Of a stretch of 64,000 nucleotides of DNA, positions 1 to 64,000 are shown one piece after another (the stretch's first letter is position 1; every line of letters starts with the position of its first letter). This DNA comes from Promethearchaeota archaeon (lineage in GTDB: Archaea > Asgardarchaeota > Lokiarchaeia > Sigyniarchaeales > SOKP01). Under the pieces are notes generated by a model. That model was not told the origin of the DNA. It was given only the letters and a program-made list of their open reading frames with translations, and ran no database searches. The position numbers and the translations under genes were made by a program. The stretch covers positions 64,001-128,000 of the forward strand of contig JAHLWS010000073.1 of the NCBI GenBank assembly GCA_019057795.1, read 5' to 3'.

Positions 1-691
1 GCTTGATTGGGCTAGCCTTATGATTCTTTTCTATTTCTGGTTTACTATATTTGCCTATAATGTCGTTAAAGTCCATACCTATAAGATATAATTCGTGTTT
101 AGGTAAAAGTAAAGACGATATAAAAGATATAATCCTATCCCCATCAGTAAAACCGCCAGAATTAACTAGATTTTCAACTGGTTCTACTTGGGTTGTTCCT
201 ATAACATTTGGAAAGTTGATTATTTCGCTCTTAAAATGTTTTAGGCAAATTATATTATCTCCGTGAGCATGGACTATTATGAATTTTGAATGTTTAAAAT
301 CTCGCTTAGTAATACCATCTAAGTCAGTAAAGATTCCATCTATTTGAATTTTCCTTTCTGTTAATAATCGGGCGGCCCCATCCGCTGCTAAATTCACCCA
401 ATTATTGAAAATCTTTTTCTCCCGTATTTTTAGAATGTAATCAATAGTTTCTTCAAGCGAAGGGCCGCATCCATAAATGAAAATTCTCTTCTTCTTTTGA
501 ATAAGGCATTTAAAAGAAAGTAGCACTTTCTCAAGTTTCCAATTTTCATTTTTTTCTTCTAAAATTCTAGATAAAAACTCTCTCGCTTCACAATCTTTTT
601 GATAGTTAAAATTAAAATCTTGTAGTATCTTAATATACCACTGTTTAAATTCAACAAATGAATCTATCCGTTTCTTAAGTGAATGTTTCAT
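1..691 (-). CDS. mptE: 6-hydroxymethyl-7,8-dihydropterin pyrophosphokinase (MptE/DUF115), 3' end runs off the window
   Basis: Not in ORF track. Manual translation from ATG at 691 gives MKHSLKKR...IYGCGPSLEE...AADGAA...FTDLDG...VHAHGDN...GTTQ...GGFTDGDR, the MptE signature motifs. Confidence 0.85.
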   Translation of the reverse strand, partial: MKHSLKKRIDSFVEFKQWYIKILQDFNFNYQKDCEAREFLSRILEEKNENWKLEKVLLSFKCLIQKKKRIFIYGCGPSLEETIDYILKIREKKIFNNWVNLAADGAARLLTERKIQIDGIFTDLDGITKRDFKHSKFIIVHAHGDNIICLKHFKSEIINFPNVIGTTQVEPVENLVNSGGFTDGDRIISFISSLLLPKHELYLIGMDFNDIIGKYSKPEIEKNHKASPIK

Positions 692-828
692 CTATATCGT
701 TGTTTTGTTTTTAAAATTTTTCTGGAATAAAAAAATTTTAAATCTATTATATAATTAGTTTTATCATACACTTAAATTCGATATTATAAAAATTTATAAA
801 ATTTTAAACAAAAAGTTGAATATAAAAC

Positions 829-1230
829 ATGACGATTTGGTATACTAAAACCCACCAATGGTATAATGATGAAAATGGTGAAGTAGGACTTACTCCTTTT
901 GCAGCTGAGCAATTAGGAGAAATCTCTTTTGTTGATGTTGATGCACTTGAAGGTGCTGAACTTACTCAGCTAACTATGGATGGAGATGAACCAACTTCAG
1001 ATCCAATTGACGCCACAGTTGAGTCAAGTAAAGCTGTTGGAGATATATATAGTCCGGTCTCTGGAACAGTTAAAGAAGTAAATGGCGATTTGATGGACGA
1101 GCCTGAGAAAATTAACGAAGCTGCCTTCTCTGCTTGGTTGTATAAGATCGATGCATCAAATTGGGACGCAGAAAAAGGCAATTTATTAGACGAAGCCGCC
1201 TATAAAGCGTTTACAGACTCGCTTAAATAA
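829..1230 (+). CDS. gcvH: Glycine cleavage system H protein (lipoyl carrier)
   Basis: YTKTHQW, VGLTPFAAEQLGEI, lipoyl motif VESSKAVGDIYSPVSGTV, EPEKIN, WLYKI. Confidence 0.92.
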   Translation: MTIWYTKTHQWYNDENGEVGLTPFAAEQLGEISFVDVDALEGAELTQLTMDGDEPTSDPIDATVESSKAVGDIYSPVSGTVKEVNGDLMDEPEKINEAAFSAWLYKIDASNWDAEKGNLLDEAAYKAFTDSLK

Positions 1231-1449
1231 ATCAAGTTTTTAGTCTTACTTAGAAAATTTATAATTTTTACTTTTTTTTATTTTTCTGTGAAAACTTTTG
1301 AACTACTTCAATAAGTTCAACTTGAGTATTAATGGATTTGCTTCTAAAAATGAGTATTTTTCATCAACGACATCTGAGATTTAACTATTTGAAGCTTAGC
1401 ATAATAAATAAATATAAAGAGTTTTATTCTATTTAGGGCAAAACCGGTA

Positions 1450-1980
1450 TTACACATTAAATAATGTTTGACCAAGTTTAATCGTAATCATTGCTTGTAA
1501 TGTAATAAAAGCAATTAAAATTAAAAGAATCCCTGCAATTAAATACCTTATTGCAATATTCTTGTTATAAACATATTGAGATGCTAGGTATAAAAAAATA
1601 AAGCCTAAAGAACACAAAAAAATAAAAATTGAAGCGACAATTCCTTCAATTATAAACGATTCATTAATGTCAGGATAAAGAAACATAGGATCACCCGTTG
1701 TTGGATTAGCTCCCATTGCTGGAGGGTCTCTAATTATTAAATATACAATTCCAGTTTGTAAAAGAAACAAAGCAATATAAACCACTATCGCAGAGATTGA
1801 TTTTCCTGGAAGAGGCATATCCATTCTAGGCCTTTTTATATCAGGAAACAATAATTTAGGTTTTCTTAGTGTTTTACCAAAAACCCAAGGAGTTTTATCT
1901 TTGATTTTTTCAAAAACAGTCTCTGAGCCAATAACTTCTTCTTTAACAAGCTTAGTTTTCGTGCTTCTTTCTTTTTGCAT
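1450..1980 (-). CDS. OSTC/DC2 (OST3/OST6 family C-terminal) oligosaccharyltransferase subunit-like membrane protein
   Basis: Three TM helices with GIVYLIIRDPPAMG...FLYPDINESFIIEGIVASIFIFLCSLGFIFL, resembling DC2/OSTC (GIIYDVIVEPP...QYIMEGLASSFLF...LGFIIL). Confidence 0.75.
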   Translation of the reverse strand: MQKERSTKTKLVKEEVIGSETVFEKIKDKTPWVFGKTLRKPKLLFPDIKRPRMDMPLPGKSISAIVVYIALFLLQTGIVYLIIRDPPAMGANPTTGDPMFLYPDINESFIIEGIVASIFIFLCSLGFIFLYLASQYVYNKNIAIRYLIAGILLILIAFITLQAMITIKLGQTLFNV

Positions 1981-2066
1981 TATAATCTTAGAATTTTATT
2001 TTCTTTGTTTTATAAATTTCTTTTGAATTAAAATTTTTTTAAAAAAGAAATAATTATTCAAGTTAT

Positions 2067-3587
2067 TTAATCTAAATTTTTAAGTAAAGTTACTAAAAAT
2101 TTCCAGACTTTCTCTACGCTTCTTATCTTTAGCCTTTCGTCAGGAGAATGGCCTCCCAAAACATCAGGGCCAAAAGATATCATTTCCATCTCTGGAAAAT
2201 GCAAGTTGAAATAGGAGCATTCTAATCCCGCGTGAATAGCTTGAATTATAACTTCTTCGTCAAATAGTTCTTTATACACCGATTTAGATATACTCGTAAT
2301 TTTTGAGTCAAAATCCGGCGGCCAACTAGGATATTCAGTATCAATAGTTTTATTGAATTCTAAGCCAGACATCTTCAATAAAGTTGTAACTTTTTCATGG
2401 ATAATATCTTTGTCATACTGGGCCAAACTCCTTTGACTTATTTGAAATTCAATAAAATCTTCAAGTGTTTTTATCGACGCTAAATTAGAAGACGTATGAA
2501 CTAATCCTTTACTCGTCGGATGTAGAGAAATGGGTCCATTAGGCATCAAATATAACAAGTTTAATAATTTATCTTGAATTTCTTTAGTCAATACGAGATC
2601 ATCTGTAAATGCATCTAATTTTTCGAAAGAAATCTTAAAATTTGGTTCGATTTCATTATACAACTTTTGAATGTTTAATTTCAACTTTTTTATATAAGAA
2701 TCAATTTCTGTAAACTTATTTTTATTAATAAAAATAATAGCACGACATTCTCTTGGAATAGCATTCGATAGATTACCCCCTTTTAAAGAATTGAGAGAAA
2801 TTTTATATTTTTTATTCAATTTCCATAAAATTTGGGCAACTATTTTTAGCGCATTACTTCGACCTTTGTGAATATCTCCGCCTGAATGCCCCCCAACTAA
2901 ACCAGTCACGGAAATTTTAGTTGGTGTTAAATTAGCATCAATACTATTTATCTTTGTTTTTTCTCTTTTTATCTTTACAGTAAATGTTATACCTCCCGCA
3001 CAACCAATTGTGAAACGGTCATCTTCTTCCGAATCAAGATTTAATAGATATTTTCCTCTAATCAGGTCTTTACTTATTTGACTCGCGCCCGTAAGGGCTC
3101 TCTCTTCATCTACAGTAAATAATAAGTCTAAATCAATTGAATCAAAATTTAAACTACCATCGTGGATTTTCTTCATAATAGCAAGCTGATACGCGATCCC
3201 CACGCCATTATCCGCTCCCAATGTTGTCCCTTCCGCAGTTAACCATCTTTCACCTTCAATTTCAACGGTTTTTAATTTTAATGGATCTTTTAAGAAATCG
3301 TGAATAACATCTTCATTCTTTTCACACACCATATCCATGTGACTCTGCAAAACTACTCCTAAACACTTTGAATTAGATCCTAATTTGGACGGAATTCGCA
3401 CAACAATATTTTTTATTTGGTCAACCTCAGTTTGAAAACCTAATTTCTCAGCTTCTTTCTTGATATATTCTCTCATCTGATCTTCGTGAGCTGAGCATCG
3501 AGGAATTTTTGTGATTTGATAAAAATATTGCCAAAACTCTAAAGGCTCGCCAAGGTTTTTTAAATTTTCCATAATTCTCGCTTCCAA
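2067..3587 (-). CDS. pepD: Aminoacyl-histidine dipeptidase (M20C peptidase)
   Basis: LQSHMDMVCEK, TTLGADNGVG, TVDEE, NLDSEE, GGHSG, IHAGLECS, HSPDE motifs. Confidence 0.95.
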   Translation of the reverse strand: MEARIMENLKNLGEPLEFWQYFYQITKIPRCSAHEDQMREYIKKEAEKLGFQTEVDQIKNIVVRIPSKLGSNSKCLGVVLQSHMDMVCEKNEDVIHDFLKDPLKLKTVEIEGERWLTAEGTTLGADNGVGIAYQLAIMKKIHDGSLNFDSIDLDLLFTVDEERALTGASQISKDLIRGKYLLNLDSEEDDRFTIGCAGGITFTVKIKREKTKINSIDANLTPTKISVTGLVGGHSGGDIHKGRSNALKIVAQILWKLNKKYKISLNSLKGGNLSNAIPRECRAIIFINKNKFTEIDSYIKKLKLNIQKLYNEIEPNFKISFEKLDAFTDDLVLTKEIQDKLLNLLYLMPNGPISLHPTSKGLVHTSSNLASIKTLEDFIEFQISQRSLAQYDKDIIHEKVTTLLKMSGLEFNKTIDTEYPSWPPDFDSKITSISKSVYKELFDEEVIIQAIHAGLECSYFNLHFPEMEMISFGPDVLGGHSPDERLKIRSVEKVWKFLVTLLKNLD

Positions 3588-3671
3588 TGAAAATATAAAT
3601 ATGAATTATTTTTTATTATTTAATAAAAATAATATTTAATTCCTTATAATATTAATAAAAGAGGTAATTTA

Positions 3672-4784
3672 ATGAGTAGTTGGAAGGATCTCTATTCTGA
3701 AGTTAAACGGCGTAAAATGGAAGCGCTTGATAAAAAAGATATTGTAAAAGCAGTCGAGAAGCACGGCAGAATACTCGCGGTTGAAGGTCGCTATGAAAAA
3801 CCTAAAAAAGTAATAGACCATATGTATGCGGCAAAACATATAACCATTAAACCTACTGATATCATGAAGTATAATTTAAGTGATTACGATGTCGTGTTGA
3901 TAGGATGTCCAGGAGATAAAATCCCACATTCGGCTTTCCCTAAAATTAGTGAATATGTTTCGCTAAAAGGAGGGTGGATAATAACAACAGACTGGGCTAT
4001 AAAACATATTGTAGAAACGATATTCCCGGGTTATATCCGATGGAACGGAGAAAGAACTGCCGATGCTGTTGTTGCGTGCCAAATTCTTGAGCCAAATCAC
4101 CCTTTCTTAGATGGAGTAATAAGTGAAATACAACAAGCTAAATGGCAAAAAATGTCGTCAAAAGACACTAAAAAAACCGAATTTAAGTGGTGGCTTGAAA
4201 ATAGATCTTTTCCAATTCAAGTTCTTAATCCCTCCGTAAGAGTATTAATCTCTTCTCTGCGAATTCAGCAAAAATGGGGCCAAGCTCCCGTTTTGTGTTA
4301 TTTTGATCACGGTAAAACAGGAGGGCGCGTTATTCATTTAATTTCTCATACTCATCTACAAAAAGGCGGAGCAAAAGGTAAATACGCGTCAGCTTTAATA
4401 TTAACAAATATTTTAGATGAGAAAGTTTCTTTAAAGATGGGACTATCTGAAAAACCTGCTCAAGGTTACGTCTCAAACTGGGAGCAACCTCAACCTTATT
4501 CTCAGCAACAACAAATGGTTACACCTTCTCAAGATAGTTCGTTTTTAACCCCTTATAGTGCAAATACGGGGTTAACAGGGACCTCGCAAATAGTTGAAGT
4601 GGATGTAAATAGTAGTAATTTTTCTTTTGCAAATAAATGCAGTTATTGCGGCTATGATTTTGGTGATTACACAGGTAAAATATACATGTGCCAAGCATGT
4701 GGTACAAATTATCACGAAAACTGTCTTAACTTGCAGATTAATGAAGGTACTTGTAAAAATTGCGGCAAAATATTGCTTTGGTAA
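3672..4784 (+). CDS. Hypothetical protein: N-terminal alpha/beta (class I GATase-like) domain, Q/S-rich linker, C-terminal C4HC3 (PHD/RING-like) zinc finger
   Basis: 370-aa ORF with GAGGT SD; C-terminus CSYC-x13-CQAC-x4-H-x2-C-x9-CKNC. Confidence 0.7.
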   Translation: MSSWKDLYSEVKRRKMEALDKKDIVKAVEKHGRILAVEGRYEKPKKVIDHMYAAKHITIKPTDIMKYNLSDYDVVLIGCPGDKIPHSAFPKISEYVSLKGGWIITTDWAIKHIVETIFPGYIRWNGERTADAVVACQILEPNHPFLDGVISEIQQAKWQKMSSKDTKKTEFKWWLENRSFPIQVLNPSVRVLISSLRIQQKWGQAPVLCYFDHGKTGGRVIHLISHTHLQKGGAKGKYASALILTNILDEKVSLKMGLSEKPAQGYVSNWEQPQPYSQQQQMVTPSQDSSFLTPYSANTGLTGTSQIVEVDVNSSNFSFANKCSYCGYDFGDYTGKIYMCQACGTNYHENCLNLQINEGTCKNCGKILLW

Positions 4785-5091
4785 TTTGTGAATTAAAATA
4801 AATTTCCATTCAGAAATATTTTGTAATCGATAACTCAACATATTTTTTTATTCTTCTTATTCTTCTTAAAAACTTTAATCCTATAGGATTGTATTACACC
4901 GATATATCTTATCATATTTCGGTAATATATACAAATTTTCGTGAAAGGGGTGTTTCACGATCTGAATTATTAAGATAAAACTGGTAAAAGTGGTTGGATA
5001 CCGTTAAAAAATGTTAAAATAATTAAAAAAAATTTAATTTAAAAATAAAAAAAAGAGTTTTCTAAAAAATCTATGAGGAATTTTTTGAATT

Positions 5092-5289
5092 TTAATCCTC
5101 AGTTATTGTTATGCATTCTTCAGGGCATTGTGTCTCACATGCCATGCAACCAACGCAATCGTCTCTATTGTCTTCTATTATATTTACTTTTCCACCCTCA
5201 GGTTCTGCAAAACACTCACTTGGGCAGACTTCATAGCATGTTCCACATCCAGTGCAAGCATCCATATCAATTTTGATTCCGAATCCCAT
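5092..5289 (-). CDS. 2x[4Fe-4S] ferredoxin
   Basis: Two CxxCxxCxxxCP motifs in 65 aa; AGGT SD upstream. Confidence 0.93.
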   Translation of the reverse strand: MGFGIKIDMDACTGCGTCYEVCPSECFAEPEGGKVNIIEDNRDDCVGCMACETQCPEECITITED

Positions 5290-5462
5290 AATTTATTACC
5301 TATTTGTTGTTTTTGTTTCTTTTCGAAGTTTTTTTTTTCTGAATATAGATAAATTAATTATCTTTGATATGGAGAATTGCGTAAAAAATTTAAATTTCTT
5401 TCTTATTTTGGGAAATAATTGATAGAAGATTTTTTTCTTAAAAAAAAAAAGATATTATAAAT

Positions 5463-5927
5463 TTAAGGCAAATCAAGATTTTTTAAACCTAGGTAATACA
5501 AAATAGCCGTTAAGAACCCACCAATTATTCCACCATAAAAACCGGCATCAAACCACCACCAAACATCATCTAATTCCATCACCACGGCAAAAATAATACC
5601 CCCAATTAAGCTAAGAACAAATACCAGAGTTGACATAAAAAACCCATATTTAACATATTTCTTATCAGGGATTTTATCAGGAAATCTAAGTACAAGTATT
5701 GAAATACCCATACAGTATAAGAGCAAGAATCCTGATATCACTATTGGAATACCATAAATACTGTTCCACGCACCTATTCCTCCAAATATATAGACTCCAA
5801 GGTAATAATTTGAACCGTCCCATCCACCGAAATCTAAGGCTAAGAGCAAAATTCCACCAATAGCGCTGGTGATTAATGCCCCCATGAAAAAAATCGATGT
5901 TGGAACTTCACTTTTCTCTTTTGACAT
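5463..5927 (-). CDS. Hypothetical four-TM membrane protein
   Basis: 154 aa with four hydrophobic segments; GAGG SD. Confidence 0.75.
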   Translation of the reverse strand: MSKEKSEVPTSIFFMGALITSAIGGILLLALDFGGWDGSNYYLGVYIFGGIGAWNSIYGIPIVISGFLLLYCMGISILVLRFPDKIPDKKYVKYGFFMSTLVFVLSLIGGIIFAVVMELDDVWWWFDAGFYGGIIGGFLTAILYYLGLKNLDLP

Positions 5928-6069
5928 TTTTTATTCCTCTTTATTAAAAATTTTATTAATTAAAAAGAAATTTGATTTTAATTTTATTTATAATTATATT
6001 TTATAAAAAATAATTGATGTTTCAAAAAACATTTTCCTATATTGAAATAACAGTCTAGCAATAGTAATA

Positions 6070-7191
6070 ATGATGTTTGTTAAAGAACGATGGGATTTCC
6101 TTAATAGCGAGTCAATTCTTGGGATTGAAGTAGGAGATATTAATAATAACGGAAGCTATGAAATTGTTGCTTTTTCTAAATCGGGTAAAATTCTTATACT
6201 TTCTATGAAAGGTAAATTAATTTCTGAATTAGAAATCTCAGAGAATTCCTCTATTTGGCAAGCAAAAATATGCGACATAGATCGCGATAATAAAAATGAA
6301 GTTATTTTTAGTGGTTTAGATGGTTTATTAAGAGTGTTTAAATGTAGTCCCTCCTATGAATTGAAACCTTTTTGGGCACATCAATTTGGTGCATCTATTA
6401 GCGGGTTCTTGTTTGAGGACATAAACGACAATAACACAGACGAAATCATCGCGTATTCGATAGATAAAAGCTTAAGAGTTTTAAACCCTATTAATGGATC
6501 TTTAATATGGGGTCAAATCTTTGAAGATGGAATAGGTGACGCTATAATTTATCGAGATTCTACTGACTTTGGAACAAAGGAAGTAATTGCATGTGGAAAT
6601 GATGGCTCAATCAGAGTTTTTAAGGGAAAGGATGGAGATTTAGTCTGGATTAAACGATTTAAAGATAAAATTCGTTGCGTTTCGATTTTTAAATCAAAAA
6701 ATAGAGAATTGGTTGTATGTGGAGGAGATGATAAAAAACTCCACTTAATTGATAAAATTACTCAAGAAGAAATTAAATCAATTCAATTCGACGATTATGT
6801 CTGGAAATGCTTTTCGTTTCTTCATAATGACGAAAATTATTTAGTAGTAAGTACTTATTCGTTTGAATATTTTGACGAGTCTCTTAATATCGAAGATATC
6901 GAATTCAGCTCAAAACTTATGTGCTGGAACAAAAAATTAGAAAAAAAATGGGACATAACGCACATAAATACAGAATGCTTGATTCAAACTAAAATAGATT
7001 CGAATAGTTATATTGTATTAGGAACAACTAAGGGGAAATTATTGATCATTGACGAAGTTTCTGGCAAAATTATTACTAAAATTCAAAAAAAATCGTGTTT
7101 AAACGACCTAAAATACGATTTGAAATCAAATATCTTAATTGCCTGTCATGATAACGGTTCAATATTCGCTTACTTTTTAGCGGAGTCTTAA
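6070..7191 (+). CDS. WD40/FG-GAP-like beta-propeller protein
   Basis: Repeated DxxxDxxxE(I/V) blades (GDINNNGSYEIV, CDIDRDNKNEVI, EDINDNNTDEII) and DGxIRVF / DDKKLHL motifs. Confidence 0.8.
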   Translation: MMFVKERWDFLNSESILGIEVGDINNNGSYEIVAFSKSGKILILSMKGKLISELEISENSSIWQAKICDIDRDNKNEVIFSGLDGLLRVFKCSPSYELKPFWAHQFGASISGFLFEDINDNNTDEIIAYSIDKSLRVLNPINGSLIWGQIFEDGIGDAIIYRDSTDFGTKEVIACGNDGSIRVFKGKDGDLVWIKRFKDKIRCVSIFKSKNRELVVCGGDDKKLHLIDKITQEEIKSIQFDDYVWKCFSFLHNDENYLVVSTYSFEYFDESLNIEDIEFSSKLMCWNKKLEKKWDITHINTECLIQTKIDSNSYIVLGTTKGKLLIIDEVSGKIITKIQKKSCLNDLKYDLKSNILIACHDNGSIFAYFLAES

Positions 7192-7229
7192 CTTTGATAT
7201 TTAAATAAAAATTTTTTAAACGAATAACT

Positions 7230-7970
7230 ATGTGTCGTATGTTTTTTCAGTGTTCGCTTGAACCCTTTCAAATTGATTTTAAAATTTTAAAAAAATTTGT
7301 AGCCTCGTGCCATTGGCATTATTTAAGGAAGTATAATCTTTTTGGGCACCATGGATTGGGTTGGGGCTTCGCTTATATCTCTGAAGGTGACAACAAACTC
7401 GTAATAAAGCGAGATATAACTCAAATATACTACGCGGACTGGAAAAACCTCACTAAGATTAAAACTCGTTTCCTTTTAGTCCACGCGAGAAAAACCCTCC
7501 CTTGGAAAAAGAACTTTAGAGACGTACATCCTATAGATATTGGTGAGAAATACATCATAACTCATAATGGAATTATAAAAGGCTTTCCAGATAAAAAATT
7601 AAAAAACCCAAAATTGGAAAAAATTTATAGTAAAACTAACTTGGACACTCGAAAATATCTATGTGCTATTATTGACGAACTACAAGAAGGTAAAAGTTTA
7701 AAGAATACCTTGGAAACCCTTTTTAAAGAGATTGAGATAGGTGCTGGCGCGAACGCATTTCTATTTAATTCGCACACCTGCAATGTCATCACTAATCATA
7801 AAACTAATTTTAACGGCAGGCACCACACCTTATTTTTAAGAAAAAAACAAAAAGAAATCCTTGTAAGCACTACTCCCTTAACTGAGAATGCAAAAGAAAT
7901 TCCTAATTACTCTTTAATTCAAATTGATTTAAATAATCTAAACCTGAATGCTATGAAATTAGAATTTTAG
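7230..7970 (+). CDS. Class II glutamine amidotransferase (Ntn hydrolase) family protein
   Basis: N-terminal MCRM with nucleophile Cys2, GWGFAY, VHARK, HP, HNGII. Confidence 0.85.
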   Translation: MCRMFFQCSLEPFQIDFKILKKFVASCHWHYLRKYNLFGHHGLGWGFAYISEGDNKLVIKRDITQIYYADWKNLTKIKTRFLLVHARKTLPWKKNFRDVHPIDIGEKYIITHNGIIKGFPDKKLKNPKLEKIYSKTNLDTRKYLCAIIDELQEGKSLKNTLETLFKEIEIGAGANAFLFNSHTCNVITNHKTNFNGRHHTLFLRKKQKEILVSTTPLTENAKEIPNYSLIQIDLNNLNLNAMKLEF

Positions 7971-8025
7971 GTATAAATATATAATTTTAAATAAAAAAAA
8001 ATAAAAAAGGTTAATTATATCCTTT

Positions 8026-8374
8026 CTACTCTCCAGATTCTTCTTCAGCAGCTAATTCTTCCTCTAATTCTTCCAATGGAACGGGTGCCGGTGTTTAACT
8101 TGAATTCTGCGATATGCACGAATCCTGTAAGCATACTGTACCCGATCCATATAGCAATAATTGCTATTAATAATACCATAATCCAGAGTGGTAGAACTGT
8201 GAATAATCTCCAATCGAGCCAATCGATATTAAATATTCGGAAGACAGCGTCCCAATTTGGGTCCCCACCAAGAGTGCCAAACCATAAATCAACGACGCTT
8301 CCCAGAGTATAAACTACCGCGATAAGGATACCAAGGAGCATGACGATTGCGCCAATTATCTTATCTTTTGCCAT
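8026..8374 (-). CDS. Two-TM membrane protein (DPM2-like, 105 aa), spliced: exons 8374-8127 and 8095-8026
   Basis: Removing a 31-nt BHB insert gives ...WIGYSMLTTPAPVPLEELEEELAAEEESGE*, the C-terminus typical of this archaeal family (WIGYT.ATTPPP.PIEE.EEE). Exons 248+70=318 nt. Confidence 0.85.
8096..8126 (-). other. 31-nt BHB intron in a protein-coding gene
   Basis: Central helix GCTT/AAGT, bulges AC^A and TA^A, inner helix GGATTC/GAATTC, imperfect exonic outer helix; removal restores the frame. Confidence 0.85.
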
Positions 8375-8488
8375 TATCAATACCTTTGTTTTAAGTTTTT
8401 AGTATATTTTTTCAAGCACATTTACATTGCTTAATATTATTTTTAAAATTATATTAAATTAAAACCATTCGTTAAAGGACGAATTTTT

Positions 8489-8650
8489 ATGGATTACAAA
8501 ATCCTTAATGCCCTTAAAACTGGGCTTTCAGCTGATATTTGGCACCTCAAGCATTTTCGAACTCATAACGAAATTTTTTCTAACATTTATGAACCCAAAC
8601 CACTTTCTGATAGACTTAGAAAAGTACTCTTTAATTGTGATGTTTCATAA
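8489..8650 (+). CDS. Small hypothetical protein (53 aa)
   Basis: ATG...TAA ORF MDYKILNALKTGLSADIWHLKHF... with AAGGA upstream; lies between the DPM2-like gene and rbsK. Confidence 0.4.
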   Translation: MDYKILNALKTGLSADIWHLKHFRTHNEIFSNIYEPKPLSDRLRKVLFNCDVS

Positions 8651-8707
8651 ATTGATAATATAATGCGAAGAGAGTTCGAAAAATCGCGATTTTAAAGTGG
8701 TAAAATT

Positions 8708-9679
8708 ATGTCAAATAGCAACCAATACGTTCTAATTATTGGTTCGAGTAATATGGATTTAAACATATACTCGCAACGGTTACCGGAACCTGGTGAAACT
8801 GTAACTGGGGGCACATTTAAGCAATTCCTGGGAGGAAAAGGTGCGAATCAAGCGGTAGCTTCTGTGAGATCGGGGGCTAATACTATTTTTATTGGTAAAG
8901 TCGGCATAGATTCGTACGGAGACCAAATGATTTCTCAATTAAACAATGAAGGCGTGGACATAGAACATATTATAAGGGATCCTTACGAATCGAGCGGAAT
9001 CGCTTTTATAATGATAGACGAAAACGGAGAGAACGTGATTAGTGTAGCTCCTGGGGCAAATTTCAATTTAACGCCAGAAGACATTCGAATTAATTCCGAA
9101 GTCATTAAAGACGCTAACGCTTTGATCGTTCAGATGGAAATTCCCATTGATTCAATTGAAGAAATTTTTAAAATAGCAGTTCAAGGGAAGGCTGTAAAAA
9201 TTCTTAATCCTGCGCCGTTAAAACCTATAAGTTTATCAATTTTGAGAAATATTGATGTAATAATCCCCAACGAGGGAGAACTACTACGTTTACATTCGCT
9301 TCTAAATCTTAAAGAGTTAGTTGGCAAATCTAAAGGTAAAATTATTCAAGCTTCAAAAGATATTTCAAAATTAGGAGTTAAAACAATCGTAACTACATTA
9401 GGTAGTAAAGGATGTATGGTATATAGCGCTATAGAAGATAAAATTACTGAAATACCCGCTTTTAAGGTTAAACCCGTTGATACAGTAGGCGCTGGAGATT
9501 GCTTCAACGGAGTTTTAGCAAGCAAGTTAAATCAAGGGGAAGATTTAATCACTTCGGTAAAGTATGCAACAGTTGCTGCCTCAATAGCAGTAACGAGGAA
9601 AGGAGCGCAAGAATCAATGCCATTTATTGATGAAATTGAAGCACGCTTCAAAAAATATATAGATATTTATGTGATATAG
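8708..9679 (+). CDS. rbsK: Ribokinase (PfkB family)
   Basis: GSSNMDL, PGETV, GGKGANQAVA, PNEGE, DTVGAGDCFNG, GAQESMP. Confidence 0.95.
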   Translation: MSNSNQYVLIIGSSNMDLNIYSQRLPEPGETVTGGTFKQFLGGKGANQAVASVRSGANTIFIGKVGIDSYGDQMISQLNNEGVDIEHIIRDPYESSGIAFIMIDENGENVISVAPGANFNLTPEDIRINSEVIKDANALIVQMEIPIDSIEEIFKIAVQGKAVKILNPAPLKPISLSILRNIDVIIPNEGELLRLHSLLNLKELVGKSKGKIIQASKDISKLGVKTIVTTLGSKGCMVYSAIEDKITEIPAFKVKPVDTVGAGDCFNGVLASKLNQGEDLITSVKYATVAASIAVTRKGAQESMPFIDEIEARFKKYIDIYVI

Positions 9680-9699
9680 ACAATGTAGGTGTTAAAAAG

Positions 9700-10374
9700 A
9701 TGTTAGAAGAGATAATTCAACCTGAGAAAGGCACAAATCTTAGAAAAAATGGGCAAGAAGAACTAACAATTTTGATAGATTCAAATGCTCTAAAAAAAAT
9801 ATTTCTTATAAATGGAACCATATTTTTCACTCAAAATTTAAACACATCTAATCTAGTTGTTAAACCAAACGATTATTACATGATAATTAATAAAGGAGAT
9901 GAGGAAATTAATGTAAAATATAGTATCGATATTTCTAGTCATATGGTAATTTATGAACCTTATCTGTACGAATCGTCTAAAAAAGAAATTTTTAATCTAA
10001 TTCGGTTTAGCAAGAAATATAGCGTTCCAGATGGATACATCGACACTTTAGCTAAGTGGTACAGTATTAAATTCACATATCCTAATTATAATTTAATATT
10101 TATTAAACCGAAGATAGGAATCTCCATTCAAACTCACAAATTTAGAAGTGAAACATGGAAAGTATTGAAAGGCAAACCAATAATAATTAACGGGAATAAA
10201 GTACATTATTTTGTTGAAAATGGAACAGAGTTTTTAAACGCAAAAATGACTTACCATTCCGTTATAAATCCAAATAACAATCCTGAACAATTTGTTTTAA
10301 TAGAAGAAAAATGGAGCGGTGAATTCGACGAAGAAGATATAATAAGAGCGTTCAACCCCAATAATTATCATTAA
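9700..10374 (+). CDS. Cupin-domain protein (mannose-6-phosphate isomerase type II C-terminal-like)
   Basis: ISIQTHKFRSETWKVLKG...HSVIN...FDEEDIIR resembles the SLQxHxHRSEHW...EDDIVR cupin. Confidence 0.7.
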   Translation: MLEEIIQPEKGTNLRKNGQEELTILIDSNALKKIFLINGTIFFTQNLNTSNLVVKPNDYYMIINKGDEEINVKYSIDISSHMVIYEPYLYESSKKEIFNLIRFSKKYSVPDGYIDTLAKWYSIKFTYPNYNLIFIKPKIGISIQTHKFRSETWKVLKGKPIIINGNKVHYFVENGTEFLNAKMTYHSVINPNNNPEQFVLIEEKWSGEFDEEDIIRAFNPNNYH

Positions 10375-10607
10375 TTATTATTCCTGAAAGTAAGAATTTA
10401 CTACTCATTTTAACCGATTATATAAGAGATTTTGAGATGATATAGTTTTCCTTGGAGTTCACATTCCAACCTTTTAAATTTTGTGTTTTTAGTTCCTCTG
10501 TTTTAATAAAATTAAAATTTGATAGATAACTTCTATCATTACACGAAGTAATAAAAGTGTAAAAAAAAACATTATAAATTAAATGGAACAAGTAGATTGG
10601 TGGAAAA

Positions 10608-11141
10608 ATGGCTCCAAATGAAGAACTGAAAGATGGAGAACAGAAAGAAACGAAAACAGAAGATGCTGCAAAAGAATCTTCCAAAGAATCTGAAGAAGTA
10701 AAAGATACCGAAGAATTAGATCTTGCAAAAGAAAGAGATCGTCTTAAATTTCATTACAGAGGTCATACATTAGACGAATTAAAGAGAATGAATATGGACG
10801 CGTTTATTCAATTATTACCAGCACGAGCGCGAAGATCTCTAAAAAGAGGATTACCTCCTAGACAGAAAAAGCTCCTTGAAAGGCTAAGACGAGCATACAG
10901 AGCTAAAAAAAGAGGAAAAGATCTTCTTACGCGAACACATGTGAGAGATATGTTGATTTTTCCTGAGATGGTAGGTTTGAAAATAGGCGTCTATAACGGA
11001 AAACAATATGAAGTTGTTGATGTAAAACCTGAAATGATTGGACATTACTTAGGAGAGTTTTCACTCACTAGAAGGCGCGTTCAACATGGTTCTCCCGGAA
11101 TTGGGGCCACACGTTCAAGTAAATATGTTCCTTTAAAGTAA
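10608..11141 (+). CDS. rps19: 30S ribosomal protein uS19 with acidic N-terminal extension
   Basis: [58 protein letters not shown]. Confidence 0.97.
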
Positions 11142-11183
11142 TTTATATGATAATAATATAATAACTAATTGAGATGATATAAA

Positions 11184-11663
11184 ATGCCTAACTGGGGTTA
11201 TTCCTTTAGCGAAGAAAAATACGATGTAGATAGGTTAGCAAAAGCTTCAGGGAGAGATTTACGGATAAAGCCAAAACCCTCAAGAGAAATTTGTGCCGTG
11301 ATAAATGGTATGAAATTGGACCAAGCTAAAGGGTTTCTTGAAAAAGTTATTCAGTTAAAACAATCAGTGCCTTTCAGAAGACATAAAAAAAAACAAGCTC
11401 ATAGAAAAGATTTAAAACAATTCAATTGGTATGCCGGTAGATATCCCCAAAAAGCGGCCGCAAGAATCTATGAACTTCTCACTTCCGTCGAATCCAACGC
11501 AGAATATAAAGGCTTAGACGTCGATCAATGCAGGATTATTCACGCTGCTACGCATAGGGGTCGAATCATAAAGCGCTACATTGAACGCGCTCACGGTCGA
11601 TCGACCGCAAAATTTAGGCATTTAAGTCATGTAGAAATTGTAATTTACGAATTTCCAAGTTAA
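11184..11663 (+). CDS. rpl22: 50S ribosomal protein uL22
   Basis: AKASGRDLRI, VPFRRH, AGRYPQKAA, NAEYKGLD, RAHGRS; operon order. Confidence 0.97.
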   Translation: MPNWGYSFSEEKYDVDRLAKASGRDLRIKPKPSREICAVINGMKLDQAKGFLEKVIQLKQSVPFRRHKKKQAHRKDLKQFNWYAGRYPQKAAARIYELLTSVESNAEYKGLDVDQCRIIHAATHRGRIIKRYIERAHGRSTAKFRHLSHVEIVIYEFPS

Positions 11664-11703
11664 TAAAAATAAATTAATAAAAAAAAGTTAAATATTAAAG
11701 ATA

Positions 11704-12516
11704 ATGACTCCTTTGGCAAAACATTTCATTGAACAGGGCATCAAGTTGATGCAAATTAACGAATTCTTGCGCTCAGAGTTTGTTAGAGCTGGATTTGCAG
11801 GTATTGACATGCAACAGACACCACTCGGCGTTAGAATCACTCTAAAGACCTCCCGTCCAGGCCTCGTCATTGGAAAGGGCGGCAAACGTATTCAAGAGAT
11901 TACGGATATCTTACAAGAAAAATTTGACCTGGAATTACCCCAGATAGAGGTAGAAGAGGTTTCTAACCCCGATTTAAACGCCCAAATTATGGCTGAGAGG
12001 CTAGCGTATAGTCTCGATAGAGGAAGGCATTATAGAAGGGCAGGTTATTACATATTACGTAAAATTATGGATTCTGGCGCAAGGGGTACAGAGATTATAG
12101 TTTCGGGTAAGGTCACTTCACAACGCGCCAGGACAACTGTGTTTAGAGCGGGTACAATGAAAAAATCGGGCCAACCTGCTCAAGTAGGTGTGGACAAAGG
12201 AGTAGCTCAATGCGTTCAGAAGAGTGGAACTCTTGGGATCATAGTAAAAATTATGCAAGCGGACATAAGAATGGGAGACACAGTTAAAATTAATAATGAA
12301 GCACTAGCAACAGTGCAAGCAAAAAAGGCAGCAGAATTAGCCAAAACGAGAGCAGAGAAAGATTACGAAATTAGCGTAGAAGAAGGAGAACTCACCGAAG
12401 TAGAAAAAGAATTATTCGAAGAAGTAGAAGAAGAAGAAATTTCTGAAATTTCGCTGAAGCCAGAAAAAGAAGACGAAGAAAAAGATAATGAAAAGGAAAC
12501 AAAAGGAAAAAAGTAA
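11704..12516 (+). CDS. rps3: 30S ribosomal protein uS3 with acidic C-terminal tail
   Basis: KH domain RPGLVIGKGGKRI, NPDLNAQIMA, GARGTEIIVSGK. Confidence 0.97.
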   Translation: MTPLAKHFIEQGIKLMQINEFLRSEFVRAGFAGIDMQQTPLGVRITLKTSRPGLVIGKGGKRIQEITDILQEKFDLELPQIEVEEVSNPDLNAQIMAERLAYSLDRGRHYRRAGYYILRKIMDSGARGTEIIVSGKVTSQRARTTVFRAGTMKKSGQPAQVGVDKGVAQCVQKSGTLGIIVKIMQADIRMGDTVKINNEALATVQAKKAAELAKTRAEKDYEISVEEGELTEVEKELFEEVEEEEISEISLKPEKEDEEKDNEKETKGKK

Positions 12517-12531
12517 AAAAGAGTGTAAAAG

Positions 12532-12741
12532 ATGGATATTATTACCGCGGCAAAAGTCCGAGAAATGGACGAACGAGAAAGGGAGCGAACCCTATTAACG
12601 TTAAGAGAAGAATTAATGATGTTATACAGCCAACAAACGGGTGGTGGTATTGCTGATAATCCCGCAAAGGCAAAACTTTTAAGGAAACAAATTGCAAGAG
12701 TTCTTACAGTAAAAAATGAAATGAAAACGTTGAATGTATAA
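12532..12741 (+). CDS. rpl29: 50S ribosomal protein uL29
   Basis: LREELM...NPAKAKLLRKQIARVLTVKNE. Confidence 0.95.
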   Translation: MDIITAAKVREMDERERERTLLTLREELMMLYSQQTGGGIADNPAKAKLLRKQIARVLTVKNEMKTLNV

Positions 12742-13034
12742 TGATAAGTCCAAAATATTTGATTTACCACGATTTAATTGGCTTTAAGGCGTACGCTAAA
12801 CTTAAATCAAAATCAAATAGTACCACATTTTCGGATATTGGTATGATAATTGACGATACACGAAATATGTTAATATCTGAAAAAAATAATACAATAAAAA
12901 AGTATATCAAAAAAGATTATATTTTTAGATTCAAACTTGAAGAAGGAACGTTAGAATTAAATGGATCTAAAATTGTTGGCGTTCCTGAAAACAGATTAAG
13001 AAGTTTAAAAAAAAAGAAGTGGTTGAGAAAATAA
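12741..13034 (+). CDS. rnp1: RNase P protein component 1 (Rpp29/Pop4)
   Basis: HDLIG, GMIIDDTRNML, IFRF, G..IVG.PENRL; canonical position between L29 and S17. Confidence 0.9.
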   Translation: MISPKYLIYHDLIGFKAYAKLKSKSNSTTFSDIGMIIDDTRNMLISEKNNTIKKYIKKDYIFRFKLEEGTLELNGSKIVGVPENRLRSLKKKKWLRK

Positions 13035-13035
13035 A

Positions 13036-13386
13036 ATGAGCGTTCGAAATATCGGTATTCCCGGAGTAAATCCTCCAAAAGCGCGTGAATGTAGCGATAA
13101 GGATTGTCCTTTTCACGGAAATACACGAATAAGAGGTAAGATTACTCAAGGAGTAGTAGTTAATAAAAAATCAAAAAACACTGTAATTGTTAGACAAGAT
13201 TATGTTCAATTTGTTAAGAAGTATCAACGATATGAAAGGCGTAATTCGCGTCTTGCATGTCATTTACCCGAATGTTTGACTCCCGAAATTCAAGTAGGAG
13301 ATTTAGTGCGTGTAGGAGAAAGCAGAAAACTCTCAAAGACGAAAGCATTCATAGTATTAGATAAAATAAAGAGTGGGGCGATGTAG
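13036..13386 (+). CDS. rps17: 30S ribosomal protein uS17
   Basis: CSDKDCPFHG, RIRGK, KKYQRYERR, GESRKLSKTK. Confidence 0.97.
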   Translation: MSVRNIGIPGVNPPKARECSDKDCPFHGNTRIRGKITQGVVVNKKSKNTVIVRQDYVQFVKKYQRYERRNSRLACHLPECLTPEIQVGDLVRVGESRKLSKTKAFIVLDKIKSGAM

Positions 13387-13812
13387 ATGGGAACTAGAAG
13401 AAAAATGGGAAGAAAAACGCAGATGAAAGCAAGAACTAGTTACGGTGTACAAAATGGTACAAAAATTTTTATTACTGATAATTCTGGTGCAAAGATTGCA
13501 CAAATAATTAACGTCGACCATGCAAAAACCCGTTTAAGAAGGTTGCCAAAAGCTTCTGTAGGGTCAGTTTGCACAGTAACCGTTAAAAAAGGTCGCCCTG
13601 ACTTACGCGGAACTATATTGAAAGCTGTAATCGTTAGACAAAAGATGATATATAGGCGAGTAGACGGCACAAGATTATCTTTTGAAGATAATGCAGGCGT
13701 TTTAATAACCAAGGAAGGCGATCCTAAAGGTACAGAAATTCGAGGTCCAATTGCGAGGGAAGCTGCTGAATTATTTCCACGTTTAGCATCCATTTCTTCA
13801 TTAATTATTTAA
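13387..13812 (+). CDS. rpl14: 50S ribosomal protein uL14
   Basis: DNSGAK, VKKGRPDLR, AVIVRQ, FEDNAGV, GPIAREAA. Confidence 0.97.
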   Translation: MGTRRKMGRKTQMKARTSYGVQNGTKIFITDNSGAKIAQIINVDHAKTRLRRLPKASVGSVCTVTVKKGRPDLRGTILKAVIVRQKMIYRRVDGTRLSFEDNAGVLITKEGDPKGTEIRGPIAREAAELFPRLASISSLII

Positions 13813-13837
13813 TTAAGATCATAAGGTTAAAAAAAGT

Positions 13838-14269
13838 ATGAAAGCAAAATCAAAACAGCCTAAAAAGCAGCGGAAAGCATTATTTAATTATAAGAATCAT
13901 CAAAGGTCAAAACTATTATCAACAAGAATTGCTGATTTTTTAAGAGAGGAGTATGGGATTAGAACACTTCCCCTTAGAGTTGGTGATGGGGTTAAAATTG
14001 TGAAGGGTGAATTCAAAAATTTTGAGGGAGAAGTTATGGAGATCACGAAAAACCAGAGAACAAAAATTAAGGAAGCAACTTTTGATAAAGCAGATGGAAC
14101 GCAGTTTCATCCAGCTATTCACATATCGAATTTGGTAATAACAAAATTCGCTAAAGAAAAAAAAATGGACCCCTGGCGGGCAAGTATGATTGACAGGAAA
14201 TACATTTTTGGGATAAGGGAAGAAGAGCTAAGAGCTCCAAAAAAACAAAAAGAGGAGGGGGCGAAATAG
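13838..14269 (+). CDS. rpl24: 50S ribosomal protein uL24
   Basis: SKQPKKQRK, LREEYGIRTLPLRVGDGVKIVKG (KOW), IHISNLVIT. Confidence 0.96.
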   Translation: MKAKSKQPKKQRKALFNYKNHQRSKLLSTRIADFLREEYGIRTLPLRVGDGVKIVKGEFKNFEGEVMEITKNQRTKIKEATFDKADGTQFHPAIHISNLVITKFAKEKKMDPWRASMIDRKYIFGIREEELRAPKKQKEEGAK

Positions 14270-15022
14270 ATGACTAGACATGGTGGTTCAAGAGCGTTAA
14301 AAAGACTCAACACGCCTAAATTTCTACAAATAAAAAGAAAGCACGGCAAGTTCTTTATGAAGCCATCACCTGGTCCTCATCCAAGGAGATTCTGCTTGCC
14401 TTTACTCCATATTGTCAGGGATCTTCTGAAGATAGTCGATAACCATAGAGAAGCGAAAAAATTAATAGGACTCGGTAATTTTAAAGTAGATGGAAGGGTA
14501 GTAAAAGATACAACATATCCAGTAGGTTTAATGGATGTGCTAAGTATAGAAAAAATGAACAAAAATTATCGAATTCTGCCAGATTCTCACTATGGATTAA
14601 TACTGCATGAAATAACTGAAGCAGAAAGTACTTTTAAATTATGTCGAATAACCCAAAAAACCACGATAAAGGGAGGACATATTCAATTAAATTTGCACGA
14701 TGGAAAGAACATTCTAATACTAGTTAAAGACCCAAGTAACACTAAAGAGGATATTTACAAAAGAATGGATGTTTTAAAAATTTCCGTTCCTGAGCAAGAA
14801 ATTCTTAAAGTGTTAAAGTTCAAGGAAGGAAATTTAGCAGTAATCATGTCCGGGAAAAATATTGGACAGTTAGGGAAAATTAAAAATATATTAAAGCGTT
14901 TTGGTCCAAAAGCAAGTACGGTTTCCATTCAGCATAACTCAGAGCATACTGAAACCCTTTTAGACTATACATTTATTATAGGAGAGGATCAATCCGAAAT
15001 TAGTTTACCAAAAATAGAATAA
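14270..15022 (+). CDS. rps4e: 30S ribosomal protein eS4
   Basis: PSPGPH, VDGRVVKD, PVGLMDV, QLNLHDGKN, GKNIG. Confidence 0.97.
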   Translation: MTRHGGSRALKRLNTPKFLQIKRKHGKFFMKPSPGPHPRRFCLPLLHIVRDLLKIVDNHREAKKLIGLGNFKVDGRVVKDTTYPVGLMDVLSIEKMNKNYRILPDSHYGLILHEITEAESTFKLCRITQKTTIKGGHIQLNLHDGKNILILVKDPSNTKEDIYKRMDVLKISVPEQEILKVLKFKEGNLAVIMSGKNIGQLGKIKNILKRFGPKASTVSIQHNSEHTETLLDYTFIIGEDQSEISLPKIE

Positions 15023-15043
15023 AATAAAGAAGTGAATTCAATT

Positions 15044-15649
15044 ATGTCAGTTATAGCAGCAAAAAAAACTCAGAAAAAATCACGAAAAGAACTAGAAAAA
15101 ATATTTGAAGTGATGTGGACTCATCCAATGAAGAAACCTTACTTAGAAAAAGTGGTTCTAAATATTGGAGTAGGTGTTGGGGGTGAAGAATTAGAAAGAG
15201 CCTTTACGGTATTACAAACGATCTCTGGTAAAACTCCTGTAAAAACTCTTTCTAAGAAAAACGTAAAAGAATTCAACTTGCGGATAGGACGTCCAATTGG
15301 AACGATGGTAACTATACGGAGAAAAGAAGCTGAAAAATTGCTTAAAAGACTATTTGTTGTAAATAACGATAAAATGTTAAGAAAAAGTTTCGATAATTAT
15401 GGTAATTTTGGTTTTGGTATTACTGAACATATCACCATTCCAGGAATCGAATATGATAACCTGATTGGCATCTGGGGTCTTGATGTTGTTGCTCGAATAG
15501 TTAGACCTGGTATGAGAGTTAAGTACAGAAGAAAAGGTCGAGCTAAAGTTCCTAAACACCATTATGTTTCTCGAGCGGAAGCTCAATATTTTTTAGAAAA
15601 AAATTTTGGAATCGAAATAGTAGATAAATTAGAATTAGAATATATGTAA
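15044..15649 (+). CDS. rpl5: 50S ribosomal protein uL5
   Basis: HPMKKPYLEKVVLNIGVG, FDNYGNFGFGITEHI, GIWGLDV; ATG at 15044 preferred over GTG at 15032. Confidence 0.96.
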   Translation: MSVIAAKKTQKKSRKELEKIFEVMWTHPMKKPYLEKVVLNIGVGVGGEELERAFTVLQTISGKTPVKTLSKKNVKEFNLRIGRPIGTMVTIRRKEAEKLLKRLFVVNNDKMLRKSFDNYGNFGFGITEHITIPGIEYDNLIGIWGLDVVARIVRPGMRVKYRRKGRAKVPKHHYVSRAEAQYFLEKNFGIEIVDKLELEYM

Positions 15650-15672
15650 AGAAAAAAAAAGTTTTGATAATT

Positions 15673-15819
15673 ATGCCGCAAGGTAAGATAGGTAAGGGTC
15701 AAAGAGAATGTAGACGCTGCCATACACATAGAGGCGTTATAAGAAGGTATGGTTTATATATATGCCGTCGTTGTTTTTATGAAATTGGAAAAGAAATTGG
15801 ATTTTATAGGTACGATTAA
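15673..15819 (+). CDS. rps14: 30S ribosomal protein uS14 (zinc-binding)
   Basis: Below ORF-track cutoff. MPQGKIGKGQRECRRCHTHRGVIRRYGLYICRRCFYEIGKEIGFYRYD, located between L5 and S8. Confidence 0.96.
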   Translation: MPQGKIGKGQRECRRCHTHRGVIRRYGLYICRRCFYEIGKEIGFYRYD

Positions 15820-15827
15820 AATTAGGA

Positions 15828-16226
15828 ATGAGGTGTAAAAAAATAGCAAACACACTTGCCGATATGTGCAACAATCTCAAGAACGCAGAAAGAGCAAGAA
15901 AAAAAGAAGTAATAATTAACCCTGCTTCGAAATTAACACAAAAAGTTCTTCGCATCTTCCAGCAGCACGCATATATCGGAGAATTTGAGAGATATGACGA
16001 TGGAAGGCAAGGCAAGTTTAAAATTGCCCTATTAGGTAAAATAAACCACTGTGCTGGTTTATTGAGGCTTAACTATAAAACTAATCAATACGAATCACTC
16101 GAAAGAAGGTTGCTTCCAGCGCCAGGGTTAGGAATAATTGTATTAACCACTAACCAAGGTATCATGACCATGAAAGAAGCAGAAGAAAAACATATTGGTG
16201 GCATGGCCTTATGTTATATTTATTAA
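15828..16226 (+). CDS. rps8: 30S ribosomal protein uS8 (true start possibly ATA at 15843)
   Basis: NLKNAE, PASKL, YIGEFE, DDGRQGK, LLPA, LTTNQGIM, HIGG. Confidence 0.96.
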   Translation: MRCKKIANTLADMCNNLKNAERARKKEVIINPASKLTQKVLRIFQQHAYIGEFERYDDGRQGKFKIALLGKINHCAGLLRLNYKTNQYESLERRLLPAPGLGIIVLTTNQGIMTMKEAEEKHIGGMALCYIY

Positions 16227-16248
16227 TATTGAAAGAAGGTAATAGTAA

Positions 16249-16827
16249 ATGGTAAAAATAGCATTTTATAAGGAAGAAATGGAAATTCCGGAAGGAGTGA
16301 AAGTTACCCTTGATGGAAATCATCATATTACTGTTAAAGGTCCAAACGGAAAAATAACAAAAGATTTCTCTCATGTGAGAGGTATAAAGGTCTCAATTGA
16401 AGGGAAAAAAATTATTTTTTCTACAAACTTCCCAAAAAGCGGAACTCTCGCCTTGACTAAGACTATTATCAATTTAATTAAAAATTTAATAATCGGGGTT
16501 CAGACAAATTATAAATATATTTGTAAAGTGTGCTATAGTCATTTTCCATGCACTGTGGAAGTGAAGCCTGAAAAAAAAGAAATTCATGTAGTAAATTTTC
16601 TTGGAGAAAGAGCTCCAAGAGTTACACATTATTTAGATAATGTAGAAGTAAAGGTTGAAGGCGAAGATGTTATTTTGATTGGACCCGATAAAGAAACATT
16701 GGGACAAACAGCAGCAAATATACAAAAATGCTGTAGAATTAGGAAAAAAGATCCAAGAGTTTTTCAAGATGGAGTATACCTCTACAAAAGACAGATTGGA
16801 GAAATAGTTACTTGGGAAATAAAATAA
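16249..16827 (+). CDS. rpl6: 50S ribosomal protein uL6
   Basis: IPEGV, VKGPNG, YSHFP, NFLGERAPR, GQTAANI, KDPRVFQDGVY. Confidence 0.97.
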   Translation: MVKIAFYKEEMEIPEGVKVTLDGNHHITVKGPNGKITKDFSHVRGIKVSIEGKKIIFSTNFPKSGTLALTKTIINLIKNLIIGVQTNYKYICKVCYSHFPCTVEVKPEKKEIHVVNFLGERAPRVTHYLDNVEVKVEGEDVILIGPDKETLGQTAANIQKCCRIRKKDPRVFQDGVYLYKRQIGEIVTWEIK

Positions 16828-16842
16828 ATTGAGGTAAAAGCG

Positions 16843-17331
16843 ATGGAACAAAAACAAAAAAGATTAATAGAACTCAGGAAAAAAATCAATAAAAAACGAC
16901 CATCCTTTAGACGTGTAGAATCGTGGAGATATGTGAGAGTAAAAGATCCGTGGAGAAAGGCTAGAGGGATCGATTCACGAACTCGAATAAAATCTAAATC
17001 TGGTGTTAAATCTCCATCGATGGGGTATAGAGGGCCCAAAAAAGTTAGAGGACTTCATCCATCTGGGTATGAAGAAGTAAGAGTTGTCACTATTAACGAT
17101 ATAAAAGATTTAAATAACAAAAAACACGCACTTAAAGTTTCAAGTAAATTAGGTGTTAAAAAAAGAATAGCTTTAATTGATTACGCTCAAAGTAGAGGAT
17201 TTAAAATTCTTAATTTAGGAATCTCTCAAAAAGAATTAGAGGAATTAGAGGCAATGTTAGAGTCTTCTATTGAAGATTTGGACGACGAGGATTTGCTTGA
17301 CGATGAGGATTTGCTTGACGATGAGGATTAG
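16843..17331 (+). CDS. rpl32e: 50S ribosomal protein eL32 with acidic repeat tail
   Basis: PSFRRVESWRY, WRKARGIDS, GYRGPKKVRGLHPSG. Confidence 0.97.
   Translation: MEQKQKRLIELRKKINKKRPSFRRVESWRYVRVKDPWRKARGIDSRTRIKSKSGVKSPSMGYRGPKKVRGLHPSGYEEVRVVTINDIKDLNNKKHALKVSSKLGVKKRIALIDYAQSRGFKILNLGISQKELEELEAMLESSIEDLDDEDLLDDEDLLDDED
17281..17328 (+). repeat. About 2.7 copies of an 18-nt coding tandem repeat (DDEDLL)
   Basis: gacgacgaggatttgctt gacgatgaggatttgctt gacgatgaggat at the eL32 3' end. Confidence 0.85.
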
Positions 17332-17372
17332 AAAGAATACCTATAATTAATAATAGATTTGTGTGATAAAAA

Positions 17373-17831
17373 ATGAGTTTAAAAGCCCAAAAAAGAATGG
17401 CTGCAGAAATTTTAAAATGTGGGGAAAATCGAGTTTATTGCGATCCCTATTTAATCGATGAAATTAAAATGGCAATTACTCGACAGGATATCCGAAATTT
17501 AATTAAAGAAGGAATAATTCAGAAAAAATATAAAAAAGGAAACTCAAAATATAGGAAAAATGTCCGCCACGAAAGAAAGAAAAAAGGTAGGGCTAGAGGA
17601 TTAGGCAAAAGAAAGGGAACTAAAGGCGCACGAACTCCCAAGAAAAAAGCTTGGATGAAACGCATTCGTCCTCAGAGACGAGAATTGAAGAAGTTGAGGG
17701 ATCGAAAACTAATTACTACAGCAACATATAGAAAGCTATACAAAAACGCTAAAGGTGGAATGTTTACTAGCGTTGCTCAAATGAACCGTCATATTAAAGA
17801 AAAAGATTTAATCAAGAGAGGTAGATCGTAA
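17373..17831 (+). CDS. rpl19e: 50S ribosomal protein eL19
   Basis: LKAQKRMAAEILKCGENRV, AITRQDIRNLI, RKGTKGAR, YRKLY..AKGG. Confidence 0.97.
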   Translation: MSLKAQKRMAAEILKCGENRVYCDPYLIDEIKMAITRQDIRNLIKEGIIQKKYKKGNSKYRKNVRHERKKKGRARGLGKRKGTKGARTPKKKAWMKRIRPQRRELKKLRDRKLITTATYRKLYKNAKGGMFTSVAQMNRHIKEKDLIKRGRS

Positions 17832-18425
17832 ATGGCAAAAGGACCGAGATATCGTCGTTCTAATCGAAGGAGAGAAGAAGGTAAAACAAATTACCATAGG
17901 AGATTAAGGTTATTAAAATCAAAGAAGTTAAGAGTTGTAATTAGGGCTTCGAACAATCATATTATTGTCCAAATTATTCAATCTAAATTCGGGGGCGATA
18001 AGGTTTTAGTCTCTGCCCATTCTATGGAATTAACATCAAAATTTGGATGGAAAGCAAATACAGGAAATGTTCCAGCAGCATATTTAACTGGTTTTTTAGC
18101 AGGTCTAAGGGCTAAAAAACAAAATATTCATGAAGCTATTCTCGATTTAGGTGTCTTTTATCATAGAATTCGAGTACTTGCGGCTTTTAAAGGTATTTTA
18201 AAATCAGAATTAGAGGTACCCTATAAGGAAAGCTTCTTTCCAGACGATTTGGAGGAACGAATCACTGGGGTCCAAATAGAAAAATATGCTATTCTTCTAA
18301 AAAGTGAGAATCCAGAAAAATACGATCAAACTTTCTCAGGTTATCTAAAGAAAAATAAAATAAATCCATTAAAAATTAGTCAAATTGTTTCGAATACATT
18401 CAAAACAATTGAAAATAATGCTTAA
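17832..18425 (+). CDS. rpl18: 50S ribosomal protein uL18
   Basis: MAKGPRY, RRREEGKTNY, GDKVLVSAHS, NVPAAYLTG, AILDLG. Confidence 0.97.
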   Translation: MAKGPRYRRSNRRREEGKTNYHRRLRLLKSKKLRVVIRASNNHIIVQIIQSKFGGDKVLVSAHSMELTSKFGWKANTGNVPAAYLTGFLAGLRAKKQNIHEAILDLGVFYHRIRVLAAFKGILKSELEVPYKESFFPDDLEERITGVQIEKYAILLKSENPEKYDQTFSGYLKKNKINPLKISQIVSNTFKTIENNA

Positions 18426-18439
18426 AAAAGTGAGTTAAA

Positions 18440-19090
18440 ATGAGTCAACAAAGAAATCAAAGACAAAATCAAAGACAAAGAAAACCAAGAAACCCTACCG
18501 AAGGATGGGTTCCAAAAACGCGCTTGGGCGAATTGGTCAAAGAAGGGCTAATTACTTTAGAAAAAATATTTGCTAATAATCTCATTGTCAAGGAGAAACA
18601 AATTATTGACATTCTCCTCCCACAATTAAATGAGAGTGTGGTTTCTATCTCCATGGTACAACAAATGACTGCTAGCGGTCAACGATCTAGATTCAAAGCA
18701 GTTGTACTTGTCGGAACGGATGGCTTTATTGGCGTAGGCTCAGCAAAGTCAAGAGAGGTAGGACCGGCAATAAGAAAGGCAATTGATAGAGCAAAGCTTT
18801 CTGTTATACCCATTCTTAGAGGTTGTGGTAGTAAAGAATGTGGTTGTGGTCATACTCACAGCGTACCATTTAAGGTAGATGGAAAATGTGGTTCTGTGAA
18901 AATACGATTGATCCCGGCACCACAAGGAGTGGGGTTAGCTTGTGCAGATAAAGTTAAACAAGTATTAAAATTAGCCGGTATCGAAGATATCTGGAGTAAA
19001 ACTTTTGGCGATACTAGAACAAGCGAAAATCTTGTAAAAGCTACTGTTACCGCGCTTAAAAATGCTCACAAATTTAATTTCAATTTATAG
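18440..19090 (+). CDS. rps5: 30S ribosomal protein uS5
   Basis: WVPKTRLGELVKEG, RGCGS.ECGCG..HSVPFKV.GKCGSV, PAPQGVGL. Confidence 0.97.
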   Translation: MSQQRNQRQNQRQRKPRNPTEGWVPKTRLGELVKEGLITLEKIFANNLIVKEKQIIDILLPQLNESVVSISMVQQMTASGQRSRFKAVVLVGTDGFIGVGSAKSREVGPAIRKAIDRAKLSVIPILRGCGSKECGCGHTHSVPFKVDGKCGSVKIRLIPAPQGVGLACADKVKQVLKLAGIEDIWSKTFGDTRTSENLVKATVTALKNAHKFNFNL

Positions 19091-19106
19091 ATGATGAGTG
19101 GTGTAT

Positions 19107-19643
19107 ATGATGGCTGAAAATAAAGTTATAGTTAGAAAAAAATCTAAAATAAAAAAACCGAAACCTCCTGTCCTGTACTTCGCAGTTCGTATAAGAGGTG
19201 CACCAGGAATGAAACGCGTAATTTTAAACACATTGAAAATGTTGAGAATGCACAAGGTTAACCATGGAGTTCTTATTTGGGGTGAAGTAAGCTATGTTGG
19301 TATGCTTAAAAAATGTAAAGATTATATAGCTTATGGTGAAATAGACGAAAAAACACTGTTGAGATTATTGAGGGCAAGAGGGAAAGTAGAAGGAAATAAA
19401 CCACTCACCGACGAACATATTAAAAATCTAACTAAATATAAGGATTTTAAAGAACTTACTAAAGCTTTAATATCTGGAGAAATTCAATACAAAACGAAAG
19501 ATATATATAAAATTAAACCTGTTTTTCGATTGCACCCCCCAAGAAAAGGGCACCGCGGTACGATTAAAAAACATTATCGTGAAGGTGGCACCTTGGGATA
19601 TGTAGAGCAATATATTAATGAGATAATTCATAAAATGATTTAA
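19107..19643 (+). CDS. rpl30: 50S ribosomal protein uL30 (archaeal long form)
   Basis: AVRIRG, TLKMLRMHKVNH, DYIAYGEID, FRLHPPRKG, GGTLGY. Confidence 0.96.
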   Translation: MMAENKVIVRKKSKIKKPKPPVLYFAVRIRGAPGMKRVILNTLKMLRMHKVNHGVLIWGEVSYVGMLKKCKDYIAYGEIDEKTLLRLLRARGKVEGNKPLTDEHIKNLTKYKDFKELTKALISGEIQYKTKDIYKIKPVFRLHPPRKGHRGTIKKHYREGGTLGYVEQYINEIIHKMI

Positions 19644-19664
19644 TTAGAAAGGTGAAATAAAACT

Positions 19665-20144
19665 ATGCGAAAATTCCCAAAAAGAGTTAGAAAAATGAGA
19701 GGGACCCGTACACATGGATATGGAAGAGTAGGGCAACATCGAAAAGCAGGCCAGAGAGCTGGAAAAGGTAAAACATCTCAATGGAAGAAAAGTAAAAAAT
19801 CCTATTATCTCAAGCAAAAAGAACTTGGGTTCCCAGACCCAGATTGGGATTTTGGAAAACAAGGTTTTAAAAGACCACAAGATATTAATCGTATTTATCA
19901 AGTAAACGCTCTAAATGTAAAAGATTTAGATTCAAAAATAGAGGAATTAACTAAAAATAACATAGCCTCAAAATCGGGAAATACTTATACGATTGATTTA
20001 AAAGATGTAAATATTCAAAAAATCTTAGGTCGTGGAGAAATTAATAAAAAAATTAATATTTCAGTTAGTAAAGCTTCAAAAAGAGCTATTGAGAAAATCG
20101 AGTCTGCTGGTGGAAAAGTAACGCTTCTTTCGGAAGCTAAATGA
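19665..20144 (+). CDS. rpl15: 50S ribosomal protein uL15
   Basis: RKMRGTRTHGYGRVGQHRK, FGKQGF, KILGRG, AIEKIESAGG. Confidence 0.97.
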   Translation: MRKFPKRVRKMRGTRTHGYGRVGQHRKAGQRAGKGKTSQWKKSKKSYYLKQKELGFPDPDWDFGKQGFKRPQDINRIYQVNALNVKDLDSKIEELTKNNIASKSGNTYTIDLKDVNIQKILGRGEINKKINISVSKASKRAIEKIESAGGKVTLLSEAK

Positions 20145-20195
20145 TTAACTCATTAATATTTTTTACCTATCTTTTTTATTTTTGTTTATTAGGAA

Positions 20196-20858
20196 TTAAT
20201 CTAATAATTTTATAATTAGTTGAATTAATCCAGGTAATATAAATATAAATCCTAGAGTGTTTCCAACTAAATGAATCGTTGTAAATATAATACCAGAAAG
20301 ATAGGACGCGATAAAATATTCTATCGCAATAGAAACTATAAAACCACCAAATAAAGTGCTTAAAATATCATATATAAAAGTAATTGACGCACCTAAAACT
20401 CCAAGTATTAACATTATTTGAAAAACATACAAATCTTCCCTTGGCTTAAAATATTTTTTGTTCCATAAATAATCTCTCGTAAGCCCACCTAACGCTCCAG
20501 TTAAAGTATAATGCGCTAACTGGTAAAAGAAAAGTGGTGGCGGCGAAGGTCCGAATGGATTAAAAAAAGTAAATATGGTTGAACTTAACAACCCAACTAT
20601 GGCTCCTTCCTTTTTGTTCATAACGAAACCAGCTAAAAAGATCATCAAGGTAAAAATCTCAATGTTGGGAATATACGCCAACATATACCCCAAAACAACT
20701 GCCAAGGCTGAAAATGTACCTATTAACGCAATTCGAAAACTTTTTTTTTCTAACCAAACTGATTGATTAACTCTTTCAATTTCTTCGCTTACACTATTGC
20801 TTTCAAATGAGATGTGAGATTTTCCATGTTCTTTAGATACTTCTGAATCAATAACCAT
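20196..20858 (-). CDS. ECF transporter S component (CbrT-like, possibly cobalamin)
   Basis: About six TM helices; IPNIEIFTLMIFLAG, NPFG, IHLVGN; ATG at 20858 preferred over TTG at 20915. Confidence 0.75.
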   Translation of the reverse strand: MVIDSEVSKEHGKSHISFESNSVSEEIERVNQSVWLEKKSFRIALIGTFSALAVVLGYMLAYIPNIEIFTLMIFLAGFVMNKKEGAIVGLLSSTIFTFFNPFGPSPPPLFFYQLAHYTLTGALGGLTRDYLWNKKYFKPREDLYVFQIMLILGVLGASITFIYDILSTLFGGFIVSIAIEYFIASYLSGIIFTTIHLVGNTLGFIFILPGLIQLIIKLLD

Positions 20859-21352
20859 CTTAACTTTTATTCCTTCTTTGTTTGGCAAAATTCTGTTGAA
20901 GTTTAAATATTTCAAAACTATTTGTATTAAATTTGATTAATTAATTATTAATTTAAAATCTTATGAAATCAAATATTTAAAAATGCAGGGTTTACAAGAT
21001 ATTTTACTGAATTTTACATTGATCCAAGCAATATCCTCGAAAGAATCCCTCTATTAATATAAAACTGAGAAAAGAATTAATGAAATTCCTCTTAATTACA
21101 TTTTAATCTGAGATCGCCTATAGGAATCCTAACCTATTTGTTTCGAGCGCTATCCTTCATAAAACCTTTTAAAGTAATCACTCTAGATCAATTCTATCTA
21201 TAGTAGAAGGCGGGAATCCTGGCTAGGTTTTAACTGGTAAATTCATAATCTTTTTATTATATTTTAACTTTTAATTTTTAGGAAAAGATGGGATAAGTTT
21301 CCTAACATTTCTGTCAAATAATAAAAATAAAAAATTGAAAAAAATTGATCTT

Positions 21353-22168
21353 ATGAATAAAAAAAACATATTTCTTGGCATTTTCACCTCGCTATTGGTA
21401 TTTCAAACAATCTTTTTAGTCCTAACTCCGATTAGTAAAGCCGATACAGCAATTCCAGAAAATTTTTGCGGAAAATTAGATTTAAGTGAGGTTTATATTT
21501 ATAATGTATCTTCTTTTAATACAAGCAAGCCTCTTGAGTGGAGAGACTTAGATTGGATTCCAAGAGGTTTTGCCAATACAACTCCTGGAGGGCAGATACT
21601 AGTAAATTTCACTGGTTTTTACGATAAAGCTCCTAACGATGACTATAATCTTTTTGAAAGTCCAATATCATACATGGACATAGAGTTCAAGGAGAATAGA
21701 CTAGGCGTTCTTGTTACAAATACTACTTTCTACAATACTTCAAATGGCGAAGCAGACAATAATTTAGTTATAGGCTATAATAAATTTAAGTCAGGATTTT
21801 TAATTCCAATTAATAATTTCACTTACTTGAAACAACAAGCCTACGCACAAGATGAACCTCCATGGATGAATGCAACCGTTATCATCGAAGAGACTCAAAA
21901 TAGCATTACATTTGAATTTCATCAGAAAGGGGGATTACCTCAGAGAACCAAATCTATATACGATAAAATTTCAGGTCTTCTAGTTTACACAAATACTTCA
22001 TTTGGAAATTATACGCTTGAGATGACATTAACTAATCTACCTGACTTAACCACTGAACTTCCATTTATTTCTGCATACCCTACATTAATCATATTTACTA
22101 GCCTTAGTATAACAACAATAATCTTAATTCTCAGTGCAAAAAGAAAAACGAAAAAAAGCAAAAATTAG
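21353..22168 (+). CDS. Exported protein with signal peptide and C-terminal membrane anchor (Loki-CTERM-like)
   Basis: N-terminal hydrophobic signal, many N-x-S/T sequons, C-terminal ISAYP + TM helix + basic tail. Confidence 0.7.
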   Translation: MNKKNIFLGIFTSLLVFQTIFLVLTPISKADTAIPENFCGKLDLSEVYIYNVSSFNTSKPLEWRDLDWIPRGFANTTPGGQILVNFTGFYDKAPNDDYNLFESPISYMDIEFKENRLGVLVTNTTFYNTSNGEADNNLVIGYNKFKSGFLIPINNFTYLKQQAYAQDEPPWMNATVIIEETQNSITFEFHQKGGLPQRTKSIYDKISGLLVYTNTSFGNYTLEMTLTNLPDLTTELPFISAYPTLIIFTSLSITTIILILSAKRKTKKSKN

Positions 22169-22216
22169 ATTTACAATAAATTATTATTTTTTTTTAAATT
22201 GTTTTTATTTTGAATC

Positions 22217-22642
22217 ATGGAAAAAAGGATTAAATATATTTTATTGATATTTATTGGAATATCTTGCTTTAGTTTACTATTTATTTTTAATACTATCCTA
22301 CTACAAAATCCAGAACCTCCTATTAATCAAGATAATGGAGAAAGAGATGTGAAACAGTACTGTGTTGAAAATATTACGCTAATAATTGATTATTCCGGTA
22401 TAAAACCTAATGAGAAATTTGAAAATATAAATTTGACTAATTATGAAACTACAGCATATCACCTTTTACTTAATTGTTGTGAAATTGTTATTATAGATTA
22501 TGGTTGGGGGGTATATATAAAAGAGATTAATGGTGTTGGAGTTGGTTGGATATATACAATTAACAACGGTGTGCCCCCGAGTATGCCAATAAATTATTTC
22601 AATTTATTAGATAACGATATTGTTAAATGGACACATGTATAA
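22217..22642 (+). CDS. Membrane-anchored DUF4430 (transcobalamin C-terminal-like) domain protein
   Basis: N-terminal TM; ITLIIDY, TAYHLL, YGWGVYIKEINGV, WIYTINN, L.D.DIVKW. Confidence 0.75.
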   Translation: MEKRIKYILLIFIGISCFSLLFIFNTILLQNPEPPINQDNGERDVKQYCVENITLIIDYSGIKPNEKFENINLTNYETTAYHLLLNCCEIVIIDYGWGVYIKEINGVGVGWIYTINNGVPPSMPINYFNLLDNDIVKWTHV

Positions 22643-22682
22643 ATAAAAATCTAAAATGAGTATTTTTAACTTAACTAATAAT

Positions 22683-23120
22683 TTATGAAGTATGTAAATC
22701 TTTTGATTCAATTTTCTTAAGAACGGGCTCCATATCTTTAAAGGATTTACGGATTTTATGGAAATAATAACCCAATTTATATCCTTTGGAGCAATTGGTA
22801 AATAGCATGAAGTTATTGTCTGAATCTCCAACTAAAATAATAGTATAACCTTTTACCCCTCTAATTACAATTTCTCTTAAATCTCCTTGTCCCAAACCAC
22901 TACTAATTTTTTCTCCCAATGAAATTAATGTGGCAGGGCTCGCACTATAAATATCTGCTACAATATCAGCAGTTTCAGAGCTAGCTATTCTCAATCCCGT
23001 TTTTGATACGATTGCAGAACCCTCTAAATCTGTAGAACTTTCTAACTTCTCTAAGTTTTGCATAATTTCTCCCAATATTTCTGGATCGATGTTGATTTCT
23101 GATGTTTCAATTTTTTCCAT
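22683..23120 (-). CDS. Roadblock/LC7 domain protein
   Basis: LEGSAIVSKTGLRIAS, A.LISLGEKIS..LG.G.LREIVIRG.KGY, KLG. Confidence 0.85.
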   Translation of the reverse strand: MEKIETSEINIDPEILGEIMQNLEKLESSTDLEGSAIVSKTGLRIASSETADIVADIYSASPATLISLGEKISSGLGQGDLREIVIRGVKGYTIILVGDSDNNFMLFTNCSKGYKLGYYFHKIRKSFKDMEPVLKKIESKDLHTS

Positions 23121-23130
23121 TTTAACTACC

Positions 23131-24591
23131 TCACTTAATATTATTAATAATTTTCAGCAAATTTAAATCTTTTTTAGATTTCAAAGTGAAACTCCGTAAT
23201 TCTTTTAAAGCGATTGGGTCACCTTTTTTCAGGGTTTGGTCTTTTGTTTCAATCCCTACAATTACTAATCCTTTCGTTCCAAATGTACCAGTAATTTTAG
23301 TAAATGGGTGCTCCAATTTGCGACCAATGATTTTTTTAGCTCCTTCGTAGCTTTGGGCTAAACCGCTACAAACGATCCCTTGAGTATGTTCGGGGTTTTG
23401 AATAAATCCTTTCTTTATTTTAAACTTATACAATTTTGGAGGATCTTTAATTACGGTGATCAGTTTTGCTGCGCCAATTATCCTTAAAGTTGTCGGTGGA
23501 AGGTCCAATCGACTTAAAAGCATTGTATTTCTTTCCTTATTAATAAACACTTTTTCGTTTAACCATAAAAAGGCATTGTATGTATTTAAATCACCCGAAC
23601 TTTCTAATTGAATCTTTTTCCCATTTTTTTCATAATAAGGAAATAAGTTTCCCGTAACTGTGAACATCCCTATTGTAACATGCACTTGGGTCCCAAATTG
23701 AGTCTTAGGTTTGAATAATTTATTTTGTTTTACTCGAATATCAATTAGGTCGCAAAAGTCGAATGCTTTCTTATTATTTGTAGCGTAACAACCGCGATAT
23801 ACCTTCTTAATATCTAATCCTTTTATATTAACTCCAACTCTATCACCTGCTTTAGCTTCATCAACATTCTGGCGAAAAATTTGAATAGATTTGACTCTAC
23901 CTGAACTATTAACCGGGATCACATCTATATTCTGGTTTAGCTTTAACCTCCCCCTTAAGATTGTTCCCGTAATTACCGCTCCTCTTCCCTTTATTAAAAA
24001 ATGGTGATCAATTGGGATGATAACACTTCCTTCGTAATTTCTTTTAATATCAAAAGTTTTAACTTTCTCTAAAATTCCTTGCTTTAAATCTTCAAATCCG
24101 AGTTTTTTTTTTGCAGAAACCGAAAAAATAGGTATATCCGAACCATATGAGGTCGATCTAAAAAATTCTCTAATTTTCTTAACTTCTGCATCTAAATCTC
24201 CTTTAAATAAATCAATTTTGTTAAGTACGACTATAATATCTTTTATATCGAGCGACTCTATCATTATTAAATGTTCTCCAGTTTGAATCTGAGGGCCTTT
24301 AGTTATATCAATTACGATTAGAGCACAATCAATAATCTCCACTGAAGAAGCACTAATTTTAATCAAATCGGCGTGACCAGGACCATCTACTAAGGTGATC
24401 AAATATTCCTCTAAAATAAAACTCGTAAAACCTAAATCTATTGTAATACCCCTTTCCTTGCTCTGAGGATGAGCGTCAATTCCAGCAGTTGAAATAAACT
24501 CGCTTAAAACTGCGGCTACTGCCGTCTTGCCGGAATCTATATGACCAAAAAGACCGATATGGACGGGAATTTTCTTCTCAATTTTTAACAT
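23131..24591 (-). CDS. selB: Selenocysteine-specific elongation factor (archaeal SelB / eEFSec type)
   Basis: GHIDSGKT, ERGITIDLGF, DGPGHADL, QTGEH, NKID, DHHF..KGRG, RLDLPPTTLRI, domain IV GTFGTKG. Confidence 0.93.
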   Translation of the reverse strand: MLKIEKKIPVHIGLFGHIDSGKTAVAAVLSEFISTAGIDAHPQSKERGITIDLGFTSFILEEYLITLVDGPGHADLIKISASSVEIIDCALIVIDITKGPQIQTGEHLIMIESLDIKDIIVVLNKIDLFKGDLDAEVKKIREFFRSTSYGSDIPIFSVSAKKKLGFEDLKQGILEKVKTFDIKRNYEGSVIIPIDHHFLIKGRGAVITGTILRGRLKLNQNIDVIPVNSSGRVKSIQIFRQNVDEAKAGDRVGVNIKGLDIKKVYRGCYATNNKKAFDFCDLIDIRVKQNKLFKPKTQFGTQVHVTIGMFTVTGNLFPYYEKNGKKIQLESSGDLNTYNAFLWLNEKVFINKERNTMLLSRLDLPPTTLRIIGAAKLITVIKDPPKLYKFKIKKGFIQNPEHTQGIVCSGLAQSYEGAKKIIGRKLEHPFTKITGTFGTKGLVIVGIETKDQTLKKGDPIALKELRSFTLKSKKDLNLLKIINNIK

Positions 24592-24804
24592 TGAAATAAA
24601 AAGGAAAAATGAAATGAATCTATGATGTAATTTAATAATTATTTAAAATTAATATCTTTTAATATAAAAATATTAGAATAAATAATTTATTTTAATAAAT
24701 CAGAGAAATAAGTGTAATTATTGGACTCCAATAAAATTTAATTACAAATACAATATCATTTTATTATATCTTATTTTAAATCAAACCGAGAAGTGAGAAG
24801 TTAA

Positions 24805-25680
24805 ATGGCTAAATATTGTGTATATTGCGGCAATCCGTTGAAAAGTGAAGATAAATTCTGTATAATCTGTGGGAAGCCAGTTCTAGCAGGCGTAAAAAAG
24901 TCAGAAAAAACCGAGGTCGAGAAAGTTAAAGAATTCATTAAAGACAAGAAAAAACTTAGGGAAGAACCCGCTGAGGAAATTAATATAGAAGAAGCTGTCG
25001 AAGATAAGTCTGAAAAACCCGAAAAAAAAAGCAAAAAGAAAAAGGATAAAAAAGACGAAAAAGAAATTGTAGAGAAACCTCTCCCATTTGAAGTCAAAGA
25101 GCAGATGATCTTGAACATAGAATATAATGATACTCAATTAAATAAACAAATATTGCTTGAAAAATTAAAAGAACTTCAAAAATCTGTAAAAGATCCAAGA
25201 TACGATGTAGATCCAGAATATAAAAAAACGGTTAATATAAAACTCGAAGCGATTAAAACTTTAATAACTGAATTAAAACAAAAAGAAGGCGAATTAGAGC
25301 AAAAATTGGAGAAACCATTTATTGTTCAGAGAATTCAAGACGATATTGAAAAGAAAATCTTTCAATTAAAAAACCTGTCAAAAGAATTTAAATTACACAA
25401 AGTCGATAAAGAATCGTTTGAAAAGCTACGAGAAAAGTACAACCAAGCAAAAAAGGACCTCGAAACGGAGAAAAAAGATTTGACAGAAGGAATGAAACTT
25501 TGGATTAAGGAATTAAAAATGGAAAAAGCTGAACTCCAATCGGAGAGAAACTTAAACAAAGGACGATTTTCAGCAAAAGAAATTTCTGAAGACGATTTTA
25601 AAGCTAAAAGCAAAGCTTTTGATTTAAAACTTAAAAAAATTGATATAAAAATCAAGACTCTTGTAAATCTTACTAAATAA
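24805..25680 (+). CDS. Zinc-ribbon plus long coiled-coil hypothetical protein
   Basis: YCVYCG...FCIICG at the N-terminus; K/E-rich heptads. Confidence 0.75.
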   Translation: MAKYCVYCGNPLKSEDKFCIICGKPVLAGVKKSEKTEVEKVKEFIKDKKKLREEPAEEINIEEAVEDKSEKPEKKSKKKKDKKDEKEIVEKPLPFEVKEQMILNIEYNDTQLNKQILLEKLKELQKSVKDPRYDVDPEYKKTVNIKLEAIKTLITELKQKEGELEQKLEKPFIVQRIQDDIEKKIFQLKNLSKEFKLHKVDKESFEKLREKYNQAKKDLETEKKDLTEGMKLWIKELKMEKAELQSERNLNKGRFSAKEISEDDFKAKSKAFDLKLKKIDIKIKTLVNLTK

Positions 25681-25731
25681 TCAAAACCTAAATTTTTAAT
25701 TTATTTCGAATATTATAATATTTGATTTAAT

Positions 25732-25857
25732 ATGAGAAAAAAACTAATTGGTCTTATAATTTTTATAATTGCCTTATCTTTACTAACAATAGGGCTCATA
25801 AATAGCGATTATCTTAAAATTAATTCTCTTTACGAACTAATGAATTCTTTTACATAA
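25732..25857 (+). CDS. Small membrane peptide (41 aa)
   Basis: MRKKLIGLIIFIIALSLLTIGLINSDYLKINSLYELMNSFT*: basic N-terminus followed by a TM helix. Confidence 0.5.
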   Translation: MRKKLIGLIIFIIALSLLTIGLINSDYLKINSLYELMNSFT

Positions 25858-25874
25858 AAGCGGTTTATGTTAAG

Positions 25875-26186
25875 CTAATCCCAACGTTTCCCTTTACCTA
25901 AAGCAGCTGAATTTTCTAAAAAACCCTTCTTCTGGTATACCTTTTCTTGGGATTTTCTATATTTATTCGCGTCTCTATAATGTTTTTTACAGAGAAAAAT
26001 TTTATGTTGCCTATTTTCAAAAATTTTTAAATTTGCTTTCTCAACGTAAGTTTTCCATTTATTTTCTGAAAGCGATCTTATGGCGATCTCTCCACAGTCT
26101 CTCACTGAACAACTTTTTCCCTTACTTGCTGTTGCGCTAAGGTCTCCTTTCTCTCTAAGTTCTTTAGGTAACTTCAATTTTAACAC
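25875..26186 (-). CDS. Small Zn-finger-like hypothetical protein
   Basis: CSVRDC...AIRSLS...FLCKKHY pattern. Confidence 0.7.
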   Translation of the reverse strand: MLKLKLPKELREKGDLSATASKGKSCSVRDCGEIAIRSLSENKWKTYVEKANLKIFENRQHKIFLCKKHYRDANKYRKSQEKVYQKKGFLENSAALGKGKRWD

Positions 26187-26259
26187 TTACTAAAATTTTA
26201 TTAGGATTGAATATTATAATCTTAAATTAATTACCATCTTAAAATTTTTCCTAAAATTC

Positions 26260-26970
26260 ATGGATTCTTCGAACTTAATTTTCGATGAAAATCTTATTAA
26301 GAGCAAACTTTATGACTGCGATTCACCTTTGAGAATATCTCTTAAAGACAATTTTTTTACAAGTTCAGCAGTGCTTTTTTCTATCGTTCCATACAAAGAA
26401 AAACCCTACGAATTAATATTAATTCATCGTTCAAATAGAGGAACAAAACATAGGGGGGAAATGTCGTTTCCAGGAGGTAAATTCGAAGTTAATAACGATA
26501 AATCCTTAGAAGACACCGCTTTAAGAGAAACTGAAGAAGAAATTGGCGTACCAAGGAAAAATATTAAAATTCTTGGTTGTCTTGACGATTTTCCTACAAT
26601 GACGAAGTATATTATCACCCCATTTGTAGCAATTATTGATCAAAATCAAAAATTAATTAAAGAGGATAGAGAAGTTCAGAAGATATTAAAAATTCCTGTC
26701 GATTTCTTCTTAAGTAAAGAAAATTTTCGAGAACAAGCTGTAGACATTGATGGCAATAAGTTCCCTATATTCTACTTTAATTACATCAATAAAGAAAATG
26801 GCAAAAAATATACTATTTGGGGAGCAACGGCTTATATGATTGTAACTTTTCTGGAAGATTTATATGGATTTACTCTTTCAAACTTAGGATTGGAGCGATT
26901 TAGACTTGAAAAAATAAAAGATTTAAAAGAGTATCTTAAATATCGAAACCAAATTACTAAGAAATTTTAA
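26260..26970 (+). CDS. Nudix hydrolase, CoA pyrophosphatase (NUDT7/8-like)
   Basis: SAVL, HRGEMSFPGG, TALRETEEEIG, IWGATA. Confidence 0.92.
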   Translation: MDSSNLIFDENLIKSKLYDCDSPLRISLKDNFFTSSAVLFSIVPYKEKPYELILIHRSNRGTKHRGEMSFPGGKFEVNNDKSLEDTALRETEEEIGVPRKNIKILGCLDDFPTMTKYIITPFVAIIDQNQKLIKEDREVQKILKIPVDFFLSKENFREQAVDIDGNKFPIFYFNYINKENGKKYTIWGATAYMIVTFLEDLYGFTLSNLGLERFRLEKIKDLKEYLKYRNQITKKF

Positions 26971-27003
26971 TAATTTAATACAATATTCAAAATACTGATA
27001 CCT

Positions 27004-27672
27004 ATGGATTTCATTTTTGATGAGAACTTTATTAGAAAGAAACTGAAAGACTTTAATTCTCCAGATCGTCTGGCTATGTCGCACGAATATTTTATTAATT
27101 CTGCCGTCATATTTCTAATTCTTCAATACAAGGATAAACCGTATGATTTGGTTCTATTTCGAAGAACCAAAAGTAAAACAGATAAACATTCAGGAGAAAT
27201 GTCATTTCCTGGAGGTAAATTCGACTCAACGCTTGATAAATCTTATTTAGATACGGCGTTAAGAGAACTCGAAGAAGAACTAGGCGTTTCCAAAACAAAT
27301 GTCAATGTTTTGGGCTCTATAGACGACCATCTTACACCTAAAGGATTTATTATTACTGCTTTTGTAGCCTATATCGACCAAGATGTAAGAATTGTAAAAG
27401 AAGAAAACGAAGTACAAGAAATTGTAAAAATACCAATAACTTTTTTTGCAAATAAAAAAAACTACAAAGAAAGGACTTACAATCTCAAAGGAGACCTAAT
27501 TGGAGTTGGTAAATTTAATTACAGATCCGCAGAAAATAAAAAATATGTCATATTTGGTGCGACATCTCATATTATAGTCAATTTTATTGACACAATCTAT
27601 AATATTGGATTAATGACACCTGGATGTCGACGAATAAATTGTGAAGACATTAAAGATAGAATAATTAGATAA
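27004..27672 (+). CDS. Nudix hydrolase, CoA pyrophosphatase (tandem paralog)
   Basis: HSGEMSFPGG, TALRELEEELG, IFGATS. Confidence 0.92.
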   Translation: MDFIFDENFIRKKLKDFNSPDRLAMSHEYFINSAVIFLILQYKDKPYDLVLFRRTKSKTDKHSGEMSFPGGKFDSTLDKSYLDTALRELEEELGVSKTNVNVLGSIDDHLTPKGFIITAFVAYIDQDVRIVKEENEVQEIVKIPITFFANKKNYKERTYNLKGDLIGVGKFNYRSAENKKYVIFGATSHIIVNFIDTIYNIGLMTPGCRRINCEDIKDRIIR

Positions 27673-27756
27673 TATCGAAAATTTAAAATAAACATAAAAT
27701 TCATTTAAATCTATAAATATTAAGTATTAACAGTAAATCTATATAATAATTAATTT

Positions 27757-27912
27757 GGCCCCCGGCGGTCGGAATTTGATTTGATCATTTCGATCTCATA
27801 CGATAAGTGGTCTCTGACGCTGGGCTTCAAACCCAGTTATCCTGCGGAGGGATAGGGGTTCGATATGGAAAGAGATTTGTTCTTTTCGAGGAAATCCCCC
27901 TGGGGGCCGCCA
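27757..27912 (+). tRNA. selC: tRNA-Sec (anticodon UCA) with two BHB introns (27774-27806 in the D-arm, 27865-27894 in the T-loop); mature length 93 nt
   Basis: 9-bp acceptor GGCCCCCGG/CTGGGGGCC + GCCA; anticodon arm CTGGG-CTTCAAA-CCCAG; long variable arm; 4-bp T-stem; after splicing a 7-bp D-stem GTCGGAG/CTCTGAC and T-loop TTCGATT; adjacent to SepSecS. Confidence 0.93.
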
Positions 27913-27945
27913 AATTCAAAATTTAAGTAATTTCACGGGAAATTT

Positions 27946-29313
27946 ATGTTTGACTTTAATAAAATTATTGATTATTTTAAGAGCACATCAATTCCACAAA
28001 ATATGTTAGATAGAGGGCAATTAGTTTTAAACAATTTCTTAAAACCAATGAAAACGCTATTTGAGCAAAGAAATGTCCCTCAAAAGCCTTGGAGTGAAGG
28101 TCAAATCGAGTTTTTGCTTCAAATGCTTTCAAATATGGATACCGACAAAGATGATAAAGCTTCTCGAGTAGGGGAGCGTGAAGCAAGAATTGCATCGAGC
28201 TTACACTTAAAAACTTCAAGTGGATTTTGTCATGGGATAGGACGAAGTGGATTCTTAACAGCACCACAACCAAAAGCTCCTGGGGGCTCTATAATGTATG
28301 AACTCAGTAATTATTTAGCTCTTAATTTCCTTAGAAAATTTGGAATGTCAAATATAAAAAAAGCAATCGTCGTCCCTCAATGCACTGGAATGTCTTTAGC
28401 TTTATGTCTAGGGGCGCTCAGACCTAATTGGGATAAAAAAAATTTAATTAATAAAAGAACTGTAATTGTTCCTCAAATTGACCACAAATCTCTAATAAAA
28501 GCTATTAATTTGATGGGAATGAGAATAAAAACTGTTGAAGGGAAAATTTTTGGGGATGCAGTTAGAATACCAATTGAAGACATTGAAGCTAGTTTAGATA
28601 GTGATTGTTTTGCTGTAATCTCTTTAACAAGTTTCTTTCCTCCTCGAGAACACGACAATATTAAAGAGATTAGCAAGTTTGCTAAAAAAAACGATCTGGT
28701 TCATATAATTATTAACGCCTATGGTGTACAAAGCCCAGAATGGATGAAATTAATCCGGGTTGGTATCGACGCTGGTAGAATTGATGCAATTATTCAATCA
28801 ACTGATAAAAATGTTCTTACTCCTGTTGGTGGAGCAATAATAGCATCCCCAAGCGAAGAAATTATAACCAAAATCAGCCAAGCTTACGCAGGTCGCGCTT
28901 CTGCTGCTCCAATTGTGAACTTTCTTATATCAATGTTATCTTTAGGAATAGAAGGGTACCAAAAACTCTTAAGAGAACAACAAGATAATCGAAAATTACT
29001 AGAAAATCAATTAAAAGGAGTTGCCGAAAAAATCAACGAAAAAATTCTCGATGTGTTTAATCCTGTAGCTGTTGCTGTGTCTTTAAATAACTTAAAAAAA
29101 GAACAATTGTTCGCGTTAGGGGGCGCTTTATACAACTTAAGAGTCACTGGTCCACGAGTATATAATCCTGAAGAAAGCGTATTTGGAACGTGTTGTACTG
29201 AATATATAACACCATATATCGTAATGAACGCCGCTATTGGGGCAACATCAGAAGATATCGTTTCTGCTGTTGAGAGATTTGAAAAAGCTTACGATCAAAT
29301 AACTCAAAAATAA
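27946..29313 (+). CDS. spcS: O-phosphoseryl-tRNA(Sec) selenium transferase (SepSecS)
   Basis: MDTDKD, RVGEREARI, FCHGIGRSG, PQPKAPG, IDHKS, IINAYG, QSTDKN, YAGRA. Confidence 0.96.
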   Translation: MFDFNKIIDYFKSTSIPQNMLDRGQLVLNNFLKPMKTLFEQRNVPQKPWSEGQIEFLLQMLSNMDTDKDDKASRVGEREARIASSLHLKTSSGFCHGIGRSGFLTAPQPKAPGGSIMYELSNYLALNFLRKFGMSNIKKAIVVPQCTGMSLALCLGALRPNWDKKNLINKRTVIVPQIDHKSLIKAINLMGMRIKTVEGKIFGDAVRIPIEDIEASLDSDCFAVISLTSFFPPREHDNIKEISKFAKKNDLVHIIINAYGVQSPEWMKLIRVGIDAGRIDAIIQSTDKNVLTPVGGAIIASPSEEIITKISQAYAGRASAAPIVNFLISMLSLGIEGYQKLLREQQDNRKLLENQLKGVAEKINEKILDVFNPVAVAVSLNNLKKEQLFALGGALYNLRVTGPRVYNPEESVFGTCCTEYITPYIVMNAAIGATSEDIVSAVERFEKAYDQITQK

Positions 29314-29459
29314 TAATTTTCTAATATTATTTCTATTTAAGTTAGGAAAAATATAATACCGCTTTTAATAGTAAATTACGATGACATAATAATTTTTCAA
29401 TACTAAAATAATAAAAACTAGAAGAACAATATTATACTAAATATTTAGGGTTATTAACG

Positions 29460-30143
29460 ATGGTAGAAAATTTACTCTTAGATCAATTTAATAATGTAAT
29501 ATCAACTCAATGGTCTTTTAAACAAATTGAAGAAAACCATGAACCATTATCTTCACGAGAATTATTTGAATTAGCGTATCATACAAGTAATTCCGTTGCA
29601 ATGCGAAATATTTTTATAAAACTCTCTGCCTCGGAAAGTAAAGGCGGTTCTCAGGCTATACTATATTCAAACACTAAAGAATTTATAAAGATCGAAACTC
29701 TTGAGGATTCTTTGAGAATTACAAAATACTTCCCTGAAGGAAGTACTGGGGATAAGTTAATCACCAATATCCAGCCTAAACTAAAGAATAGAAAAGAAAA
29801 ATTTTTAACAAAAGATAGTTCTATGAAAACTGACATCCTTAAAACTATTCTAGTTGAAAGGAAACTAGATGAATGCGTAAACTTCGTTATGTTAAAAGAT
29901 ATTAATCGAAAAGTCTATTTTGCCATTGGAGACGCCCGGGAAAGCGCTGCAGTCGTACCTATGTTCATGGAAGCAGAAGGAGCCAGTTTGGTTCAATTAG
30001 CTTTAAATAAGTGGATGAGCACAGTTCAAACTTTCGACCAGGAAAAACCCTTTCCAGATAATTTTGTCACGGGCTTACTTAAAAATATAATGCAAATTAA
30101 AAAGTGGGTTCTGAATTTAATATCTATTAATCTAGATAAATAA
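29460..30143 (+). CDS. Hypothetical protein
   Basis: 227-aa ORF with host-like codon usage; no recognised motif. Confidence 0.7.
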   Translation: MVENLLLDQFNNVISTQWSFKQIEENHEPLSSRELFELAYHTSNSVAMRNIFIKLSASESKGGSQAILYSNTKEFIKIETLEDSLRITKYFPEGSTGDKLITNIQPKLKNRKEKFLTKDSSMKTDILKTILVERKLDECVNFVMLKDINRKVYFAIGDARESAAVVPMFMEAEGASLVQLALNKWMSTVQTFDQEKPFPDNFVTGLLKNIMQIKKWVLNLISINLDK

Positions 30144-30293
30144 ACAATACCTGTATAACAATAAAATTTGTAAAACTTGTTTGGTTTATGTATGTCTTGT
30201 TCTTTTTCAAAAAATATAACATTTAAATTATTTTTTAACTAAAATTCTATTTATACAATCATGAATTTTTAATAAATTGGAGGAAAATCTTAA

Positions 30294-31181
30294 ATGGTCT
30301 TTATCAATTCTGATGGAAAATTTAATGAAAACACTTATTTAATTGATGCCGAACTGTATAGAATGAAAGGAAATCTCGCAATTTATATAATCGAAAACGA
30401 TAATATGCGAATAATGATTGATACTCCTTCAGATTTAATGGTTAGGAAATTTGTAAAAAAAATTAAAGAATTCGGATTATATCCCATTCATAAAATAATA
30501 TTGACTCATTCTCATTTTGATCATGTTCAAGGAGTAGGAAAATTAAAAAAATTGATGCAAGGAACTAAAATTGAAGTATTAGCTTCTGAAAGAGCAATAA
30601 ATAACTTGAAAAATCCTGATAAACTAAATAAAGAATTTGGATACAATGTGAACCCTATAGATAATGTTACTCCATTGAAAGAAGGAGATATAATTGATGT
30701 TAATGGTTTAAAGCTCGAGATAATGAACTTTTTTGGTCATACTCAGGATTCTATAGCAATATTAGATCGTAAAAACAAAAATATATTTATTGGCGATGCG
30801 ATAATAAATATGTATGAACGTGAAACTTTTAGCCCTACTTTCATGTCTTTTGACTTTAACGAATCTGAACTCCTAAAAACTTTTCAAAAACTAAGAAATC
30901 TTAAAGAAGATTTATGTTCTATCTCTCTAAGTCATTTCGGCATATGGAAAGATGAAGATTTCGATTTTGTATTAAATGAAATGGAAGATCAACACTTTAA
31001 AACAAAAAATACATTAATTGAATGGTATAACGAAAATCCTGACATAGGATATATAACTCTTAAATATCACGAAACTTTTACTCCTAATTCGACAATCCAC
31101 ACTAAAGAAAACATGCTCGGTTTAGAACTTGTGATTTCATTGCTTATTAACGGCTTAAAGATAAGTGGTTATATTAAATGA
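30294..31181 (+). CDS. MBL-fold metallo-hydrolase
   Basis: THSHFDHVQG, GHTQDS, IGDA, HFG; GGAGG SD. Confidence 0.9.
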   Translation: MVFINSDGKFNENTYLIDAELYRMKGNLAIYIIENDNMRIMIDTPSDLMVRKFVKKIKEFGLYPIHKIILTHSHFDHVQGVGKLKKLMQGTKIEVLASERAINNLKNPDKLNKEFGYNVNPIDNVTPLKEGDIIDVNGLKLEIMNFFGHTQDSIAILDRKNKNIFIGDAIINMYERETFSPTFMSFDFNESELLKTFQKLRNLKEDLCSISLSHFGIWKDEDFDFVLNEMEDQHFKTKNTLIEWYNENPDIGYITLKYHETFTPNSTIHTKENMLGLELVISLLINGLKISGYIK

Positions 31182-31214
31182 TTTCCTCTTGAAATATAGA
31201 AAAAAGAAAAAGAG

Positions 31215-31394
31215 TGGGCCATCGGGGACTTGAACCCCGGATCTCAGGCTTTTACTGATATGGACATTTTAAATTATTTTGTCTGTCCATGGGTCAATTA
31301 TAAGACCTGCGCTTGTTGACCAAGCTTCAATTAAGCCTTGTTAACCATTTCAGTAAACAAGATAAATTCTCGTTTAAAACTGAGCTAATGGCCC
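31215..31394 (-). tRNA. tRNA-Ile (anticodon UAU) with three BHB introns (31377-31348, 31341-31315, 31297-31250); mature length about 75 nt
   Basis: Acceptor GGGCCAT/ATGGCCC + A73; T-arm CGGGG-TTCAAGT-CCCCG; anticodon arm CAGGT-CTTATAA-GCCTG; D-loop AGTTTGGTTA after removing two BHB inserts. Confidence 0.88.
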
Positions 31395-31574
31395 TGTGCT
31401 TAATTTATATTCTGTATTTTTAAATACTTTTTTTATTTTACTTACATTATAAAGTCAAAAAGCACAAAATAATAAAAATTTTTTTATTGGTGTGCTCTAA
31501 TTAAATATATAATTAAAATCAAAAAATGATATTATACATAATATTTAAAAAAACACAAATGGGTGTAAAAACAA

Positions 31575-31979
31575 ATGGCCGAAATGTTACAAGACCTCTT
31601 AAACTCAATTTACCAAAGAATTGCCCAACTTGGTCAAGCAATTCAAGGATTGAAAACCTCTTTAGACGGGCTAAATCAAAATATTGAGCAAAAAATCTCT
31701 AATCTAAACGAAAAGTTAAAAGAATTTTCAGAGGAAATTGAAGTAACGAAGGGCAAACACATCGAAGTTCTGAAAGACATTGGAGAGAGTACAAAACTTG
31801 AATTGACGAAAATACAGGAAGGACTAGGATTAGTTGCTCTTGAAACGCTCGTGAAAAACTTAGAAGAATTCTCAAAATTGTCCGGGGAAGTACTTAACCA
31901 AGATACAGTTAATTTGCTTCTTTCTGAAGCAATTAGTTCGGTAAAATCCATGAGAGAAATATCTCAAAATGATGTATAG
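31575..31979 (+). CDS. Coiled-coil hypothetical protein
   Basis: Continuous heptad pattern over 134 aa; GGTG SD. Confidence 0.7.
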   Translation: MAEMLQDLLNSIYQRIAQLGQAIQGLKTSLDGLNQNIEQKISNLNEKLKEFSEEIEVTKGKHIEVLKDIGESTKLELTKIQEGLGLVALETLVKNLEEFSKLSGEVLNQDTVNLLLSEAISSVKSMREISQNDV

Positions 31980-32019
31980 TATAAATAATGTAGTATAATC
32001 GTAATGAGTTGATAAAAAA

Positions 32020-32451
32020 ATGGCAGAAAGATTATTGGATGACATGATAACTAAAATAAATCAGATTACAACTTCACTAGATGGTACAATCGCTCAGATC
32101 ACTCAAATGAGTACCTCAATTCAGAATATGTCGCAAAAATTTTCTGAAGAAACAATTTCTGTTAACGAGAATATCCGACTTATAGTGGAAGTACTTAAAC
32201 AATTTCGCATGAAATCTAGTGAAAACATGCAAGAGATTTCAGATGATTTTAACGCTAAGATAAAAGAATTATACGAAAAAAAATCAATTGAATGTATCAC
32301 TGAAGAAGAAAAGAAAGCTATTGAAATAATAAGACAAGCTGCTAAAGCTGTTTCTAATAACCTCTATTACGCTCAATTATTAAATGTCATTCAATCTATA
32401 AGAGAAGAAACTAATAGGATTATTAGCTTTAAAGAACAGCAAAGCATCTAG
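32020..32451 (+). CDS. Coiled-coil hypothetical protein (probable distant paralog of the upstream gene)
   Basis: Heptad pattern; similar start (MAE.L.D) and similar length. Confidence 0.7.
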   Translation: MAERLLDDMITKINQITTSLDGTIAQITQMSTSIQNMSQKFSEETISVNENIRLIVEVLKQFRMKSSENMQEISDDFNAKIKELYEKKSIECITEEEKKAIEIIRQAAKAVSNNLYYAQLLNVIQSIREETNRIISFKEQQSI

Positions 32452-32507
32452 TTTTTTTATGATAAAACTTTATTTATATCATCAACAAAGAGAAAAAGGA
32501 GTTAAAT

Positions 32508-33407
32508 ATGCCAAAAGGAAGTTTTGTGATATTAATCCCTCTAGATGCCGATTACAGAGTATTAGGTTACTATAATAAATCTAAATCCGATTTTGAAATC
32601 ACTAACGATTTATTTCTAAGGCTTAATTTAGATCATTCTAAAGACGAGTACAACTTGTTGAAATTAAAAGAAAATCAAATATTTTCTTATATTTATAAAT
32701 TTAAAGGAAAATTAGCTCGAAAGGCTTCTGGGATTATTATTGGATTATTGTTAAATGAAAACGATAAACCTGAGAAATTCAGATCCGCTCTTAAGGAAGG
32801 AGCTGAAGCAATTGAAGTTTTAGGGTTTAACTTTTTAAAAATGAATTCAGAAGAATTTGAACCGCTCTTAAAAGATATTTATTTAGAACACCTCGAACCA
32901 TTAATCGACATCCTAAAACCAGATGCTTTAAAAGATAGTGTTATTACCATAACTAAATTTATGTTGAGCGGTGGGAAACAAGAAAGAAAAATTGCTCAAG
33001 AATTATTAAAAAAAATTGAAGATGGGAAACACGAAAAAATCTCGGAGTATTATGATACGGCTGATACCGCCTTGAAGGCTTTAGATTACGAAAAAGCTGC
33101 GAAATTCTTCAAAAAAGCTGCTGAAATTGCTGAAGAATTATATGTTATTGACATTGCTGAATCTTTAAAGGAGAAAGCTACTTTTTCGGGAGATGTTCCA
33201 GATGTATCAAAAGCAAGGGACAAACTTGTTCAAGAGGCAAGAAATTTTCTCAGGAACGAAAATTTTCATTCAGCGTATATTTCTTATAAAAAGGCTAGCG
33301 AACTTTCTAAGAAATTAGTTGATTTTAATAAGGAAGAAGAGTATCGTTTGAAGTCAAAAGCTCTTGAGGAATTTTATAAAGTTGATGAGGAATATAAAAA
33401 AAAATGA
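32508..33407 (+). CDS. Hypothetical protein: longin/uDENN-like N-terminal domain plus TPR-like helical repeats
   Basis: Beta-rich N-terminus (IIIGLLLNENDKPEKFR); two repeats YEKAAKFFKKAAEIAEEL / FHSAYISYKKASELSKKL. Confidence 0.6.
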   Translation: MPKGSFVILIPLDADYRVLGYYNKSKSDFEITNDLFLRLNLDHSKDEYNLLKLKENQIFSYIYKFKGKLARKASGIIIGLLLNENDKPEKFRSALKEGAEAIEVLGFNFLKMNSEEFEPLLKDIYLEHLEPLIDILKPDALKDSVITITKFMLSGGKQERKIAQELLKKIEDGKHEKISEYYDTADTALKALDYEKAAKFFKKAAEIAEELYVIDIAESLKEKATFSGDVPDVSKARDKLVQEARNFLRNENFHSAYISYKKASELSKKLVDFNKEEEYRLKSKALEEFYKVDEEYKKK

Positions 33408-33447
33408 TTTAATCGTTTTTCAATTTCTTCACTAAAGTTTCTATAAA

Positions 33448-34281
33448 ATGGCAAAATTGGAAAAAAAGATTATTGGATTAGTTACAGATTTTGGAGCGAA
33501 AGGGCACCATTATGTAGCTAGTATGAAAGGAGTAATCTTAAAAATTAATCCTAAAGTAAAAATTATTGATATTTCTCATAATATCGCTCCATTCTCAATT
33601 ATAGAAACCTCCTATATCGTTAAAACAACGCATAAATATTATCCTGAAGATACTGTTTTTATCGTTGTAGTCGATCCGGGAGTAGGTAGTTCCCGAGAGA
33701 TTGTAGCAATTAAAACTATTAATAATCAATTTTTTGTCGGGCCTGATAATGGTATATTTAGTAATGTATTTTCTCCAGACGATATTGTTGAATGTGTAAC
33801 TGTTGAAAATCAAAATTATTTTCTTAAACCAATTTCAAAGATATTTCACGGAAGAGACATAATGGCACCAGTCGGAGCGTACATTACTAAAAATGTCCCA
33901 TTGAATAATTTTGGTCCTTCTTTTAATCCTTCAAAATTTGTGAAATACCCTCTCAAGTACGAAATTTCTCCAAAAAATAAAAAAATAACTTGTGTTATTC
34001 AATATATAGACACTTTTGGTAATGGGAAAACTAATATACAAATTAAAAAAAATAAAATACCAGGAACTTCAGTAATTTTTGAGCAAGGTAAAGAGATTGC
34101 AATGCTCTATAAAAATCAAGAATATCATGGGACAGTTACATCCCATTTTGAAGCGGTGACACAAAAATCATTATTGTTCATTGAAGGCTCATCCGGGTAT
34201 CTTGAAATTTCAATCAATCAAGGTAACGCAGCTAAAGAAATAGGATTTAAAGTGGGAGACGAAATTTTATTTAGTTTTTAA
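33448..34281 (+). CDS. SAM hydroxide adenosyltransferase / chlorinase-fluorinase family (DUF62)
   Basis: VTDFG, YVASMKGVI, DISH, VVDPGVG, GPDNG, FHGRDIMAP, YIDTFGN, GSSGYLEISINQGNAA. Confidence 0.93.
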   Translation: MAKLEKKIIGLVTDFGAKGHHYVASMKGVILKINPKVKIIDISHNIAPFSIIETSYIVKTTHKYYPEDTVFIVVVDPGVGSSREIVAIKTINNQFFVGPDNGIFSNVFSPDDIVECVTVENQNYFLKPISKIFHGRDIMAPVGAYITKNVPLNNFGPSFNPSKFVKYPLKYEISPKNKKITCVIQYIDTFGNGKTNIQIKKNKIPGTSVIFEQGKEIAMLYKNQEYHGTVTSHFEAVTQKSLLFIEGSSGYLEISINQGNAAKEIGFKVGDEILFSF

Positions 34282-34289
34282 AAAAGGAT

Positions 34290-35441
34290 TTGAATATGGA
34301 AAAAGAAATATTAGCTTGTATTGCGGATAAAAATATTAAATATTTGCACTCTGGACAAATCTCAAAATACATTTTTCCCGTGGAAAGGGAAGAGGCTCAC
34401 GAAAAGAAAATAAGTCATTTAATAACACGCCTTTTTATAGTTTCTATTACTCCTGACAAAAAAATACTCTATCTTGTTCAAAAACGTGGTAAAAATAAAA
34501 AAAGTTTTCCCGAATATTTTACAGACTCAGCCTCGGGGCATGTTGTGCATAAAAGAAATTTAACTCTGAGAGATATTGAAGAGGAAGCAAAGAGAGAGCT
34601 CAAAGAAGAGTTTGGTATACCTCCGATAGCGATTGACAAACTATTATTTTACGATTTAAATATAGAGGAAAATAAGAATACAACTGAAATTGCGTATGTA
34701 TTTTTAGGACTAGTTAAAAATAATGTGCAGCTAAAACCCAATCCAAACGAATTACAAATCAGCGAAAGTCGTTTCTACACTCAGTCTGAATTGACAAAAC
34801 TCTTACAGAATGAAAAAACAATTGATTATACAAAAACGATATGGAAAAAATTACTTAATACGGACTTAGTTGCAAAATTTAAGGCCAACAATAATAAAAC
34901 TAAATTTTCGGGTTCGAAAAGAAATATCGCGTTATTTGTTGGAAGGTTTCAACCATTACATCACGGTCATATTTATGTGCTCAATAAAATATTTAAAGGC
35001 TATAAAAAAATTAAAATAGGAATAGGAAGTTCTCAATTATCTAAAACTAAAACAGATCCCTTTACTAGTGAAGAAAGAGTAAGTTTCATAAATTCTGCCT
35101 TAAAAGTGAGAAATATTGACCCAGATAGATTCGAAATATTTGCAATTCCCGATATTTTTAACGCAAACAAATGGGTGAACCATGTTATTTCAATAGTAGG
35201 CGATTTTGATACGGTATATTCCAATAGTGATTGGGTTCGACAACTTTTTCAAAATAAGGGATTTATTATAGGAGAGAAATTAGAAATTTTTAAGAAAAAA
35301 TATAACGCGACAAATGTAAGAAAATTAATAAGCAAAGAAAATAGAAATTGGACGGTGTTAGTGCCTAAGGAAGTCGTAAATTTAATAAAAGGTTACGATG
35401 GTATCCAACGTATAAAATTATTATATGAAAAAGGAGATTGA
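34290..35441 (+). CDS. Fusion of an N-terminal Nudix domain and a C-terminal NMN adenylyltransferase (NadM)
   Basis: QKRG..KKSFP..DSASGHV...EAKRELKEEFG, then GRFQPLHHGH, IGSSQ, DPFTSEER, NATNVR. Confidence 0.88.
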   Translation: MNMEKEILACIADKNIKYLHSGQISKYIFPVEREEAHEKKISHLITRLFIVSITPDKKILYLVQKRGKNKKSFPEYFTDSASGHVVHKRNLTLRDIEEEAKRELKEEFGIPPIAIDKLLFYDLNIEENKNTTEIAYVFLGLVKNNVQLKPNPNELQISESRFYTQSELTKLLQNEKTIDYTKTIWKKLLNTDLVAKFKANNNKTKFSGSKRNIALFVGRFQPLHHGHIYVLNKIFKGYKKIKIGIGSSQLSKTKTDPFTSEERVSFINSALKVRNIDPDRFEIFAIPDIFNANKWVNHVISIVGDFDTVYSNSDWVRQLFQNKGFIIGEKLEIFKKKYNATNVRKLISKENRNWTVLVPKEVVNLIKGYDGIQRIKLLYEKGD

Positions 35442-36511
35442 TTTTGAATGGAAGCGATTTTTTAGAAATCGATGGTTCGTTTGGAGAAGGAGGCGGAGCA
35501 ATCCTACGTCTTAGCGCGGGATATTCGGTTCTATTTAACAAACCACTGAGAATAAAGAATATTCGTGCTAATCGTCCTAAACCCGGTTTAAGATTACAAC
35601 ACTTACTCGGTCTTAAAGCCCTTGCTAATCTAACCAATAGTAAATTAAGCAATTGCAATGTTGGAACTGAAGAAATTACTTTTATTCCTAATATTAAATC
35701 TTTAAAAAGTAAAATACATGTAAAAATCAATACAGCAGCAAGCATAGGGCTATTACTCCAACCAATTCAAATTGCGTGTTTAAGGTTAGTTCAACAGGAT
35801 AAAATTAATATTATACTCGAAGGAGGAGGTACTTTTGGTAAATGGGCACCTAGCTTAAATTACCTTACTAATGTTATCTATCAAATATTTAAAAGATCTG
35901 GATTGACAATTAATATAGAAATTAAAAAATTTGGATTTTATCCTAAGGGAGGAGCTCAGACTAATTGTACGATAATTCCTCCAAAAAACAACCTTAAACC
36001 TATTAATCTTACTAATTTAGGGGATGTTGATCTAATCAAAGGGGAAATTGTTCTGACAAATCAATTAAAACGTAATGGAAACAACATTGCGAATCGAATT
36101 AAGAAATCTATTAATATAGCAATAAAGAAAACTTTAGGGATCGAGACAGACATCAAAGATGTTTGGGTAAATTCATTGAGTCCTGGAGTTGGCCTTTGTT
36201 TGTGGGCTCATTCTAACACTGGAGCAATAGTATCAACAGGTACTATTTTAGGGGAAAAAAGACTTTCATCAGAAAAATTAGGTTATATTGCTGCTAAAGA
36301 AATGATTAAATATATTCAAAACGAAATTCCTGTTGACAATTACCTTAGCGATCAATTAATTCCATTAATGGCTTTTGTTAAAACCCCTTCAAGCATAAAA
36401 GTATTTGAAATTACGAGTCATACACGAACTAATTTAGAATTAATTAAACTATTTACAGATAAAAGCTATAAAATTTTAAAATTTGATAACCATTATTTAA
36501 TTGAATATTAA
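35438..36511 (+). CDS. rtcA: RNA 3'-terminal phosphate cyclase
   Basis: IDGSFGEGGG, NIRANRPKPGL..QHL, GFYPKGG, DNYLSDQLI, catalytic TSHTRTN. Confidence 0.95.
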   Translation: MILNGSDFLEIDGSFGEGGGAILRLSAGYSVLFNKPLRIKNIRANRPKPGLRLQHLLGLKALANLTNSKLSNCNVGTEEITFIPNIKSLKSKIHVKINTAASIGLLLQPIQIACLRLVQQDKINIILEGGGTFGKWAPSLNYLTNVIYQIFKRSGLTINIEIKKFGFYPKGGAQTNCTIIPPKNNLKPINLTNLGDVDLIKGEIVLTNQLKRNGNNIANRIKKSINIAIKKTLGIETDIKDVWVNSLSPGVGLCLWAHSNTGAIVSTGTILGEKRLSSEKLGYIAAKEMIKYIQNEIPVDNYLSDQLIPLMAFVKTPSSIKVFEITSHTRTNLELIKLFTDKSYKILKFDNHYLIEY

Positions 36512-36673
36512 TCAGATTTTTATTCTGTATTTGTACTTTTACGAAATTCTATAAATTAAGTTAATATTAACTTTTTAATACCTTTAAATTCAAAAAAAAT
36601 GCTCTCATTAAAGAAATTTTTAAATGATTACAATTATATGATAAATATAAAAATTAGAAAGTGCTAAATAACC

Positions 36674-37576
36674 ATGTCAACAAATGTATCTAATAGATGT
36701 CCTAGATGTGGCAACTATAATCGAACCGACTCGTTCGTTTGTGCTTTTTGTGGTAAACGACTTAGAAGTGAAAGAATAGAAAAATTTTCTATATTTAAGC
36801 GTATAGAAGAAGAATTCATTTCTCCTGCCCCTTGGTATATTATAATACTTTGGTTGTTTACTAAGCCAAATAGGGCTTTTTGGAACATAAACCATAAGAG
36901 GAAAGACGCTCCAGGATATAAAATTTTATTATTTAATTCGCTCATTTATGGACTCATGGGTTTAGCCTTTTTTTCACATATTTATATTCAAACGATAACG
37001 CCTTTTGGTAGGTTTATTATAGATTTAGCCGCTTTTATATCCTTTTTTGCGTTTGGATTTATGTTTTATTTTATTTTTGGTCTAATATTGATATGGCTTT
37101 TTACTAAAGGGGCAAATGCTGCCGTTGATTTTTCAGAAAGGTTAGAAGCGCGTTTTGGAGAAAAGAAAGAAGGAAAAGAAAAATACAGTCAAGCTGAGAT
37201 GAGTCCTTTCAGCATCTATAAAGGAGGAACTTTGCACCAACAGCAAGCGTCAAAATTTAAAATGATGTTGTGTGCGTTTGCACCCTATTTATTAATAAAT
37301 GGTATTGAGATTTTAATAATTTTAATTTTAATCCCAAATATTACTATTCCTGATCTCTTATCGTTTGATCTCAATCCTATGTTTGCATCCCCAACTTGGA
37401 CGGTGCTTCATCTTATTGACGCTTTAACGATTGCCGTGTGGGTTCCTATATTAATTACCCTTGCTATTAGAGAATTATCCAACTCATCCACGTTTCGCGT
37501 GCTTATCTCGTCATTAATAATTGGAATAATATTTGCGGTATTTTATTATTTCTTACGCCCTACATTTATAATTTAG
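36674..37576 (+). CDS. Zinc-ribbon plus Yip1-like multi-pass membrane protein
   Basis: CPRCG...CAFCG, then P.RAFW and five TM segments including the AFAP motif. Confidence 0.65.
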   Translation: MSTNVSNRCPRCGNYNRTDSFVCAFCGKRLRSERIEKFSIFKRIEEEFISPAPWYIIILWLFTKPNRAFWNINHKRKDAPGYKILLFNSLIYGLMGLAFFSHIYIQTITPFGRFIIDLAAFISFFAFGFMFYFIFGLILIWLFTKGANAAVDFSERLEARFGEKKEGKEKYSQAEMSPFSIYKGGTLHQQQASKFKMMLCAFAPYLLINGIEILIILILIPNITIPDLLSFDLNPMFASPTWTVLHLIDALTIAVWVPILITLAIRELSNSSTFRVLISSLIIGIIFAVFYYFLRPTFII

Positions 37577-37600
37577 CATTACATTACTAGCCTTAGAGAA

Positions 37601-38236
37601 ATGACAAATCGCAAAAAAAACTCTATTGACATTAAATCTGAGCTTGAATCTGAAATATTTGCAACAGTAAATACAATACTTAATTTAAATCAAAAATATC
37701 AAAAAGGTATTTTAAAAGAAATTTTTTTTCAAAGATCGATCAAGAGTGCTACGAACGATTTATTGGAGCTTAACTTATCGTTAAATAAGCATAATATAGT
37801 CCTTTCAAAACTATTGAATCACATGAGTTTTACTAATGATTATTATAAAGCTATTGACATTCTCAACAAAATATCTTCTCTTAACTTTTCTACTAGCCAA
37901 TTCTCGGAATCACTTAGTTCTTCTATTCTTGAAATCCCAGGGATTACTTCGGAAATTACAGCCTCTTTTATAACGCTAATGGACGCGCTAAAATTAGATG
38001 GTTTTGATAATAACGAGCTAATTTTTGTATTTTTTAAAGATTTGAAGAAAAATTTTGATAGATTTCCCGGTTTAGAATTAGACAAGATAAAATTGCAAAA
38101 AATCTTCGAAGAAATCTTACAAAACAAAGAAAAAATTGTTAATAATAAAAATTATAGAGATTCCATAGCAGACGATTTGTATGTAGTGTTTAAAGAATTC
38201 AAAAAAAAATATAATATTGGGAAGCTGCAAAAATAA
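37601..38236 (+). CDS. Vps28-like ESCRT-I subunit
   Basis: ESEIFATVNT..NL..KY.KG (Vps28 N-terminal hairpin) and SEITASFITLMDALKL (Vps28 C-terminal FITxMDxL[KR]L signature). Confidence 0.8.
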   Translation: MTNRKKNSIDIKSELESEIFATVNTILNLNQKYQKGILKEIFFQRSIKSATNDLLELNLSLNKHNIVLSKLLNHMSFTNDYYKAIDILNKISSLNFSTSQFSESLSSSILEIPGITSEITASFITLMDALKLDGFDNNELIFVFFKDLKKNFDRFPGLELDKIKLQKIFEEILQNKEKIVNNKNYRDSIADDLYVVFKEFKKKYNIGKLQK

Positions 38237-38320
38237 TAAAATTAATTAAGTTTACATGCTTTAACACCATATCAATAAAAACTTCAAATTGAATAAACTG
38301 AAAAACTAAAGGTAATCTTC

Positions 38321-38596
38321 TTGCCAAGGCCGGGTTTAAGATCAAAAGCTCAAAAACGAAAAAAGCTGAAAACTCCTGGAACTCAGAGCGTTTCTCATTA
38401 TTGGAGAAAAAAACCTAGTAAGGCTCAATGTGCCATTTGCAAAAAATCGCTTCAAGCTGTACCAAGATTAAGACCAGCGAAAATGAAAAAAACAAATAGG
38501 GTTTCCAGAAGAGCAAATCGACCTGAAAGCGGAAGATACTGTGCTAAATGTTTGCAAACCTTACTAAAAGAATCTGTGTGGCAAGCAGAAGTTTAA
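38321..38596 (+). CDS. rpl34e: 50S ribosomal protein eL34
   Basis: KTPG, CAICKKSLQAVPR, RANRP..G.YCAKC; TTG start. Confidence 0.95.
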   Translation: MPRPGLRSKAQKRKKLKTPGTQSVSHYWRKKPSKAQCAICKKSLQAVPRLRPAKMKKTNRVSRRANRPESGRYCAKCLQTLLKESVWQAEV

Positions 38597-38681
38597 TCCG
38601 ATCTTGGAATTTCAAAAATATTAAATAATTTCTGGTTTTAATTTCTTTTAATAGCTAAATTCAATTTTGAGAAATGTAAAA

Positions 38682-39218
38682 ATGATAATTACGATATCTG
38701 GGCTTCATGGGACAGGAAAGAGCGTAATTGCTAAACTAATGGCAGAACGCCTCGGGATACTCTACTACTCAACGGGACAAGCGTTTCGAGATCTTGCAAA
38801 AGAAAAGAACATGTCTTTAGAAGAATATACGAATTTTGTCGAAAATCATCCTGACATTGACAAAGATTTAGATAATAAAGTCGTTAACATGGCAAAAAAA
38901 GGTAATATTATTATTGATAGCCAATTAAGCGGACATATTCTCAAATCCATAGCAGATTTTAGAATACACTTAACTTGTCCATTAAAAATACGTGTTAAAA
39001 GAATGTCAGGGAGAGATCAAACATCTTTCGAAGAAAAATTAAAAGAAACAACATTAAGGGAAAAATCTGAATTGGAACGCTTCAAAAACCTCTATAACAT
39101 TGATTTAAGCGATAAAAACTTGATTAACGAATTTTTTGATTTAATTATTAACACAGAAAATTTATCTATTGAAGAAGTGTTAGCTAAAATCCTATCTGAG
39201 TTAAAAAATCTATTTTAA
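38682..39218 (+). CDS. cmk: Cytidylate kinase (archaeal type)
   Basis: IITISGLHGTGKS, STGQAFR, IDKDLD, RE.SE..RF..LYNID; located between L34e and L14e. Confidence 0.93.
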   Translation: MIITISGLHGTGKSVIAKLMAERLGILYYSTGQAFRDLAKEKNMSLEEYTNFVENHPDIDKDLDNKVVNMAKKGNIIIDSQLSGHILKSIADFRIHLTCPLKIRVKRMSGRDQTSFEEKLKETTLREKSELERFKNLYNIDLSDKNLINEFFDLIINTENLSIEEVLAKILSELKNLF

Positions 39219-39355
39219 ACTTTTTCTACGAAAAAAATCATAAAAAATTTATAATTGAAATTATTCCTTAATTTACGATAGATCGTTTATCTTTTCTGAA
39301 AATTAAAAAATTCAGTAATGATAAATTTATTGAAAATAATTTGGTGACAAATTAT

Positions 39356-39628
39356 ATGAGCGTATACGATATTGGAAGAATTTGCGTTAAAACTATGGGA
39401 AGGGAAGCCGGAAACTATTGCGTTGTCGTCGATATCATCGATAAAAATTATATTTTAGTTGATGGTTTGGGAATTCGCCGAAGAAGAGTAAATTATAAAC
39501 ATATAGAACCGACAACAGACACGATTGAAATCAAAAAAGGTGCTTCACATGAGAATGTCGAAACTGCTATTAAAAAAGCAAAATTAGAAAAAAAAATGAA
39601 AGAGACAGTTTCCATTCCTACAAAATAG
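39356..39628 (+). CDS. rpl14e: 50S ribosomal protein eL14
   Basis: IGRICVKTMGREAG..CVVVDIID.NYILVDG..RRRRVN.KHIEPT. Confidence 0.96.
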   Translation: MSVYDIGRICVKTMGREAGNYCVVVDIIDKNYILVDGLGIRRRRVNYKHIEPTTDTIEIKKGASHENVETAIKKAKLEKKMKETVSIPTK

Positions 39629-39709
39629 TTATTTAACTTCTAAAAAACCATAAAAATAGAAATATTGCTGAGCGTCGCCATTGTGCGTCGTTAGCGCTAA
39701 TTTTTTTTT

Positions 39710-39812
39710 GCAGACATTGCCTAGCCTGGTACGGCGCCGGCTTGGAGCGGAAAAACGGTCCCAGAAAGCCGGTGTGTGAAAGCATCCGAGGGTTCGAATC
39801 CCTCTGTCTGCG
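39710..39812 (+). tRNA. tRNA-Ser (GGA) with a canonical 19-nt 37/38 BHB intron (39748-39766)
   Basis: Acceptor GCAGACA/TGTCTGC + G73, long variable arm, T-loop TTCGAAT; BHB helix TTGG/CCAG with bulges AG^C and AA^A. Confidence 0.93.
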
Positions 39813-39869
39813 CTTTATTACTTATAGAAATAAGGAAAGTAATAGAATCAAAAAATCTCTTTTATTAAT

Positions 39870-40544
39870 TTAAACGTCAGGAAATTCCATAGCTTTAGCT
39901 TTCCCACCACCCATCATCTGCTCCATTCCTCCCGATGCTTGTGTCTGTAATTTAAAAATTCTTTGAAGAAGCGTGTTCACACCAAAACTACATAGAAAAT
40001 ACCAAGCAGTAAAATTTATCCAACCAGCTTCTAATCTAATAGTTCTGGCAACGCCGTACACAAGGGCAGTCCAGGGATATACCGTAGAACCCGTAGTACC
40101 CGCCATCATGTTGCCTATGAGCACTACATCGTTAGCATTCATTGGAGACAACGCAATGGGGTTATTCAAGAAAACTCCTCTTACTACTGTAAATATGATT
40201 ATCATTGGAACGAATGTTATGCAACTGGGCAACATGCGCCTTAAAGCCATTTTCTGCTGTGATTGTTTTACCATCGAATCCAATCTTTCCCACCTCTTTC
40301 TTAACTTGTTATATTTTTCTGGATCCGTTTCAGATAATTCAATGATTTTTGCTTTTTCTTCGTCATGAGCCTTTTTTATAACTTGTTTTCTATTAATTTC
40401 ATCAGTATCAATTAACCATTTAGTTAGTCCAGTACTAATTACTGCCGTTATAGAAGCCATTAATAATATAAAAATCATGGACCCAGGCGGGAAGCTAATC
40501 CAATCTAAAAAAGCATTTGATCCTTGTAATAATAAGAAAAGCAT
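39870..40544 (-). CDS. DUF106 / EMC3-TMCO1 (Oxa1 superfamily) membrane insertase
   Basis: TM, cytosolic coiled coil, P..ITFVPMIIIF, WYFLCSF; directly downstream of secY. Confidence 0.88.
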   Translation of the reverse strand: MLFLLLQGSNAFLDWISFPPGSMIFILLMASITAVISTGLTKWLIDTDEINRKQVIKKAHDEEKAKIIELSETDPEKYNKLRKRWERLDSMVKQSQQKMALRRMLPSCITFVPMIIIFTVVRGVFLNNPIALSPMNANDVVLIGNMMAGTTGSTVYPWTALVYGVARTIRLEAGWINFTAWYFLCSFGVNTLLQRIFKLQTQASGGMEQMMGGGKAKAMEFPDV

Positions 40545-40641
40545 AGTTATATTGAAGTAATCTTAATAATTTTTTAAACTTTTCAGATTAAAATTTTATA
40601 ATAAAAAAATGTGTTACCATTTCTTTTGGAGAAGATTCTCA

Positions 40642-42096
40642 TCAATCCATGCCTAAGAAAGCGCGCATGCCCGGATATTGCTGTGCCGCCATTTCTTTTG
40701 CAATTTGCTCAGAGTATTGATGCACGATGCCTATAGCTATCAAAAGTCCCGTGCCTGAAGTCAACGCACCTAGCGAATCTGCGAAGAAACTCATTACTGC
40801 GATTATAATGCCGTTTATAATGATCAAAGTTGGAATATATCGCTTTAAAATCCGCTCAATTATTTTGTCCGAACTTCGAAATCCGGGAATCTGCATCCCA
40901 GAATCTATTATTTGCTGGGCTATATCGCGCGGCGCAAGTCCTGAGACTTCGACCCAAATCTTACCGAGCATAATGCACAGAAATATAAATATAATTAGAT
41001 ATATTATTGCTTTGAAGGGGTCAGCTAGTAACTCCAACAATCCTTGAGGAGGGGTAAGGTAATAAAGTAAACACCCTGGTAGTGGGACTAAATAATCACC
41101 ACCTCCCCCCGTTGGAACACTGTCGAATTTACCTATTAAATCAAGGAACCATCTAGTATCGTCATTTCTAAAACCAGAATTAGGTCCAGCAATCATTTGC
41201 CCGAAAAATAGAAAATTGGCGTATAGGGCGTTAACTAAAATAACAGGGATATTTGAAACATATAGTAACTTCATTGGATATTTCCCCTTGAAACCTCTAT
41301 ACCCTTTATAGGCTAACGGAATTTCGACTCTAGTAGACTCGAACCAAATAACTATTAGAAATATGCCTAAAGTCGTAATTCCTCCAAAAATGGAAGGTAG
41401 TCGGTCATGCCTCCAAAACAGTTCAGCTGTATCTATATTAGGATTCGTCAAAGATTGAATGAAAGCAATAACAATTCCTCTTGCTTCATTAGTTTCACCT
41501 ACTCCAATAAAACTAAATAAATTCCAAAATATTTGTCCAGCAACACCCGTAGCGATAAATAAGGAGATTCCGCTTCCAATTCCCCAACCTTTTTGTAGTA
41601 ACTCATCGAGTAAGATAATGACGACTCCAGAAAAAAGTAATTGCAAAAATATAAACGTCATAGCCTGAAGGTCTAACGGTCCAAAAGCACCTCCGATTAT
41701 ATATGCGATGATATTGAACACAGTCAAAAACATTGCGAATACTTTTTGAGAACCGCTAAACATAGCCCGATCGTATGGATCGCTCAAATCAACTTTTATG
41801 ATTTTGGAACCTAAGAGTAATTGCATTATTAATCCTGCCGTTACTATTGGGCCTATACCTAATTCTGTAAGCGTACCTTTCTGACTTGCTAAAATAACTC
41901 TTAACCAATAATAATAATCTGTGGTGGCTTGAGTGGTTACTCCATAAAGCGGAATATTTGACATTATTAAATATATTATTAATGCGAGCCCTGTCCACAT
42001 TAACTTTTCTTTGAAACTTACTTCTCTCTGAGGCTGTTTGATTTCAGGCATTACCCGTACAAAAGGAGAGAAGAATTTGAGGAATTTTCCGGTCAT
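40642..42096 (-). CDS. secY: Preprotein translocase SecY/Sec61alpha
   Basis: FKEKLMWT, GTLTELGIGPIVTAG, DELLQKGWGIGSGISLFIA, YPMKLLYVSNIP, IPGFRS. Confidence 0.98.
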   Translation of the reverse strand: MTGKFLKFFSPFVRVMPEIKQPQREVSFKEKLMWTGLALIIYLIMSNIPLYGVTTQATTDYYYWLRVILASQKGTLTELGIGPIVTAGLIMQLLLGSKIIKVDLSDPYDRAMFSGSQKVFAMFLTVFNIIAYIIGGAFGPLDLQAMTFIFLQLLFSGVVIILLDELLQKGWGIGSGISLFIATGVAGQIFWNLFSFIGVGETNEARGIVIAFIQSLTNPNIDTAELFWRHDRLPSIFGGITTLGIFLIVIWFESTRVEIPLAYKGYRGFKGKYPMKLLYVSNIPVILVNALYANFLFFGQMIAGPNSGFRNDDTRWFLDLIGKFDSVPTGGGGDYLVPLPGCLLYYLTPPQGLLELLADPFKAIIYLIIFIFLCIMLGKIWVEVSGLAPRDIAQQIIDSGMQIPGFRSSDKIIERILKRYIPTLIIINGIIIAVMSFFADSLGALTSGTGLLIAIGIVHQYSEQIAKEMAAQQYPGMRAFLGMD

Positions 42097-42359
42097 AGTT
42101 TATCAGCACAAAACCTTTAGTGAGTATAATCCTTTTTAGTTAAAATAAAAGTTTCTCAGTTTAGAAATGTAACTTAAAAAAAAATGAATTTAAAAAAAAC
42201 TTTTTGATTTAATAAGTTCGTTTAAGCAGATATTTTGTTTCTTTATATAATTCAAAAACATTATCGTTAAAAAATAGTAGAAAAAAAATAATTTAAAAAA
42301 ATTTTGAAATAAATTTTGCTTATACTTTTGCTTTGTTTTGCTGAAGAGTCTTAACCCGT

Positions 42360-42659
42360 TTAAAATAACGAGCCAATTCCCGTAGGTTCTTCCTCAACTT
42401 CTTCTTCCTTTTCCTTCTTCTTTTTCTTGGAGGCTGCTTTTGCAGACACTGAAGAAGCAACCGGAGCGGCCATCACTGGAGCTGCGGCGGCAGAACTGAT
42501 TATTGATTCAATGTCAGCCTCCTTAAGCCCTGCTACTACTTTTGTAAGTTGAGCTTTATCAACAGTTACATCTACAGCTTTTAATATCTTTTCGATGTTT
42601 GCTTCTGTAATTTTCTTATTTGCTTTGTTAAGCAGTAACGCAGCATATATTGATTCCAT
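42360..42659 (-). CDS. rpl12: Ribosomal stalk protein P1 (aL12)
   Basis: IYAALLL, Ala-rich hinge, acidic tail GIGSLF. Confidence 0.95.
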   Translation of the reverse strand: MESIYAALLLNKANKKITEANIEKILKAVDVTVDKAQLTKVVAGLKEADIESIISSAAAAPVMAAPVASSVSAKAASKKKKKEKEEEVEEEPTGIGSLF

Positions 42660-42732
42660 CTTTTATACCTCTTTTTTTTTATCCAATTATTATTAAAATT
42701 TGTGTTTATTTATTTTATTTAAAAAAATTAAT

Positions 42733-43689
42733 TTAATTACCAAATAAGCCTCCAATTCCAACTTCTTCTTCCTCATCTTCTTCTTTTTTGCCTTCTTCTT
42801 TCTTAGTTGAAACATGTAGGTCTTCTCCAAGTACTATAGCCTTGATAGTGATAGCATTTGATACGGCTTTTCGGATATATTCGTCCCTCATATCGTCAAA
42901 ATAAACAGGTAATTCAAAAAGAATTCCAAGAGCCTCTCGGTGTGCTTTTTGGATTAACGGTTCAATCGTTTCTTTATCGATAATGCCTAGTTCTAAAGCC
43001 AAACTTCGTGCGCCGAAGTACGCAAATGCAAGCTCTTGTTGGAATTGTTCCATATCCATATACAGAATTTCCTCAGGAATTATTTCACCGTCGCTCCACG
43101 CGTAATGGATTTTAATAAGCGATTTAATTGGAGCTACACCTAACTTCTTTAAGACTGCTGCCTGTTTTACGTTAACGTAATCTCCAGCTGAGTGCGTTCG
43201 CGTATCTTCTCTAACCCAAATCGTATCGTTCTGGATTTTGGTTGGAAGCCGGAGCGTCATGTTTAATTCACTGATAACTTGTCCCGTGGGCAATCCTGTG
43301 TCCCCCTCAGTAACCCAAATATCTACTGGCGTTATCTCGTTAGGTTTAGCAGAGACCATCCATTCATTTTCATTAAATATATTCTTTAATTCAAAGATAT
43401 CTATGTTGGTAAAACATAATGCGGATTGTCCTGAAATTTTTTCGGCGAGTTCATCTAAGTTGTCTTTTTTAGAATCGTGTTTATACTGTTCTACGGCTCT
43501 TAGTTGAAGCTTCTTTTTTGACATTCTTATGATTGCTTTCCCTCTTAAGATTTTTCGCATCTCTTGAATTTGCTTGTCGTTTAATTTAGCAACTTCTATT
43601 ACAGCAATGTTTTTATGTTTTTTAAACAAATCAACTAAATGAACAACTTCATCCAATTTCCATTGATGTATTTCTTTTTTTCTGATCAC
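42733..43689 (-). CDS. rpl10: Ribosomal protein uL10 (P0)
   Basis: QWKLDEV, QEMRKILRG, GDTGL, LKKLGV.P, C-terminal EEEVGIGGLFG. Confidence 0.95.
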   Translation of the reverse strand: MIRKKEIHQWKLDEVVHLVDLFKKHKNIAVIEVAKLNDKQIQEMRKILRGKAIIRMSKKKLQLRAVEQYKHDSKKDNLDELAEKISGQSALCFTNIDIFELKNIFNENEWMVSAKPNEITPVDIWVTEGDTGLPTGQVISELNMTLRLPTKIQNDTIWVREDTRTHSAGDYVNVKQAAVLKKLGVAPIKSLIKIHYAWSDGEIIPEEILYMDMEQFQQELAFAYFGARSLALELGIIDKETIEPLIQKAHREALGILFELPVYFDDMRDEYIRKAVSNAITIKAIVLGEDLHVSTKKEEGKKEEDEEEEVGIGGLFGN

Positions 43690-43693
43690 TATT

Positions 43694-44422
43694 TTACACC
43701 TCTATACCCTTCAAAAACTGTTCATCAATTTTTATTGGATGCCCCATTGTAGTTTTTAAAAACATAGATTTAATATTGTTATATTTATGAGGCATCTGAT
43801 CAGCAACGTACTCAACGACAGCTTTCATGTTTTCAAATATTTTATCCTTATCCATAGATTTTTTTCCTACTTTAACTTGAATACTTGGTTGCTTCTTTAA
43901 TTGAATTCGAATAACTTTTAAGTATCTCTCAATTGCCACGTTTAAATCACTCGGATTGGAAATAATACCATATCCACTTGGGAAAGGTTTCGGCATTTTA
44001 CCTAGCGGTCCAAGGAATCTCGCTAAATATCGAGCTACATTTGGCATCATTTTGTCTTCTACTACGAAGAAATTGTATTTCTTTACAAATTTTTTCTTAT
44101 ACTTTTTTTCTTCGTTATTTAGTTTGATTAAACCGTCTTTATCCATTGTTTCGAGCCCAAGATTCTTAGCTTCAAGAAGTATCTCGTCTGACGCAATTAC
44201 GCAGATGTTAGGCCTATCTTTAGTTATTATGTTATTAGGTAGGATTATTTCCTTATCGATCCTCTGCTTAGGGTCCTTGAGGTTAATGTCTTTCAAATTC
44301 ATAATGAGGTCAATTGATTCGTCAAATTTCCTGACTTTATCTTTAAAGCCTTCCTTTTTAATAATCGAATGTTTAATTGCAGCATCTAACGATTTTTTTA
44401 ATAGTTTGTCATCAATTTTCAT
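43694..44422 (-). CDS. rpl1: 50S ribosomal protein uL1
   Basis: RKFDESIDL..NLKDI, LGPLGKMPKP, VKVGK, NIKSMFLKTTMG. Confidence 0.96.
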   Translation of the reverse strand: MKIDDKLLKKSLDAAIKHSIIKKEGFKDKVRKFDESIDLIMNLKDINLKDPKQRIDKEIILPNNIITKDRPNICVIASDEILLEAKNLGLETMDKDGLIKLNNEEKKYKKKFVKKYNFFVVEDKMMPNVARYLARFLGPLGKMPKPFPSGYGIISNPSDLNVAIERYLKVIRIQLKKQPSIQVKVGKKSMDKDKIFENMKAVVEYVADQMPHKYNNIKSMFLKTTMGHPIKIDEQFLKGIEV

Positions 44423-44425
44423 TTT

Positions 44426-44981
44426 TTACAGCTCCCCCTTTATCATGTCGTCATATTCTCCATTCTCAATCTTTTTCTGAATTACTCGCGGGTCCTCGCC
44501 TTCTATTGTGGCTCCAATTGACAACACTGTCCCTATTACGGTCTTTACAGCAGTTTTGAAGGTTTTATCTAAAAAGATATCTTTTTTAGCGTTAGTAACG
44601 TTAACTACCTGTTCAAGAGTTAAATCTCCAATTTTTTCCTCAGAACTATTCGAACTCCCTTTTTCAGCGCCTAATTCTTTTAAAAGTAGTGAAGCTGTAC
44701 TTGGCGTCTCTACGAATATCTCAAACTGTTTTGTCTCAGGATCGCATTCGATTCTAACGGGTACCGTTAAACCTTTAAAAAGCATGGTTTTTTCGTTAAC
44801 TGCGTCCACTACGTCCTTGATGTTTGCATAGGAAATCGATTCAATTTCCGTTTATGCCAGTAGGACCTACAGCGGGACCTTTACATAAATAAAGCGATTT
44901 GCTTTATGTAATAGGCGGTCCTCCGCTCGCAGATCCCCCTGTAACTAGTGCCTTAACAATGATTTTGTTTGTTTTACTCAT
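44426..44981 (-). CDS. rpl11: 50S ribosomal protein uL11, spliced: exons 44981-44911, 44880-44852, 44823-44426 (165 aa)
   Basis: Spliced product MSKTNKIIVKALVTGGSASGGPPIGPAVGPTGINIKDVVDAVNEKTMLFKGLTVPVRI...; exons 71+29+398=498 nt; GAGG SD; first gene of L11-L1-P0-P1. Confidence 0.93.
44824..44851 (-). other. rpl11 intron 2 (28 nt, BHB, frame-shifting)
   Basis: Perfect central helix GCAT/ATGC, bulges AA^A and AA^A, inner helix GGAAATTG/CGATTTCC, outer helix GTCCT..TG/CA...AGGAC. Confidence 0.88.
44881..44910 (-). other. rpl11 intron 1 (30 nt, BHB, contains in-frame TAA)
   Basis: Outer helix GGACC/GGTCC, central helix GCCT/ATGT (one mismatch), bulges AT^T and AA^A, inner helix ATAAAGC/GCTTTAT. 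Confidence 0.85.
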
Positions 44982-45324
44982 TTTCCTCGTCAAAAATTTT
45001 TATTTAAATTTTATACTCAAAATTAGTGATTTAAAGGCTAAGAAACATAAAAATAACGCATAATCTTTCGACTTTATTCATTCCAATATCTTTTTTATAT
45101 TGAAACCGTATTATTATTACGTTCTAAGTCCTTCAAAAAACTAATTTTGAACTTAGTGTTTTTTAAAAATGAAATGAAATTAAAAAATTTTATGAAAATT
45201 ATTATTTTTTGTTGACATGTATTTATTTATCTAATTAATAATATCATTAATTGAGAAACAAATAGAGTAATTATAGAACTAAATCTATTCAAATTTTAAG
45301 AACATTAAAGGGAAAGGTTGAAAG

Positions 45325-46170
45325 ATGATCCTTTGGATATTAAATAGTGATTCGGGCATTAAATTGTTATATAAATCCTTTTTGAAAACAGACGCTGATG
45401 AGGATATCGTTTCTGGATTCTTAACGGCCTTTCACCATTTCTCTATGGAAGAGTTTCACCAATCACTGGAATCTATAGAAATGGGTGGATTAAGGTGGAT
45501 ATATATATTGGAACCAAAATTCAAATTGCTTTTCGTTGCTGCTGGTATAAAAAGTACTAAAACGGGGATTTTGATGGGTAGACTTAACGTTATAAAAGAG
45601 TCTTTTATAAAAGAATTCAAGCCAGTTTGGATAAAAAAAGGACATAGTTGGAATGGAAATATGAATGTTTATTTACCATTTCTTAAAGTAATTGAAGATT
45701 ATTACGGCCAATGGGAGGAAGTAGAATCAATAAGTCAAGTAGCGGACTTTTTTGATATTTTAGGAGTATTTCAACAAATTTTTATTATTTTGAGAAGTAT
45801 CTTAGAAAATAAAATGTATACCAAATCAAAAAACATAATTTTACAGAAAATAGAAGAAGTATTTAAGAAATTTAGAGAACAAGAGAAATTTAAAAACCAA
45901 CCCGAATTTGAAAATATTACATTTTCAAAAGAGAATTGGTTCAACATAATAGATATCAATTTGTTGAAATGTGAAAAGGAAGTCATTACTACATATTTAA
46001 AGTCTATTCTTTACGAGACCGTTCAAATTTTAAAGGAAGTAAAAGGGAAAAATTTGTGTTTGAAGTATTTTAGTGAAGAAAGAATTTATACCTATATTTT
46101 TAATAATATGGAATTATTGGGAGATTTGGGGTTAGATATGTATTTATTAGAACTGTTTTTGTTAATCTAA
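45325..46170 (+). CDS. Hypothetical protein with N-terminal longin-like domain
   Basis: ILWIL..DSGIKLLYK.F...DEDIVSGFLTAF..F..E...LESIEMGG...Y, typical of Asgard longin/roadblock-like domains. Confidence 0.65.
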   Translation: MILWILNSDSGIKLLYKSFLKTDADEDIVSGFLTAFHHFSMEEFHQSLESIEMGGLRWIYILEPKFKLLFVAAGIKSTKTGILMGRLNVIKESFIKEFKPVWIKKGHSWNGNMNVYLPFLKVIEDYYGQWEEVESISQVADFFDILGVFQQIFIILRSILENKMYTKSKNIILQKIEEVFKKFREQEKFKNQPEFENITFSKENWFNIIDINLLKCEKEVITTYLKSILYETVQILKEVKGKNLCLKYFSEERIYTYIFNNMELLGDLGLDMYLLELFLLI

Positions 46171-46210
46171 ATTTAAGTACAAAAGCCTTTATGACTTCTT
46201 TGTATTTAAC

Positions 46211-46414
46211 TTAGAATCTACAACATAAACGACGACCAAAATCGAGATTATGTTTCAGATATTCATTAGATAGTATTTTCATAACTTTTTCATAATCTAG
46301 TTGAGTATTATAATCCTTATTGACCATTTCAGGAATATGTTCAATTTCTATTCCTGGAATACATACTAATCTAAATATCTCTTTCTTTACTTCTTCAGAT
46401 ATATCTTCAGTCAT
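46211..46414 (-). CDS. Small hypothetical protein
   Basis: 67-aa ATG ORF with protein-like composition, ending RRLCCRF. Confidence 0.55.
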   Translation of the reverse strand: MTEDISEEVKKEIFRLVCIPGIEIEHIPEMVNKDYNTQLDYEKVMKILSNEYLKHNLDFGRRLCCRF

Positions 46415-46536
46415 ATAATAATAAATATTTTTTTGATTAGAAAAAGATTATCGAAAATTTGCATAATTTAGCTATAAATAATAATAATCTGTATCTTTAG
46501 GAATTTTAAATTTAAATAGAAGTCTAAAATAATTTG

Positions 46537-47214
46537 CTATTTCCGTTCTAAAATAACTTCATGGGTAATGGTACCTATTTTCTCTATAGAAGCTTCCAGG
46601 ATATCTCCCGGTTGTATTGGACCTATTCCGCTTGGAGTGCCCGTTGCGATTATATCTCCTCTTTGCAAAGTAACGAACTTCGATAAATATTCTAAAATTT
46701 GAGGGATTTTAAATAACATATGTTTCGTATTAGAAAATTGTTTGGTTTGCCCGTTAAGCTTTAATTGAATTGTTAGGTTATGTGGGTCCTTAATTTCGCT
46801 GCTTGGAACAATTATTGGTCCTATCGGTCCAAAAGTATCGAAATTTTTGCTTCTATACCATGGTAAATTTATATTTCTATCGCTTTTTTGCATAATTCTC
46901 GCAGTTAAATCCAGAAAAATTGTATATCCTTGGATGTAATCGAAAGCGTTATCAACCGAGATGTTTTTACATGTTTGGAAAATAACAAAAGCTAGTTCCA
47001 CTTCGTGATCTACTCGATTATAAATCTGACTTTCATACAAAATTTTAGGATAAATAATTGGTTTATTATCAGTTACTAGCGTATTAAGTGTTTTAACAAA
47101 AAATACTGGTTCCGTAGGAATTGGAGCATTTGTTTCTCTAATATGATCCAAATAGTTCCGTCCTAGACATACAATTTTGGTTGGATTTATATTACTATTG
47201 CCAATTTTTACCAT
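46537..47214 (-). CDS. Fumarylacetoacetate hydrolase family protein
   Basis: KIVCLGRNYLDH, DHEVELA, DLTAR, KNFDTFGPIGP, GDIIATGTP. Confidence 0.93.
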   Translation of the reverse strand: MVKIGNSNINPTKIVCLGRNYLDHIRETNAPIPTEPVFFVKTLNTLVTDNKPIIYPKILYESQIYNRVDHEVELAFVIFQTCKNISVDNAFDYIQGYTIFLDLTARIMQKSDRNINLPWYRSKNFDTFGPIGPIIVPSSEIKDPHNLTIQLKLNGQTKQFSNTKHMLFKIPQILEYLSKFVTLQRGDIIATGTPSGIGPIQPGDILEASIEKIGTITHEVILERK

Positions 47215-47898
47215 TTAAGTCAACTCCTTCTCTAATACAACTTTATTTGTCAAAGTACCAATTTTTTCGATCGATGCTTCTATCAGATCTCCAGGTTTGA
47301 TTGGTCCTATGCCTGCGGGTGTTCCAGTTGCTATAATATCTCCTGGTTCCATAGTAAAAAATTTTGAAATATTTTCTAAAAGCTCCGGAACTTTAAACAA
47401 CAAATATTTAGTATTCGATAATTGTTTAGTCTCTCCATTTACTTTTAACTCAATTTTGAGATCATGAGGATCTTTAATTTCAGAAAGACTTACAATTCTA
47501 GGGCCAATTGGACCGAAAGTATCTAATGATTTAGAGCGAAACCAAGGTAATTTTGAAACTATATCTTTAGTTTGTATCTTCCGTGCAGTTATATCGTTAA
47601 ATACAGTATAACCTAAAATGTGATCGTAAGCTTGACTTGCACTCACATATTTACATCTATCTTTAACGATAAATGCTAGTTCTACTTCAAAATCAATTCG
47701 ATTGTATTTACGGTTACTAAATATCCAGTTTGGATAAATAATTGGTTCACCATCCCCTATAAGACAATTTAATGTTTTTGGAAAAAGAACGGGTTCTTTT
47801 GGTATTTCTGACTTTGTTTCTTCAATGTGATCCAAATAATTCGTACCAATACATATTATTTTTGTAGGGCTAATCGTCTTTTCTCCAATTTTTATAAT
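47215..47898 (-). CDS. Fumarylacetoacetate hydrolase family protein (tandem paralog); probable non-canonical ATT start at 47898
   Basis: The frame extends upstream of the ORF-track start as (I)IKIGEKTISPTKIICIGTNYLDH, colinear with the paralog's MVKIGNSNINPTKIVCLGRNYLDH; SD GGAGTGA and an in-frame stop lie just upstream. Confidence 0.88.
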   Translation of the reverse strand: MIKIGEKTISPTKIICIGTNYLDHIEETKSEIPKEPVLFPKTLNCLIGDGEPIIYPNWIFSNRKYNRIDFEVELAFIVKDRCKYVSASQAYDHILGYTVFNDITARKIQTKDIVSKLPWFRSKSLDTFGPIGPRIVSLSEIKDPHDLKIELKVNGETKQLSNTKYLLFKVPELLENISKFFTMEPGDIIATGTPAGIGPIKPGDLIEASIEKIGTLTNKVVLEKELT

Positions 47899-48077
47899 AA
47901 TACATCACTCCTTTAAGTAGTTAGTGCCTTCCGTTAAAAAAAATCGTTTAGTTCGTTGTCTTCTAGAACAAGGCAACTATACTTAATTAAATAAGATTTA
48001 AATTTTAAAGATAATTAATTTTCAGATAATAGTAAAAGATTAAATTATAAGTAAAAAATAGTTAAAACAAAGAAAAA

Positions 48078-48611
48078 TTGATTAAAATGACCGAAAAAGA
48101 TGTAATTTTGACATTAAAAATTGCTATGGCAGCTATTTTTATGGCTGTTGGAATTACTTTAAGTTATCTTAATCCATTTGGATATTTTTTCTTGTTCGGT
48201 ACAAAGATAAATCCTTTCGCTCATTTAATAAATGTAATAACGGGAGTTCTAATAGGAGTTACTTTTTCTAGCATTACTGCTTTAGGTATTGCAAGTATAC
48301 GGTTTTCAGCTGGAATTGGAACGATCCATGCTTTTCATGGGGGTGTATCTGGCGCGGTTGTTGTTGGAATCGTATCTCACTTTTTATGGAAAAAAAAACC
48401 AAAGTATGTTGAATATGCCGCATTTACAGAACCAATTGGTACAGTATTCATTGGTGGTACCATAACAGCTTTAATTCAAGGGTTTACACTAGCAAATCTA
48501 CTATTTTTTTGGTGGTTATTTATGCTGAGCTCTGTTGTGGGATCTGTTCTAGGTTTCATAGTTTTAAAAATTCTTAAGCGCTCTGGGTATTCAAGAGATA
48601 GGTTCTACTAA
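48078..48611 (+). CDS. thiW: ECF S component, ThiW family (thiazole/thiamine precursor uptake)
   Basis: PFAHLINVITGVLIG, IRF..GIGTIHAF.G...GA, EPIGT..IG, SS.VGS.LG. Confidence 0.8.
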   Translation: MIKMTEKDVILTLKIAMAAIFMAVGITLSYLNPFGYFFLFGTKINPFAHLINVITGVLIGVTFSSITALGIASIRFSAGIGTIHAFHGGVSGAVVVGIVSHFLWKKKPKYVEYAAFTEPIGTVFIGGTITALIQGFTLANLLFFWWLFMLSSVVGSVLGFIVLKILKRSGYSRDRFY

Positions 48612-48642
48612 ATACAAAAAAATTTGTTATTCTAAAAAATTT

Positions 48643-49230
48643 ATGAAATTTAATAGAGACTTAAATTTTGGCAATTTAATTGGTCAGAAAACCCTTATCT
48701 ATGGGGAAACAAATACCGGAAAAACTTTATATACCGCTAATTTTGTTCAATTTCTCCTAGAAAGTAAAAACATTGACCCTAAAGAGGTTAGCATATTAGA
48801 TTTTGCTCCAAAGTTAACTTATTTTAACGATTTAAAGATTGGTGGAAGAGTTCAAGATTATTTCGAAAATAGCGTAAAATGCAATAACATTAAATTAATA
48901 GGAGAGATTATTCCCCCCCGCCTAAATGCTAAGAATAAAAATGAAATGTATAGCAACATTTGTCATAATTTTCATAAAATATATGAAATTATAGAAATTT
49001 ATAACAGTAACCCAACTCCAGTGTTAATCATCAACGATATCTCTTTATATTTGCACTTAGGGAGCAATAAATACTTAATTAATACGATAAATAAATCAAA
49101 TACTTTTTTCGGAAATAGTTATTATGGTACCTCAATTGTTCGTAAATTTTCGAATTTGTTGAGTATTAAAGAAAAGAAAAGAGTTGAATTTCTAATTAAA
49201 AATGTAGATAATCCTTTTGTAACGGAATAA
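48643..49230 (+). CDS. P-loop NTPase-like hypothetical protein
   Basis: TLIYGETNTGKT (Walker A), ILDFAP, LIINDISLYLH. Confidence 0.75.
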   Translation: MKFNRDLNFGNLIGQKTLIYGETNTGKTLYTANFVQFLLESKNIDPKEVSILDFAPKLTYFNDLKIGGRVQDYFENSVKCNNIKLIGEIIPPRLNAKNKNEMYSNICHNFHKIYEIIEIYNSNPTPVLIINDISLYLHLGSNKYLINTINKSNTFFGNSYYGTSIVRKFSNLLSIKEKKRVEFLIKNVDNPFVTE

Positions 49231-49326
49231 TATGCTAGTGAATTTTGGTAAATATTTTAAGAAAGTTATTTAATTCACTTATACTCTTTAATATTAATAA
49301 AAAATAATATTCGCTTAGTATAAGAG

Positions 49327-49989
49327 ATGATTAAACTGAAATCAAAAGTGCGAGTAGTTCTTTTCGGACCTCCAGGAAGTGGAAAAGGCACGTTCTCTTC
49401 TCAAATAAAGAAAGTTTTACCTGATATACCACATATTAGCACTGGGGATATTTTCCGAGAAAATTTAAAAAATGAAACACCCCTTGGTTTAAAGGCTAAA
49501 GAATATATGGATAAGGGTGAATTAGTTCCGGACGAAGTAACTATTGATATGGTGAGGGATAGACTAAGCAAAGAAGATGTAAAAGAACATGGATTCATAT
49601 TAGACGGTTTTCCAAGAACTCTAACCCAAACTGAAGCTTTAACGGAGATAACTAAAATAGATTTATTCCTTTTATTAGATGTAAGTCGCGATATCATTAC
49701 AAAAAGAATTTTAGGAAGATACTCTTGTAAAAATTGCAGTGAAATCTATAATAAATACACTCTTCCACCAAAAACAGAAGGTATTTGCGATAAATGTGGC
49801 GCTGAAATTAAATTTGAACAAAGAAGCGACGACAATGAAGAAACCTTAAAAAATCGGTTAGATACTTACGAAAAGAACGCAAAACCAATAATAAAATACT
49901 ACAAAAAGAAAAAGTTGATGAGAAAGATAAACGCTGAAAATACTTTAGAATTAACCGAGAAGGATATTATAAAAATACTCGAAGTGTAA
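49327..49989 (+). CDS. adk: Adenylate kinase (bacterial-type, zinc LID)
   Basis: GPPGSGKGT, HISTGDIFR, GELVPDE, GFILDGFPRT, CxxC...CxxC LID, QRSDD. Confidence 0.95.
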   Translation: MIKLKSKVRVVLFGPPGSGKGTFSSQIKKVLPDIPHISTGDIFRENLKNETPLGLKAKEYMDKGELVPDEVTIDMVRDRLSKEDVKEHGFILDGFPRTLTQTEALTEITKIDLFLLLDVSRDIITKRILGRYSCKNCSEIYNKYTLPPKTEGICDKCGAEIKFEQRSDDNEETLKNRLDTYEKNAKPIIKYYKKKKLMRKINAENTLELTEKDIIKILEV

Positions 49990-50024
49990 ATTTATTTTTA
50001 CAATAATTTTTTTATAGGATTATA

Positions 50025-50780
50025 ATGAAATATAAGATCTGTATTGCAATTCCAATTAAATCTGATGATCTTAATATAAATAGTCAATTAGTAGAAACAT
50101 CGCTAGAAAAAAAGCCTGATTTAATTGAATTTAGATTTGATTACATAAATGATGTAAAATTTATCACTTTTTCCTTTTTAACAGAATTATTGAATCTCAT
50201 CACTCCTAAAATACCAATAGTCTTTACTTTTAGGAGAATTCAAGAGCGAGGTCAATATAATCTTAATAAAGATGAACGATTACAAATTTTAAAGTTATTG
50301 GTTGAAGCAAAACCCGATTATTTGGACATAGAAATGGAGTCTGATATTAAGATTTTGAAAACAATTACAAATTTAGCTTACAAAAACAATGTAGATTTAA
50401 TTTTCTCTTTTCATGATTTTGAAGATACTCCTACATATGAAGAAACAATTACTCTTCTAGATAAGTTTGAAGATAAGTTAATTCATGAGTGCTCTATAGA
50501 TTTAGATAAAATGGGTGAAAGCGTCTTTAAATTAATATTTACTCCTCAAATTTTTGAGGATAATTTAAACATTTTAAAAATTTGTAGAACACTTTCACAA
50601 GACGGCAAAAAGATAGTATGTTTTGCTATGGGCGAATTGGGGATTTTTTCCAGAATTATGTGTGTTAAATTTGGGTCATTATGGACATATGGTTCTCTAA
50701 GAGATAAAACAGCTCCTGGACAAATTAATATCAATACTTTACGAGAAATGTATCAATTATTATTTAATTCTAATTCTTGA
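50025..50780 (+). CDS. aroD: 3-dehydroquinate dehydratase type I
   Basis: DLIEFRFD, FTFRR..E.G, DIE, SFHDF..TP, FKL, FAMGELG.FSR, TAPGQI. Confidence 0.92.
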   Translation: MKYKICIAIPIKSDDLNINSQLVETSLEKKPDLIEFRFDYINDVKFITFSFLTELLNLITPKIPIVFTFRRIQERGQYNLNKDERLQILKLLVEAKPDYLDIEMESDIKILKTITNLAYKNNVDLIFSFHDFEDTPTYEETITLLDKFEDKLIHECSIDLDKMGESVFKLIFTPQIFEDNLNILKICRTLSQDGKKIVCFAMGELGIFSRIMCVKFGSLWTYGSLRDKTAPGQININTLREMYQLLFNSNS

Positions 50781-52275
50781 GATTAATGACATTCCGATCC
50801 AGGTTAATGTCATAATAAACAGGAAATCTTTGACCAACGAGTTCTTGCTTTTCTAATTTAATTAAAATATCTGGAACAGCATTAATAAAAGCTATAGTAC
50901 GACGATTATTTTCAAGAGTTCCTATTACTATCCCTTGCTTGGGTATTCCAGTTCGATCATAGGTTATTGTATATCCATCAATAGTAAGATTTCCATTAGC
51001 TTGTTCTATAGGTTTTTGTAATTGTCTAGCTAAGATTGATTGTTGTATTTCAACCTGATTTTCTTCACCCCATTGTATAAAAGGTGGTTCAGTACCGTAA
51101 ATACCAAAGGACTGTTTTGTATTATATCCTCCATTTGCTATAACCATTACCTTCAATAAAGGATTTTTACGAATAAGATATACAGCAGAAACAATTGCGT
51201 GTAAAGAATAATTACTCCATGGACCACCAAAAAATGGAAGCCCACCTGTAATTGATAATGGCCGAGGATCATCTTCTTTTATCCCTAATTCATTTTTAAT
51301 GATTTCTACAATAGATGGAAAACAACTATAAATATCAAATAAATCGATATCATCTAGTTTAAGTCCAGCTTGTCCTAAAGCTAGATGTGCTCCTTCTTTT
51401 GTTGCGGGTGAATTATAAAGCTTTGGACGTTGAGTAATATTAAAAATATTTTTTAAGTCTGCGCCTCCCATTGGATAAATCCAGAGTTTAGGGTCAATTT
51501 TAAGCTTCTCAGCGTTTTCTTCACTGGTCATTATTAACGCGCTAGATTGATCTACAAATACATTAGAACACATAAGTTTAGTGTAAGGGTGCGTGATATA
51601 ACGGTTACTAAGAGTAGGTGTTATAATTTCTTTAGCAGAATAAGAACAATTGGTCCAAGCGTGGGCGTTATTAGATGCAATCTTTGAGAAAATTTCAAAG
51701 ATTTTACCTATATAATTTCTATGCTCTTCCAAACTTCTTCCTGAAGCAGTGCGTACAGCAGTCTCAAGAATGGCGTATGTAACGGAAGGATATTTCAACT
51801 TATATTTATTTGCAAATTCATTTATACCATTCCACAATTTACCCTCCATATACTTAGGATCCTTCCATTGAGGCCAATTTAAATTAAGTTTACCCTTTTT
51901 TGCCTTGTATCTGGAGTAAGAGGCTTCTCCACCGGTAATCAGAATTGCTTGACTTTCTCCAGAAGTTATAGCCTTCGCTGCCCTATTTACTAACATCTGA
52001 GGACTATCTCCCCCATCAGGTAAATAAACTTTATGTTCGGGTTTTAAACAGAGTATCTTGCTAAGTTCTTCTGGAGCATCTTCGTAAGACCAACTATTAA
52101 TATTAACCATATAAACTGAATTAATAAAATCCTTCAAATTTAGCGCACCAACATCGTTTAAAGCTATCTTACATGCTTTAGCCATGAGATTTAGCGGATC
52201 AAGAGGATCAAGAGTATGTTTATGTTGTGTGAACTGAGCAGCTCCTACAATTATTGGATGTGATTTATTACTCAT
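50770..52275 (-). CDS. Acetyl-CoA acetyltransferase-like (thiolase superfamily) protein
   Basis: GGDSPQMLVN, ITGGEA, PYTKLM, VDQS.A, DIYSCFP, ITGGLPFFGGP..NYS.HAI, ANGG. Confidence 0.85.
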   Translation of the reverse strand: MSNKSHPIIVGAAQFTQHKHTLDPLDPLNLMAKACKIALNDVGALNLKDFINSVYMVNINSWSYEDAPEELSKILCLKPEHKVYLPDGGDSPQMLVNRAAKAITSGESQAILITGGEASYSRYKAKKGKLNLNWPQWKDPKYMEGKLWNGINEFANKYKLKYPSVTYAILETAVRTASGRSLEEHRNYIGKIFEIFSKIASNNAHAWTNCSYSAKEIITPTLSNRYITHPYTKLMCSNVFVDQSSALIMTSEENAEKLKIDPKLWIYPMGGADLKNIFNITQRPKLYNSPATKEGAHLALGQAGLKLDDIDLFDIYSCFPSIVEIIKNELGIKEDDPRPLSITGGLPFFGGPWSNYSLHAIVSAVYLIRKNPLLKVMVIANGGYNTKQSFGIYGTEPPFIQWGEENQVEIQQSILARQLQKPIEQANGNLTIDGYTITYDRTGIPKQGIVIGTLENNRRTIAFINAVPDILIKLEKQELVGQRFPVYYDINLDRNVINLKN

Positions 52276-52379
52276 AATTGATTGATTAATGTAAAAATTA
52301 TTTTAAAAATTAAATATGAAAAGAATAAGAAACTCTTATCAATTATTATTTAATAACAGATAAGAAATTATATTTAGTA

Positions 52380-52547
52380 TCATCTATCAAATACAGTACC
52401 ACAACTACCGCATTTAATTCTTTTTTTATAAACTGGGGCACCCTGCATTGAATAATAGAGTACTTGTGTTTTATCAGGCTCTTCGTGTAATTTCCGAGGA
52501 CTTTCTTCTCCACAATTTCCACATTTGGTTCGTTTAGTTTCTGTCAT
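52380..52547 (-). CDS. Small zinc-ribbon protein (55 aa)
   Basis: Below ORF-track cutoff. MTETKRTKCGNCGEE...DKTQVLYY...VYKKRIKCGSCGTVFDR*. Confidence 0.8.
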   Translation of the reverse strand: MTETKRTKCGNCGEESPRKLHEEPDKTQVLYYSMQGAPVYKKRIKCGSCGTVFDR

Positions 52548-52683
52548 TTTTTTCTCGAAGGTTTTTTGAATAAATAATATGTTATATAAATTTAAATTTA
52601 GGTTTTACAATAAATGTGCGTTATGTCATCTTTACAAATAGAAGTGAAAATGTAAATAGATTCATTGTTAAAAATATAATAAA

Positions 52684-52833
52684 TTAATTATCTGTACTTC
52701 CTAGAATTTGCGTTAATTTTTTCCGATACTCTTCAAAAGCTTTCCTCCCTCCCTCCCTAAGCTTAAGCAATGTATTAGGTTTCTTATTCTTAAAACGCTT
52801 ATAACCAAATTTTTTCAGTTTCTTTCTATTCTC
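52684..52833 (-). pseudogene. Remnant C-terminal half of a winged-HTH regulator, in frame behind the aroK TGA
   Basis: RKKLKKFGYKRFKNKKPNTLLKLREGGRKAFEEYRKKLTQIL resembles a wHTH wing (KP.T...LT..GR.AF..Y); no start codon. Confidence 0.55.
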
Positions 52834-53358
52834 TCAAATATTAGTTTTTTCAATGATCTCACTCGTGATTTCATCAATTGTTTTGTTTGTGGTGTTAGTA
52901 ACAATTTCTGCTGATATTTTATAATAAGGTTCTCTTTGTTTCAATGCGCTTTCGATTTCTTTAATTGGATCTTCTTTATCGATTAATGGTCTAGTCTCTT
53001 TCCCATCGATCATTACTCTATTAAAAATTTCTTTAGGGCTAGCTGTTAATAAAACGATATGACAGGTTTTTTTTAAATTTTCTATATTTACTTTATTTAA
53101 AACAATTCCTCCCCCGCATGATATAATTGTTTTTTTTAGTTCTGCTGCTTTCCTACAAGCTTCAATCTCGTATTCTCTAAATTTCGCTTCACCGTTTTCC
53201 GAAAAGATATTAGGAATTGGTTTACCTGTCATCTCTATAATTAGTTGATCGGTTTCTATAAATTTATAATCTTTTCCTAGATATTCCTTCAATGCCTTTC
53301 CTACTGTGGATTTACCCGTTGCCATAAAACCAATCAACGCAATAGAATCTTTAATCAT
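52834..53358 (-). CDS. aroK: Shikimate kinase (bacterial NMP-kinase type)
   Basis: GFMATGKSTVG, IFSENGE..FR.YE, ISCGGG, RPL, R.PYY. Confidence 0.93.
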   Translation of the reverse strand: MIKDSIALIGFMATGKSTVGKALKEYLGKDYKFIETDQLIIEMTGKPIPNIFSENGEAKFREYEIEACRKAAELKKTIISCGGGIVLNKVNIENLKKTCHIVLLTASPKEIFNRVMIDGKETRPLIDKEDPIKEIESALKQREPYYKISAEIVTNTTNKTIDEITSEIIEKTNI

Positions 53359-53459
53359 ACCAAATTAAACCAAATAGTATTTTTTGATAAACCTAACTAT
53401 ATTTTCAATTTTTTTTCTTTGTTACTGGTATCCTAATATCAAGAAAAAAAGTAGAACAA

Positions 53460-54014
53460 TCATTTCATTGAAAATCCGTGTTTTCCTAAAATACCCTTTT
53501 GTAAACCTATGTAATTTCCATTAATATATGCGAAGCAATTAAATTTTTCAGGGTCTAATCTATTATTCGTTACAAATCGCGAATCAGAATGAGTTGCAAC
53601 CACTTCACCAAAGTAACAAACATGAGAACCAAACTCAATTCTTTTTATGACTTTGCATTCCATGTTCCATGGAAACTCTTTCACCATCGGGACTTTAACC
53701 ACTACTCCTTGTTCTTGAGTTAGGTTCAATTCATTCCATTTATTCACATCTCTTCCCGACCTCGTCCCACAATAATCCATTTCTTTCAATTGGTCTTTAG
53801 TAGGGTAATTAATGACAAACTCTCCATGTTTTTCGATTAAACCATAGGAATGCCTCCTTGGCTGCATTGATATTGCAATAATTGGAGGTTTCATACATAC
53901 CTTACCAATGTAAGCGAGAGTGATTAAGTTCGCTTCTTCACCAATTCCTACAGATATAACTGCTGCGGGCATTGGGAACATTGTTATTCCGGTGTTAAGA
54001 GAAATCTTTTTCAT
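53460..54014 (-). CDS. Flavin reductase family protein (DIM6/NTAB)
   Basis: FPMPAAVIS, PPII, HSY.LI...GEFVIN, CGTRSGRD..K, MECKV, GSH..YFGEV. Confidence 0.9.
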   Translation of the reverse strand: MKKISLNTGITMFPMPAAVISVGIGEEANLITLAYIGKVCMKPPIIAISMQPRRHSYGLIEKHGEFVINYPTKDQLKEMDYCGTRSGRDVNKWNELNLTQEQGVVVKVPMVKEFPWNMECKVIKRIEFGSHVCYFGEVVATHSDSRFVTNNRLDPEKFNCFAYINGNYIGLQKGILGKHGFSMK

Positions 54015-54122
54015 TTCTTCAATCCATCCTTTATTTGTTTTCTACTTATAGCTAAATAATTATAAATTAATTTTATTCTTAAACATATTAATAGTTTTAA
54101 ATTTAATAATTATAGTAATAAA

Positions 54123-54992
54123 ATGCTAAAAAAACCTTATATAACAGCTCGTACTAATGTTTTATGTGTTATTGGACACCCAATCGAACATAGTATGAGT
54201 CCGATAATGCATAATGCTGCCCTTAAAGATCTGTCTCTCGATTATGTATATATCGCTTTTAATATTCCACCTAACGACCTTAAAAAGGCAGTGTTAGGGT
54301 TTAAAATGTTTAGTATAAAAGGAATAAATGTTACTATTCCATATAAAGAAAATATTATCCCGTATTTAGATGAAATTGACCCACTTGCTGAAAAGATTGG
54401 TGCTGTTAATACTATAAAAAATGAAGGTAAATATTTGATTGGGAAAAACACAGACGCATCTGGGGCTAAAAATGCTTTATTAGACGCGGGGTGCGAAATA
54501 ACTGGAAAAAAAGCATTAATATTGGGTGCAGGAGGGGCGGCTAGAGCGGTTAGTTTTGCTATTTCAGAGGATTTAGATGTGGTATATATAGCTAATAGAA
54601 CAGAAAAGCGAGCAATAAAATTAGCTAAGGATTTGACTAATAAAACGACGATTAAAGCAGTAGGAAAGAATTTGAGTATAAATACCCTGAAAAATTTAGT
54701 AAATGATGTAGATATTTTAATAAACACTACTCCACTCGGTATGTATCCAAATATTGAAGAATCGCCGATTTCTGAGGAAATGCTACACAATAATTTGTTT
54801 GTATTTGATATCGTATATAATCCTCTCGAAACTCGATTATTAAAAGAAGCTAGAAAAAGTGGTTGCAAAACACTAGGTGGGTTAGATATGTTTGTTAATC
54901 AAGGCGCTTTAGCATTTGAATGGTGGACTGGTAAAAAACCAAATTTGAATTTAATGAAAGAAAAAGTAGTTGAATTTTTAGGGAAAAAATAA
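54123..54992 (+). CDS. aroE: Shikimate dehydrogenase
   Basis: GHPIEHSMSP.MHN, NVTIPYK, GAVNT, NTD, GAGGAARA, NTTPLGM, DIVYNP.ET. Confidence 0.96.
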   Translation: MLKKPYITARTNVLCVIGHPIEHSMSPIMHNAALKDLSLDYVYIAFNIPPNDLKKAVLGFKMFSIKGINVTIPYKENIIPYLDEIDPLAEKIGAVNTIKNEGKYLIGKNTDASGAKNALLDAGCEITGKKALILGAGGAARAVSFAISEDLDVVYIANRTEKRAIKLAKDLTNKTTIKAVGKNLSINTLKNLVNDVDILINTTPLGMYPNIEESPISEEMLHNNLFVFDIVYNPLETRLLKEARKSGCKTLGGLDMFVNQGALAFEWWTGKKPNLNLMKEKVVEFLGKK

Positions 54993-55903
54993 TGTTGGGT
55001 AAAAGATTTACTATTATTGGCGGGTCTGGCGGAATGGGTAAAGTTTTTGGAAGATTTTTTAAAAAACATGGTTTTGCTATAACTTTATTTGCTCGAAACG
55101 AAAATAAATTAAAAAAAGCAGCAATAGAGTTGAGTGTTAATTACGAGCTTTCGCTTGAAAAAAGCGTTAAAAACGCCGATATTGTTATGATCTCAATCCC
55201 AATAAGCTCTACTCCTGATATGATAAGAAAAATAGCACCACTTTTGAAAGAAAATGCAATAGTCTTTGATATTACTTCTTTAAAATATGCCGTTTTTAAA
55301 GCATTGACAGAAATAAAAAATAATTTTCCAGTAAATTGCATTTCGCTACATCCCATGTTTGGTCCAGGAATAAAAGATATGAAAAACTATTTTATGATGG
55401 TATTAAAAGTTGGAGGTACTGACCAATACGACGAATTAATTAATGAACTTTTGAATTTATTTAAATTTGATGGATTAATAATTACTGAAACCTTACCAGA
55501 GATTCACGATAAGAGAATAGCTCTAACGTTAGGCGTACCTCACATGTTGAACATTCTTTTTCTAAATCTTCTTAGAAGTACCAATGAACCTTTGAATGAA
55601 TTAACCAGATACACAGGTACTACTTTCTTGCTTCAAAAAGTTTTTGCCGAAAGTATTATCCAGAGAGAAATGGAAATGTTTGGAGAAATCCAAATGGAAA
55701 ATAAAGAGTTTCTTAAAATCTTAGATTTATTCGAAAAGTTACTCCATCAATATAAAAAAATAATAGAAGAAAAAAATGTTAAAGGTTTTAGTGAAATTTT
55801 TTCTCAAAGCTTAGAATATTCTAAAAAAGACAATTACTTTGAGAATTCTTACAAGTACTTCTATGAATTTATGAATATTTTAAAAAGAGAAAATAAAAAA
55901 TAA
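54992..55903 (+). CDS. tyrA: Prephenate/arogenate dehydrogenase
   Basis: IIGGSGGMG, DITSLK, SLHPMFGP, HDK..A...G.PH. Confidence 0.9.
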   Translation: MLGKRFTIIGGSGGMGKVFGRFFKKHGFAITLFARNENKLKKAAIELSVNYELSLEKSVKNADIVMISIPISSTPDMIRKIAPLLKENAIVFDITSLKYAVFKALTEIKNNFPVNCISLHPMFGPGIKDMKNYFMMVLKVGGTDQYDELINELLNLFKFDGLIITETLPEIHDKRIALTLGVPHMLNILFLNLLRSTNEPLNELTRYTGTTFLLQKVFAESIIQREMEMFGEIQMENKEFLKILDLFEKLLHQYKKIIEEKNVKGFSEIFSQSLEYSKKDNYFENSYKYFYEFMNILKRENKK

Positions 55904-55907
55904 ATAT

Positions 55908-56105
55908 TTAATTAATTTTTGTTCCACAGAACGCACAAAATTTTAACCCGTCTCTCTCAGAAAGTTGTACTCCACAGTTGTAGCAAAAATGGGAATCTTC
56001 TTCAAATGCGGCCTCATTTGATTTGTAAAGTTTAACCTCTCGATAACTTTTAGTTTCTTTAGTTTTTTGGTCATAAAATATGGGTGAAAGACAATAGAAT
56101 CTATT
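55908..56105 (-). pseudogene. Degenerate paralog of the adjacent zinc-ribbon membrane gene (3' part only)
   Basis: Open frame without a start ending HFCYNCGVQL...KFCAFCGTKIN*, matching NFCPFCGERL...QFCPHCGTKV of 56244-56678. Confidence 0.6.
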
Positions 56106-56243
56106 TTAGAGTACAAAAAATCCTATCAATTGAGAAAACATACTTGAGAAAAGAAAAAAGCCCCAATATTTATTCTATCCACGAAAATGATCTATTTAGT
56201 ATAAGATGTAGGTTATATTTTTAATGGGGAATTATTTAATAAA

Positions 56244-56678
56244 TTAAACTTTCGTGCCACAATGTGGGCAAAATTGTGCGTCCTTATTTTCTAAACGCTC
56301 TCCACAAAACGGACAGAAATTAAGTTGTATGGTTTTAACACCTTCAACCAATTCACTAGCTGTATATTCATTTTTTTGCTGCTTTTGAGTTTCAGTCTGA
56401 AAGCGATATGGATTTTGAACATTTTGAACATTTTGAGCTATTTGTTGCACAGGTTGGACGTAAGGGGCTGATATTGCTGTAATTTGAGAGTGACAGTGAA
56501 TACAGCGATCTTCAGTTTTACTATAATAAATTATTAAATATATAATAAGACCAATTCCTGCCGTAAAACACAATAAAATTATTGCTAATGGCCAATTTAT
56601 CTCTTCTCTAACTAATAAAACATTTTGTTTACAATTAGGACAAAATCCTGTGGGATTTCTTGTTGTCATACTTATCAC
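56244..56678 (-). CDS. Zinc-ribbon membrane protein (LITAF-like N-terminal region, double zinc ribbon at the C-terminus)
   Basis: CPNC...hydrophobic hairpin...CIHC, Q-rich linker, CPFC/CPHC; AGGTGA SD. Confidence 0.75.
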   Translation of the reverse strand: MISMTTRNPTGFCPNCKQNVLLVREEINWPLAIILLCFTAGIGLIIYLIIYYSKTEDRCIHCHSQITAISAPYVQPVQQIAQNVQNVQNPYRFQTETQKQQKNEYTASELVEGVKTIQLNFCPFCGERLENKDAQFCPHCGTKV

Positions 56679-56939
56679 CTTAATTTATTTTTAAATTAAC
56701 TTATTAAAATGTATTAAGATATTGAATACAAATTTTCCTTTAAAATTTTAATCGAACATTTACAATTGTACTAAAAATTTAATTAATTTATATAACTTCA
56801 CTCTTAAGTAGAGAAAATGTTTATCAACCTTAAAACCTAAATTAGTTAAAATTCAAATGATTATTAATTTATAGAGAAATTACAATATTTTCCTATTAAT
56901 TTTTATAGATTCAAATAATAATTTAACATGAAATAAACG

Positions 56940-57557
56940 ATGCAACAAACATTATTTATTGTACTTGATGGTATTGATGGCTCAGGTACATCAACACATA
57001 GCAAATTATTAGCGGGATTTTTAAGCTTGAAAGGTTTAAAAATCCATTTAACTCAAGAGCCTTCAAATAGCGAAATTGGAAAATTATTAAGAAATTTTTT
57101 GAAAGATGATAAAATTCCACCGTCAACGGACGCCTTATTGTTTGCTGCTGACAGGGACCTTCATTATAGAAATGAAATAAAAATGAAGTTAGAAGAAGGT
57201 TATATTGTCATATCAGATAGATATATTGAATCTTCTATTATATATCAATCATGTCAAACTGAAAAAATAACAATTGAATGGGTGAAGAGCTTAAATAAAT
57301 TTGCAGGTAAACCCGACTTAACAATTATTTTAGACATCGATCCTAAAATGTCATTAGCAAGAAAAAATCAAAGGGATTTGGAAAAATTCGAAGATACTTC
57401 ATTTTTAGAACAAGTAAGAAAACTCTACATTACCCGTGCCAAAGAAGAGGGGTATTTTATAATAAATACCGACGATATTATTGAACTTGTTCAAGAAAAA
57501 ATTCAACAAATTGTATTAAATAAATTAAAAGTTAAGGGGATTCAAGTTAAAGAATAA
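56940..57557 (+). CDS. tmk: Thymidylate kinase
   Basis: FIVLDGIDGSGTST, TQEP, ALLFAADR, VISDRY..SS..YQ, PDLTIILD. Confidence 0.93.
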   Translation: MQQTLFIVLDGIDGSGTSTHSKLLAGFLSLKGLKIHLTQEPSNSEIGKLLRNFLKDDKIPPSTDALLFAADRDLHYRNEIKMKLEEGYIVISDRYIESSIIYQSCQTEKITIEWVKSLNKFAGKPDLTIILDIDPKMSLARKNQRDLEKFEDTSFLEQVRKLYITRAKEEGYFIINTDDIIELVQEKIQQIVLNKLKVKGIQVKE

Positions 57558-57612
57558 TGTTTGTATAATATAATATTTTTTGTGTAAACCAAGAACTTAC
57601 GCGTGAAACAGA

Positions 57613-58878
57613 ATGAGTTATACAATAGCAGAAAAAATACTAAAAGAACATTCAAATCTTAAAGAGATATCGCCTGGACAATTTATCAATTCTGAAATTG
57701 ATTTGATAATGGTTCACGAACAATTAGGTGGAAGAGTTCATATAGAATACGAGAAACTCGGAATTGATTATGTATGGGATCCAGATAAGATTTTTTTCAT
57801 ATTAGATCACTGGGTACCTCCTCCCACGATATCAGCAGCCCAAATGCACCAAGACGCAAGAAAATTTGCTGAGAAATATAAATTCACTAATAACTATGGT
57901 TATCAATTAGACAAAGGCATATGTCATCAAGTTTTACCCGAAATGGGTTTTGCAAGGCCAGGAATGTTAATTGTGGGCTCTGATAGTCATACGACAACAT
58001 ACGGGGCTTTTAATTGCTTGTCTACCGGTATAGGTGCTACAGATGTTTCTGTCGTGTTTGCTACGGGTAAGATGTGGTTTAAAGTTCCCGAATCGTTTAA
58101 AATTAATTTATCTGGCACTCTAGATAAAGGTGTAATGTCAAAAGATTTTATCTTAACATTGATAGGAGATATTTCCACTAAAGGAGCTATTTATAAATCA
58201 TTAGAATTTCATGGAAATGGCGCTCAACGCTTATCTATTGACTCTAGGATGACAGTTGCAAATATGGTTGTGGAAGCGGGCGCAAAATTTGGATTATTTT
58301 TACCCGATAAAAAACTAGAAGATTGGATAGAAAAGAGAACGGAAAAACAATATAATAAAGTTTTGCCAGACGAAGATGCGGAATATGAGAAAGAATTTCA
58401 CTACAACTTATCCGAAATTACTCCTGTTGTAGCTAAACCTTCAAACCCCGGAAATATAGCTAAAATAGAAGATGTAGAGGGATATGAAATAGACCAAGCG
58501 TTTTTAGGTAGTTGTACTAATGGTAGAATGGAAGATCTTCGAATTGCCGCTAAAATACTAAACAGTAAAAAAATCAATTCCAATACCAGATTGATCGTAA
58601 CCCCCGCTTCAAAAGAAATATACTTGCAAGCTTTAAGAGAGGGTTTAATTGAAGTCTTTTTAAGTGCTGGTGCTATAGTTACTAATTCTACGTGTGGTGC
58701 TTGTATTGGGGGGCATCTTGGAGTATTGGGACCTGAAGATGTTTGCATCAGTAGCACAAATCGAAATTTTATCGGTAGGATGGGGGATCCTACTTCAGAA
58801 GTTTTCTTAGCATCACCAGCTACGGTTGCCGCATCAGCAATAAGAGGAAAAATAACTGATCCTCGGGAGGTGCTATAA
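57613..58878 (+). CDS. leuC: 3-isopropylmalate dehydratase / homoaconitase large subunit
   Basis: DHWVP, GICHQV, GSDSHTTT.GA, GSCTNGR, CGACIG, STNRNF.GRMG. Confidence 0.9.
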   Translation: MSYTIAEKILKEHSNLKEISPGQFINSEIDLIMVHEQLGGRVHIEYEKLGIDYVWDPDKIFFILDHWVPPPTISAAQMHQDARKFAEKYKFTNNYGYQLDKGICHQVLPEMGFARPGMLIVGSDSHTTTYGAFNCLSTGIGATDVSVVFATGKMWFKVPESFKINLSGTLDKGVMSKDFILTLIGDISTKGAIYKSLEFHGNGAQRLSIDSRMTVANMVVEAGAKFGLFLPDKKLEDWIEKRTEKQYNKVLPDEDAEYEKEFHYNLSEITPVVAKPSNPGNIAKIEDVEGYEIDQAFLGSCTNGRMEDLRIAAKILNSKKINSNTRLIVTPASKEIYLQALREGLIEVFLSAGAIVTNSTCGACIGGHLGVLGPEDVCISSTNRNFIGRMGDPTSEVFLASPATVAASAIRGKITDPREVL

Positions 58879-58880
58879 TA

Positions 58881-59381
58881 ATGGAAAATATTGAAGGAGA
58901 GATTTATATTTTAGGGGATGACATTAATACTGATGATATCGTACCTAGCTATACTTTAACATTGAGAGATCCAAATGAAATGGCCAAACATGTTTTAGAA
59001 TTTATAGAACCAAATTTTGCTCAAAAGGCAGTTAAGAGATTAATAATTGTAGGAGGATATAATTTTGGGACTGGAAGTTCCCGAGAAGAGGCAGTAAATG
59101 TATTTAAAATTCTCGGGATTAAAGCCATTATTGCTAAATCATTTTCAAGGATTTACTTTCGAAATCTTATTAATAATGGAGTTGCTGGAATCAAATGTGA
59201 TTGGGACGAAGCAACATTTTCCGATGGAGATCAAGTACAAATCTCGATTGAAAATGGGATAATATTCAATAAATCAAAAAATCTTAATATAACATATAAA
59301 CAATTCCCTCAATTTTTAAAAGAAATATTGGAATCTGGAGGAATATTAAATCAGCTAAAAGAAAAATTAAAATCACATTAA
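58881..59381 (+). CDS. leuD: 3-isopropylmalate dehydratase / homoaconitase small subunit
   Basis: DDINTD.I.P, NFGTGSSRE, SFSRIYFRN.INNG, SGGI. Confidence 0.9.
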   Translation: MENIEGEIYILGDDINTDDIVPSYTLTLRDPNEMAKHVLEFIEPNFAQKAVKRLIIVGGYNFGTGSSREEAVNVFKILGIKAIIAKSFSRIYFRNLINNGVAGIKCDWDEATFSDGDQVQISIENGIIFNKSKNLNITYKQFPQFLKEILESGGILNQLKEKLKSH

Positions 59382-59429
59382 TAAAGCAACTTCAACTTAG
59401 ATTTTTCTTATACCTTTATCCAAATAAGT

Positions 59430-59693
59430 TTACCCTTTTTCATATATTACTCCTGTACCGCCTGATGGATAATGAAATTTAATGGCATCAGCTTCACAAA
59501 CTTGATAACACGCAGCACATTCTAAACATTTCTCTTTATAATCTTCTGAAATAGAAATTACATTGTCGATCTTACGCCATAAATTAGCTACACAAACCAG
59601 AATGCATTGCCCGCATCTATTACATTTATTTTGATCAATGAATATAAAATCCCCTGTACCAGGTATGTGTTTTGTTAAACCAGTGGTTTTCAA
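59430..59693 (-). CDS. FixX-like ferredoxin
   Basis: CNRCGQC..VC, CLECAACYQVC, YPSGG.GV.Y..G; overlaps the upstream FixC-like gene by 4 nt. Confidence 0.85.
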   Translation of the reverse strand: MKTTGLTKHIPGTGDFIFIDQNKCNRCGQCILVCVANLWRKIDNVISISEDYKEKCLECAACYQVCEADAIKFHYPSGGTGVIYEKG

Positions 59694-61096
59694 GTATCAT
59701 CCCTCCTTGGTTTTTTTTTCTTAGGAATTAAATCCATTACCTTAGGAATTACAGACATTAATTTCTGAGGATCCATCATTTCATCAAGATCTTCCTCGAA
59801 TATTTTAGCTACAAGTGGAAGGACGTATTTCATTATGAAGGGTAGAGCTTTAGGCATGTATGATTTAATTTGTGATGCTATCTGTCGAACTCGTTTTGCA
59901 TGTGGTTGAGACCAATCATATATTCCTCCCATTACCTCCATAAACATTGGAACAAACCAAGACATCGTTTCTTGTGGACTGAAAGGGAGTGCTTTCCAAA
60001 GATTATATAATTCTTCTCCAGCTTCGAATTCCTCACCAATAGATGTATTTTGCCATACTTTGTCATATTTTGAGAGAAAGTTTTTTGAAAAATCTTCAGA
60101 GGTGATTGCTTCTGCTGCTACTTCTGCTGCTACTTTCCCTGTTACCATGGCAGGATATATTCCTTCAGCTTCAAGTGGACAAGGAAATCCTCCTGCATCA
60201 CCTATTAAGATAATTCCATCAGTGTGCGTGTTATATGGATATTTTAACCACGGAAGGAGGTGAGATTGAAGTTCTCTTGGTTTGGCATTCAATATTCTTA
60301 ATAATCTTTGATAATATTTGAGGTTTATTACGCGATTTAGATAATATAGTGGATTTTTATCCCATTTATTTAACCAATTGCCAAGACCTTGATGAAAGCC
60401 ATCATGAAAGAACACTTGATAAGAAGCTGGAAAAATTGCAGACCACCATACTGCCAGAGTTTCATCTCCCATTATATCATCAATTTTTTCAGGACTTGCT
60501 TGAAAATCATATTGAGGTACTACTGTAATTTGATCTTGTGCCCATTTAGTCCTTAATCCACTTTGTTTTGCAACCATCGAAACTGCTCCATCAGCTCCAA
60601 TAACGATAGGTGCTTCATATTTATTATTATGCTCATCCATTACACCACAAACTATACCATCCTTTTTCAAGAGATTAGTAATTAAAGTTGACGTTTTTAA
60701 TTCAGCGCCAGCATCTATAGCAAACTCTGCAACCCAAGGATCAAACTCACTTCGGTAACAATTCATCGTAATCCAACTTTTTGCTGGTTCATATGATACT
60801 GACTCGGTGGGACGAGCCATTACATAACCAGCAACAATACCCTCCTGATTGATGAAATAATTTCGAGCAGCAGAACCTGCTCTCATAGAAGGACATTTTT
60901 CAGGTGTTAGTTCCTTCATCATACTTGGAAAATCCTTCCACATCCGAGGACCTAAACCACATCCTGATGAATTTTTTTCACCTGGTTTTCGCCCACGTTC
61001 AAAAAAAATTGTTTTTAATCCCAAATCTGCTGCTGTTTTTGCTGACATTGAACCTCCAGGACCAGCACCAACAATTATTATATCATAAGTGTTCAT
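59690..61096 (-). CDS. FixC / geranylgeranyl reductase family FAD oxidoreductase
   Basis: YDIIIVGAGPGG, ERGRKPGEKN, R.EFD.W, GADG, IGDAGG, EGI..AM.TG. Confidence 0.88.
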   Translation of the reverse strand: MNTYDIIIVGAGPGGSMSAKTAADLGLKTIFFERGRKPGEKNSSGCGLGPRMWKDFPSMMKELTPEKCPSMRAGSAARNYFINQEGIVAGYVMARPTESVSYEPAKSWITMNCYRSEFDPWVAEFAIDAGAELKTSTLITNLLKKDGIVCGVMDEHNNKYEAPIVIGADGAVSMVAKQSGLRTKWAQDQITVVPQYDFQASPEKIDDIMGDETLAVWWSAIFPASYQVFFHDGFHQGLGNWLNKWDKNPLYYLNRVINLKYYQRLLRILNAKPRELQSHLLPWLKYPYNTHTDGIILIGDAGGFPCPLEAEGIYPAMVTGKVAAEVAAEAITSEDFSKNFLSKYDKVWQNTSIGEEFEAGEELYNLWKALPFSPQETMSWFVPMFMEVMGGIYDWSQPHAKRVRQIASQIKSYMPKALPFIMKYVLPLVAKIFEEDLDEMMDPQKLMSVIPKVMDLIPKKKKPRRDDT

Positions 61097-61330
61097 GAGT
61101 TCACCCGAATTAATTAAATTTCATTTTCAAAAAGAAATATTATAATATATCTTTATGTTAATCACTATTTAAAATTCATTTTATTGGAACAATCAAAAAC
61201 AATTTTTTAAATCAAAAAATGGAATCGAAAAATTAATCCGCAATTGATAAAAATCCGGAATAATTTCAGAGAAGTGATCTGAAACACGGAGGTATTATTA
61301 ACCAGCTAAAAAAAGACATATTTTTGTATT

Positions 61331-61864
61331 TTACATTAAATCCTCAATTTCTCTTTGGATTTTTTCAATCCGCTCCTTAGCTTTAGTGAGGATCTGAGTT
61401 TTACCATATTTGTTGAACCACTTTTCAAATCTCTGTTCGATTGAAACTTCTTTAGTTCCAGCTAAATGTTTATCCGCAAGACAGATAATTTTTTCTTCAA
61501 GGGTTTGTGGTAAAAGGTCTCTCTCAGGTAACCCAACTTGCTTAGCATCTTCTTTATCTAATCCACCTAAAATATGAGTTTCACAAATTTTGGCAAGTCG
61601 CTCTGATAAACCTCTTTCTCTAATTATTTTAGCCCCAATTAAGGCGTGATTAAATCCATGAGTCTTACACCTACCAATATCGTGTAATAGGCTTCCAATT
61701 TCAATTAAATCCATATCTATCTCTCTCAACTTTATTTTTTCTGCTAATTCTAAGGCCTTCTCAGCAACTTTTAGAGAGTGACGCCGTACATTATAAGGAA
61801 CTTTTAACTTTTTCAATAAGTCAAAAGCAAAATCGCTATTTGGTAGAGTTTCTTCGCTTGCCAT
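61331..61864 (-). CDS. HDIG-domain metal-dependent phosphohydrolase
   Basis: HSLKVA, LLHDIGR, H...GA, ETHI.GG, LEEKIICLADK. Confidence 0.9.
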   Translation of the reverse strand: MASEETLPNSDFAFDLLKKLKVPYNVRRHSLKVAEKALELAEKIKLREIDMDLIEIGSLLHDIGRCKTHGFNHALIGAKIIRERGLSERLAKICETHILGGLDKEDAKQVGLPERDLLPQTLEEKIICLADKHLAGTKEVSIEQRFEKWFNKYGKTQILTKAKERIEKIQREIEDLM

Positions 61865-61971
61865 TACACTTTAATAATTAATTATTAACTATAAGGTTTA
61901 GTCTAATATTAAGAAATAATTCAATTATAGTAGGAAACAAACTCTATCCAATACTTTTTTTGTTTTATGAA

Positions 61972-62466
61972 TTAATAAACTTCTTCATACGGGCCACTAA
62001 TTACCCCTCCAATTAAGCCTCCTATAATAGCCCCTATAAGTGCAGTAATTATTCCTCCAATTGTAACAGATAGTTGAGTTCCTTGAAATAAAGCCATTAA
62101 ATCTTCACCAGATATGACGCTTAACAACATCCAGATTAAAAAATCGATTACGATAACCAGCAAACTTGCGAGAAGACCTCTTTTCAAACCTTTTGAAATA
62201 GTACCACTCAAATAGCCAATAAAAATACTCGCTAGAAGCTGTGGAGCGAAAATGTCGATTATCGTGGACGATCCTGTAAATATTGAAAAGAGATCAAATT
62301 TAAAATTAGCTCCAATTAAAATAATTATAACTTTAAAAACGTCAATTTGTGAATAAAGTTGTAGTTGGATTATTATCTCTTCCATATTAAAAAAGAATGC
62401 AGTAAAAAAACTAAAAACAATTCCAACAACAATTCCAAGCAATAATCTATACGAAACCATTTTCAA
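61972..62466 (-). CDS. Hypothetical multi-pass membrane protein
   Basis: Four to five hydrophobic segments; Gly-rich last helix. Confidence 0.7.
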   Translation of the reverse strand: MKMVSYRLLLGIVVGIVFSFFTAFFFNMEEIIIQLQLYSQIDVFKVIIILIGANFKFDLFSIFTGSSTIIDIFAPQLLASIFIGYLSGTISKGLKRGLLASLLVIVIDFLIWMLLSVISGEDLMALFQGTQLSVTIGGIITALIGAIIGGLIGGVISGPYEEVY

Positions 62467-62637
62467 TCAAATATACTATTTGAGTTTAATAATAAATCTA
62501 ATTATTTTGATATATTAAATCTTTAGTTCTAAGAGAATTAGAAGATTTCTTTTAATAAAATATTAAAATTATGTTATTTTATTTAGTTTATCTAAGATTG
62601 TAATTTAATATACTAATTCTATTATAGGGTATATACA

Positions 62638-63450
62638 TTGGCTAAAAAAAAGAAAAAAACCGAAAAATCTAAGAAAACTGAGAAGGAAGAGAAGGAAGAA
62701 GAAGAAGATATCGAAGAAGATTTTGAAGAAGATTTTGATGAAGAATTAGATATCGAAAAGGAACTTAATTTGCTCGATACTGACGATATAGACGCTGAAG
62801 TTGAGCAAGCTGAAAAAATTATTGACAAGGATGAGGAAAAAAAGCAATTATATCTAAGTTGTGGAATCCACATTGGAACAAAATTATTGTCTGGAGATGC
62901 GAGACAATTTGTGTACAGACAAACTAATTACGGTTTGTACGTTATTGATTTGACTAAAACTGACGAACGCCTAAATGTTGCCGCAAAATTCCTGAGCAAA
63001 TACGTTGAGGGTGGAAGCGATAAGGTGATCGTATCCTCTGTCAGAAGATACGGAAAAGAACCCGTAAAGCAATTTTGCAAAGTGTTAGGATGTAGGGCAA
63101 TCACCGAGCGTTTTATTCCTGGCTCTTTAACGAATCCTATCATTGAGGATTATATTAAAGATGCGTCGGTGGTAGTTATCGTTGATCCTCATGCTGATAA
63201 AGTAATTTTAAGAGAAGCTCAATTAGCTCGAATTCCCGTCGTAGCGTTGTTCGATACTGACGATTTACTTGACGGAATCGACCTTGCAATACCCGCAAAT
63301 AATAGAGGGAAGAAAGCGTTAGGCTTAGCTTTTTGGTTGTTAGCACGACAGATATTGCTGGAATTAGGGAAGATTTCAAGCGAAGACGATTTTCCCTACA
63401 CTTTAGAAGAATTCACTTCCAAAATCGTTCCTATGTATCGTCAACAGTAA
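62638..63450 (+). CDS. rps2: 30S ribosomal protein uS2 with long acidic N-terminal extension
   Basis: YLSCGIHIGT, GLYVIDL.KTDERL, RFIPGSLTNP, DLAIPANNRG; TTG start. Confidence 0.96.
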   Translation: MAKKKKKTEKSKKTEKEEKEEEEDIEEDFEEDFDEELDIEKELNLLDTDDIDAEVEQAEKIIDKDEEKKQLYLSCGIHIGTKLLSGDARQFVYRQTNYGLYVIDLTKTDERLNVAAKFLSKYVEGGSDKVIVSSVRRYGKEPVKQFCKVLGCRAITERFIPGSLTNPIIEDYIKDASVVVIVDPHADKVILREAQLARIPVVALFDTDDLLDGIDLAIPANNRGKKALGLAFWLLARQILLELGKISSEDDFPYTLEEFTSKIVPMYRQQ

Positions 63451-63622
63451 TTATTCTCTTTTTTTTCTTCTTTACTTGTCTAATAATTTTTTTCGTCGTT
63501 TTTCTTATTTATTTAAAACAATTCTCTTAAATTGTTTTTATTCTATGAATAACAACTTTTTAATCAATCTAAGATTTTCATTAATTAAAGTAGTATTTTA
63601 TTATTATATTGAGAGACGAAAA

Positions 63623-64000
63623 ATGAAAAAAATTATAGCTTTTGCCGGAAAAGGAGGAGTTGGAAAGACCACGAGTTTAGTTCTTTTTTTAAAATATGTA
63701 CTTGAGAATAAAAAAGCGCAAGATATTCTCGTTATTGATTCAGACCCCGATGCGAATGTTGCTGATGTCATTGGTGAAGAAGTTAAATTCTGTGATACAA
63801 TTGGAGGAAAAATGAAAATATTAAAAGATAAAATCCAAAGTATGAAACTTTCACCTAATACTCCAAAAAATCAACTAATTGAGTCGGATGTCTATACTTG
63901 TTTGATAGAAATGGACGATTTTGACCTATTGGAAATGGGTCGCCAAGAGGGAGAAGGGTGCTACTGTTTTATTAACGATGTACTAAAAAGGGTAATCGAT
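63623..64000 (+). CDS. cooC: CooC-like nickel-insertion ATPase (CO dehydrogenase maturation factor), runs off the window
   Basis: Not in ORF track. IAFAGKGGVGKTT, VIDSDPDAN, DLLEMGRQEGEGCYC. Confidence 0.85.
   Translation, partial: MKKIIAFAGKGGVGKTTSLVLFLKYVLENKKAQDILVIDSDPDANVADVIGEEVKFCDTIGGKMKILKDKIQSMKLSPNTPKNQLIESDVYTCLIEMDDFDLLEMGRQEGEGCYCFINDVLKRVID

What the first reader, a model, noticed from the sequence alone, without database searches (positions are those of the whole stretch)
8026..8374. Second protein-coding gene with a BHB intron (31 nt) in a small membrane protein
Seen: after ...WIGYSMLT the unspliced frame runs into an unrelated tail (GFVHIAEFKLNTG...), while the family-typical tail TPAPVPLEELEEELAAEEESGE* follows in a shifted frame. 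The intervening 31 nt (8126-8096) form a canonical BHB: helix GCTT/AAGT, bulges ACA and TAA, inner helix GGATTC/GAATTC. Cleavage at AC^A and TA^A gives CTT ACA ACA CCG (L-T-T-P). The unspliced mRNA still encodes a 111-aa protein with a basic C-tail, whereas the spliced form has an acidic tail. Inference: intron retention could yield two isoforms. This also recalls non-spliceosomal, frame-switching XBP1/HAC1 splicing, which uses tRNA ligases.
Basis: partly seen in the sequence, partly recalled or inferred. Interest (0 to 1): 0.9.

Follow-up and report, generated by a model that had tools for sequence, protein, structure and literature searches.

The report
tRNA-type intron in Asgard membrane-protein gene
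A small, highly conserved membrane-protein gene of an Asgard (Loki-type) archaeon is interrupted by a 31-base insert shaped like a tRNA intron; comparison with about 100 relatives shows that the insert must be removed from the messenger RNA, a kind of splicing so far published for the coding region of only one archaeal gene.

Summary
On the minus strand, exon 1 (8374-8127), a 31-nt insert (8126-8096) and exon 2 (8095-8026) join to give a 105-aa protein ending TTPAPVPLEELEEELAAEEESGE. That tail is nearly invariant in the family: 92 of the 120 best database relatives have it uninterrupted, and 28 are read-through products of an insert. The insert sits in a canonical bulge-helix-bulge (BHB): a 4-bp helix GCUU/AAGU, 3-nt bulges ACA and UAA, and a 6-bp inner helix. 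Sixteen distinct alleles carry an insert at this site (31, 32 or 44 nt). They keep the structure through compensatory changes. Their exon 2 evolves synonymously only in the spliced frame (602:80, against 5:631 and 1:662). Relatives carry BHB inserts at three further positions within 45 nt of the same gene. The genome encodes two EndA subunits and RtcB, and the gene is single-copy. No RNA evidence could be obtained: the only runs found were probably DNA and came from an intron-less relative. The two-isoform idea has no support. The protein is DPM2/PIG-P-like. The scan has reported the same kind of intron before, on this genome and on other Asgard genomes. In the papers I could search, only cbf5 of Crenarchaeota is reported to have such an intron in its coding region.

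The parts
8026..8374 (-). Whole gene (pre-mRNA coding region) of a 105-aa DPM2/PIG-P-like two-helix membrane protein with an acidic C-terminal tail
   Evidence: The gene is single-copy in the genome.
8127..8374 (-). Exon 1: the ATG at 8374 to the second base of the Thr codon (AC^), encoding MAKDK...WIGYSML and T(1/2)
   Evidence: It is 100% identical to P0001 and 82-95% identical to more than 100 relatives.
8096..8126 (-). 31-nt BHB intron (A GGAUUC G UGC AUAUC GCA GAAUUC AAGU UA)
   Evidence: It is absent from 92 of the 120 closest database relatives and is single-copy in the genome.
8026..8095 (-). Exon 2: the third base of the Thr codon, then TPAPVPLEELEEELAAEEESGE and the stop TAG at 8028-8026
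   Evidence: Purifying selection acts in this frame only, among 15 intron-bearing alleles.
8129..8132 (-). 5' strand of the 4-bp central BHB helix (GCUU, exon 1)
   Evidence: It pairs with 8101-8098. Other alleles have GCUU/AAGC, GCUU/GAGC, GUUG/CAAC and GUUG/CGAU.
8098..8101 (-). 3' strand of the central helix (AAGU, 3' end of the intron)
8126..8128 (-). 5' bulge ACA; predicted cut after the second base (AC^A)
   Evidence: Geometry script. It is unpaired in the minimum-free-energy structure and in the consensus structure.
8095..8097 (-). 3' bulge UAA; predicted cut after the second base (UA^A)
8102..8125 (-). Intron hairpin: inner helix GGAUUC/GAAUUC, then UGC/GCA closing the 5-nt loop AUAUC
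   Evidence: All six inner pairs show compensatory changes across alleles.
8133..8150 (-). Exon-1 strand of the extended outer (exon-exon) helix: AUGGA, CGGGU and ACAGUAU
   Evidence: The pair at 8135/8092 is U-A in this window and C-G in 8 alleles; both changes are synonymous.
8076..8094 (-). Exon-2 strand of the extended outer helix: ACACCG, ACCCG and UCCAU
   Evidence: Intron-bearing alleles form 12.4 of 16 exon-exon pairs, against 8.8 of 16 in intron-less alleles.

Best explanation
The 31 nt at 8126-8096 (minus strand) are an archaeal bulge-helix-bulge intron inside the coding region of a small DPM2/PIG-P-like membrane-protein gene.

Proposed mechanism:
1. The pre-mRNA folds so that the last bases of exon 1 (GCUU) pair with the last bases of the intron (AAGU).
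2. The intron's own hairpin stacks on one side of this helix. A long, imperfect exon 1-exon 2 helix stacks on the other side and holds the two splice sites together.
3. The genome's two-subunit splicing endonuclease (EndA) cuts after the second base of each 3-nt bulge (AC^A and UA^A).
4. RtcB joins the exons. The mRNA then reads ...SMLTTPAPVPLEELEEELAAEEESGE*, a 105-aa product.

Shown here: the structure, its conservation through compensatory changes, selection on the spliced frame, and the presence of the enzymes' genes. Inferred: cleavage and ligation in the cell, the identity of the enzymes that do it, and circularisation of the excised intron.
For: 1. Intron-less orthologues: 92 of the 120 best relatives carry the predicted junction and tail without interruption, and 26 are read-through products of an insert at this site.
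2. In every intron-bearing allele found (16 distinct sequences at this site; 31, 32 or 44 nt), one frame-restoring cut pair has the canonical geometry: a 4-bp helix flanked by two 3-nt bulges, each cut after the second base.
3. Covariation: 63 of 64 central-helix cells are paired. There are double changes in 2 of the 4 central pairs, in all 6 inner pairs, and in one outer pair at synonymous sites. Overall 89% of cells are paired and the covariation score is 0.384, against 80% and 0.203 in 1000 shuffles; no shuffle reached the observed value. Sliding the 3' partner by 1-3 nt drops pairing from 82% to 23-44%. RNAalifold predicts the same structure unaided.
4. Exon 2 of intron-bearing alleles: variable columns by codon position are 3/3/19 in the spliced frame. 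Synonymous:non-synonymous codon differences are 602:80 in the spliced frame, against 5:631 and 1:662 in the other two frames.
5. Relatives carry BHB inserts at three further positions within 45 nt of the same gene. Each has the same geometry but unrelated helices: TCGA/TCGA after PLE in 7 sequences, CATG/CATG in the Leu codon, and GGGU/GCCU between Tyr and Ser. One of these inserts contains an in-frame TAG.
6. The genome has two EndA-domain genes (97.7 and 70.5 bits) and one RtcB gene (561 bits). Asgard EndA is reported to be the broad-specificity (alpha-beta)2 type (PMC5829648).
7. There is no second, uninterrupted copy of the gene in a genome scored as 100% complete.
8. In the same window, the ribosomal protein uL11 gene needs two inserts of 30 and 28 nt removed, and both have the same geometry.
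Against: I found no direct RNA evidence. The four runs that held part of the stretch are Logan contigs, three of them 'probably DNA'. The only contig spanning the site comes from an intron-less relative, not from a spliced transcript.

The outer helix next to the 3' bulge has two A.C mismatches, so the motif is not perfect on the exon side.

In an organism with coupled transcription and translation, ribosomes would unfold a BHB that is built partly from codons. How splicing gets ahead of translation is unknown.

The alleles are related to one another, so the shuffle statistics overstate independence.
Confidence: 0.85

Rival explanations
1. The intron is a BHB intron, but splicing is partial or regulated. 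The cell would then make two functional isoforms: an acidic tail when the mRNA is spliced and a basic tail when it is unspliced.
For: In the 31-nt alleles the unspliced frame stays open for 26 more codons and ends at the same TGA. The mechanism (endonuclease plus RtcB, with a frame switch in the tail) resembles XBP1 splicing.
Against: There is no selection on the read-through frame: synonymous:non-synonymous codon differences are 1:662 and 5:631. The apparent conservation of that tail is only the shadow of the conserved exon 2 read in another frame. The 32-nt alleles read through into a different, shorter tail, and one site-B allele has an in-frame TAG. Most species have no intron at all. No Ire1-type RNase domain was found, but the control search found none in any genome, so this says little.
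Confidence: 0.08
2. The insert is not removed from the RNA. Instead the ribosome recodes, either by a +1 frameshift at UUA-A-ACA or by hopping from the ACA at 8128-8126 to the ACA at 8094-8092. The product would then carry a 10-residue insertion or lack one Thr.
For: Identical ACA codons flank the insert in this window. In the 31-nt alleles, reading the insert and then making a single +1 shift would reach the exon-2 frame.
Against: Each allele class would need a different event: 31 nt needs +1, while 32 and 44 nt need a different shift. The 30-nt in-frame inserts need no shift, yet they keep the BHB, and one of them has a stop codon. In the 32-nt alleles the landing codon is ACC or ACU, not ACA. 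The variation in the insert preserves base pairs, not codons. The TAA directly upstream of ACA in the exon-2 frame leaves no window for a shift other than at that one position.
Confidence: 0.04
3. The gene is a decaying pseudogene, or the insert is an assembly artefact. Alternatively, the true product is the 109-aa read-through protein and the acidic tail is not used in this lineage.
For: Gene callers annotate the 109-aa read-through ORF in many records.
Against: The same insert is present in independent assemblies from many samples. Exon 2 is under strong purifying selection in the spliced frame among the intron-bearing alleles themselves. The gene is single-copy and the family is nearly universal in Asgard genomes.
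Confidence: 0.02

Closest known systems
BHB intron in the cbf5 pre-mRNA of Crenarchaeota (Aeropyrum, Sulfolobus, Desulfurococcales; Watanabe 2002, Yoshinari 2006, Yokobori 2009 = PMC2738675)
   Same: It is an intron inside the coding region of an archaeal protein gene. It is flanked by a BHB-like motif that EndA cuts, and it shows lineage-specific presence and loss. The organisms have a hetero-oligomeric (alpha-beta)2 EndA of broad specificity.
   Different: The phylum (Asgard/Promethearchaeota) and the gene differ. Presence and absence alternate between nearly identical alleles (tree path lengths of about 0.01-0.04), rather than following one ancient gain with a few losses. Four intron positions lie within 45 nt of one gene. 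Splicing of cbf5 was shown experimentally; here it is inferred.
Non-canonical tRNA introns of Asgard archaea (PMC11291895; bioRxiv 10.64898/2026.10.13.758758)
   Same: The same lineage, the same motif, and small inserts at many positions that were gained repeatedly at sites where a BHB can form. The same enzymes are presumed to act.
   Different: Those introns are in tRNA genes. [quoted passage not shown] In an mRNA the exon half of the motif must also encode protein, and here that requirement is met through synonymous codon choice.
BHB intron in the 5' UTR of HVO_1309 mRNA, Haloferax volcanii (PMC7714728)
   Same: An mRNA substrate of EndA outside tRNA and rRNA, with a short intron (46 nt).
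   Different: That intron lies in an untranslated leader and does not affect the reading frame. That paper states that cbf5 was then the only other example of an mRNA intron.
HAC1/XBP1 unconventional splicing (Ire1 plus a tRNA ligase/RtcB)
   Same: It works in a similar way: a short non-spliceosomal intron (26 nt in XBP1), cut by a protein endonuclease and joined by a tRNA-type ligase, with a frame switch that replaces the C-terminal tail.
   Different: The cleavage signal there is a pair of Ire1 stem-loops, not a BHB. That splicing is stress-regulated and produces two functional proteins. Here I found no evidence of regulation, no selection on the unspliced tail and no Ire1 RNase domain (uninformative control).

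Membership tests
Archaeal BHB (EndA-dependent) intron | [quoted passage not shown] | tested here: met
   The helix is GCUU/AAGU with bulges ACA and UAA. The same geometry is found in all 16 alleles at this site (one has 3 of 4 central pairs) and at three other sites. RNAalifold's consensus agrees.
Archaeal BHB (EndA-dependent) intron | Flanking helices on both sides (h and h') | tested here: met
   The inner helix has 6 bp plus 3 bp. The outer helix is imperfect (4 of 6 positions paired) and is extended by two 5-bp exon-exon helices.
Archaeal BHB (EndA-dependent) intron | Cuts after the second base of each bulge give a functional mature RNA | tested here: met
   AC^A and UA^A give ACA ACA CCG, which encodes the TTP junction found in 92 uninterrupted relatives.
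Archaeal BHB (EndA-dependent) intron | The structure, rather than the sequence, is conserved among homologues (compensatory changes) | tested here: met
   9 of 26 pairs show double changes. None of 1000 shuffles reached the observed pairing or covariation.
Archaeal BHB (EndA-dependent) intron | The splicing endonuclease and the RNA ligase are encoded by the organism | tested here: met
   There are two PF01974 (EndA domain) genes on C69 and C74 and one PF01139 (RtcB) gene on C70.
Archaeal BHB (EndA-dependent) intron | Excision is seen in RNA (exon junction, circular intron) or cleavage is shown in vitro | not testable with these tools
   The runs found were contigs, three of them probably DNA. 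The only contig across the site is from an intron-less relative.
Programmed ribosomal frameshift or translational bypass | One recoding signal and one shift that explain all alleles | tested here: not met
   Inserts of 30, 31, 32 and 44 nt, one of them with an in-frame stop, would each need a different event.
Ire1-type (HAC1/XBP1) unconventional splicing | Ire1 kinase-RNase and paired stem-loop cleavage sites | tested here: inconclusive
   PF06479 has no match in the genome, but it matched none of the control genomes either. The motif at the splice sites is a BHB, not Ire1 loops.
Group I / group II self-splicing intron or other Rfam family | A match to a catalytic RNA model | tested here: not met
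   Nothing relevant in Rfam at 7800-8600. At 31 nt the insert is far too short for a catalytic intron.
DPM2 / PIG-P small membrane-protein family (the host gene) | A Pfam match above the gathering score | tested here: inconclusive
   Close members score below the cut-off: PIG-P in 23 of 27 (best E 6e-5) and DPM2 in 22 of 27 (best E 0.011). Distant relatives reached with the family profile match PIG-P in 42 of 69 (best 2.3e-10) and DPM2 in 29 of 69 (best 1.7e-8). The fold is a generic two-helix transmembrane hairpin.

The most novel reading that the evidence does not exclude
The last 45 nt of the membrane-spanning part of this gene may be a hot spot where BHB micro-introns are gained, lost or exchanged on short time scales in Loki-type Asgard archaea.

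The evidence that does not exclude this:
- Four intron positions lie within those 45 nt.
- At least 10 changes of state for one position are forced by well-supported branches of the gene tree.
- Intron-bearing and intron-less alleles are sisters at tree path lengths of about 0.01-0.04.
- The exon flanks form a co-adapted haplotype.
- The 9-nt hairpin core GCAUUUCGC is shared between introns at two different positions.

Together with the uL11 introns in this window and the many candidates noted elsewhere in this genome, this would mean that endonuclease-type introns are an active, genome-wide feature of protein-coding genes in the closest archaeal relatives of eukaryotes.
Probability: 0.35. Interest if true: 0.9.

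Novelty: new member of a known kind. Interest (0 to 1): 0.78.

Why it matters
Pre-mRNA splicing by the tRNA-splicing machinery has been reported for the coding region of only one archaeal gene, cbf5, in Crenarchaeota. PMC7714728 says so explicitly. The Asgard papers I could search treat tRNA introns only.

This case is well supported by comparative evidence and lies in the lineage closest to eukaryotes. It has intron-less and intron-bearing alleles side by side and several intron positions in one gene. That makes three questions directly testable:
- how protein-coding genes acquire and tolerate introns before a spliceosome exists;
- how splicing competes with coupled translation;
- how exon codon choice is bent to build a splice signal.

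There is also a practical consequence. About a quarter of the database entries for this family (28 of the 120 best hits) are mis-annotated read-through proteins with a false basic tail. Gene callers will systematically truncate or split genes in these genomes.

Tried and rejected
- **RNA evidence.** The look-up of sequencing runs returned 8 runs, and I laid four on 7700-8700. Three are labelled RNA-Seq but are 'probably DNA', and all are contigs. The one contig across the site replaces 8096-8144 by 18 letters whose reverse complement, AGGATATTCAATGCTCAC, is the intron-less allele's exon sequence. It therefore comes from a relative and is not a spliced transcript. It says nothing for or against splicing.
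- **Window-wide scan.** I scanned for BHB motifs whose removal joins ORFs. With relaxed criteria in this AT-rich DNA it gave 127 hits on the plus strand alone. That is too noisy to use.
- **A possible mobile micro-intron family.** The intron has no other copy in the genome. The shared hairpin core GCAWWTCGC occurs 66 times, against 55-66 for control 9-mers, and none of the other occurrences has BHB geometry under a strict test. That test also misses the window's own intron because of a 1-nt asymmetry. There is no genome-wide enrichment.
- **tRNA introns.** aragorn's intron calls for this genome (18 tRNAs, 10 with 'introns', several implausible) were too unreliable to compare loops.
- **Protein identity by structure.** The AlphaFold model (pLDDT 70.6) is a transmembrane hairpin plus a C-terminal helix. 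Foldseek against the PDB gave nothing below E = 2.9. The PDB sequence profile search and NCBIfam gave nothing either.
- **P0258/L100.** This looked like a further intron site but is explained by a single-base frameshift. I did not count it.
- **P0176.** This is the family's N-terminus fused to a GT2-like sequence at a contig end. I left it uninterpreted.

Full report
**What is in the sequence**

The gene lies on the minus strand. From the ATG at 8374 the frame reads MAKDK...WIGYSMLT. It then runs into GFVHIAEFKLNTGTRSIGRIRGRISC*, giving 109 aa, or 111 aa from an upstream TTG. If 8126-8096 (31 nt) is left out, the codons become CTT AC|A ACA CCG and the protein ends ...SMLTTPAPVPLEELEEELAAEEESGE* at TAG 8028-8026 (105 aa).

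**The RNA structure**

RNAfold of 8075-8150 gives the following structure unaided (-22.7 kcal/mol, z = -2.98 against 200 shuffles):
- a 4-bp helix GCUU/AAGU;
- a 3-nt bulge ACA on the 5' strand;
- an inner helix GGAUUC/GAAUUC extended by UGC/GCA around a 5-nt loop;
- unpaired UAA on the 3' strand;
- an imperfect exon-exon helix that continues as CGGGU/ACCCG and AUGGA/UCCAU.

This is the order found in tRNA introns: outer helix, 3' bulge, 4 bp, 5' bulge, inner helix. Cutting after the second base of each bulge gives exactly the frame-restoring junction. A motif of this quality (4/4 central pairs, 6/6 inner pairs, at least 4/6 outer pairs) occurs at about 1e-5 per position-and-length pair in the window and in its shuffles. 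Only two cut pairs restore the frame.

**The family**

A search with exon 1 found 384 relatives, all from Asgard archaea where a source names them (Promethearchaeota/Lokiarchaeota, Hermod-, Thor-). Among the best 120:
- 92 carry the tail TTPAPVPLEELEEELAAEE... without interruption;
- 26 are read-through products of an insert directly after SMLT;
- 2 are read-through products of an insert after PLE.

The acidic tail is therefore the family's real C-terminus. About a quarter of the database entries are mis-called.

**DNA of relatives**

I fetched three sets of loci:
- 76 species-level genomes;
- 14 metagenome contigs chosen only by exon sequences with a gap too long for an uninterrupted gene;
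- 7 loci looked up by protein.

Sixteen distinct sequences carry an insert at the window's site, of 31, 32 or 44 nt. For each one I listed every cut pair that restores the family protein and scored the tRNA-type geometry. In every case one such pair has the 4-bp helix fully paired (3 of 4 in the 44-nt allele), flanked by two 3-nt bulges and an inner helix of 4-6 pairs. The central helix varies: GCUU/AAGU, GCUU/AAGC, GCUU/GAGC, GUUG/CAAC and GUUG/CGAU.

**Covariation**

On an alignment anchored at the cut sites:
- 63 of 64 central-helix cells pair;
- 2 central pairs, all 6 inner pairs and 1 outer pair show changes on both sides. The outer pair is U-A in the window and C-G in eight alleles, and both changes are synonymous (AGU/AGC Ser and ACA/ACG Thr);
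- sliding the 3' partner by 1-3 nt drops pairing from 82% to 23-44%.

In a shuffle control over 14 pairs, observed pairing was 0.893 and covariation 0.384, against means of 0.797 and 0.203. No shuffle of 1000 reached the observed values. The alleles are related, so these numbers are not probabilities. RNAalifold on a plain MAFFT alignment predicts the same BHB on its own.

**Which frame is translated**

Among 15 distinct exon-2 sequences from intron-bearing alleles, variable columns fall 3/3/19 on codon positions 1/2/3 of the spliced frame. Synonymous:non-synonymous codon differences are 602:80 in that frame, against 5:631 and 1:662 in the other two. So in the very genomes that carry the insert, exon 2 is selected as TPAPVPLEELEE.... 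This requires that 31, 32 or 44 nt be skipped. It rules out a pseudogene and a functional basic tail, and it removes the support for a conserved second isoform.

**More intron positions in the same gene**

Three further positions carry BHB inserts:
- After PLE (...CUCGAAG^), seven distinct inserts of 30-31 nt sit in a BHB whose central helix is UCGA/UCGA. Their inner helices are largely unrelated, one insert has an in-frame TAG, and two loci carry this intron together with a second one.
- A GC-richer lineage has a 31-nt insert one codon upstream of the window's site (UU^A, central helix CAUG/CAUG).
- Another locus has a 31-nt insert between the Tyr and Ser codons (central helix GGGU/GCCU).

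That makes four positions within 45 nt, all with the same geometry. A recoding explanation would need a different event for each insert length. Removal at a BHB explains them all.

**The machinery and the need for splicing**

The genome is 4.95 Mb in 87 contigs and is scored 100% complete. It has two EndA-domain genes of about 200 codons each and one RtcB gene. This fits the (alpha-beta)2 broad-specificity EndA reported for Asgard archaea (PMC5829648). The gene and the intron are each single-copy, so the organism has no uninterrupted copy. In the same window, the uL11 gene reads as a normal uL11 only after inserts of 30 nt (44910-44881) and 28 nt (44851-44824) are removed, and both have BHB geometry at exactly the frame-restoring cut. 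An essential gene in this organism therefore appears to depend on the same process.

**Distribution**

I built a gene tree from exon 1, leaving out its last 28 nt. The intron at the window's site is patchy: at least 10 changes of state are forced by well-supported branches. Intron-bearing and intron-less alleles are sisters at tree path lengths of about 0.01-0.04, for example the window and L083 against L003.

Around the intron the exons differ systematically between the two states: GGG UAC AGY AUG CUU against GGA UAU UCR AUG CUC, and ACR CCG GCA CCC against ACU CCA GCA CCN. Identity to the closest intron-less relative falls from 96% over most of exon 1 to about 75% within 20-30 nt of the site, and all of these changes are synonymous. 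Intron-bearing alleles form 12.4 of 16 possible exon-exon pairs, against 8.8 in intron-less alleles.

The exon flanks are thus co-adapted to the splice signal. The 3' segment appears to circulate as a haplotype with its own history. Whether this reflects recombination, repeated gain or repeated loss cannot be decided here.

**The protein**

The model is a two-helix transmembrane hairpin followed by a short acidic helix. Close members give sub-threshold Pfam matches to PIG-P and DPM2. Distant relatives found with the family profile (175 at E <= 1e-3) match PIG-P in 42 of 69 (best E 2.3e-10) and DPM2 in 29 of 69 (best E 1.7e-8). A protein language-model look-up pointed the same way. I read the protein as a DPM2/PIG-P-like small subunit of a dolichol-linked glycosyltransferase complex. 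This is tentative.

**What is missing**

No RNA evidence could be obtained. The runs holding part of the stretch were contigs, mostly probably DNA, and the only contig across the site is an intron-less relative. Cleavage, ligation and their efficiency are therefore inferred.

**Comparison with what is known**

The closest published case is the cbf5 intron of Crenarchaeota (PMC2738675). In 2020 it was still called the only BHB intron in an archaeal mRNA apart from a 5' UTR case in Haloferax (PMC7714728). Papers on Asgard introns in the searchable library treat tRNA genes only (PMC11291895; bioRxiv 10.64898/2026.10.13.758758). The library lacks most subscription journals, so an earlier report cannot be excluded.

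This scan has noted the same kind of intron before, both on this genome and on other Asgard genomes. Those are unchecked leads, except for the uL11 case, which I tested here.

**Verdict**

[quoted passage not shown] It is a new member of a known but barely documented kind, with unusually rich comparative support.

Noticed in passing
window 44426-44981 (minus strand): The ribosomal protein uL11 gene reads as a normal uL11 (MSKTNKIIVKALVTGGSASGGPPIGPAVGPTGINIKDVVDAVNEKT...) only after inserts of 30 nt (44910-44881) and 28 nt (44851-44824) are removed. Both have BHB geometry exactly at the frame-restoring cut, with central helices GCCU/AUGU (3 of 4 pairs) and GCAU/AUGC (4 of 4).
   Followed up: partly
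L098:86-454; L099:301-657; L017, L036, L062, L075, L095, L097 (3' end of the gene): The same gene carries BHB inserts at three other positions in other lineages: between the Tyr and Ser codons, inside the Leu codon, and after PLE. Two loci (L017, L098) carry two introns each.
   Followed up: yes
site-A introns (L081, L085, L087) and site-B introns (L095, L098): Introns at two different positions share the 9-nt hairpin core GCAUUUCGC. The first uL11 intron has GCAAAUCGC. This may reflect common descent or transposition within the gene, a functional loop, or chance. The core is not enriched genome-wide (66 occurrences, against 55-66 for control 9-mers).
   Followed up: partly
L036:928-1090 and L079 (site-B insert): The 30-nt in-frame insert ends with CCACTCGAA, the same 9 nt that end the upstream exon. 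This looks like a target-site duplication. Because TCGA is a palindrome, such a duplication would create the central BHB helix by itself. All site-B inserts repeat at least CGAA, and most repeat TCGAA.
   Followed up: no
window 8076-8150 compared with L001-L004: Synonymous divergence between the window and its closest intron-less relatives is concentrated within about 25 nt on either side of the intron site: about 75% identity there, against 92-96% in the rest of exon 1. It includes a switch of Ser codon family, AGU to UCA. In run X1, the contig from an intron-less relative shows the same mosaic: 1 mismatch in 84 nt of exon 1, against 11 in the 96 nt downstream.
   Followed up: partly
G000 whole genome: aragorn finds only 18 tRNA genes, 10 of them with called introns, in a genome scored as 100% complete. 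This agrees with reports that Asgard tRNA genes are heavily interrupted and are missed by standard tools.
   Followed up: no
P0176 (109 aa): One database protein has the family's first 40 residues fused to a GT2 glycosyltransferase-like sequence (FEVLIVDGESNDGTQEII...). It may be an assembly chimera, or a hint at a link to a glycosyltransferase partner.
   Followed up: no
L021 (DATKTW010000178.1): A contig that carries this Asgard-specific gene, with a 32-nt intron, is filed under a 'Candidatus Nanopelagicaceae bacterium' MAG. It is probably a binning error.
   Followed up: no

Follow-up and report, generated by a model that had tools for sequence, protein, structure and literature searches.

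Interrupted genes in the window

The window, i.e., the entire 64-kb stretch of DNA analysed here, contains nine short inserts of the bulge-helix-bulge (BHB) type, six in three tRNA genes and three in two protein-coding genes. A preliminary description of this DNA had claimed the same nine inserts with the same split and taken them for tRNA-type introns in tRNA and protein genes alike; all nine (9/9) were present where it had placed them, and this assignment was upheld. They measure 19–48 nt. Seven had been described as 27–33 nt long, which holds for six of the nine with the boundaries used here, the seventh being 25 nt. The A-rich 3′ bulge attributed to most of them was recovered as AA^N in 8/9 inserts, the ninth having TA^A.

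The gene for ribosomal protein uL11 (rpl11; 44426..44981, minus strand, ATG at 44981) is made up of three exons and is single-copy, with only one match in the whole genome; its C-terminal ORF is matched by Ribosomal_L11 and the tail of Ribosomal_L11_N. Intron 1 (44881..44910, minus strand), identified by its BHB motif and junction, is a 30-nt in-frame insert containing a TAA stop and lies at site II, between PPI and GP. It has an outer helix GGACC/GGUCC, bulges AU^U and AA^A, and a central helix GCCU/AUGU with one C.U mismatch, whereas the version of relatives is fully paired. Without intron 1 the gene reads GGPPIGPAVGPTGIN, identical to insert-free relatives. The two introns are separated by a 29-nt micro-exon (44852..44880, minus strand) encoding a part of (I)GPAVGPTGI(N), in agreement with insert-free orthologues. 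Intron 2 (44824..44851, minus strand), placed by the same evidence at site IV between GIN and IK, is 28 nt long and frameshifting, with a central helix GCAU/AUGC, bulges AA^A and AA^A and an inner stem of 6 bp. Insert-free relatives carry GGCATAAACATC at this site, which is exactly the predicted junction; PPIGPAVGPTGINIK is an example of a peptide spanning a predicted junction. The uL11 exons are conserved despite one stop-bearing and one frameshifting insert. That such inserts mislead gene callers, as had been anticipated, is borne out by the mechanical ORF list, in which uL11 has just 127 aa.

The third insert in a protein gene interrupts a small membrane-protein gene (8026..8374, minus strand, ATG at 8374), which encodes about 105 aa when spliced and has no match in Pfam. 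Its intron (8096..8126, minus strand; BHB motif and junction) is 31 nt long, frameshifting and situated near the 3′ end of the gene, with a central helix GCUU/AAGU, bulges AC^A and UA^A and an inner stem of 6 bp. Removal of the insert produces a protein ending in SMLTTPAPVPLEELEEELAAEEESGE directly before the stop codon, which equals the C-terminus in 24 relatives that have no insert; five of these belong to a different family within the order. Without splicing, the frame stays open to 8045 and encodes a different, basic tail; for this gene alone, the frame gives no proof that splicing is necessary.

The three tRNA genes become recognisable to ARAGORN once the cutting rule described below is applied to their six inserts. 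The gene for tRNA-Sec (UCA) (27759..27911, plus strand), called as tRNA-SeC(tca) after removal, has two non-canonical introns with BHB motifs, one of 33 nt in the D-arm (27774-27806) and one of 30 nt in the T-loop (27865-27894); a weak Rfam tRNA-Sec match places a T-loop insertion of 31 nt. The gene for tRNA-Ile (UAU) (31217..31394, minus strand), called as tRNA-Ile(tat), harbours three: a 30-nt intron in the D-loop (31348-31377), missing from the relative G020, a 25-nt intron with a relaxed motif and the least certain boundaries (31316-31340), and a 48-nt intron in the anticodon loop (31250-31297). These three were parsed manually and by comparison with G020, brute-force combinations in ARAGORN having given noisy calls. 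The gene for tRNA-Ser (GGA) (39710..39812, plus strand; Rfam tRNA, 42.5 bits), called as tRNA-Ser(gga), possesses one canonical anticodon-loop intron of 19 nt (39748-39766) with a BHB score of (4,2,8). Sequence matches of the mRNA introns with the tRNA introns or the rest of the genome were AT-rich and at chance level only. We therefore see no evidence, at the level of sequence, of copying between mRNA and tRNA introns, which have size and shape in common. The earlier idea that such introns spread from tRNAs into mRNAs gains no support from this comparison.

Interrupted protein genes elsewhere in the genome

Beyond the window, as had been expected, 11 more inserts were verified in nine genes on six contigs, namely fwdB, a ferredoxin-domain gene, GH38, ADH, a hydrolase, acr3, PFK (two introns), a thiolase and Elf1. 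Their removal restored conserved motifs, and wherever a Pfam profile spans the cut (GH38, ADH, the ferredoxin-domain gene and the hydrolase) the domain is broken exactly at the insert: the GH38 match in exon 2 sets in at position 14 of its profile, the ADH_N match starts at 15, and Fer4_6 is interrupted at 20/24. Including the two genes of the window, at least 11 protein genes of this genome carry inserts of 28–33 nt. The ‘many’ mRNA introns predicted earlier are to be scaled down, as a genome appears to have tens of them and not hundreds.

The genome-wide BHB scan that had been proposed was run with an ORF-rescue filter and shifted-cut controls, and had no statistical power. It returned about 987,000 motif-like matches at the stringency that true introns reach, with no excess over the shifted-cut controls even after filtering for coding potential and for the lack of a start codon, partly because true introns lie 18–63 codons from the gene end and reach only 10–13 of 15 pairs. 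Since a motif scan cannot show more than chance, the proof is comparative, i.e., insert-free orthologues carry the predicted sequence. The scan also seemed to show that the first base of the exon is A more often than expected, but this did not persist in later examples.

An indel census against the relatives G005 and G020 (the window and 641 kb elsewhere) recovered the known polymorphic introns and revealed one new intron, in a NifU-like gene of G005; the comparison of 641 kb with a close relative yielded no further insert specific to this genome. This census is blind to introns common to both genomes, and most of the other inserts are of this kind. A 32-nt difference at 30545-30576 of the window, considered as an intron, proved to result from a deletion in G020, by which the MBL-fold gene of that relative is broken.

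Geometry of the inserts

All inserts were parsed by one rule, in which the cut falls after the second base of each of the 3-nt bulges adjoining a 4-bp helix. In four genes (uL11, membrane protein, GH38 and ADH) the junctions predicted by the rule equal the sequence of insert-free orthologues from the same genus to the base. The central helix has at least three of four pairs in the required register in 9/9 inserts of the window and in 10/11 of the further ones, the exception being PFK intron 2 with 2/4; its mismatches are C.U or G.A in uL11 intron 1 and the ADH intron. Inner stems of the mRNA introns have 4–6 of 6 pairs (3/6 in PFK intron 1) and outer stems 1–5 of 5, several inserts therefore being relaxed forms.

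When single sequences were folded, the uL11 introns had Z-scores of −2.8 and −3.4 and the membrane-gene intron one of −0.65, a moderate or absent signal which was not counted as proof. The central helix is not always recovered in such folds; often the inner hairpin alone is predicted.

Self-splicing introns of group I or group II were dismissed, as their ribozyme cores occupy hundreds of nucleotides vs the 19–48 nt of these inserts; no Rfam intron family was matched in the window.

Conservation and turnover of uL11 inserts

Intron positions were compared across relatives, as had been suggested. Among 105 related uL11 loci, inserts of 28–42 nt are distributed over four alternative sites, all in a stretch of about 60 nt, and differ in presence and absence, 41 loci being insert-free. 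The same inserts were met again at the same sites in dozens of genomes that different studies had assembled independently. At site IV, 15 distinct homologues have 92% of cells paired, vs 25–41% in slid controls; three pairs show compensatory changes, none of 500 shuffles reached the observed pairing, and the central helix is paired in 15/15 homologues. Compensatory stem differences were also detected in uL11 site III and GH38 introns. The introns are gained and lost quickly, with single-site differences even between close relatives. They sit where the coding sequence itself supplies the exon half of the motif, e.g., in the GGNCC repeats formed by the codons of GGPPxGPxxGPxG in uL11.

These data bear on the notion that the interrupted genes are dead, the inserts being artefacts of assembly or insertions that inactivate them. 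The genome is a draft assembled from a metagenome and has an estimated contamination of 7.5%, and relatives possess insert-free alleles, both of which would fit. We nevertheless consider this explanation extremely improbable, as the recurrence of same-site inserts in independent assemblies, the conserved flanking exons and covarying stems, and the essential, single-copy nature of uL11 speak against it, and ordinary indels of the 641-kb comparison score poorly as BHB motifs.

Bypass elements, known from gene 60 of phage T4 and from yeast mitochondria, are short and hairpin-forming and often have a stop codon immediately behind their 5′ boundary. The mRNA inserts share these features (28–33 nt, a hairpin and often such a stop), so that ribosomes might hop over them by translational recoding. 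However, matching take-off and landing codons are absent from the boundaries of the uL11 and membrane-protein inserts (at uL11 intron 2 the take-off codon would be AUA vs GCA before the resumed AAC), the same kind of insert is present in untranslated tRNA genes, and conservation tracks the BHB pairing and not the codons, which leaves recoding with hardly any credibility.

Splicing enzymes and proposed mechanism

The genome encodes two EndA paralogues and one RtcB, all above Pfam cut-offs. The EndA paralogues (tRNA_int_endo; 200 and 201 aa), situated in the regions of 74212-74436 on contig C69 and of 72339-72587 on contig C74, are 32% identical, and in our reading of their pairwise alignment one retains the Y/H/K residues and the other is without the His. 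Two paralogues are consistent with a two-subunit enzyme, and with the broad-specificity endonuclease postulated from the relaxed helices; Asgard EndA has been reported as a broad-specificity (alpha-beta)2 type (PMC5829648).

By motif, mature sequence, compensatory change and encoded enzymes, the inserts are thus assignable to the archaeal BHB introns, and they are very probably spliced by EndA and RtcB. From their shape, the exact junction matches, the covariation and the presence of the enzyme genes, we infer that excision takes place at the RNA level and is performed by these enzymes. The insert would be transcribed together with its host gene and would form, with the flanking exon, a 4-bp helix with a 3-nt bulge on either side, enclosing an AU-rich hairpin. 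EndA, probably of the two-subunit alpha-beta form, would then cut each bulge after the second base, and RtcB would join the exons. The tRNA-splicing machinery would thereby also process at least 11 mRNAs, including the sole uL11 mRNA, before a working protein could be made; the host mRNAs almost certainly must be cut and rejoined by tRNA-splicing enzymes.

An as yet undescribed nuclease or ligase recognising the hairpin could act in place of EndA and RtcB, as might be suspected from the several relaxed motifs and from folds that often yield the inner hairpin only. It is, however, very unlikely: in the four genes, the register set by the 4-bp helix and its 3-nt bulges gives each junction with single-base accuracy, the same geometry recurs in this genome's tRNA introns, and the central helix is paired in all 15 homologues.

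Comparison with known systems

The precedent for a splicing of this type by EndA is the cbf5 pre-mRNA of Crenarchaeota, with a short BHB intron in its coding sequence (Watanabe 2002; Yoshinari 2006; Yokobori 2009, PMC2738675), whose cleavage is thought to be due to a hetero-oligomeric EndA and which was gained and lost among related species (PMC2738675). The introns of this study resemble it in their small size, motif, location within coding sequence and turnover between relatives. The cbf5 system, however, belongs to another phylum and comprises a single gene with a single intron, whereas here at least 11 genes of one genome are interrupted, with up to two introns per gene, a 29-nt micro-exon and four alternative uL11 sites; none of the insert-bearing genes we found is cbf5. 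As far as the literature could be searched, cbf5 is the only archaeal protein gene for which BHB introns have been reported, and an EndA paper from 2025 continues to refer, where archaeal pre-mRNA is concerned, to the cbf5 work alone (PMC12397907). As far as we can tell, the mRNA mini-introns are real and unpublished, and their mechanism is already known.

Multiple non-canonical tRNA introns are established for Asgard archaea and Thermoproteales, with repeated gains and no clear route of arrival (PMC11291895; bioRxiv 10.64898/2026.10.13.758758; PMC5829648). Motif, similar sizes, enzymes and siting where the exon can form the motif are common to these and to the present introns; those reports cover tRNA genes only, in contrast to the protein genes found here. 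The 2026 preprint never mentions mRNA and names Jordiarchaeia and Atabeyarchaeia as intron-rich classes (bioRxiv 10.64898/2026.10.13.758758), whereas our host, an uncultivated member of the Promethearchaeota, is Loki-type.

HAC1/XBP1 mRNAs are spliced independently of the spliceosome by IRE1 together with RtcB or Trl1, under regulation by stress. A short mRNA intron, a structure-recognising protein endonuclease and RtcB-type ligation (here deduced from genes) are points of likeness, as is the C-terminal frame change predicted for the membrane-protein gene. In contrast, the nuclease would be EndA and not IRE1, the stem-loop motif is different, and stress regulation is a feature of HAC1/XBP1. 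It is unlikely, though conceivable, that splicing serves as a switch here, giving two forms of the membrane protein (an acidic tail when spliced, a basic one when unspliced) and letting EndA gate the output of genes like uL11, PFK and fwdB. [quoted passage not shown]

Splicing of archaeal mRNA by protein enzymes has so far rested on one gene, cbf5. In this genome, which belongs to the lineage closest to eukaryotes, it appears to be needed for a core protein of the ribosome, for enzymes of glycolysis and C1 metabolism, for a transporter and for a factor of transcription elongation, and gene catalogues of Asgard archaea probably miss or truncate such genes. The interrupted protein genes combine micro-exons with fast intron turnover, and do so without a spliceosome. 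How introns arrive and leave was not settled by a recent census of tRNA introns, and the four neighbouring uL11 sites, with their present and absent alleles, provide a system for studying intron arrival and loss.

Introns in the uL11 and membrane-protein genes

The source draft genome (87 contigs, 4.95-Mb, about 31% G+C) has as its closest relatives Loki-type Asgard genomes from marine-sediment and cold-seep studies, among them that of isolate ABR02 (G020). For all inserts a single cutting rule was used: each strand of a 4-bp helix is followed on its 3' side by a bulge of 3 nt, and cleavage falls behind the second base of the bulge. All nine bulge-helix-bulge (BHB) inserts claimed for tRNA and protein genes in the preliminary description were confirmed: the tRNAs became callable after removal, and the junctions in uL11 and the membrane-protein gene are those of insert-free relatives.

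The gene for ribosomal protein uL11 has a single match in the whole genome, with its start ATG at 44981. Its reading runs through VTGGSASGGPPI into a 30-nt insert with a TAA, continues as GPAVGPTGIN (29 nt), meets a frame-shifting 28-nt insert and resumes as IKDVVDAVNEKT. Insert-free relatives of the same genus carry CCT ATT GGA CCT ... GGC ATA AAC ATC, exactly the predicted junctions. Comparison of 105 loci revealed four insert sites in about 60 nt (slashes mark junctions): site I, VTGG/SAS, with inserts of 32-42 nt; site II, PPI/GP, 30-36 nt; site III, PAV/GP, 28-30 nt; and site IV, GIN/IK, 28-29 nt. Forty-one of these loci are insert-free, and none of the 10 loci inspected in other families of the order showed an insert. 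The source genome occupies sites II and IV, G020 and the other close relative, G005, sites I and IV; at a protein identity of 93-94% to the source genome, this difference implies fast intron turnover.

The central helix of site II has one mismatch in the source genome and is fully paired in relatives (GCCU with AGGU). For site IV, 92% of cells are paired across 15 distinct sequences, versus 25-41% in slid registers, with compensatory change at three pairs and the central helix paired in all 15. The exon halves of the uL11 motifs are supplied by GGNCC repeats of Gly-Pro codons, ready-made exon helices that plausibly explain the crowding of introns here, and window positions 44824-44925, together with the uL11 loci compared, look like a hot spot for introns that is determined by the coding sequence.

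In the membrane-protein gene, removal of 8096-8126 turns the protein tail into TTPAPVPLEELEEELAAEEESGE followed by a stop. This spliced-type tail is encoded in frame by 24 insert-free relatives, including five that belong to a different family of the order. Four relatives (G009, G014, G007 and G011) have inserts at the same site, and in G014 and G007 a second site lies 9 codons downstream, where the cutting rule yields the insert-free sequence (CTCGAAG/AATTGG). As the frame is open even unspliced, the necessity of splicing is not provable from this gene alone. A 116-nt intergenic stretch upstream of it (8485-8600) is absent from G005 and G020.

Introns in other protein genes

A genome-wide BHB motif scan had no power to separate introns. 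Comparing 641 kb with G005 without reference to the motif, a method to which introns common to both genomes are invisible, gave one new intron, in G005 only, and no further introns specific to the source genome. This 31-nt insert (L079, G005 contig C11 about 770; perfect BHB score of 4,6,5 paired stem positions) interrupts the CxxC motif of a NifU-like gene; the source genome is insert-free at the equivalent C56:2137. A 32-nt difference at 30545-30576 was rejected as an intron: it reflects a loss in G020 (C16 about 24082) that frameshifts its MBL-fold (HxHxDH) gene, which is intact in the source genome and G005.

Elsewhere in the source genome, Pfam domains are cut exactly where inserts sit. 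On the minus strand, removal restores CPLCGTFC in fwdB (C62:7154-7182, 29 nt) and CTGCGNCVVGCA/EGALAII in a ferredoxin-domain gene (C43:23304-23332, 29 nt). On the plus strand it restores HWDRE/WY in a GH38 mannosidase (C65:69693-69722, 30 nt), CG/ICGSD in a Zn-dependent alcohol dehydrogenase (ADH; C78:126080-126109, 30 nt), HPHP/QYGGN in an alpha/beta hydrolase (C70:60614-60646, 33 nt), GGG/DCPGLN and IGG/DDT in PFK (C70:27462-27492, 31 nt; C70:27778-27807, 30 nt) and CPN/CGEK in Elf1 (C70:101393-101424, 32 nt). The plus-strand inserts of acr3 (C78:170202-170232, 31 nt; ...TTMGL/FWEVPVML) and a thiolase (C11:43775-43804, 30 nt; ...HDAFSG/QEVISYEELGF) leave junctions in no named motif. The GH38 insert is a clear 30-nt BHB in five genomes, the source included, and nine are insert-free; three further relatives carry an insert whose BHB form is not assignable. 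The ADH insert is present in four genomes and absent in eight. For both genes the insert-free sequences of relatives equal the predicted splice.

Verified mRNA introns thus number at least 14, in 11 protein genes on seven contigs (C11, C43, C62, C65, C70, C73 and C78). The proposed genome-wide occurrence holds in that further mRNA introns lie outside the window; that they are many was not borne out, our estimate being tens per genome. Of these 14, ten are no more than about 65 codons away from a gene start or stop, so that gene callers drop a short exon at one end of the gene instead of splitting it mid-way. The mRNA introns are 28-33 nt long, with a G+C content of 14-39% versus 35-47% in the flanks. 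No sequence was found to be shared among them, with tRNA introns or with the rest of the genome; the likeness is in shape and size only, which links the two kinds by form but gives no sign of copying. The suggested spread from tRNAs is unsupported, as is the suggested post-transcriptional control layer.

Introns in tRNA genes

In the raw window ARAGORN found no tRNA, and Rfam only tRNA-Ser plus a weak tRNA-Sec match showing a 31-nt T-loop insertion. Once introns 27774-27806 and 27865-27894 are removed from tRNA-Sec (UCA; 27759-27911), ARAGORN calls tRNA-SeC(tca); likewise, removal of 39748-39766 gives tRNA-Ser(gga), and removal of 31348-31377, 31316-31340 and 31250-31297 from the minus-strand tRNA-Ile (UAU; 31217-31394) gives tRNA-Ile(tat). 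The motif is weakest, and the boundaries are least certain, for the 25-nt insert of tRNA-Ile; the 30-nt D-loop intron of this gene is missing from G020. The UAU anticodon, unusual for tRNA-Ile in archaea, is kept in G005 and G020. Without its two introns, tRNA-Sec has acceptor, T and D stems of 9, 4 and 7 bp, respectively. Since standard tRNA finders miss the intron-bearing gene, selenocysteine use in the lineage could be under-called.

Across the whole genome a tRNA model found 28 tRNAs, 13 of them at least 94 nt long; it misses both multi-intron genes of the window entirely, and the true intron load is therefore higher. A 19-nt BHB-type insert (4,4,5) in G005 (L114, C24 about 21722), lacking in the source genome at the equivalent C70:125006, is probably a polymorphic tRNA intron, as this position falls inside a tRNA match (C70:124971-125071).

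Splicing enzymes and comparison with known mRNA introns

The genome encodes one RtcB ligase and two paralogues of the tRNA-splicing endonuclease EndA, 200 and 201 aa long, which share 32% identity and both contain an N-terminal and a C-terminal EndA domain. In a pairwise alignment read by eye, the Tyr/His/Lys catalytic pattern is retained in one paralogue, while its partner is without the His, which fits a putative catalytic and structural pair; the proposed check of EndA architecture and RtcB presence agrees with the splicing reading. Asgard EndA has been assigned to the (alpha-beta)2 type, with a loop linked to broad specificity (PMC5829648). EndA would cut the inserts out of mRNAs and RtcB would join the exons, a route that the comparative evidence makes highly likely.

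In the literature searched, archaeal mRNA BHB introns were found for crenarchaeal cbf5 only (PMC2738675), and Asgard intron papers cover tRNA introns only (PMC11291895; bioRxiv 10.64898/2026.10.13.758758). Whereas the crenarchaeal case concerns one gene, the source genome has at least 11 protein genes with mRNA BHB introns.

Follow-up and report, generated by a model that had tools for sequence, protein, structure and literature searches.

Does the stretch at 27757-27912 on the forward strand of the window (the whole 64-kb piece of Promethearchaeota DNA that was analysed) encode a working selenocysteine tRNA, although two insertions divide its D arm and its T loop? The original prediction took it for an archaeal 9/4-type tRNA-Sec with two non-canonical bulge-helix-bulge (BHB) introns, and the evidence below supports this reading, in which both introns would be removed from the transcript. 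We consider it very probable that the locus encodes a functional tRNA-Sec(UCA), whose primary transcript bears two BHB introns that, we infer, are spliced out.

Gene structure and mature fold

The tRNA-Sec gene is 156 nt long and consists of three exons of 17, 58 and 18 nt, all of which lie on the forward strand, as do both introns. Exon 1 (27757..27773) carries the 9-nt 5' strand of the acceptor stem, two linker nucleotides and nucleotides 1-6 of the 5' strand of the D stem, after the sixth of which the D stem is divided by intron 1 (27774..27806, 33 nt). Exon 2 (27807..27864) begins with the final nucleotide of the D-stem 5' strand, the D loop TGGT, the D-stem 3' strand and the anticodon arm, including the anticodon TCA (27827-27829), and continues in its 3' part with the variable arm, the 5' strand of the T stem and T-loop positions 54-59. 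Intron 2 (27865..27894, 30 nt) is located at T-loop 59/60, and exon 3 (27895..27912) comprises T60, the 3' strands of the T stem and the acceptor stem, G73 and an encoded CCA. Read along the DNA, the order is the 9 acceptor nucleotides, the 2-nt linker, GTCGGA, intron 1, G-TGGT-CTCTGAC, the anticodon arm, the variable arm, GGGG-TTCGAT, intron 2 and T-CCCC. The 3' CCA (window 27910-27912) is encoded in all 109 orthologues that were parsed, while a 2022 review describes archaeal tRNA-Sec genes as lacking an encoded CCA (PMC9499178). The region upstream of the gene is too AT-rich for any TATA match to carry meaning.

Joining the three exons in silico yields a 93-nt RNA, which ARAGORN calls as tRNA-SeC(tca) and RNAfold folds into a full 9/4 cloverleaf with a minimum free energy (MFE) of -52.1 kcal/mol. 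This cloverleaf has a 9-bp acceptor stem, a 4-bp T stem, G73 and the encoded CCA, as well as a D arm with a 7-bp stem (GTCGGAG/CTCTGAC) and a 4-nt loop (TGGT), which is formed only without intron 1. The anticodon arm has a 6-bp stem and the 7-nt loop CT-TCA-AA, and the variable arm consists of 6 bp and a 5-nt loop. Both programs thereby recover the spliced product that had been expected from the sequence, in its length, its 9/4 fold, its D stem and loop and its encoded CCA. On the basis of the UCA anticodon, the 9/4 fold, G73, the 7-bp D stem, the 4-nt D loop and the long variable arm, the gene belongs to the archaeal tRNA-Sec type.

Detection by standard scanners

It had been anticipated that standard scanners would miss this gene, and they do. 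ARAGORN found no tRNA in the genomic sequence of the whole 64-kb window, and nothing with its intron option either, while an Rfam scan at the gathering score returned no hit for the unspliced gene. In a permissive scan, the unspliced sequence scored 28 bits against RF01852, the model proposed as a check, which is under the gathering cut-off of 47; in this alignment the T-loop insert was taken as an insertion and the 5' half was misaligned. Intron-less orthologues from the same genus reach 57-64 bits against the same cut-off. When the T-loop intron alone was removed, ARAGORN gave a mis-framed 87-nt tRNA-SeC call, which was rejected.

Another tRNA gene of the window, at 39710-39812 on the forward strand, is likewise uncalled by ARAGORN. 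This 103-nt gene matches RF00005 with 42.5 bits; its variable region is long, and 22 nt are inserted in its anticodon loop. In the Promethearchaeota genome studied, tRNA genes with interruptions seem to be the norm.

Orthologues and predicted splice junctions

An intron-less orthologue was used as the BLAST query against 135 genomes of the family, and matches were obtained in 121 of them, with breaks at the same two positions as the introns of the window. Among the 41 other species of the same GTDB genus, 16 have an uninterrupted 93-nt gene. The comparison with related tRNA-Sec genes that the original prediction called for is clear at this point, as the intron-less orthologues read straight across both predicted junctions, with joints (...GGTCGGA-GTGGTC... 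and ...TTCGAT-TC...) that equal them exactly. The spliced sequence shares 87 of 93 positions with its closest intron-less orthologues, and exon 2 is 95-100% identical to orthologues throughout the genus.

Intron states could be parsed in 109 orthologues, of which 47 have no intron, 34 have both the D and the T intron (D+T), and 15 have the D intron only. The others carry an intron in the anticodon loop (position 37/38) together with the T intron (10), the anticodon-loop intron only (2, G065 and G071) or the T intron only (1). In five genomes the gene is 97-99% identical to that of the window and both introns are present. Among these near-identical genes, the 93 exon nucleotides are invariant and the five variable sites are confined to the 63 nucleotides of the introns (Fisher p = 0.0097), which points to selection on the exons.

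Orthologues spliced in silico at the predicted sites, along with naturally intron-less genes, gave 54 distinct sequences from 97 genomes, in which 99.5% of the stem cells of the cloverleaf are standard pairs. Compensatory changes are many across this set; the pairing of the 9-bp acceptor stem covaries, and one covarying pair, 17:24, spans the junction of the D intron.

The complete 3.34-Mb chromosome CP070831.1 (G141) possesses two tRNA-Sec copies, around 777,900 and 1,145,200 (loci L166, L167 and L227), both interrupted by the D intron alone, the sequence of which differs between them. Downstream of the copy near 777.9 kb, SepSecS is represented by no more than its initial 87 residues, which points to the duplication of a segment comprising the tRNA and the 5' end of SepSecS.

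Bulge-helix-bulge motifs of the two introns

At intron 2, the T stem GGGG/CCCC (27855-27858 with 27896-27899, 4 bp) forms the outer helix of the motif, followed by the central helix TTCG/AGGA (27859-27862 with 27889-27892), which has three standard pairs and one G-A, and by two 3-nt bulges, AT^A (27863-27865) and AA^T (27893-27895). The inner helix, TGGAAAGA/TCTTTTCG, has 8-9 bp. The 30-nt insert is thus present at 27865-27894 with all three of the helices that had been read there. Its BHB forms part of the MFE structure of the precursor, many orthologues have a perfect TTCG/CGAA central helix, and the site is the published position of the Lokiarchaeota intron (PMC4989117).

The 33-nt D-stem insert at 27774-27806 also has the helix and the bulges that the original prediction assigned to it. 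Its central helix pairs GTCG of the exon (27768-27771) with CGAT of the intron (27801-27804) in four of four positions, and the bulges GA^A (27772-27774) and AA^G (27805-27807), of 3 nt each, lie on opposite strands. The inner hairpin (27775-27800) has one mismatch and a 3-nt bulge in its helix. The outer helix amounts to 2 bp only, which corresponds to the relaxed HBh' form. In the MFE structure of the precursor (-61.9 kcal/mol), the D stem of the mature tRNA still has six of its pairs, and the conformer with the BHB of intron 1 (-57.1 kcal/mol), which competes with the mature D stem, lies 4.8 kcal/mol above this structure; among orthologues, the median gap from MFE to BHB is 4 kcal/mol. Thermodynamic folding by itself did not recover the BHB of intron 1 as the minimum-energy fold.

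These energies leave room for a different reading, that the T-loop insert alone is an intron and the D-arm insert survives maturation, giving the tRNA an enlarged D arm. It would fit the precursor MFE, where the D stem is closed and the insert folded unlike a BHB, as well as the 2-bp outer helix, and for Loki tRNA-Sec no intron other than that of the T loop has been published. Covariation, however, tracks the BHB pairs and not the MFE alternative. In the 35 distinct D introns that were aligned, 96.6% of the cells of the BHB are paired and 7 of the 11 pairs have changed on both sides; none of 500 shuffles reached as high, and with the partner displaced by 1-3 columns, pairing fell to 24-47%. 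Covariation thereby supports the predicted BHB fold of the D intron. The central helix has four of four pairs in 36 of the 39 distinct D introns; in other orthologous D introns it appears as GTTG/CAAT, and in one lineage as GGTT/AACC, shifted by one nucleotide with an identical spliced product. The placement of intron 1 goes beyond chance, since the BHB geometry (at least three of four central pairs and at least three inner pairs) occurs at 51 of 4457 slid boundaries (1.1%) versus 28 of the 39 distinct orthologue D introns.

Retention of the D insert is also at odds with the two 3-nt bulges, which always frame the exact junction of the intron-less orthologues, and with the recognition of tRNA-Sec by PSTK. 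This enzyme reads the D stem (Sherrer 2011, as cited in PMC5330540), and a 33-nt hairpin would break the 7-bp stem. Moreover, Asgard tRNAs commonly have BHB introns in the D arm, which annotators often overlook (bioRxiv 10.64898/2026.10.13.758758). An enlarged D arm is therefore highly unlikely, and the D insert is best read as a second BHB intron. Its motif is relaxed (HBh'-type) and its BHB competes with the D stem, so a broad-specificity endonuclease would be needed to cut it.

Genome context and Sec machinery

A gene encoding SepSecS (O-phosphoseryl-tRNA(Sec) selenium transferase; 27946..29313, forward strand, 455 aa, PF05889, E 1.9e-116) starts 34 nt past the CCA of the tRNA-Sec and is the sole copy in the genome. 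The tRNA-Sec is found at most 600 nt upstream of SepSecS in 46 of 52 related loci. The archaeal selenocysteine-specific elongation factor aSelB/EFsec (23131..24591, reverse strand, 486 aa), with the domains PF00009, PF03144 and PF21440 (aSelB domain III), is encoded 3.2 kb upstream of the tRNA-Sec and is the best selB match of the genome (232 bits). Two consecutive genes for NUDIX-domain proteins of 236 and 222 aa (26260-27672, forward strand) are located between aSelB and the tRNA-Sec.

The assembly comprises 4.95 Mb in 87 contigs and is 100% complete by markers. No convincing second tRNA-Sec was obtained among the RF01852 matches of this genome, which leaves 27757-27912 as the one tRNA-Sec gene detected there. 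Two selD/SPS genes (172 and 197 bits), each with one in-frame TGA, are adjacent to each other outside the window (G000:C26:15739-18079) and look like tandem selenoprotein SPS genes, and a PSTK-like gene scores 143 bits, which is below the TIGR03574 cut-off. The presence of SepSecS, aSelB, the TGA-containing selD genes and the PSTK-like gene indicates that the Sec trait is in use, with 27757-27912 as its only predicted tRNA.

In addition, a contig labelled Candidatus Nanopelagicaceae bacterium, i.e. an actinobacterial family (L220, DATKTW010000158.1), carries a SepSecS that is 83% identical to that of the window, and it is probably a mis-binned Asgard contig.

Splicing enzymes and RNA data

Two EndA paralogues (PF01974 and PF02778) of 200 and 201 aa, 32% identical to each other, are encoded in the genome, along with an RtcB ligase (561 bits). 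In one pairwise alignment, the Tyr/His/Lys catalytic triad is present in the first paralogue only, within the aligned stretch. The endonuclease is presumably a two-paralogue (alpha-beta)2 enzyme, the subunits of which are assigned from this single alignment. This agrees with the published Asgard EndA, which is described as an (alpha-beta)2 enzyme with a loop giving a broad substrate range (PMC5829648).

In the mechanism that we propose, EndA would cut inside the 3-nt bulges, at 27773|27774, 27806|27807, 27864|27865 and 27894|27895, and RtcB would then ligate the three exons into the 93-nt archaeal 9/4-type tRNA with its 7-bp D stem. The mature tRNA would be charged by SerRS and phosphorylated by PSTK, converted by the adjoining SepSecS and delivered to UGA codons by the nearby aSelB. 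We infer cleavage, ligation, their order and the charging of the product. Because the D-stem intron divides the 7-bp stem recognised by archaeal PSTK, splicing would be required for the Sec pathway.

RNA data were available as assembled contigs of four metatranscriptome runs. The sole RNA-library contig covering the gene, from run X15, is 319 nt long (27704-28022), retains both introns and has a G-to-A variant at 27891 that is shared with sister genomes. It may be a precursor, a tRNA-SepSecS co-transcript or DNA carry-over. At a depth of 24, this contig starts 53 nt before the tRNA and extends unbroken into SepSecS, which could reflect co-transcription of the two genes or merely DNA in the library. 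Run X16 had no contig at the tRNA-Sec locus, and in run X19 SepSecS alone was covered. A contig from run X20, in which exon 2 leads into an intron-free T loop, was ruled out as a splice product, since it has another acceptor sequence and genomic flanks and comes from a relative with a D intron only. No joined exon product was seen in the contigs of the four runs, by which splicing is neither shown nor refuted.

A decaying tRNA-Sec pseudogene, inactivated by two insertions and with nothing spliced, would likewise go uncalled by the scanners and leave no spliced RNA in metatranscriptome contigs. But the gene is the sole tRNA-Sec candidate of a genome that has kept SepSecS, aSelB, the PSTK-like gene and two TGA-containing selD genes, and in its close relatives the introns vary while the exons are invariant. 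Furthermore, both inserts lie in BHB motifs, with covariation counted for the D intron, and the D+T layout has been kept in 34 of the 109 orthologues, across several genera. A pseudogene is accordingly very improbable, and a functional, intron-bearing tRNA-Sec(UCA) is the reading that we retain.

Comparison with known intron-containing tRNAs

The original prediction also held that tRNA-Sec genes are usually intron-less, which fails in Asgard archaea, where a T-loop intron (PMC4989117) and three-intron genes (PMC11291895) have been described. Mariotti et al. (2016) reported a Lokiarchaeota tRNA-Sec (GC14_75 from Loki's Castle) in which the 7-bp D stem is intact and one intron, of 31 nt, lies in the T loop (PMC4989117); this intron was later restated as the only one in an archaeal tRNA-Sec (PMC5330540, PMC9499178). 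The GC14_75 gene belongs to the same phylum and resembles the present one in its UCA anticodon, G73, 9/4 fold, 7-bp D stem, 4-nt D loop and long variable arm, in its T-loop intron of about 30 nt, and in having EFsec a few kb upstream, on the opposite strand of its contig. Its D arm is uninterrupted, whereas a second intron of 33 nt lies in the D-stem 5' strand here, and its SecS is found on another contig, whereas SepSecS follows immediately downstream here.

Valentin-Alvarado et al. (2024) listed SeC(UCA) genes of Atabeyarchaeia-1 and -2 with '3 introns observed' (PMC11291895, Supplementary Data 4), for which tRNAscan-SE gave 0 introns and R2DT 3, with Infernal scores of 46.6 and 36.3; these genes were found only via Secmarker, at low Infernal scores (PMC11291895). 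They are likewise Asgard tRNA-Sec genes with several introns, but they come from a different Asgard class and have three introns rather than two, and their table gives no intron positions. Sun et al. (2021) mentioned 'unusual insertions and deletions' in some Lokiarchaeia tRNA-Sec, which were not termed introns (PMC9723677).

As for D-arm introns in general, Goswami et al. described Asgard D-arm inserts with a median of about 22 nt and BHB motifs, which are overlooked by tRNAscan-SE, and found them to be the most often missed class of Asgard tRNA introns, repeatedly gained or lost (bioRxiv 10.64898/2026.10.13.758758). The D intron studied here is similar, as a short D-arm insert at a BHB motif that is missed by a standard annotator. 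Their census differs in covering tRNA genes generally, with a focus on Freyr-, Jordi- and Atabeyarchaeaceae, and tRNA-Sec appears in its methods only.

The multi-intron tRNA genes of Thermoproteales/Crenarchaeota, whose transcripts are cut by an (alpha-beta)2 EndA, are reviewed in PMC4090602, and the enzyme types are treated in PMC5829648. These tRNAs resemble the present case in their D-arm and T-loop BHB introns, relaxed motifs and heterotetrameric endonuclease of broad specificity, while they belong to other phyla and are elongator tRNAs and not tRNA-Sec.

Asgard tRNA-Sec genes that several BHB introns divide and that annotators overlook are already on record. In view of the T-loop intron published in 2016 and the three-intron genes published in 2024, the novelty is less than the original prediction assumed. 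In the literature searched, no account was found of a Loki-type tRNA-Sec with an intron in the D stem, or of the distribution of that intron in the family or its covariation. The result is a modest extension that will not surprise a specialist but serves annotation and offers a small model of how introns turn over, and a two-intron tRNA-Sec leaves the picture of Sec decoding and tRNA splicing unchanged.

Possible intron turnover in the family and its meaning

A quick maximum-likelihood tree of the SepSecS protein was built for the 46 loci with the close upstream tRNA-Sec. Mapped on this tree, the intron states (D+T, D only, anticodon loop with T, and none) require at least 11 changes (D intron 8, T intron 8, anticodon-loop intron 1). 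These counts are blind to gain versus loss, and the tree is an unrooted one from one gene and a short search. The clade of the window is D+T (support 100), and its sister relation (support 98) joins it to a clade of ten loci, all without the D intron and all with the anticodon-loop intron, which arises once on the tree, in this sister clade. D+T is found in every major clade, and in one well-supported clade, whose very short branches measure 0.014-0.03, D+T, D only and no intron are all represented. From these two patterns, the unrooted single-gene tree suggests that D+T is an old state that has undergone repeated recent losses.

In practical terms, surveys of the Sec trait in Asgard archaea rely on Secmarker, tRNAscan-SE or Rfam, by which two-intron tRNA-Sec genes are lost; Huang et al. 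(2024) used Secmarker and tRNAscan-SE with default settings (PMC11227280). With 62 of the 109 parsed orthologues of the family interrupted (about 57%), calls of 'tRNA-Sec absent' in such genomes need an intron-aware recheck.

For the family itself, we propose only tentatively that the tRNA-Sec/SepSecS locus is a live record of BHB-intron turnover. If this were true, the loss of archaeal tRNA introns, whether stepwise or of both at once, could be followed in one essential gene, as could the gain of an intron at the canonical site; simultaneous loss is conceivable, e.g., through recombination between the gene and a copy of its spliced RNA. In close relatives the locus has zero, one or two introns, distributed over three positions, and it offers a compact system for the gain and loss of archaeal tRNA introns.
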